A DNA stretch of 12,979 nt from positions 1 to 12,979 of IMG/VR virus record IMGVR_UViG_3300045988_117496, one strand, 5' to 3'. Origin of the DNA: a virus. This document shows positions 1-12,979 of this stretch, piece by piece. Both the position numbers and the translations under genes were made by a program. Within the stretch, counting starts at the first letter, position 1, and each line of letters starts with the position of its first letter. The notes beneath the pieces are model-generated. The model did not search any database. It saw only the letters and a list, made by a program, of their open reading frames with translations, and was not told the DNA's origin.

Positions 1-92
1 ATACTCAAGTCCGTGGTGGACGGACATTTGTCTTTCCCCCGCGGACATATGTGTTTGTCTCCGGCGGACATGATGTGCGCTATAGGCGAACA
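1..92. repeat. Left inverted terminal repeat (92 bp)
   Basis: Positions 1-92 equal the reverse complement of 12888-12979, except position 40 (C here, T in the reverse complement of 12940). It contains CGGACAT at 21-27, 42-48 and 65-71, plus a GTCCGT/ACGGAC palindrome at 9-25. Confidence 0.97.
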
Positions 93-95
93 CGC

Positions 96-122
96 AAAAA
101 GACCCCGGTCGAAACCGAGGTC
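96..122 (-). terminator. Rho-independent terminator ending the late operon
   Basis: The minus-strand RNA reads GACCUCGGU-UUCG-ACCGGGGUC followed by UUUUU. That is a 9-bp GC-rich stem (one G-U pair) with a UUCG loop. It lies 15 nt after the TAA stop of the last gene and 4 nt before the ITR. Confidence 0.85.
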
Positions 123-136
123 AAACATTTGTTCGA

Positions 137-1462
137 TTACTGAAAAAGTGGATCAAATACAAAATCCCCAAAATCTACGCACTCTATCTGGTTAATGTCA
201 TACTTTAAATAATTCCTTTTCGCTGTATTAATTGCTTGCATAATTAAATACACTTTTTTCTCTGAAATTTTAATAGAACCCTGCACCATTGTGAACAAGT
301 TTGCTTCTCCTGCTGTATCAGTTTCTTTACCTCTCAGAATCATACTACACGGGAATGTACAATCTGTTGCATAGAAATGAATTGCAGGGCTATCAATAGT
401 GCCTACTTCCAAGGGAGTACCGTCTAGTTTTAAGCCGGGTATATTTATCTCACTCAGTTTAAATTCCAGACATCTTACTTTTGCGGTTCCATTAAAAATG
501 GAATACCTAATTTTTGCGCCGCCTTTACCGGGGATACTTGAGGTCTTTGTAAAAGTCGTACCATATTCAATGCTGTTAATTGGTTTAAAGTAAAGTCCAT
601 CAAACGCCCCAATCACCATATTGAGAATATTCTTATGTCCTTGTTCGGAAGGATGCACGCCGTCATTTGAAAAAGATGATTCATACAGCATGCCCTGATA
701 TGCGGGTATAACACTAAATCCTAATTGAGCAGCTGAATACATCCAGATTTTAATTGCTTTAATTACACTGATGTAAGTTGTTGATGTATGAATCCCCTGC
801 TGATGACCTTCCCATGTCCATCCCATAGGACAAACAACCACGTTTTTACAGTTTTCAAAATTGCTTGCTATAGCACTTTGGAAATCAATCATGCCCTGAC
901 TGATGTCATTTTCAGCAGAGTTTCTGTCGTTGTAACTTCCACCCACAATTATTTTGACAACGTTTTTCTTTTCATTTGTTGTCATTGTGCCTGTTAATGT
1001 GTTTAACATATTTGTATATGTTTTAGTTCCGTCAGCTTTAAATCCATATCCACCAATGGCACTCAATTTAACAGAGTACCCATTTTTCTCAAGAGCATTT
1101 TTGAGCATATACGCCCATGAATATTCTTTATTAGCGATATTCTCTCCTGCACCATAGCTGTCTCCCAAAATAAGAACAGTAGGTTTATTAACTCTTGCCA
1201 ACGCTCCTTGTAATAATGCGTCTGAAATGATTTCCGAAAGTTCTCCGTTAGCTTTCATTTCATTCAAGATTTTTCGTACTTCTTTATCAATTTCAAGTTT
1301 AGCGAAATAATCTGTTACAAATTTCTTTAATTCTTCAAAGTCACCCTGTAATCCAGTAAACTTTCCTTGCATTTCAATCCATTCTTCTGTTAGGTTTTTC
1401 ACGGTTTCAATAATCCATGTTAAGTTCATTTCATGAAAATTCGTATATGGAAATTTAAACAT
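137..1462 (-). CDS. Tail appendage / receptor-binding protein with central SGNH (GDSL) esterase domain
   Basis: 441-aa ORF, the last late gene, with RBS GAGGGGGG-7 nt-ATG. The N-terminus FPYTNFHEMNLTWII resembles phage tail-fibre anchor motifs and is followed by a coiled-coil-like stretch. SGNH blocks are present: I LILGDSYGAG, II SAIGGYG, III GGSYND, V DGVHPSEQGH. The C-terminal ~145 aa has no recognisable motif. Confidence 0.75.
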   Translation of the reverse strand: MFKFPYTNFHEMNLTWIIETVKNLTEEWIEMQGKFTGLQGDFEELKKFVTDYFAKLEIDKEVRKILNEMKANGELSEIISDALLQGALARVNKPTVLILGDSYGAGENIANKEYSWAYMLKNALEKNGYSVKLSAIGGYGFKADGTKTYTNMLNTLTGTMTTNEKKNVVKIIVGGSYNDRNSAENDISQGMIDFQSAIASNFENCKNVVVCPMGWTWEGHQQGIHTSTTYISVIKAIKIWMYSAAQLGFSVIPAYQGMLYESSFSNDGVHPSEQGHKNILNMVIGAFDGLYFKPINSIEYGTTFTKTSSIPGKGGAKIRYSIFNGTAKVRCLEFKLSEINIPGLKLDGTPLEVGTIDSPAIHFYATDCTFPCSMILRGKETDTAGEANLFTMVQGSIKISEKKVYLIMQAINTAKRNYLKYDINQIECVDFGDFVFDPLFQ

Positions 1463-1476
1463 TTTCTTACCCCCCT

Positions 1477-2121
1477 CTAATATACTACTAGGAAAAACTC
1501 TTCTTTAAACATTTCAGTGATTTTACTCAACGCACTCATAGATTTTTCAAGCTTGAAATCCAACACCTCAAGTTCCGACATACCCGTAGACCTTGTTTCT
1601 TTTTCCGTTTCTGTCGTTTCATTTTTAGAATTTTTTGCGTTGTTGTTTGTTTCATCATAGCTTGCTTTTCCCCCATAAGTAATTGTTGTGCTTCCCCTAT
1701 CCACAAGTGACGTTGAGTTGAATCCTGCAACTTTTTCAGCTGTTGAATCAGAACCACTTGTCCCACTATTACTTTTCTGAGTTAAATTTTCTTTATCTTC
1801 CGTTGTAGATTTTCCTTTTTTGTCTCTTGTAATTGTTTCCGTTTTTTCTCCCTCTGTTGTAGAAATGGCAAGTTCTATATCATAGATAATTGAGAACAAT
1901 CGTTCATTTATAGAAGCCCACGAGTTTAGAGCTAAAGCCATTTCGGTTGGTGATGGTATTAAAACTTCCAACTCAGCGCATTTTAAAAGGACATAATTCT
2001 GAATATTATCCTTTCCAATATCATTTACCATATTGACCGGTAAATGACTTATGAAATTATCTTTCAGCAGATTTTCATTCCATGCTAGTAGCCCCCGTAA
2101 ATAAAGTTCTCCCGGCATCAT
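1477..2121 (-). CDS. Putative lower collar / head-tail adaptor protein (gp11-like by position)
   Basis: The ORF sits directly after the portal gene and before the appendage gene, the position of gp11 in phi29. It has a Ser/Thr/Lys/Glu-rich low-complexity centre. The track start (TTG at 2157) is unlikely; ATG-ATG at 2121/2118 follows GAAGGGGGCG. This start overlaps the portal 3' end by 47 nt. I recognise no diagnostic motif. Confidence 0.5.
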   Translation of the reverse strand: MMPGELYLRGLLAWNENLLKDNFISHLPVNMVNDIGKDNIQNYVLLKCAELEVLIPSPTEMALALNSWASINERLFSIIYDIELAISTTEGEKTETITRDKKGKSTTEDKENLTQKSNSGTSGSDSTAEKVAGFNSTSLVDRGSTTITYGGKASYDETNNNAKNSKNETTETEKETRSTGMSELEVLDFKLEKSMSALSKITEMFKEEFFLVVY

Positions 2122-2995
2122 TTTCGCCCCCTTCATTGTGACGTAATTTAACGTCAAGATTTAGATTAAACATTGTATTTGTTTGGTTAATTCCTTCTTT
2201 TAATGTTTCAAGCCATAATTCTGCTTTTGTGAAACACTCAATATTATTGCTGTTCACCTCATCTACAATCATACGTTCTTTCTTGTCACTTCTCACGTTT
2301 GGTATGCCAACTTCATTGCAAAACATTTCTTCCCAACGCCTCAATGTATCCTGTAATTCAGGAGCAATAAAATTCTTTTTCAAATCATTATTGAAAAAAT
2401 CTAACGGAATATTTTCGTTCCCCATCTTCAGTTTTTCATCATAGAAAACGCCAAGTTCACCTCTCATCACCTTATCAAGAATTTTCTTCATTGACTCAGC
2501 TTGACTTTTTCCTCTCACTGCGAAGAGAAATGAAAGTTTGCTGTTCATAATGTTCATTTCACACGTTTCCGCAGTCATAGCCATATTATCGGCATAGTAA
2601 TTTACAATATCAGAAATACCGCTGTAATCTGGCTGTAATCTGATAATGGAACATTGAGCACCAATTTTAGGCTCTAAAATTCCCGTTAATAAAGGATTCA
2701 CAATTACAGCGTGCGTGGGATTATAGTAGATATTATATCCTCTCAATTCGCAATGCTGACATATAACACCGAATTTATCTGTATTTACAACTGCCAAATA
2801 ACCATTTAAAAACAGCGAATATAAAAAATAATTTTTATCCCACGTTTCAGGCAATTCAAACTCAAATACAGACATAACTTTTTCAAGTAAATATTTTTTG
2901 AAAAACATAAACATCTGCGTGTTTTTCGTATGAAGAGTTGATGGACTGTAGGAAGAATTAAACAAGTTTATCATTTCATAACTGTATGGCATCAT
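2075..2995 (-). CDS. Portal (upper collar / connector) protein, phi29 gp10-like
   Basis: 306 aa, similar in size to phi29 gp10. SDKKERMIVDEVNSNN resembles the phi29 gp10 segment EKKERMVTDEVSSND, and LNLDVKLRH resembles LNVKVKFRY (recalled from memory). Confidence 0.85.
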   Translation of the reverse strand: MMPYSYEMINLFNSSYSPSTLHTKNTQMFMFFKKYLLEKVMSVFEFELPETWDKNYFLYSLFLNGYLAVVNTDKFGVICQHCELRGYNIYYNPTHAVIVNPLLTGILEPKIGAQCSIIRLQPDYSGISDIVNYYADNMAMTAETCEMNIMNSKLSFLFAVRGKSQAESMKKILDKVMRGELGVFYDEKLKMGNENIPLDFFNNDLKKNFIAPELQDTLRRWEEMFCNEVGIPNVRSDKKERMIVDEVNSNNIECFTKAELWLETLKEGINQTNTMFNLNLDVKLRHNEGGENDAGRTLFTGATSME

Positions 2996-2996
2996 A

Positions 2997-3641
2997 TCAT
3001 CCCCTTATAAATATTGAACTCCAATATTGCGCGTAAGTGTATCTCTCCGGCTGATTCAGACTTGCTGGTCTCAAATAATTATACATAAACGCATTAGTAA
3101 GCGTTTTCAGGTCATAGTTCCCAGTAGCCCACTCACGCCATGTCATATTGTAACTTGAAGTCGGATACCATTCCGGCTCAATACCCCTGTCAGCGTCACC
3201 AACACTCTCCTGATATTCAGCGAATAAAACAGCGCACTGTTTTCCACCGTCCCACCAGTCATCATGTTTTCCGTATAGAATATCAAGAACCGACAGTAAT
3301 TTTGTTCCCGGCGTCCACTGTACAAGTCCTCTGCCCGGGCCATCTGACGTTGTGCCACCGCCCACTTCAATGAGACCGGGATTCATGGTACTTTCCTTTT
3401 CCATGTTTCCTAACAACGCCATTCGAGCGGTTGGAGACCAACCTCTCTCCTTAAAATAATTGTTAATATTGGCAGCATTTTGTCGCATTTTGTCTCTTGT
3501 AAAATACCCGTTCACAGTATCGGTGACAAGTACATTCCATTCACCGGACGGTAAAGGAATCTCCCCACCGCTACCCCCAGAGCCACCAATGGAAAGACCT
3601 ATTAATAATGCTGAGTTGTCATTTCTGATGTTTCTATGCAT
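2997..3641 (-). CDS. Tail-associated peptidoglycan hydrolase (Phage_lysozyme2-type)
   Basis: 214 aa. ALLGNMEKESTMNP ... GRGLVQWTPG matches the GN-x3-ES ... G-x-G-x-x-QWT signature I associate with the phage tail lysozyme family. The N-terminus is a basic-hydrophobic segment followed by the GGSGGSGG linker. The ATG overlaps the last 8 nt of the tail-knob gene. Confidence 0.7.
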   Translation of the reverse strand: MHRNIRNDNSALLIGLSIGGSGGSGGEIPLPSGEWNVLVTDTVNGYFTRDKMRQNAANINNYFKERGWSPTARMALLGNMEKESTMNPGLIEVGGGTTSDGPGRGLVQWTPGTKLLSVLDILYGKHDDWWDGGKQCAVLFAEYQESVGDADRGIEPEWYPTSSYNMTWREWATGNYDLKTLTNAFMYNYLRPASLNQPERYTYAQYWSSIFIRG

Positions 3642-5010
3642 AATAAACGCCCCCTTCTAACAATGATTTAACTCTTGATATCTCATCTGAATAAGCCCCT
3701 GTAATATTCATGTCCCCATGTTCTACCAAATAATATCCGGTTCCCAGTGACTTAAAAGTACCACGTTTCATATACGGTCTTCCATTTTCATTGTTGTCCT
3801 CGTCAGTGACTGTTAGGAAATATTGAAAAAATGATATCCAACCGTCAGTTCCTATAGTTGAGCCGTTAGACCCTTTTGACGACACTGTAGGAAGAAACTC
3901 ATTTACAGCGTTCCCGATATATCCAACTCCTTTCATGAGTTGAACGGAAGCAATACTACCGAGTGCGGCTACAGATGATATTACACCCTCAAGAGGATTG
4001 TTTTTAGCTTCATTTATTTGAACAGGAACGCCATACATGCCAGAACTATAGCCAAGTAGTGCATTATTATTAGTAAACGAAATGTCGTATACACCTGTTC
4101 TGGGGTCTATTCGGAAATCGACATTAATCGGAGAGTTAATATTTATTTTATTGGTGTCAATTTGCATCACGCCAAACAGTCTCGATGCTATTTCCAACCT
4201 GTGATATGCACCATGATTTAGATAATCACCTCTAGAAGCCTGAGGATGACTTGATAATGTCACACTCCGTTGTAGTTTGTATGCTAAAAGTGTATTCAAT
4301 TTTGTACACACCGCAGGAATTTTCCAATATCCTAACGGAAGTTCTGACACTTCTGTTCCGCCGGGTATACCGAAAGGCATCCATATACAATTTGACACGT
4401 ATTGGAACGGGTTCATAACAATTTTAACAATAGAATCTTTTATTCCCGATTCTTTGATATCAGCCCAATCTATGTCACCGAATGCTTTCTGGCAGAACGT
4501 TGTGAAATCTGTTACTTGAAATTGATAATATTCTAATGCACCCTCTTGACCTACTACTGTCAGTATAATGAACCCTGTTATCCAACCTGCGCTTGCACCT
4601 TCTGGCAGTACACTAATTTCTTGAGCCTTTTTTGTGTAACCGGATTTTGCGGGGTAAAAATTATCTATTACAGAGCCATCAAAAGTGGCACTGCTTCTTA
4701 AAATGTAAAATTCTTCTTCTATGATTTCGCTTTTGAAGCTAGCTAAAACATCACACTCTAATGAACAAATCCATAGACCCTCTTCAAACGTCCAGTCTTT
4801 TACAAAATAATATCTGTTAAACTCTTCAATATAACAGTAATTCAAATTAGTTGGATTCCCAGAAGCATCGTTATATTGTACACTCAGCGTTGGACTTGAA
4901 ATAGAAGAGGGGCTACGTAAAGCCCCTGTTCTAGTCACAACAGCAGAAGAATTTGGAGGAATCCATGTAGAATTTTTACGTTTTCCCACATTGTAAAAAT
5001 GAACTCTCAT
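3634..5010 (-). CDS. Tail knob / distal tail tube protein, phi29 gp9-like
   Basis: 458 aa, directly after the capsid gene as in phi29. The N-terminal YCYIEEFNRYYFVKDWTFEEGLWICSLECDVLASF parallels phi29 gp9 YIMFQNADYGNKWFYAFVTELEF...VHFEIDVLQTW (recalled from memory). Confidence 0.65.
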   Translation of the reverse strand: MRVHFYNVGKRKNSTWIPPNSSAVVTRTGALRSPSSISSPTLSVQYNDASGNPTNLNYCYIEEFNRYYFVKDWTFEEGLWICSLECDVLASFKSEIIEEEFYILRSSATFDGSVIDNFYPAKSGYTKKAQEISVLPEGASAGWITGFIILTVVGQEGALEYYQFQVTDFTTFCQKAFGDIDWADIKESGIKDSIVKIVMNPFQYVSNCIWMPFGIPGGTEVSELPLGYWKIPAVCTKLNTLLAYKLQRSVTLSSHPQASRGDYLNHGAYHRLEIASRLFGVMQIDTNKININSPINVDFRIDPRTGVYDISFTNNNALLGYSSGMYGVPVQINEAKNNPLEGVISSVAALGSIASVQLMKGVGYIGNAVNEFLPTVSSKGSNGSTIGTDGWISFFQYFLTVTDEDNNENGRPYMKRGTFKSLGTGYYLVEHGDMNITGAYSDEISRVKSLLEGGVYYA

Positions 5011-5025
5011 GCTGTAACCACCTTA

Positions 5026-6222
5026 TTAATCTAATAAGAACACAACTCCATTTTCGGTGAAGTCGTTGTAGTATCTGTCATTGAAATGCCAGAAAATGTT
5101 ACTGTATCCGCCTCTCGCATTAAACGGTGACGGTGCAGACCATTCACCGTAAGTTGTAATGCCAACTGCTTCCTCGTCGAATAGCACACCGAAAATGTTA
5201 GAAGTAGCTGTGCCTTCAGTGTCGGAAACAACGCTTCCTGTTGCGTTCATGTATGACGCTTTTACATTAATACCATCAGGGCTGTCAATATTCTGCCAGA
5301 AACCCACTTTCTCGTGATCTGCCATTTTCAAGTAGCTGTCGTTAAAGATGGATGTCATAACACTAGCGTCAATGTTATTTAGCTCTTCAGAATACAGATA
5401 CAGCTTCTGTTTGTTGTACGGTGTATGCCTAGAAATTTCTTTTCCAGTAACATTAATATGGAACTTTTGTGTTCTTTCAGTCATCCAATCCGACACTGTT
5501 TTGATGTAGCCTGTCGCCCACTTCATGAACGGAACAAAGTTTTCTGGCTGTTTTACCGTGTCAGCTGTAAGAGTGGTTCCGGCGACATCGTTATATTTTG
5601 TCACAAGATGAATAACATTTGCAGTGTCGCCTTTCACTTTACCACCAATAAAGTTGGCGAGTGTCATTCTTGCTGTTGCTTCATGTGCCTGTTCAATTAA
5701 ATCAGACGCGTTTGTCATAATCATAGTGACAAACCTCTGAAACTCCTGTTCATTCTGTAACGCAACGTTTAACTGGTCTCTAAATAGTGTAACCTGTCTC
5801 TGATATACATTCTGGCCATAAAAATTTGTTTGAAGTACTTTCGGAATTGCAACTACTTGATCATCCACACTCGTTCCGTCTGTTAAGTCGTATCGGTCAT
5901 CATTATCCCAATCAGAATCCGCAATATTGAGTTTTCTTACATGGTTTCCAAACCTCATGTTATCTTGATATAAACCCTTAAACTTTCTTGAATAGGGTCT
6001 GATAGAAAAAATAGTTCTGCTGAGAACCTGAGAAATTGCGTTTAACAGTGGGTCAATTCCTAACCCTAGTGCTGTAGTGGCAACTGATGTAAAATCACTT
6101 GTTGCAATCGCACTAACTGTGTTTTTCCCTGTTGCCTGATTTACAATTTCATTCAGAATGGCGGCTGAATTAAAATTCGCTACGTTAGGTGTGCCCGGTG
6201 TTAATTTAATAGCTGTCCCCAT
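5026..6222 (-). CDS. Major capsid protein
   Basis: 398 aa with a strong RBS (AAAGGAGTGATTTT-ATG), immediately downstream of the scaffold-like gene. ISQVLSRTIFSIRPYSRKFKGL resembles phi29 gp8 SLVDRIGLVVIR...PLKKFKKG (recalled from memory). Confidence 0.8.
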   Translation of the reverse strand: MGTAIKLTPGTPNVANFNSAAILNEIVNQATGKNTVSAIATSDFTSVATTALGLGIDPLLNAISQVLSRTIFSIRPYSRKFKGLYQDNMRFGNHVRKLNIADSDWDNDDRYDLTDGTSVDDQVVAIPKVLQTNFYGQNVYQRQVTLFRDQLNVALQNEQEFQRFVTMIMTNASDLIEQAHEATARMTLANFIGGKVKGDTANVIHLVTKYNDVAGTTLTADTVKQPENFVPFMKWATGYIKTVSDWMTERTQKFHINVTGKEISRHTPYNKQKLYLYSEELNNIDASVMTSIFNDSYLKMADHEKVGFWQNIDSPDGINVKASYMNATGSVVSDTEGTATSNIFGVLFDEEAVGITTYGEWSAPSPFNARGGYSNIFWHFNDRYYNDFTENGVVFLLD

Positions 6223-6226
6223 AAAA

Positions 6227-6553
6227 TCACTCCTTTACTGGTGGATTAATAATTGAAGCTAACATATCTTCTGTTGTCGGCGGTTCCGGAATCTGGGAGT
6301 TACTCAGGTTTCCAACCTGAATCAATTTGGTAATCTCATCTAATCGGTTGTCCAGAACACCCATACGCTGATTAAAAACATCCTGTGCCGGAACCGGCGC
6401 TGATACTGGTGCTGATGCCGGTGCTGATGCCGGTGTTGGTGTCTGAATCGGAGCCGGAGCCGGAGCCGGTGCTGATACCGTACCCATGATTTTGATAATG
6501 TCCTGTTTGCTGAATCCTGCCCCTGCAAGGGCAATGATGTCTTCGATTTTCAT
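6227..6553 (-). CDS. Putative scaffolding protein with Pro/Ala-rich linker
   Basis: 108 aa, directly upstream of the capsid gene, the position and size of phi29 gp7. It has helical N- and C-terminal segments joined by APAPAPAPIQTPTPASAPASAPVSAPVPA. Its ATG overlaps the upstream stop codon (ATGA). Confidence 0.5.
   Translation of the reverse strand: MKIEDIIALAGAGFSKQDIIKIMGTVSAPAPAPAPIQTPTPASAPASAPVSAPVPAQDVFNQRMGVLDNRLDEITKLIQVGNLSNSQIPEPPTTEDMLASIINPPVKE
6396..6479. repeat. GC-rich tandem repeats (12-mers and hexamers) encoding the Pro/Ala linker
   Basis: The plus strand reads ggcgctgatact, ggtgctgatgcc x2, ggtgttggtgtc, (ggagcc)x3, ggtgctgatacc. Confidence 0.9.
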
Positions 6554-6861
6554 GTATTATCACTCCTTTTTGTTAAATATTTTTTATTACAGAAACCTGC
6601 GTAAATCTTTCCGCTGTCTGAGTATTCACATAGATACCATTCCATGGTGATATCTGTAAACCCGTAACAGAAGATTGTACGTCCCTTTGGCATTTCCACG
6701 ATTATATCTGCGTTTGTATCTGGCTTATCACGCAACAGCAGAGGGGAACTCTTTGTATTTATTTTATATTCGCCATATACGTCGCGATCTGGGATAATGT
6801 CAATCATTCCGTACTGTTCTTCAATATTCGGGTCTAGTAAAATTTTTGCACCTAACGGCAT
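6550..6861 (-). CDS. Stand-alone SH3b-like (SH3_3) cell-wall-binding domain protein
   Basis: 103 aa. LLLRDKPDTNADIIVEMPKGRTIFCYGFTDITMEWYLCEYSDSGKIYAGFCNKKYL fits the bacterial SH3 pattern (L-x-V/L-R-x-x-P, then K-G, then W, then G-Y/F-V-x-x-x-Y-L). No catalytic domain is present. RBS is AAAGGAGTGATACG-ATG. Confidence 0.6.
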   Translation of the reverse strand: MPLGAKILLDPNIEEQYGMIDIIPDRDVYGEYKINTKSSPLLLRDKPDTNADIIVEMPKGRTIFCYGFTDITMEWYLCEYSDSGKIYAGFCNKKYLTKRSDNT

Positions 6862-6865
6862 CGTA

Positions 6866-7060
6866 TCACTCCTTTGCGTCCAGTTTGTCTGCTAGTTTCT
6901 GAATTGCCATTGTATTATTGTTTAAAACTTCTGTGAGGTTATGTATTTCTTCTTTATGGTTTTCAGTTTCCTTGTACCATAAATAAAAGGTCACTGCGAG
7001 GCACGCCACCGGAACTCCCAGAGAACTGAATAACTGACTTATTGCCTGAATCCATTCCAT
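6866..7060 (-). CDS. Holin, BhlA/UviB-like (single N-terminal TM plus charged coiled-coil tail)
   Basis: 64 aa from the ATG at 7060, with RBS AAGGGAG-7 nt-ATG. The TM segment is LFSSLGVPVACLAVTFYLWY, followed by KETENHKEE and a helical tail, the architecture of BhlA-family holins. The track's GTG start at 7150 lies in the leader with a badly spaced Shine-Dalgarno sequence. Confidence 0.7.
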   Translation of the reverse strand: MEWIQAISQLFSSLGVPVACLAVTFYLWYKETENHKEEIHNLTEVLNNNTMAIQKLADKLDAKE

Positions 7061-7086
7061 ATTGTTACTCCCTTCTTTTGAATTGA

Positions 7087-7156
7087 GGGAAAGTGTTGAG
7101 AGCCAACCAAACTCATGTACACGGGTTCCGCCCGTTGGTTTTTGTACCACTCCCCC
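7087..7156 (-). promoter_or_regulatory. Predicted structured element in the ~100-nt P3 leader
   Basis: In the minus-strand RNA, GGGGGAGUG (7156-7148) can pair with CACUUUCCC (7095-7087), giving 9 bp including 2 G-U pairs. This encloses the GC hairpin ACGGG-CGGAA-CCCGU (7135-7121) and possible AACCAA/UUGGUU and GUAC/GUAC pairings. Fold is by eye only. Confidence 0.3.
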
Positions 7157-7165
7157 TACAATTGC

Positions 7166-7194
7166 ATCATATCACATCTTGAAATAGTTGTCAA
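7166..7194 (-). promoter_or_regulatory. Promoter P3 (late operon), sigma-A/sigma-70 type with extended -10
   Basis: The minus strand reads TTGACA (7194-7189), a 17-nt spacer ending TGA, then TATGAT (7171-7166). The sequence upstream is AT-rich. The TGA of the extended -10 is also the ATPase stop codon. Confidence 0.75.
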
Positions 7195-8227
7195 GTAAAT
7201 ATTTTGATTCTATATCAGAAAAACTGACTAGTCCATCTAAGTACATCCCCCAGACCCATATAAACTTATGCCGGAAAGCTGTCAGGTCTCTTGTTGATGT
7301 AGAATACGTAATCTGAGGTGAACCTTGTAGGTGCTGTGTAATATACAGTTTTTCCTTGCTTTTGTGTGTGTATATGGTTATTTCTCCAACTGTCACAATG
7401 GGGACGTACTCATTTATGGGTTCGGATTTAATGTTCGAATAGTCCTCAGCGTAGAAATCATTCTGAATTGACATCTTGTAAAAATCACTATTTTTACCAA
7501 CCATTCTGTATACAGCTGTCTCAGATTTTGCCTGTGAAATTGGAGAGTTGGCTAAATTGATAAGAATAATACCCCTATCGGGCAGATAACTAAATTCCTG
7601 CCCTGTTTTATGCATATCGGTAACTTTGCGGATTAAACCCAGTTTCGCAAAAATATCACAGTTCGCATTTTCACTGTTAGATGCGCATATGAGTTGTAGA
7701 GGTTTATCTCCCATAAGTTCTCGATTTCTGTTTATGGTTTCATAACCATTTAAGAGAGCGATTGTAGCGTTTTTTAACTGTGGTTCTGTCTTTTCTGGGA
7801 TGAACTCGTCATAAAACATCAATTCAACGTCAGATGCCCCGAAACCTCGTAAATTAGATATTGTACCAAGTGCGGCGGAGTAGCCTAATGGTTTTCCTGT
7901 GTTCGTGTATTTTTTCGTTTTTTCGTCAAAACTTGTGTCATAAAAACCAGAATACAGTTTATTAATTGGTGATGGCGTAATACGTCTGTTACAGTCTGTG
8001 TTGTATTGTTTAAACGGATTGAATTGCGGTGTACGTATCATATCTATTTGAGTTTGACGGGTTCGAAGGTAGATGAATTTTTTATTATTTTCTACAGCGT
8101 GTTTCAAAATACCATACGTTTTTCCCGTTCCTCTACCGCCCCATATAAATATGAAAGGGCATCCTGTTTCCAAGATACCCTTTATATTCACATAACCATT
8201 ACTGTCATACAATTCAGGCTTTTTCAT
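7172..8227 (-). CDS. DNA encapsidation (packaging) ATPase, phi29 gp16-like
   Basis: 351 aa. Walker A is WGGRGTGKTY and Walker B is ELMFYDEFI. The segments FIYLRTR, LLNGYETINRNRE and LICASNS parallel phi29 gp16 GARGIGKSY, FIYVRRY, IVFDEFI, LNLMDTVFRNRE and CICLSNA (recalled from memory). Confidence 0.9.
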   Translation of the reverse strand: MKKPELYDSNGYVNIKGILETGCPFIFIWGGRGTGKTYGILKHAVENNKKFIYLRTRQTQIDMIRTPQFNPFKQYNTDCNRRITPSPINKLYSGFYDTSFDEKTKKYTNTGKPLGYSAALGTISNLRGFGASDVELMFYDEFIPEKTEPQLKNATIALLNGYETINRNRELMGDKPLQLICASNSENANCDIFAKLGLIRKVTDMHKTGQEFSYLPDRGIILINLANSPISQAKSETAVYRMVGKNSDFYKMSIQNDFYAEDYSNIKSEPINEYVPIVTVGEITIYTHKSKEKLYITQHLQGSPQITYSTSTRDLTAFRHKFIWVWGMYLDGLVSFSDIESKYLLDNYFKM

Positions 8228-8580
8228 TTCACATATCCCGCAACAAGAAAGTTTCTTCCACGCTGAGATTTTTTGAAAGATACAGATACTTTTCGGAAGT
8301 CCTCACCACATTTTTCTGCCATTGTGATAATACGCTCAAAAGCCTGAATGAATGAGGTTGAGGTTGTCACGTAAACGTTGTGTGTTTCCGCTTCCTCGAT
8401 TGACAGAGTTTTCACTATTTCACCCTTTGAGTTTTCATCTTCCACAATAGCGTAGTGTACGAACTCTACAGTTGTTCCGGCAGTGTCGGAAAGACGGATT
8501 CTGCTCTCATCTTCGAACATTGCAAACATTAACTCCATTGTATACTCGTTTTCCTGAATGTTTGTTTTAATAATTTTCAT
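8224..8580 (-). CDS. Hypothetical small acidic protein, translationally coupled to the packaging ATPase (possible phage SSB)
   Basis: 118 aa with RBS AAAGGAG-8 nt-ATG. Its stop overlaps the ATPase start (ATGA). The C-terminal pattern TTSTSFIQAF...KKSQRGRNF reminds me of small phage OB-fold SSBs. That is a recollection, not a verified match. Confidence 0.45.
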   Translation of the reverse strand: MKIIKTNIQENEYTMELMFAMFEDESRIRLSDTAGTTVEFVHYAIVEDENSKGEIVKTLSIEEAETHNVYVTTSTSFIQAFERIITMAEKCGEDFRKVSVSFKKSQRGRNFLVAGYVK

Positions 8581-8657
8581 GTTATTTTCTCCTTTTTTCT
8601 TTTTATGCTGTTTTACCCACAGCTGGGAGTTGTTTCAGATTGCGGCATGTTTGGTTC

Positions 8658-8879
8658 TTACTCTACTTTTCCGTAGTGTACAAATTCGGCTTCTGTCATG
8701 GATGCTTTTACAACTTCGGTATCCATGGAAACTTTCACAGCCTTTACTCCTGTTTCAGCTTCATAAGATTTTTTAATCTTTGTAGCTGTCACGTTTGCGC
8801 CGTAGTAGGTTTTTTCTACAGACTGCCCGTTTCCGTCTGTAATCTTTGCTGTTACTTTTTCAATGCTTCTTGTAATCAT
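8658..8879 (-). CDS. Hypothetical 73-aa protein, first gene downstream of promoter P2
   Basis: Strong RBS AAAAGGAG-10 nt-ATG about 40 nt downstream of P2. The protein is Lys/Glu/Thr/Val-rich with no motif I recognise. By position it could be a dsDNA- or ssDNA-binding replication accessory protein. Confidence 0.6.
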   Translation of the reverse strand: MITRSIEKVTAKITDGNGQSVEKTYYGANVTATKIKKSYEAETGVKAVKVSMDTEVVKASMTEAEFVHYGKVE

Positions 8880-8896
8880 GTTTTTTCAACTCCTTT
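8878..8896 (-). repeat. 19-nt translation-initiation-region repeat, copy 1
   Basis: Plus-strand atgttttttcaactccttt is identical to 11761-11779. On the minus strand it reads AAAGGAGTTGAAAAAACAT, followed by the rest of the start codon. Confidence 0.9.
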
Positions 8897-8926
8897 TTTA
8901 TTTTGTCTTATTTTTGTTACAAGTAT

Positions 8927-8955
8927 ATAATAGCATATGTGAGCGTGTATGTCAA
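8927..8955 (-). promoter_or_regulatory. Promoter P2, sigma-A/sigma-70 type with extended -10
   Basis: The minus strand reads TTGACA (8955-8950), a 17-nt spacer ending TGC, then TATTAT (8932-8927). An A-tract UP-like element (TTTTAAAAAATACCAAAGAAAAGG) lies upstream. The -35 hexamer contains the polymerase TGA stop codon. Confidence 0.8.
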
Positions 8956-11042
8956 GCCTTTTCTTTGGTATTTTTTAAAAAATCATGCCACAAATCAACG
9001 CTATTGAGAACATTTAAATATTCCATCGTGAGACCAACGGTGTATTCAGAGGGGCGTATAACCACGTTTCTGGTGATGTATACGCTTTTATCCGGATTAT
9101 CTGCGTCGGGGCTGTAATACCCATAATCTGAATCATTATAAACAGATTCCGTGCCACCCGCTTCCCGAAACGTAGTTCCGATTTTCAAAGCTTCCAAACC
9201 GCCCATTCTCTGCAATTCTTCTGCACCTTTTTTCTTTCCCACGCCCGCTATCGTGATTTCAAGTTTGCCGTTTTTTTCTTGAGCATATTTTTTTGCACCT
9301 AAGGTTATAAATCTGTCTGATGTGCCCTCATACTCGTATACGCCTAAATAATGTTCCACGCCTTTTGGGTCTGTGGCATGACCGCCATTTTCTACAGAAT
9401 CCGCTTTTAATCGGATATTTAATTCATCAAATTTTTCTTTGATTTCAGGATATCGTTCCGTTATCAATATTTTGCACGAATCTGTGTCACAATAAACAAA
9501 ATCTTCACCCGCAATATTTACGGCAAGCTTGAGTCTTTGTCTGGCATGAGCAGTTACCCAACAGCCCCATGCATACAGCATGAACGCTCTTTTGTTGTAT
9601 TTTGCTAGCTTTTCCCCTGTATCCCCGTCTTCAACTGAGAATGGTTTTTCTGTGTTACTGTAGATGATATCCGGCTTAACAGGATTCTGTGCGGACATAC
9701 CGTATAGTGCGTTTATCAGCTCTTTTGCCAAAGCGTATTCAATCTCTTTTCCCTCTACACCTTTTAAAGACGTTTTATCTGTGAATAATCGTTTTACCAA
9801 TTCTCTTAAAGACTCCGGGAGATACCCGTACCCTGCCGTGTAAAAATCAGTGAATTCAACTTCATCCCATACGTATTCCCTTTTCACAATACTGAAATCA
9901 ATGTCATTCAGTGTGCACGAATATTCATCCGCTGAAAGTAAACGACCGTTGTCCCAAACTGATTCTTTGCTTATGCAATAACCCTTATCTTTTGTCAAAT
10001 AAGGGGCGCCGTAATAAACATCTTTTTGTCTGATGTTCCGGAAATGAAACCGCCCCACATAAGCTTTGTGAAATTTTGTCCACCTGTCAATGTCCTCTAT
10101 ACCACAATTTCCCTGTCGCACAAATTTTGTCATTGGGAATTCACAGTTGAGCATAACGTCTGGGTAAGAGCTTGCCCTGTCGAATGACGCAACGTTGCTA
10201 AGTATTTTTCCAACGTGATATCTGTTTGCGTGAGTGTCACCGCCCCTGAATTCTTCTCTGAGAAGTATATATAAACTCGTGTCGCACATCATGCTGTGTA
10301 GTTTTTTATAATTGTATTGCTTCATAGCTAGCCTTGCTTCTCTTCTAACGTAGCCAGTTGAGGTTAACGGCAGAGTGTATAGTGTATCATTATTATCCAC
10401 CAATCGTTTATGCATTGCCTGTAATAACCCAATTACATCATTGCACCCGTACTCAATTTCTTTGAGTGTTAATTCCGTCCATGGGTAACGCCGTTTATCA
10501 TAATCAAAATCTTTCAACTTCTGATTCTGTACCCCGCTATCACTCAGAAACTTGTCAAGACTTTTGTGTGTTTGCATATACGAGCACCTAAACTCCAAAT
10601 TCCCTTGCATATGATTTCCTGCCCTGATTCTGAGTATTTTCCGAGGTTTAAGCGAGAACACCTCTTCTGGCTTTATTTCTATGTGTGAGCGTAAAAACTG
10701 AAATTCATATGATAGGTTATGCACAAACACCATTGTGATAAGATGCTCATCCTCAATTCCTATGAACAGTTCTTCAAGTTCGTTCCAATCTCTTCCATAG
10801 ACACATATTATTTCATTACCGTCAAGCAATACTGCAAACTGCCATAAATACATGATGCTCTGTTCAATTTCTGAAAGTCGTGTAGTTTCGATATCGAAAG
10901 CGCATATGCAATTTCTGTATGACTGTTTTGCAAAGCGTTGTTTTCCTCTCATGTTAGGTGTTCTATATATCTGTTGTATTCTACGTATCAATTCCTCTCT
11001 TTGCTTTTTGCCACTCCCTGTACTGATTGAGTAATTCATCAC
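8952..11042 (-). CDS. Family B DNA polymerase, protein-primed type (phi29 gp2-like)
   Basis: Exo I AFDIETT; Exo II HNLSYEFQF; (S/T)Lx2h KSLDKF; Exo III YGCNDV. Motif A is FDRASSYPDVM, motif B KELINALYG, T-x2-A/G-R is TAHAR, motif C VYCDTDS, and KxY is GAKKYAQ. The A-to-B (~150 aa) and B-to-C (~80 aa) spacings leave room for TPR1- and TPR2-like insertions. The start is ambiguous: TTG 11063, GTG 11042 or ATG 11039. Confidence 0.95.
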   Translation of the reverse strand: MMNYSISTGSGKKQREELIRRIQQIYRTPNMRGKQRFAKQSYRNCICAFDIETTRLSEIEQSIMYLWQFAVLLDGNEIICVYGRDWNELEELFIGIEDEHLITMVFVHNLSYEFQFLRSHIEIKPEEVFSLKPRKILRIRAGNHMQGNLEFRCSYMQTHKSLDKFLSDSGVQNQKLKDFDYDKRRYPWTELTLKEIEYGCNDVIGLLQAMHKRLVDNNDTLYTLPLTSTGYVRREARLAMKQYNYKKLHSMMCDTSLYILLREEFRGGDTHANRYHVGKILSNVASFDRASSYPDVMLNCEFPMTKFVRQGNCGIEDIDRWTKFHKAYVGRFHFRNIRQKDVYYGAPYLTKDKGYCISKESVWDNGRLLSADEYSCTLNDIDFSIVKREYVWDEVEFTDFYTAGYGYLPESLRELVKRLFTDKTSLKGVEGKEIEYALAKELINALYGMSAQNPVKPDIIYSNTEKPFSVEDGDTGEKLAKYNKRAFMLYAWGCWVTAHARQRLKLAVNIAGEDFVYCDTDSCKILITERYPEIKEKFDELNIRLKADSVENGGHATDPKGVEHYLGVYEYEGTSDRFITLGAKKYAQEKNGKLEITIAGVGKKKGAEELQRMGGLEALKIGTTFREAGGTESVYNDSDYGYYSPDADNPDKSVYITRNVVIRPSEYTVGLTMEYLNVLNSVDLWHDFLKNTKEKA

Positions 11043-11451
11043 CAGATTTTTCACCTCTATCAATAAACAACTCTAGCGCCTTTGTACTGTCGTATACTCG
11101 TCCCAATGAATAATCGCGAACAGATTCCATGAACTCGCCAAACTCATTTAATTCTTTATAAGTCTTAAATTTAATCCCCAACTTTTCAAGTTTTGCCATT
11201 TTTCGTCTGGCAATTCTCCTTTGCCCTGATACACTGTATAAATCAGATTTCTCAGCTTGTTCTAGCGCTGTCATTGCCCCCCCTCTCTGACGAGCGGTTT
11301 TTATCTGGCTTTCAGGTGGCAGCTGTTGTAGCATGTATTGTATATTACTCTTTGCACCCATGCCGAAATTTTTATTTTGTGCTAAGACTTTAAGCTTTCT
11401 TATAACTTTAGTACGGCGTTTTGCATAATCTGTCATCATGCCACTGCTCAC
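10981..11451 (-). CDS. Candidate terminal (priming) protein
   Basis: 156-aa basic, predicted-helical ORF immediately upstream of the polymerase gene and overlapping it. This matches the TP-pol synteny of phi29 (gp3-gp2) and PRD1. The N-terminal basic stretch is YAKRRTKVIRKLKVL. I see no sequence similarity to known terminal proteins, so the call rests on position and composition only. Confidence 0.45.
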   Translation of the reverse strand: MSSGMMTDYAKRRTKVIRKLKVLAQNKNFGMGAKSNIQYMLQQLPPESQIKTARQRGGAMTALEQAEKSDLYSVSGQRRIARRKMAKLEKLGIKFKTYKELNEFGEFMESVRDYSLGRVYDSTKALELFIDRGEKSGDELLNQYREWQKAKRGIDT

Positions 11452-11761
11452 TCTCCCTTTCCTCTCGTTCTACATCGTGAATATGTTTCACGTGAAACAT
11501 TATCGCAGAACGATTCAGTATTTGTGCTTTGCTCAAGTTGTTATGTTTTGCCAACTTCTTTACTTCTCTAAAAGTTTTATCTGTGAGGTACACACTTGTG
11601 TCATATTTTGGTGTAACCCGACTGGACGCGAATTGAAATCCCGAACCACCGAACTCAAGAACTGAATACACAGCATGCTCTAAATATTCGCTCACTGTTG
11701 TCCCGTATTCTTCTGCCCAGTTGTATATTCTCATATCTAATCGTACTGATAATTTTCTCAA
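11408..11761 (-). CDS. Tandem ribbon-helix-helix DNA-binding protein (putative transcription regulator)
   Basis: There are two RHH-like units: KLSVRLDMRIYNWAEEYGTTVSEYLEHAVYSVLE and TSVYLTDKTFREVKKLAKHNNLSKAQILNRSAIMF. Each reads as a beta strand plus two helices. The TTG start (TTGA overlap with the upstream stop, AAAGGAG 11 nt upstream) is needed to keep the first beta strand. Confidence 0.6.
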   Translation of the reverse strand: MRKLSVRLDMRIYNWAEEYGTTVSEYLEHAVYSVLEFGGSGFQFASSRVTPKYDTSVYLTDKTFREVKKLAKHNNLSKAQILNRSAIMFHVKHIHDVEREERESEQWHDDRLCKTPY

Positions 11762-11925
11762 TGTTTTTTCAACTCCTTTCTTTGCTCTCGTTTTCTTCTG
11801 AGTTTTTCTTTTCTCCTTTTCTCTCTTCCCATTTCATCTGTCGTACCGAGGATGTACCCTGACACAAACATCATGATTAAAGCTATAGACACGTAAATTA
11901 TATCGCTTGTGGTTGTTGCTATCAT
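11758..11925 (-). CDS. Small membrane protein with polybasic C-terminal tail (absent from the supplied ORF track)
   Basis: Hand translation gives MIATTTSDIIYVSIALIMMFVSGYILGTTDEMGREKRRKEKLRRKREQRKELKKH (55 aa). RBS is GGAGG-7 nt-ATG. There is one TM helix followed by a Lys/Arg-rich tail. The ORF fills an otherwise empty gap exactly, and its stop overlaps the next gene's start. Confidence 0.65.
   Translation of the reverse strand: MIATTTSDIIYVSIALIMMFVSGYILGTTDEMGREKRRKEKLRRKREQRKELKKH
11761..11779 (-). repeat. 19-nt translation-initiation-region repeat, copy 2
   Basis: Identical to 8878-8896. It spans the RBS and start of the RHH gene and the last codons of the 55-aa membrane-protein gene. 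Confidence 0.9.
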
Positions 11926-11929
11926 TTCA

Positions 11930-12502
11930 TCACCTCCAATAAATATTTCTACGCTCTGCGTCTGTAATTATATTGATATCACCATATTTCACATATGTCC
12001 CGTGAGTATGCGAACAGTCTCCCGAGAAATACACCAAATATGATTCCAATAAGACAAAATCATGAATACTCATTTCAATGCCATTTATAAAAACAGTACC
12101 CCCAAAATATCCTTTTTTAATCTTCTGTAACAGCTTTTTCAAATCATGGTTAAAATCAATAATTAAACTGTGAATACCTGTGTATTTGATTTCAGCACCG
12201 ATACCGTAAAACTCGATACTGGTCTCTCCTAAAATAGCGTCACACCCTTCAAATGCTACGAGGTCATTAATTGTGACCAACACGTCATTGGTTTCGGTGA
12301 TTTTTTTAAGATCTTCTAACTCTTTAACTGATTCAATAGGTATTATGTGCGTATCTTCAATTCTTGACGCACCGTTATATATCGGCGCAATGTAGCGTAT
12401 AGACCCGTCTGAAAACCTGTGAAAACCATACTTGCCATTTTTGTTCATGTACTCATCAAACTCACGAGTGTGTCTTTTAATTAATTCGATTGTATCTGAC
12501 AT
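11930..12502 (-). CDS. Hypothetical early protein (190 aa)
   Basis: Good RBS AGAAAGGAG-6 nt-ATG; second gene downstream of P1. I recognise no motif. Confidence 0.7.
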   Translation of the reverse strand: MSDTIELIKRHTREFDEYMNKNGKYGFHRFSDGSIRYIAPIYNGASRIEDTHIIPIESVKELEDLKKITETNDVLVTINDLVAFEGCDAILGETSIEFYGIGAEIKYTGIHSLIIDFNHDLKKLLQKIKKGYFGGTVFINGIEMSIHDFVLLESYLVYFSGDCSHTHGTYVKYGDINIITDAERRNIYWR

Positions 12503-12556
12503 TTTATGCTCCTTTCTCCCCGTTGTGCCGGTAGGTCGGCAGTTTATTTTAATATT

Positions 12557-12781
12557 TTATAACCCAATCTGTATCATCTGATAAAAGATACTTGCCATAA
12601 TTTTTCTCTTGTTTCTGTCGTATATAAACAACACATGTGCATCATCATCAAAATACAGTTTAACGGAATCATAAAAGAAGCAAACGTTGTTTATGAAAAT
12701 ACTTGAGCATTTTCCATTGTTTACCATTCTAAAACTCTTGTTGCATTCTCTAATCTTTTCGATAATATCTTTTTTTGTCAT
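12557..12781 (-). CDS. Hypothetical early protein (74 aa)
   Basis: The ATG at 12781 is preceded by AAAAGAGGAG-8 nt. The track's longer start at 12838 lies upstream of the predicted P1 transcription start. I recognise no motif. Confidence 0.7.
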   Translation of the reverse strand: MTKKDIIEKIRECNKSFRMVNNGKCSSIFINNVCFFYDSVKLYFDDDAHVLFIYDRNKRKIMASIFYQMIQIGL

Positions 12782-12828
12782 TTTATTTTCTCCTCTTTTA
12801 CTTGTTGCTATCTCCTTGCTATGATTAT

Positions 12829-12857
12829 ATAATATCACATTTATACCACGTTGTCAA
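12829..12857 (-). promoter_or_regulatory. Promoter P1 (early), sigma-A/sigma-70 type with extended -10
   Basis: The minus strand reads TTGACA (12857-12852), a 17-nt spacer ending TGA, then TATTAT (12834-12829), with an overlapping TATAAT 5 nt downstream. An AT-rich element (TTTTATAAAAACTA) lies upstream. The promoter sits about 30 nt inside the right ITR. Confidence 0.8.
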
Positions 12858-12887
12858 TAGTTTTTATAAAATTATACCGCAATTATT

Positions 12888-12979
12888 TGTTCGCCTATAG
12901 CGCACATCATGTCCGCCGGAGACAAACACATATGTCCGCAGGGGAAAGACAAATGTCCGTCCACCACGGACTTGAGTAT
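12888..12979. repeat. Right inverted terminal repeat (92 bp)
   Basis: Reverse complement of 1-92 with a single mismatch at 12940. Identity stops at 12887 on this side and at 93 on the left. Confidence 0.97.

Follow-up and report, generated by a model that had tools for sequence, protein, structure and literature searches.

The stretch of viral DNA analysed here (12,979 nt, hereafter the window) raises the question of whether a sequence of this size, bounded by inverted terminal repeats (ITRs), represents the genome of a phi29-like phage, how such a phage would prime the replication of its DNA and package it, and how far it departs from relatives already on record. In our reading, which we hold with a probability of about 0.9, the window represents almost the entire linear dsDNA genome of a phi29-like phage of the human gut, which is uncultivated, virulent and short-tailed.

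Gene content and transcription signals

Every long open reading frame of the window is located on the minus strand, and the count of 18 genes given in an earlier note on this DNA stands after correction of start codons; together they occupy 94.7% of the window. A GGAGG-like ribosome-binding site precedes nearly all of them, and in 16 of the 18 third codon positions take 59-86% of the substitutions among 9-22 close relatives; for the two right-most early genes, which are mostly intact in relatives, the proportion is 41-43%. From right to left, genes and associated signals are as follows:

12829..12857, minus strand: candidate P1 for an early promoter (TTGACA-17-TATTAT, with TG), immediately inward of the right ITR
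12557..12781, minus strand: early gene 1, 74 aa, fast-evolving or replaced among relatives
11930..12502, minus strand: early gene 2, 190 aa, fast-evolving
11758..11925, minus strand: 55-aa early protein, single hydrophobic helix and Lys/Arg-rich tail
11408..11761, minus strand: 117-aa protein, weak Arc/ribbon-helix-helix signals, all under curated cut-offs
10981..11439, minus strand: terminal-protein candidate, 152 aa, all-helical, invariant Tyr5 and Ser118, synteny with the polymerase gene
8952..11042, minus strand: family-B DNA polymerase, protein-primed type, 696 aa
8927..8955, minus strand: promoter candidate P2, 11/12 matches with TG
8658..8879, minus strand: 73-aa protein, strong purifying selection, third positions taking 86% of the substitutions
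8224..8580, minus strand: 118-aa protein, predicted gene
7172..8227, minus strand: gp16-type DNA encapsidation ATPase, 351 aa
8143..8194, minus strand: conserved hairpin of ~24 bp with GAAA loop, within the coding region of the ATPase, in its 5' portion
7166..7194, minus strand: late promoter candidate P3, 11/12 matches with TG
6866..7060, minus strand: holin candidate, 64 aa, BhlA/UviB-like, single transmembrane helix and coiled-coil tail
6550..6861, minus strand: stand-alone SH3-like wall-binding protein, 103 aa
6227..6553, minus strand: scaffolding-protein candidate, 108 aa, directly upstream of the capsid gene, Pro/Ala/Ser-rich repeat linker
5026..6222, minus strand: major capsid protein, Phi29_MCP family, 398 aa
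3634..5010, minus strand: tail knob, phi29 gp9 fold, 458 aa, disordered hydrophobic loop at residues 335-368
2997..3641, minus strand: gp13-type tail lysozyme, 214 aa, with no domain besides that of the lysozyme
2075..2995, minus strand: portal or upper collar, phi29 gp10 family, 306 aa
1477..2121, minus strand: probable lower collar or tail tube (gp11-like), 214 aa, by synteny and a weak profile match
137..1462, minus strand: tail fibre or appendage, 441 aa, GDSL/SGNH-hydrolase-like domain, a module exchanged among relatives
101..122, minus strand: hairpin resembling an intrinsic terminator, 9 pairs followed by a run of T, behind the last gene

The three best promoter matches (11/12, with TG) are all situated on the coding strand at module boundaries; promoter-like sites overall are not enriched (43 found vs 41 expected). 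Transcription would be one-directional from these three sigma-70-type promoters, with P1 serving the early genes, the terminal protein and the polymerase, P2 two small genes and the ATPase, and P3 the lysis and virion genes, and would end at a single terminator at the far end. The 117-aa protein is possibly a regulator.

As hallmarks of phi29-like phages the set p8, p9, p10, p11, p2 and p16 was used (Evseev et al. 2024, PMC11476376), and the window proved to encode p8, p9, p10, p2 and a gp16-type ATPase on a linear ITR genome with defined ends. The capsid protein matches PF25622 (Phi29_MCP) at E 7.6e-17, with 62 bits vs a cut-off of 27, and the portal matches PF05352 at 3.3e-20, phrog_2038 at 4.5e-34 and, in phmmer, phi29 gp10 at 5e-12. 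Judged by its predicted structure, the 458-aa protein is a gp9-type tail knob, the AlphaFold model (pLDDT 84) matching phi29 gp9 (5FB5) in Foldseek at E 3.4e-13 with a probability of 1.00 and a TM of 0.55, and the next unrelated match following at E 1e-3. The gene directly behind that of the portal encodes a 214-aa protein with a Ser/Thr/Asn-rich centre, which is probably the lower collar or tail tube; its hhalign match to phi29 gp11 is weak (E 1.4e-3 but a probability of 17%).

The tail lysozyme matches phi29 gp13 (PDB 3CSR) at E 4e-18 and features the catalytic motif GNMxxES. With this enzyme, the holin candidate and the SH3-like wall-binding protein at hand, the earlier statement that the genome lacks a conventional endolysin does not hold, while the absence of a head fibre gene, stated alongside, is borne out, as none of the window proteins matches phi29 gp8.5. 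Infection would involve the gp9-type tail knob with its hydrophobic membrane-insertion loop, the gp13-type lysozyme and the exchangeable esterase-type fibre.

Priming of replication and DNA packaging

The polymerase matches PF03175 at 3.8e-13 and phrog_1907 at 8e-59. Its alignment to the phi29 polymerase (PDB 1XHX, 1.2e-6) includes motifs A, B and C (DxxSxYP, KxxxNxxYG and YCDTDS) and also takes in the segment between motifs B and C, the site of TPR2, and Exo I DIETT and Exo III YxxxD are recognisable in its sequence. The gene of the 152-aa protein is always found just upstream of the polymerase gene: the family profile matches the polymerase-abutting ORF in six out of six distant loci (1e-26 to 1e-44), and a member of only 21% identity is encoded 38 nt upstream of a polymerase gene. 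Tyr5 and Ser118 are invariant across 39 diverse relatives of this protein, and its high-confidence model comprises seven helices, with Ser118 residing in a YDS motif. From the conserved synteny we infer that the 152-aa protein is a candidate terminal protein, which, encoded immediately upstream of the polymerase, would prime DNA synthesis at both ends, and the family-B polymerase would replicate the genome by strand displacement. All database matches of the candidate are unannotated, and neither in sequence nor in predicted fold is it detectably similar to the terminal protein of phi29, p3. The earlier suggestion of unusually small replication accessory proteins finds little backing, since a comparison is possible only for this candidate (152 aa vs 266 aa in phi29), and the other small early proteins (55-190 aa) fall within the size range of those annotated in the phi29 record.

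It is rather unlikely, though the best placed of the alternatives, that the phage is phi29-like and the 152-aa protein is not its primer, this role falling to another early protein such as that of 190 aa, or that priming proceeds via Tyr5 and not Ser118. Such a view would accord with the lack of similarity of the 152-aa protein to any characterised terminal protein and with the occurrence of two invariant residues in its family, Tyr5 as well as Ser118. Nevertheless, only the 152-aa family is kept beside the polymerase gene across clades with ~41-47% polymerase identity, whereas the 190-aa protein is fast-evolving and has no match in distant loci.

The ATPase, which matches PF05894 at 5.8e-13 and phrog_2150 at 1.4e-33, leads to the question of the packaging motor. 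Phi29 has a pRNA. In the window neither a pRNA, nor a tRNA, nor any other Rfam family was found at E up to 10 under permissive filters, which upholds the earlier remark that no pRNA gene is recognisable; this absence rests on one covariance model and on lack of space, in that the largest non-coding stretch outside the ITRs (111 nt) is occupied by a promoter and a 5' leader, and the 73-aa ORF is clearly coding according to its third-position substitutions. Moreover, the portal of the window is devoid of a basic N-terminal segment, unlike that of phi29, whose N-terminus is Arg/Lys-rich. The nuclease-less gp16-type ATPase would package unit-length DNA via the gp10-type portal, apparently without a pRNA. 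That this clade both packages unit-length DNA by a pRNA-free phi29-type motor and primes with a structurally distinct, compact 152-aa terminal-protein family is a tentative proposal, the chances of which fall slightly short of even; as part of it, the gp16-type ATPase of a pRNA-free motor would have to dock directly on a portal without the basic RNA-binding N-terminus. Highly speculative, and very improbable, is the idea that the 24-bp hairpin at the 5' end of the ATPase mRNA constitutes an RNA part of the packaging motor or its regulation.

Lifestyle and physical ends of the genome

It is very improbable that the window is a linear phage-plasmid or a temperate element maintained in its host, in the manner of the phi29-related plasmids of Enterococcus. 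Phi29-related phage-plasmids are on record (2024 review, PMC11476376), and a weak ribbon-helix-helix-like protein is encoded in the window, but no partition, toxin-antitoxin, integrase or repressor-type families were found in Pfam or PHROGs, the 13 kb of the window compare with 28-35 kb for phage-plasmids, and a search of 185,579 species-representative bacterial genomes yielded no relative. The putative host of the virulent phage favoured here is probably a Gram-positive Bacillota bacterium. The features of its termini are the following:

1..92: left ITR, incomplete; the true 97-nt repeat begins 5 nt beyond the window with GTGGA
12888..12979: right ITR, incomplete, 5 nt missing as on the left
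9..25, plus strand: 6-bp palindrome GTCCGT/ACGGAC with loop GGTGG near the terminus, mirrored at 12955-12971
21..71, plus strand: three CGGACAT motifs (21-27, 42-48, 65-71), mirror image at 12909-12959

As the earlier note had described, the ends are inverted 92-bp copies with a single mismatch (position 40; 99% complementary). Since the second-longest inverted pair in the window extends over only 37 nt at 73%, the ITR is far beyond chance. Bases 6-12984 of the ENA contig ERZ27333711:k113_99549 (12,989 bp) equal the window with zero mismatches; GTGGA is missing from both window ends, and the true ITR therefore measures 97 nt. Hence, the full genome spans at least 12,989 bp and the window falls 5 nt short at either end, so that its description as a complete genome is right insofar as it is ITR-bounded and essentially full-length, and inexact by five bases per end.

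Among 25 contig ends of relatives, 12 terminate exactly at GTGGAATAC, a 13th (L016) reaches GTGGAATAC and then shows only the adapter GCTCTTCCGATCT, fused directly, and none continues past GTGGAATAC into non-adapter sequence. The contig termini are defined physical ends of the genome. In the relatives' assemblies the ITRs vary in sequence and length (41-97 nt), while the terminus itself is recurrent. This terminus, GTGGAA, is without the homopolymeric reiteration that phi29 uses for sliding-back, G1 and G3 being the sole repeat. Further inward, the GTCCGT/ACGGAC palindrome is near-invariant at the relatives' ends, where CGGACAT is present as well. In the window, CGGACAT matches seven times vs 1.8 expected, six times within the ITRs, with spacings of 21 and 23 nt, and each motif opens a short near-palindrome that is likely to be an origin or a regulator binding site.

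That the inverted ends are an artefact of assembly or amplification (a fold-back chimera), or the contig a piece of a larger or circular genome, is extremely improbable: the IMG/VR assemblies are not clean, because several relatives retain untrimmed adapter at their ends, but the same terminus occurs in many independent assemblies with differing repeats and no contig beyond it, more than 1,000 protein variants are, among the matches listed, all on contigs of at most ~13.5 kb, no longer contigs with the window sequence in an internal position were seen, and the cultured phage AD70P2 has an ITR of 60 nt, which starts with GTG, as does the full 97-nt repeat.

Standing among phi29-like phages

The closest cultured relatives of the window are AD70P2/P3 (Amedibacillus; 12.2-12.3 kb), placed in the Guelinviridae in GenBank, a family split into three capsid clusters (Evseev et al. 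2024, PMC11476376). All their annotated genes but one are on one strand, a layout like that of the window, and the order of modules is shared: early, terminal-protein candidate, polymerase, small genes, ATPase, capsid, tail knob, portal, lower collar and fibre. AD70P2 is matched by seven window proteins in phmmer and by the terminal-protein candidate via its profile, that is by 8 of 18, with identities of 33% for the polymerase and 31% for the capsid protein and zero nucleotide similarity. On the other hand, two genes of the window, for the gp13-type lysozyme and the SH3-like protein, are missing from AD70P2, whose GC content is 26.7% (PMC11476376, Table 1) vs 38.4% in the window.

Phi29 itself (Bacillus, Salasmaviridae) shares with the window a homologous polymerase, ATPase, capsid, portal, tail knob and gp13 lysozyme domain, a linear genome with inverted ends and the position of the terminal-protein gene directly upstream of the polymerase gene. 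However, the phi29 genome is 19.3 kb long, has a repeat of 6 bp and is transcribed divergently into early and late operons, in contrast to the single coding strand and 97-nt repeat of the window, and it encodes a separate endolysin, a head fibre and a second gp13 domain. A pRNA gene, divergent operons and a 6-8 bp repeat, the traits of Salasmaviridae or phi29 sensu stricto, were not found in the window. More distant than AD70P2 are the small phi29-like phages of the Astrithrvirus type (Salmonella astrithr/Astrid, Pectobacterium DU_PP_III, Acinetobacter Phanie; 11.5-11.9 kb), which have Gram-negative hosts, ~32-36% polymerase and ~23% capsid identity to the window, and shortened lower-collar proteins (Evseev et al. 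2024, PMC11476376). Mycoplasma phage P1 (Delislevirus, 11,660 bp) is likewise small and linear, with 350-bp ITRs, a family-B polymerase and a putative terminal protein, but has genes on both strands and the polymerase at the genome end; it is absent from the 30 polymerase matches listed and from all capsid matches.

Uncultivated gut 'mini phi29-like' genomes comprise IMG/VR genomes (L004-L024), MT83xxxx faecal contigs and BK/CAO records in PMC11476376. The more than 20 IMG/VR genomes exhibit 82-95% nucleotide identity to the window with the same termini and gene order, while they differ by exchange of the first early gene, the fibre and the core of the tail knob. For capsid protein, polymerase, portal and ATPase alike, the cluster at 90% identity contains 938-1,392 sequences, the longest contigs in these clusters, among the matches listed, being 12.7-13.5 kb, and contigs with an identical capsid protein stem from human gut metagenomes. 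Measured against the yardsticks for named taxa of ~70% (genus) and ~95% (species) nucleotide similarity, megablast of the whole window gave no match in 50,697 phage records, a collection without third-party-annotation (BK) and CAO metagenome records.

The genome was earlier held to approach the lower size limit of tailed phages, with few smaller ones. This is contradicted by cultured relatives of 10.4-12.3 kb retrieved in the polymerase and capsid searches, namely Vibrio K58 g2 (10,390 bp), Shigella vB_SHGBLB0004 (11,151 bp), Pectobacterium DU_PP_III (11,504), Salmonella astrithr (11,569) and Amedibacillus AD70P2/P3, and by the catalogue of more than 2,000 phi29-like genomes, of which ~200 from the gut measure 10.5-14.5 kb (Evseev et al. 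2024, PMC11476376). As to whether a near-identical genome had already been described and classified, the answer is largely yes: the identical ENA contig and the IMG/VR genomes of up to ~95% identity are on record, yet none is named or classified. The claim of novelty thus fails: the window is a real but ordinary and very common human-gut relative of phi29, ordinary because catalogues already list similar genomes of 10-14 kb by the hundred.

As a discovery it carries little weight, given these hundreds of gut phi29-like podophages and a public exact sequence, and its lineage turns up extremely often in public data from the human gut, where each core protein occurs in ~1,000 or more variants. 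It does provide a model that is very compact and has a clean terminus, well defined, which could serve the questions of whether the pRNA is dispensable in phi29-type motors and how a minimal terminal protein is built, the alignment and high-confidence model of the terminal-protein candidate pointing to Ser118 and Tyr5 as directly testable residues.

Physical ends and genome length

The two ends of the window (positions 1-92 and 12888-12979) are inverted copies of each other over 92 nt with 99% complementarity and a single mismatch at position 40, exactly as the earlier note had described them. Since the next-best inverted pair within the window is merely 37 nt long at 73%, this end repeat lies beyond chance. 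An exact-protein look-up moreover retrieved the ENA contig ERZ27333711:k113_99549 (12,989 bp), whose bases 6-12984 equal the window with zero mismatches; hence, GTGGA is absent at each window end and the true repeat measures 97 nt. The window, formerly described as a complete genome, is thus essentially full length but lacks this GTGGA at either side.

IMG/VR contains 21 close relatives of 10.6-13.6 kb as well as one 9.3-kb fragment, with polymerases 90-96% identical to that of the window and a nucleotide identity of 82-95% across 71-100% of the window. Among the relatives, 25 contig ends extend as far as the repeat; 12 of these terminate precisely at the shared terminus sequence GTGGAATAC, a further 12 end 1-7 nt short of it, and the remaining one, on the relative L016, carries beyond it only the Illumina adapter GCTCTTCCGATCT, directly joined; none of the 25 extends past the terminus into other sequence. 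Judged from these contigs, the pattern is that of a defined physical end and not of a permuted or circular genome. Adapters were left within the first or last 10-40 nt of four IMG/VR contigs (L016, L019, L005 and L011), being either of the TruSeq type (GCTCTTCCGATCT) or of the Nextera type ending in AGATGTGTATAAGAGACAG, index-primer sequence included; the TruSeq case marks the true genome terminus.

The length of the repeat varies within the lineage, amounting to ~41, ~64 and ~73 nt among the relatives L014, L017, L012 and L020 compared to 97 nt in the window, which argues against a common assembly artefact. All of these genomes nevertheless retain, at either end, the first ~36 nt together with the CGGACA motifs. 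Clusters formed at 90% identity around four core proteins comprise 1,066 (capsid protein), 1,287 (polymerase), 938 (portal) and 1,392 (ATPase) sequences, and the longest among the contigs listed measure 12.7-13.5 kb. A genome size of ~13 kb is robust, and the object is real.

Gene content, tail modules and lysis proteins

All long ORFs are located on the minus strand. Following correction of start codons by means of ribosome-binding sites, promoter positions and the gene calls of the identical public contig, 18 genes, the number initially counted, occupy 94.7% of the window (GC 38.4%). In comparison with 9-22 close relatives, the third codon position accounts for 59-86% of substitutions in 16 of the 18 genes, and since ORFs of 55, 64 and 73 aa belong to this set, they are real genes rather than hidden RNA genes.

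Assigned features of the window
10981-11439, minus strand: 152-aa putative protein primer
8952-11042, minus strand: family-B DNA polymerase (PF03175; phrog_1907, 8e-59; phi29 polymerase PDB 1XHX, 1e-6)
7172-8227, minus strand: gp16-type ATPase (PF05894)
6550-6861, minus strand: tentative SH3-like protein of 103 aa (SH3_3 under its cut-off)
before the capsid gene: tentative scaffold by position, 108 aa, Pro/Ala-rich
5026-6222, minus strand: Phi29_MCP capsid protein (PF25622)
3634-5010, minus strand: tail knob of 458 aa (AlphaFold and Foldseek to phi29 gp9)
2997-3641, minus strand: gp13-type lysozyme (PF18013; PDB 3CSR, 4e-18)
2075-2995, minus strand: gp10-type portal (PF05352)
after the portal gene: tentative lower collar, 214 aa (synteny, Ser/Thr/Asn-rich centre, and a gp11 profile match by hhalign at E 1.4e-3 with a probability of only 17%)
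441-aa gene: tentative fibre (sub-threshold GDSL/SGNH matches)
64-aa gene: tentative holin (one transmembrane helix and a coiled coil; weak phrog_2429 match)

Motifs A (FDRASSYP), B (KELINALYG) and C (YCDTDS) of the polymerase align with 1XHX, as does the B-C segment, where TPR2 lies, and Exo I (DIETT) as well as Exo III (YGCND) are visible in its translation. The tail knob has no sequence match; its AlphaFold model (pLDDT 84 from a 73-sequence alignment) was matched by Foldseek to phi29 gp9 (5FB5) with an E of 3e-13, a probability of 1.00 and a TM of 0.55, well above all other matches. The sole disordered segment of the model, residues 335-368, is hydrophobic. Phi29 gp9 features a membrane-inserting loop, to which this segment would correspond. 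In the putative scaffolding protein, 12-nt tandem repeats (6389-6480) encode a Pro/Ala/Ser-rich linker (SAPASAPVSAPVPA). PDB sequence searches of the tail knob, the fibre, the lower collar and two proteins of 118 and 190 aa yielded chance-level matches only, and no Pfam match of the small early proteins (E up to 1) exceeded the curated cut-offs. Nothing homologous to the head fibre of phi29 was found in the window, in agreement with the earlier note.

Relatives that are elsewhere 82-95% identical differ by cassette exchange in two places, namely ~380 central residues of the tail knob (3808-4957) and almost all of the tail fibre (93-1396). Both proteins keep a short N-terminal stretch, and the tail knob keeps its C-terminal portion as well. 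These cassettes are likely host-range modules.

The window had also been considered devoid of a conventional endolysin, yet it is not without lysis enzymes, given the presence of the gp13-type lysozyme. This protein consists of the lysozyme domain alone, with a conserved LGNMxxEST motif; it begins MHRNIRNDNSALLIGLSIGGSGGSGGEIPL (within residues 1-30), where a charged start gives way to a weakly hydrophobic region rich in Gly, Ser and Ala, which is reminiscent of signal-anchor-release endolysins or may represent a flexible docking linker. The more distant relatives encode an endolysin of 242-250 aa with a CHAP and an SH3-like domain between the ATPase and scaffold genes (L025:6375-7127, L027:6434-7162), whereas the window lineage possesses only the 103-aa SH3-like part at that position. 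On the other hand, the lysozyme gene between tail knob and portal is found in the window lineage and is missing from these distant relatives. Together, the two window proteins may make up a lysin that is split or two-component; alternatively, the tail lysozyme may also serve as the endolysin.

Probable protein priming, putative origin and early genes

The 152-aa ORF overlaps the start of the polymerase gene and has ~160 close homologues; an exhaustive HMMER search extended the family to 39 diverse representatives with 25-50% identity. The family profile matches the ORF directly upstream of the polymerase gene in six of six distant loci (1e-26 to 1e-44), and a member at just 21% identity likewise precedes a polymerase gene, by 38 nt. 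The equivalent protein of AD70P2, one of two Amedibacillus phages representing the closest cultured relatives, is matched end-to-end with an E of 7e-4 and a probability of only 26%. The AlphaFold model comprises seven helices (pLDDT 95), for which Foldseek returned nothing below E 4 from the PDB, and all BFVD matches are unannotated proteins of similar phages. Similarity to phi29 p3 was not detected (hhalign probability 0.4%); p3 homologues are confined to phages of Bacillaceae (Evseev et al. 2024, PMC11476376). We therefore infer the protein-primer role from position and comparison. Tyr5 and Ser118 (YDS motif) are invariant in the family alignment, while Phe100 and Met104 (FGxFME) are near-invariant; Ser118 is favoured as the linking residue, with Tyr5 as the alternative.

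Each repeat carries a 6-bp palindrome adjoining the terminus and three CGGACAT motifs. This motif occurs seven times in the window against 1.8 expected, six copies being inside the repeats, and it is retained at the relatives' ends despite divergent flanks. In the terminal GTGGA, positions 1 and 3 are the same base, and AD70P2 likewise begins with GTG; speculatively, such a terminus would permit initiation at position 3 and a subsequent jump back.

With regard to transcription, the top three matches to a sigma-70 promoter (TTGACA-17-TATTAT/TATGAT with TG) all fall on the coding strand: one borders the right repeat on its inner side, one follows the polymerase gene and one sits where the ATPase gene ends. 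A terminator comes after the last gene. Because promoter-like sites show no overall enrichment in the window, the three promoters are candidates only.

The two right-most early genes display a third-position share of merely 41-43% among close relatives. In these two genes (11930-12781; 74 and 190 aa), non-synonymous codon changes outnumber synonymous ones, and about half of the relatives have these genes replaced outright. Such a pattern is expected of fast-evolving early genes and is typical of genes engaged in host takeover or an anti-defence arms race. The 55-aa early protein (11758-11925) combines one transmembrane-like helix with a very basic tail (KRRKEKLRRKREQRKELKK) and could, by analogy with phi29 p16.7, tether replicating DNA to the membrane.

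Packaging motor and position among phi29-like phages

The absence of a recognisable pRNA gene was upheld: an Rfam scan of the window at E up to 10 returned nothing relevant, a fold scan (140-nt sliding, both strands) found no such gene, and non-coding stretches outside the repeats are at most 111 nt long and filled by promoters and leaders. The Arg/Lys-rich N-terminal segment of phi29 gp10 binds pRNA, and this extension is absent from the portal of the window and of all small relatives examined. In the literature, pRNA is placed only in Bacillus phi29-like phages. The strongest structure of the fold scan (z = -7.2) is a near-perfect hairpin of ~24 bp with a GAAA loop (8143-8194, minus strand) inside ATPase codons 12-29, just before Walker A. 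It was rejected as a pRNA, being a simple long hairpin devoid of a three-way junction. All 22 of the close relatives share the hairpin, mostly via wobble-preserving changes (transitions), and none was found in the more distant clade L025-L028; the corresponding site of AD70P2 shows a GAAA hairpin of 10 bp. Candidate roles include translational control or an RNase III site. The phi29-type motor of this phage apparently operates without pRNA.

The kind of object, an ITR-bounded phi29-like phage, had been recognised correctly. Its size, on the contrary, is not near the lower limit: Mycoplasma phage P1 has 11,660 bp, in agreement with the earlier note, and many cultured phages are smaller than the window, e.g. 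Vibrio K58 g2 with 10,390 bp. Among 50,697 GenBank phage records, none matches the window at the nucleotide level. By protein, the nearest are uncultured human-faecal contigs (polymerase 39-47%, capsid protein up to 60%), followed by AD70P2 and AD70P3 (polymerase 33%, capsid 31%; 12.2-12.3 kb, filed under Guelinviridae), which share the one-strand layout, and then by Clostridium phage HM2 and Astrithrvirus-type phages (11.5-11.9 kb). Polymerase and lysozyme scans of genome contigs for a host returned no relatives, and tblastn with the fibre hit two uncultured faecal contigs only. In all, 2,115 phi29-like genomes have been listed, one capsid class alone contributing ~200 human-gut genomes of 10.5-14.5 kb, with p8, p9, p10, p11, p2 and p16 common to all representatives (Evseev et al. 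2024, PMC11476376). The window is a new member of this well-populated group, and its sequence is already public. What interest remains is modest and lies in three points: the very high prevalence of this gut phage, its uncharacterised family of putative terminal proteins, and a phi29-type motor that apparently lacks pRNA.

Follow-up and report, generated by a model that had tools for sequence, protein, structure and literature searches.

The open reading frame (ORF) at positions 10981 to 11451 (minus strand) of the window, the 12,979-nt stretch of viral DNA analysed here over its full length, probably encodes the terminal protein (TP) of the phage, that is, the protein primer for genome replication; on the sequence comparisons set out below, we put the probability of this assignment at about three in four. 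The same identity had been suggested in an earlier note, and it held in so far as the linear genome with its inverted terminal repeats, the constant association with the polymerase gene and a residue column restricted to hydroxyl amino acids all point to a TP, while similarity to the proven TPs was not found.

The window is a complete linear genome of a phi29-like mini-podovirus. Inverted terminal repeats, with arms of 92 nt that are 99% complementary, lie at its two ends (left, positions 1 to 92; right, positions 12888 to 12979), and between them are a gene for a DNA-packaging ATPase of the phi29 gp16 type (7172 to 8227, minus strand; Pfam Podovirus_Gp16 at 5.8e-13 and phrog_2150 at 1.4e-33) and a gene for a protein-primed family B DNA polymerase, PolB (8952 to 11042, minus strand). 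The latter was recognised through Pfam DNA_pol_B_2 (3.8e-13), phrog_1907 (7.7e-59) and its only PDB match, phi29 DNA polymerase, which was aligned over phi29 residues 145-476, a range that we take to include the TPR1 and TPR2 insertions. The substrate of phi29 gp16 is TP-capped DNA. A complete linear genome with 92-nt terminal repeats, a phi29-type PolB and a gp16-type ATPase therefore requires a TP. The phage itself, a 13-kb gut phage, gave no match when the whole window was compared by megablast with GenBank phages, and an Rfam scan found neither a packaging RNA nor any other RNA at gathering thresholds.

At 696 aa the PolB is longer than the 575-aa phi29 polymerase, and this extra sequence could be taken to mean that the enzyme is primer-independent or carries a priming domain of its own, so that there would be no separate TP and the ORF upstream would have an unrelated role. 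We regard this as very improbable. Ahead of the Exo I motif (FDIETT) there are only about 46 residues, not enough to house a fused TP domain, and a TP domain at the polymerase N-terminus was ruled out on this ground; the best hits in the PDB and in Pfam are protein-primed enzymes, and the terminal repeats together with the gp16-type ATPase make up a phi29-type arrangement.

The candidate TP gene is a real gene under selection. In the ORF list it starts at GTG 11451 and encodes 156 aa; starting instead at ATG 11439 would shorten the product to 152 aa, and the lengths assigned by gene callers in public data are 156, 155, 152 or 151 aa. An in-frame TAG seven codons upstream means that there is no further 5' extension, and an extension that would regain the N-terminal segment missing relative to other family members was thereby ruled out. 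Over the non-overlapping codons 16-136, dN/dS was 0.05-0.10. Near-identical proteins form more than 140 clusters, on contigs of about 13 kb, and the two largest 90%-identity clusters of the window protein hold 476 and 351 members. The notion that the ORF is open by chance could appeal to its unusual GTG start and its overlaps at both ends, and to nothing else; its probability is negligible, and it is already refuted by the conservation data, the low dN/dS and the thousands of homologues being joined by a confident AlphaFold2 model of the product.

The overlap between this gene and the polymerase gene is equally real. It had been estimated at 60-80 nt, and a DNA alignment of five related genomes fixed it at 62 nt, over which the end of the candidate TP gene and the beginning of the PolB gene are read in different frames (10981 to 11042, minus strand). 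Between the candidate TP stop and an internal Met codon at 10952, the polymerase frame shows third-position variation among the five genomes, and because of this variation upstream of Met 10952 the polymerase start is placed upstream of the candidate TP stop. The only polymerase start codon conserved in five of five related genomes is GTG 11042, which yields the 62-nt overlap, whereas ATG 11039 is found in two of the five only.

By profile homology, the protein belongs to the very large, unannotated family of astrithr gp02 and Phanie gp02. A profile search (hmmsearch) recovered 1685 family clusters at 50% identity with E<=1e-3, their median length being about 200 aa, and hhalign of subfamily A, which includes the window protein, against subfamily B gave a probability of 99.4-99.5% (E about 1e-21). 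Foldseek against BFVD listed only uncharacterized podovirus proteins of 187-216 aa, which are likely to be members of the same family. The position of the gene is constant: in all 103 independent IMG/VR viral loci, PolB is immediately preceded, on its own strand, by the family gene, whose stop falls between -58 and +105 nt relative to the first base aligned to PolB. The homologous proteins of Salmonella phage astrithr (gp02, 197 aa), Acinetobacter phage Phanie (gp02, 202 aa) and Amedibacillus phage AD70P2 (204 aa) are also encoded in this pre-PolB position, as are family members in Vibrio phage K58 and in three gut contigs (MT837693, MT835998 and MT836263). A review marks a 'terminal protein' in the genome maps of Astrid, DU_PP_III and Phanie by bioinformatics only (PMC11476376), and a literature search turned up no experiments on the TPs of Astrithrvirus, Phanie or Amedibacillus phages.

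Conservation within the early region points in the same direction. Among the five early ORFs upstream of PolB, only the candidate TP found matches in more distant relatives (tblastn to L006 at 9e-12 and to L004 at 3e-5), those of 93, 190, 55 and 117 aa giving none, which makes it, PolB apart, the one early gene conserved beyond close relatives in these searches. Compared with the family, the window protein is a member trimmed at both ends. It has 156 aa against the family median of about 200 aa, and lacks both the N-terminal ~40 aa of its relatives, in which a Lys/Arg-rich stretch is followed by a Tyr-Thr-Pro motif, and their C-terminal tail of ~35-45 aa, so that the full-length architecture is not present. 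At least two further clusters (<50% identity), P0469 (154 aa) and P0474 (162 aa), also have the short form and likewise consist of the core only. The gene arrangement differs as well, in that the 62-nt overlap with PolB contrasts with a few bases of confirmed overlap at most, or a short gap, in the relatives named above. What the window protein has in common with its astrithr- and Phanie-type relatives is a basic first helix, a (T/S)-S-(T/S)-V-x-G motif and the hydroxyl-only column discussed below.

The description of the product as a basic, helical protein with a polybasic N-terminus was borne out. Its pI is 9.96, with 32 Lys and Arg residues against 19 Asp and Glu, and the first 30 residues have a net charge of +7; the AlphaFold2 (AF2) model is all-helical, with seven helices and a mean pLDDT of 86. 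Charge is unevenly spread, the N-terminal two-thirds being basic (net +16) and the C-terminal third slightly acidic (net -3). Residues 8-24 (DYAKRRTKVIRKLKVLA; positions 11380 to 11430, minus strand) make up the basic first helix (AF2 helix H8-24, pLDDT ~94) and, in the alignments, the most conserved motif of the family, (R/K)xE(Y/V)SRLxxxANKRLxRLE.

Proven TPs share this gene position. In the GenBank records of phi29, Cp-1, PRD1 and Bam35, the TP gene directly precedes the polymerase gene in four of four systems, at distances from a 22-nt gap to a 17-nt overlap, in agreement with the slot invoked in the earlier note, and the sizes of roughly 230-270 aa that it gave for the phi29, PRD1 and Bam35 TPs agree with the records (phi29, 266 aa; Cp-1, 230 aa; PRD1, 259 aa; Bam35, 245 aa). 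The likeness to phi29 gp3 and its Salasmaviridae relatives extends to a basic N-terminus, a helical build and an acidic C-terminal part, in addition to the pre-PolB gene; however, gp3 has 266 aa against 156 in the window, and the two have no significant sequence, profile or fold similarity. PRD1 P8 (259 aa) and Bam35 ORF4 (245 aa) are also encoded directly upstream of, or overlapping, PolB, and their priming positions, which we take to be residues 190 and 194, respectively, are Tyr in the records, as in most members of subfamily B; in contrast, they show no detectable homology to the window protein (hhalign <5%) and belong to a different virus realm. The epithet 'miniature' was only partly apt. 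The 156 aa do lie below the proven TPs, but the protein is a trimmed form of a ~200-aa family, and the 167-aa gp7 of Staphylococcus phage Andhra has been proposed as a 5' TP, by elimination and from an AlphaFold model, and was detected in virions by mass spectrometry (PMC9710869). TPs well under 200 aa have thus already been proposed, and 156 aa is only slightly smaller. Like the window protein, Andhra gp7 is a small helical protein of a phi29-like podovirus; it differs in showing no detectable homology (hhalign probability <1%) and in that its gene is parted from the polymerase gene by the packaging ATPase gene.

The profile comparison with TP families that had been proposed as a check returned no match. 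Pfam (including Phi-29_GP3), PHROGs and NCBIfam, searched with the ORF and five homologues, gave no meaningful match and, in the case of Pfam, none at E<=1, the scattered weak hits varying from member to member. When family profiles were run against PDB sequences, the phi29 TP chain (2EX3) was not found even at E<=10, and only weak chance matches (Teb2, ATP synthase subunit b) appeared. Taken singly, phi29 gp3, Cp-1 orf4, Andhra gp7, PRD1 P8 and Bam35 ORF4 all gave hhalign probabilities <5%, and a nine-member phi29-TP profile gave 2.6% at best. With that profile, column shuffles scored lower than the real sequences (19-23), but a reversed-sequence control (19-22) did not; since the control equals the real score, the latter reflects helical, charged composition rather than homology, and kinship with phi29 TPs on this basis was rejected. 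In the best, non-significant hhalign alignment to phi29 gp3 alone, Ser122 of the window protein falls on phi29 Ser232 and EYSRLR on the SYSRLR of phi29, a pairing that may serve as a lead only. Foldseek searches of the PDB with the window model (best E 1.4) and with a model of the Phanie homologue (pLDDT 68; best E 1.6) gave nothing significant and did not list 2EX3, a weak negative because elongated helical proteins with hinges are hard targets.

With no sequence or fold similarity to proven TPs to draw on, the protein might instead be another accessory that co-evolves with PolB, such as a p6-like origin- or dsDNA-binding protein or a polymerase cofactor or organizer, and a basic, all-helical protein would also fit DNA binding. 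The true TP would then be another small ORF, for example the protein of 190 aa, 118 aa or 73 aa, and the 118-aa ORF downstream of PolB is indeed partly conserved, with one distant match (L004, 1.8e-8). We consider this unlikely. Astrithr-type genomes have only about 15 genes, and beside PolB no early protein other than the family member is both unassigned and large enough; the unbroken synteny with PolB (103/103) also argues against a mere accessory. Moreover, a column that admits Tyr, Ser and Thr without Phe is unexpected for a plain DNA-binding protein. The 190-aa early protein, which the earlier note had named as a possible rival, proved a poor candidate and was rejected, being fast-evolving (44-66% identity where PolB has 92-93%), duplicated in one relative (L015) and unconserved beyond close relatives (absent from L004-L006).

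Contrary to the expectation that the priming residue cannot be assigned from sequence, Ser122 can be nominated by sequence comparison as the proposed priming residue. It lies in the motif Tyr120-Asp121-Ser122-Thr123 (11083 to 11094, minus strand; Ser122 codon, 11086-11088), at the junction of a loop (115-121) and a helix (122-130) in the AF2 model. Its column is Ser in 23 of 23 subfamily A members (22/22 in unique independent sequences), and the subfamily B column paired with it by hhalign holds, in 125 rows, Tyr in 97, Ser in 23, Thr in one and four other or gapped positions; an independent subfamily B set had Tyr in 72 and Ser in three (75/75 hydroxyl). A rough tree implies ~16 Tyr/Ser switches. 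Phe never occurs at this column in either subfamily, whereas other Tyr-rich columns of the family show replacement by Phe, Leu, Trp or Ile, and it is the only column with a hydroxyl in 100% of subfamily A and ~97-100% of subfamily B. In the Phanie homologue, the equivalent residue, Tyr142, comes after a low-confidence loop (residues 134-142); astrithr has Ser at this position. The surroundings also resemble those of the phi29 priming residue, Ser232: its context is Phe-Asp-Ser-Glu, that in the phi29-like TPs of MG-B1 and DK2 is Tyr-Asp-Ser-Asp, and Tyr-Asp-Ser-Thr in the window resembles this aromatic-Asp-Ser-acidic motif, although a three-residue Tyr-Asp-Ser motif is by our own estimate expected by chance in ~5% of proteins of this size. 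Ser122 and phi29 Ser232 each lie 34 residues from the C-terminus.

The protein could be a TP that primes from a residue other than Ser122, either Ser73 or a tyrosine such as Tyr120 or Tyr72. Ser73 (11233 to 11235, minus strand), which would be a second, weaker priming candidate or a helix N-cap, sits at a loop-helix junction in the (T/S)-S-(T/S)-V-x-G motif, the second most conserved of the family, and its column is Ser or Thr in 23/23 subfamily A and 112/125 subfamily B members. Furthermore, the alignment of the two subfamilies around Ser122 has low posterior confidence, and MAFFT put the gap elsewhere. We nevertheless consider such a residue improbable, if less so than a role other than TP. 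At the Ser73 column, 10 of the 125 subfamily B members have Leu and others have Arg or Ile, which makes a hydroxyl there dispensable; in three members of subfamily A, Tyr120 gives way to Phe, Cys or Arg; and Ser122 alone combines a near-universal hydroxyl column with a match to the phi29-family motif.

A priming mechanism can be proposed by analogy with phi29. A promoter-like site just inside the right repeat (TTGACA, 17 nt, TG-TATTAT; 12829 to 12857, minus strand), a pattern match at 11 of 12 positions in a consensus scan, would drive the early operon that holds the candidate TP and PolB genes. The candidate TP would be made from this operon, with translation coupled to that of PolB via the 62-nt overlap, and would form a heterodimer with the polymerase. 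The inverted terminal repeats would serve as replication origins at which this complex initiates, the polymerase joining the first nucleotide to the Ser122 hydroxyl at each repeat; this nucleotide would probably be dAMP, because A is the first base at both 5' ends. Once a few nucleotides have been added, the polymerase would release the TP, which would stay covalently bound to both 5' ends, and the gp16-type ATPase would then package the TP-capped DNA. Within the protein, the basic N-terminal two-thirds may bind DNA and/or the polymerase, while the C-terminal third would carry the priming loop. As the 156-aa form does without N-terminal (~40 aa) and C-terminal (~35 aa) extensions, it may be close to a minimal priming module.

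Protein-primed replication is well understood for a few TPs, those of phi29, Nf, GA-1, Cp-1, PRD1, Bam35 and adenovirus, and to our knowledge these are too divergent for homology to be detected among them. Phi29-like podoviruses of 10-14 kb are abundant in gut and wastewater samples, and we know of no experiment that has defined their TP. If the present assignment is confirmed, the many proteins of the family (1685 clusters or more at 50% identity), at present annotated as hypothetical, would gain a name and the window protein would be the smallest TP known; if it is wrong, these phages would have to use a different route of priming, a more surprising outcome. The nomination of Ser122 makes the assignment directly testable with one point mutant. 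The wider reading, to which we give slightly less than an even chance, is that of one homologous TP family with no detectable kinship to those of phi29, PRD1 or Cp-1, in which Tyr and Ser (rarely Thr) have repeatedly replaced one another as the priming residue and of which the 156-aa form is the smallest natural priming module. If this were true, the hydroxyl of Tyr and that of Ser would both serve as primer for polymerases of one lineage, and the family would lend itself, as a natural series, to the question of what determines priming-residue specificity; it would also supply very small, orthogonal pairs of TP and polymerase for use in orthogonal replication systems.

The gene on the other side of the candidate TP gene (11408 to 11761, minus strand) encodes a 117-aa protein that is weakly ribbon-helix-helix or Arc-like. 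Its final 44 nt run into the beginning of the candidate TP gene; the 117-aa product is 87-94% identical in close relatives.

The window (12,979 nt) covers an entire linear phage genome, bounded at both ends by inverted repeats of 92 nt (99% complementary), and every gene of any size is carried on the minus strand. A protein-primed-type family B DNA polymerase (PolB) is encoded at 8952-11042 (-) (Pfam DNA_pol_B_2, 3.8e-13; phrog_1907, 7.7e-59), and its sole relative in the PDB is phi29 polymerase, aligned over phi29 residues 145-476. Pfam and PHROGs also identified a phi29 gp16-type packaging ATPase at 7172-8227 (-), while products of close relatives matched the Pfam families Phi29_MCP, Phage_connector and Phage_lysozyme2. 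Megablast of the whole window against GenBank phages gave no match. The nearest records by polymerase similarity were unannotated human-faecal contigs (40-47% identity), and the window is therefore taken as a phi29-like mini-podovirus of the gut. A genome of such build (linear, with terminal repeats, a protein-primed PolB and a gp16-type ATPase) requires a terminal protein (TP).

The ORF at 10981-11451 (-), which the earlier note had put forward as a miniature, basic and helical TP, was found as described, with a GTG start and a product of 156 aa. An in-frame TAG seven codons upstream of this start precludes a longer ORF; starting at an alternative ATG, at 11439, would shorten the product to 152 aa, and public annotations use 156, 155, 152 or 151 aa. 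The protein has a pI of 9.96 (32 K+R against 19 D+E), with a net charge of +16 over residues 1-97 and -3 over residues 98-156. Its AlphaFold2 model, built from a 26-sequence alignment, was confident and all-helical (mean pLDDT 86, pTM 0.67; helices 8-24, 31-42, 53-68, 74-90, 98-114, 122-130 and 137-151). Over the non-overlapping codons 16-136, dN/dS was 0.05-0.10 at dS 0.5-1.3; the ORF is a genuine gene under strong purifying selection. It shares 44 nt at its 5' end with the 117-aa gene before it. At its 3' end, what varies among five related genomes between the ORF stop and Met codon 10952 is chiefly the third base of polymerase codons (ACA/ACC/ACT, CCT/CCA/CCC), indicating that translation of the polymerase is already under way there. 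The GTG at 11042 is the only start codon kept in all five (an ATG at 11039 is found in two), and implies an overlap of 62 nt, within the 60-80 nt estimated previously. These codon patterns establish the overlap with the polymerase gene as real.

The position immediately upstream of the polymerase gene, also noted earlier, proved general. In all 103 IMG/VR loci gathered with two subfamily profiles, the family gene was co-stranded with the polymerase gene, and its stop codon fell within -58 to +105 nt of the first base aligned to the polymerase, leaving no space for another gene in between. The proven TP genes of phi29, Cp-1, PRD1 and Bam35 hold an equal position (22-nt gap to 17-nt overlap). 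Five early ORFs lie upstream of the polymerase gene, of which the candidate TP ORF alone was detectable in more distant relatives; those of 93, 190, 55 and 117 aa had no match there. The 190-aa product (11930-12502, -) had been named as an alternative TP and was rejected as such: besides lacking a distant homolog it is fast-evolving, with 44-66% identity among close relatives whose polymerases share 92-93%, and it is duplicated in tandem in one relative (L015:261-872 and 841-1455). It seems to behave as a host-interaction gene, not as a protein obliged to fit the polymerase, and looks like a gene of the host-takeover or anti-defence type. We put the probability that the ORF at 10981-11451 encodes the terminal protein at about three in four; synteny, elimination and a hydroxyl-only alignment column, described below, speak for this reading, while homology to proven TPs was not found. 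As a TP it would be functionally ordinary.

Close homologs of the window protein (86-98% identity) occur on more than 100 contigs of about 13 kb, and the two largest 90%-identity clusters hold 476 and 351 proteins, every one annotated as hypothetical. In every relative inspected, an ORF of about 200 aa stands upstream of the polymerase gene: 213 aa in MT837693, 218 aa in MT835998 and 199 aa in MT836263 (gut contigs), 204 aa in AD70P2, 197 aa in astrithr (gp02), 202 aa in Phanie (gp02) and 199 aa in Vibrio phage K58. These products could be aligned with the window protein. A profile search of 1.84 billion representative proteins retrieved 1685 clusters (50% identity) at E<=1e-3 and 403 at 1e-10, with a median length of 203 aa for the best 150 matches; Pfam, PHROG and NCBIfam gave no useful annotation for family members. 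Two subfamilies were distinguished, A with the window protein and B with the Phanie and astrithr type, and hhalign joined them at 99.4-99.5% probability (E about 1e-21); the other subfamily A contigs are taken to be from gut Firmicutes-type phages. Compared with typical members, the window protein is without ~40 residues at the N-terminus (a Lys/Arg-rich stretch, then a Tyr-Thr-Pro motif) and ~35-45 at the C-terminus. Since the short form recurs in two further clusters (below 50% identity; 154 and 162 aa), it represents a stable lineage and not a truncation artefact. The smallness stressed in the earlier note thus holds against the ~200 aa of the family, but is not exceptional, as Staphylococcus phage Andhra already has a proposed TP of 167 aa (gp7), assigned by elimination and an AlphaFold model and detected in virions (PMC9710869). 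One 337-aa family representative, P0508, matched the profile in two stretches and may be a pre-polymerase protein that was duplicated internally or fused.

Comparison with TP families, which the earlier note had proposed, gave no support for homology. Probabilities from hhalign were below 5% against phi29 gp3, Cp-1 orf4, Andhra gp7, PRD1 P8 and Bam35 ORF4, and at best 2.6% against a nine-member phi29-TP profile; searched against PDB sequences, the family profiles did not find the phi29 TP chain even at E<=10. Scores against the phi29-TP profile (19-23) exceeded column-shuffled controls but were equalled by a reversed-sequence control (19-22), and therefore reflect helical, charged composition; on this ground they were not accepted as evidence for homology to phi29 TPs. 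The top-ranking alignment with phi29 gp3, which is not significant and a lead only, sets Ser122 on Ser232 and family EYSRLR on phi29 SYSRLR. Foldseek found no match in the PDB for the window and Phanie homolog models, and the only good matches were uncharacterized podovirus proteins in BFVD. A 2024 review (PMC11476376) reports that HHpred ties phi29 gp3 to Nf only; its genome maps of Astrid, DU_PP_III and Phanie already carry a 'terminal protein', a purely computational label derived by HMM searches and AlphaFold modelling.

The priming residue had been held to be unassignable from sequence; a hydroxyl-only column now nominates Ser122, which lies in Tyr120-Asp121-Ser122-Thr123. It was invariant in subfamily A (23/23 divergent and 22/22 unique independent IMG/VR sequences). 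The subfamily B column paired with it in both hhalign runs held Tyr in 97, Ser in 23 and Thr in one of 125 rows, the four others being other or gapped, at least two of them truncated or misaligned; an independent B set gave 72 Tyr and 3 Ser. The A-B alignment has low posterior confidence at this column, and MAFFT put the gap elsewhere. Ser-bearing B members read Phe-Asp-Ser-Thr or Tyr-Asp-Ser-Asp, the subfamily A motif. Phe was absent from the column, whereas in other Tyr-rich columns of the family Tyr gives way freely to Phe, Leu, Trp or Ile; Tyr, Ser and Thr but no Phe is what would be expected of a priming nucleophile, not of a packing residue or helix cap. A rough neighbour-joining tree, unreliable at such divergence, required about 16 Tyr/Ser changes, but there were clearly multiple switches. 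In the AlphaFold2 model Ser122 stands where loop 115-121 joins helix 122-130, and the equivalent Tyr142 of the Phanie homolog model follows a very-low-confidence loop (134-142). In phi29, priming is by Ser232 (PMC3351185), within Phe-Asp-Ser-Glu as against Tyr-Asp-Ser-Thr in the window protein; eight other phi29-family TPs read Phe-Asp-Ser-Glu, Trp-Asp-Ser-Glu, Tyr-Ala-Ser-Asp, Tyr-Gln-Ser-Gly or Tyr-Asp-Ser-Asp there. Both serines lie 34 residues from the C-terminus, and the three-residue likeness could be coincidence. Ser73, in (T/S)-S-(T/S)-V-x-G, offers another conserved hydroxyl but is the weaker candidate, since Leu takes its place in 10 of 125 subfamily B members. Given that the ORF is the TP, Ser122 is the likeliest priming residue, at somewhat better than even odds. 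New here are the assignment of the window ORF to a very large family, the quantified synteny with the polymerase gene, the view of the 156-aa form as a core-only lineage, and a nominated priming residue with Tyr/Ser exchange inside one family; interest is moderate, as the assignment is directly testable and the family large and unnamed.

At the termini, the window starts ATACTCAAG at both ends. Many related contigs (first 15 nt of L016, L019, L022, L026-L028, L030-L032, L034) start AATACTCAAG, GGAATACTCAAG or GTGGAATACTCAAG, so at least one terminal base is probably missing from the window; with AA at the 5' end, sliding-back initiation as in phi29 would be possible. The longer prefix, GTGGA, may be an assembly artefact. 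The repeat arms (1-92 and 12888-12979) differ by one mismatch, at window position 40 (C vs T). Two promoter-like sites with identical hexamers (TTGACA, 17 nt, TG-TATTAT; 11/12 matches) were seen on the minus strand, at 12829-12857, just inside the right terminal repeat, and at 8927-8955, right after the polymerase gene, where the 73-aa and 118-aa ORFs and the ATPase gene follow it. Their placement suggests two transcription units; the total count of such sites in the region was not above shuffled expectation. Rfam at gathering thresholds found no packaging RNA (pRNA) or other RNA family in the whole window, so that, despite the gp16-type ATPase, a pRNA is either too divergent for detection or absent from these mini-podoviruses.

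Several other small genes were noticed. The 117-aa ORF (11408-11761, -) gave weak ribbon-helix-helix/Arc-like repressor matches (phrog_582, 9e-4; Pfam RHH_1, 0.058) and occupies the slot of the phi29 transcriptional regulator gene 4, both overlapping the TP gene start. Just downstream of the polymerase gene, the 118-aa (8224-8580, -) and 73-aa (8658-8879, -) ORFs are 92-99% identical in close relatives, and the former matched MT835998 (1.8e-8). Neither had a family match; both are candidates for a DNA-binding role, on single or double strands, within the replication module. For the last gene (137-1462, -, 441 aa), matches to Lipase_GDSL_2 in relatives were faint to weak; it may encode a tail or receptor-binding protein that has esterase activity. 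Andhra gp6, a receptor-binding-protein anchor, carries the annotation of a putative esterase or lipase. A 108-aa ORF (6227-6553, -) directly upstream of the major capsid gene, with a long Ala/Pro/Ser/Thr-rich low-complexity stretch, APAPAPAPIQTPTPASAPASAPVSAPVPA, may encode a scaffolding or head-decoration protein.
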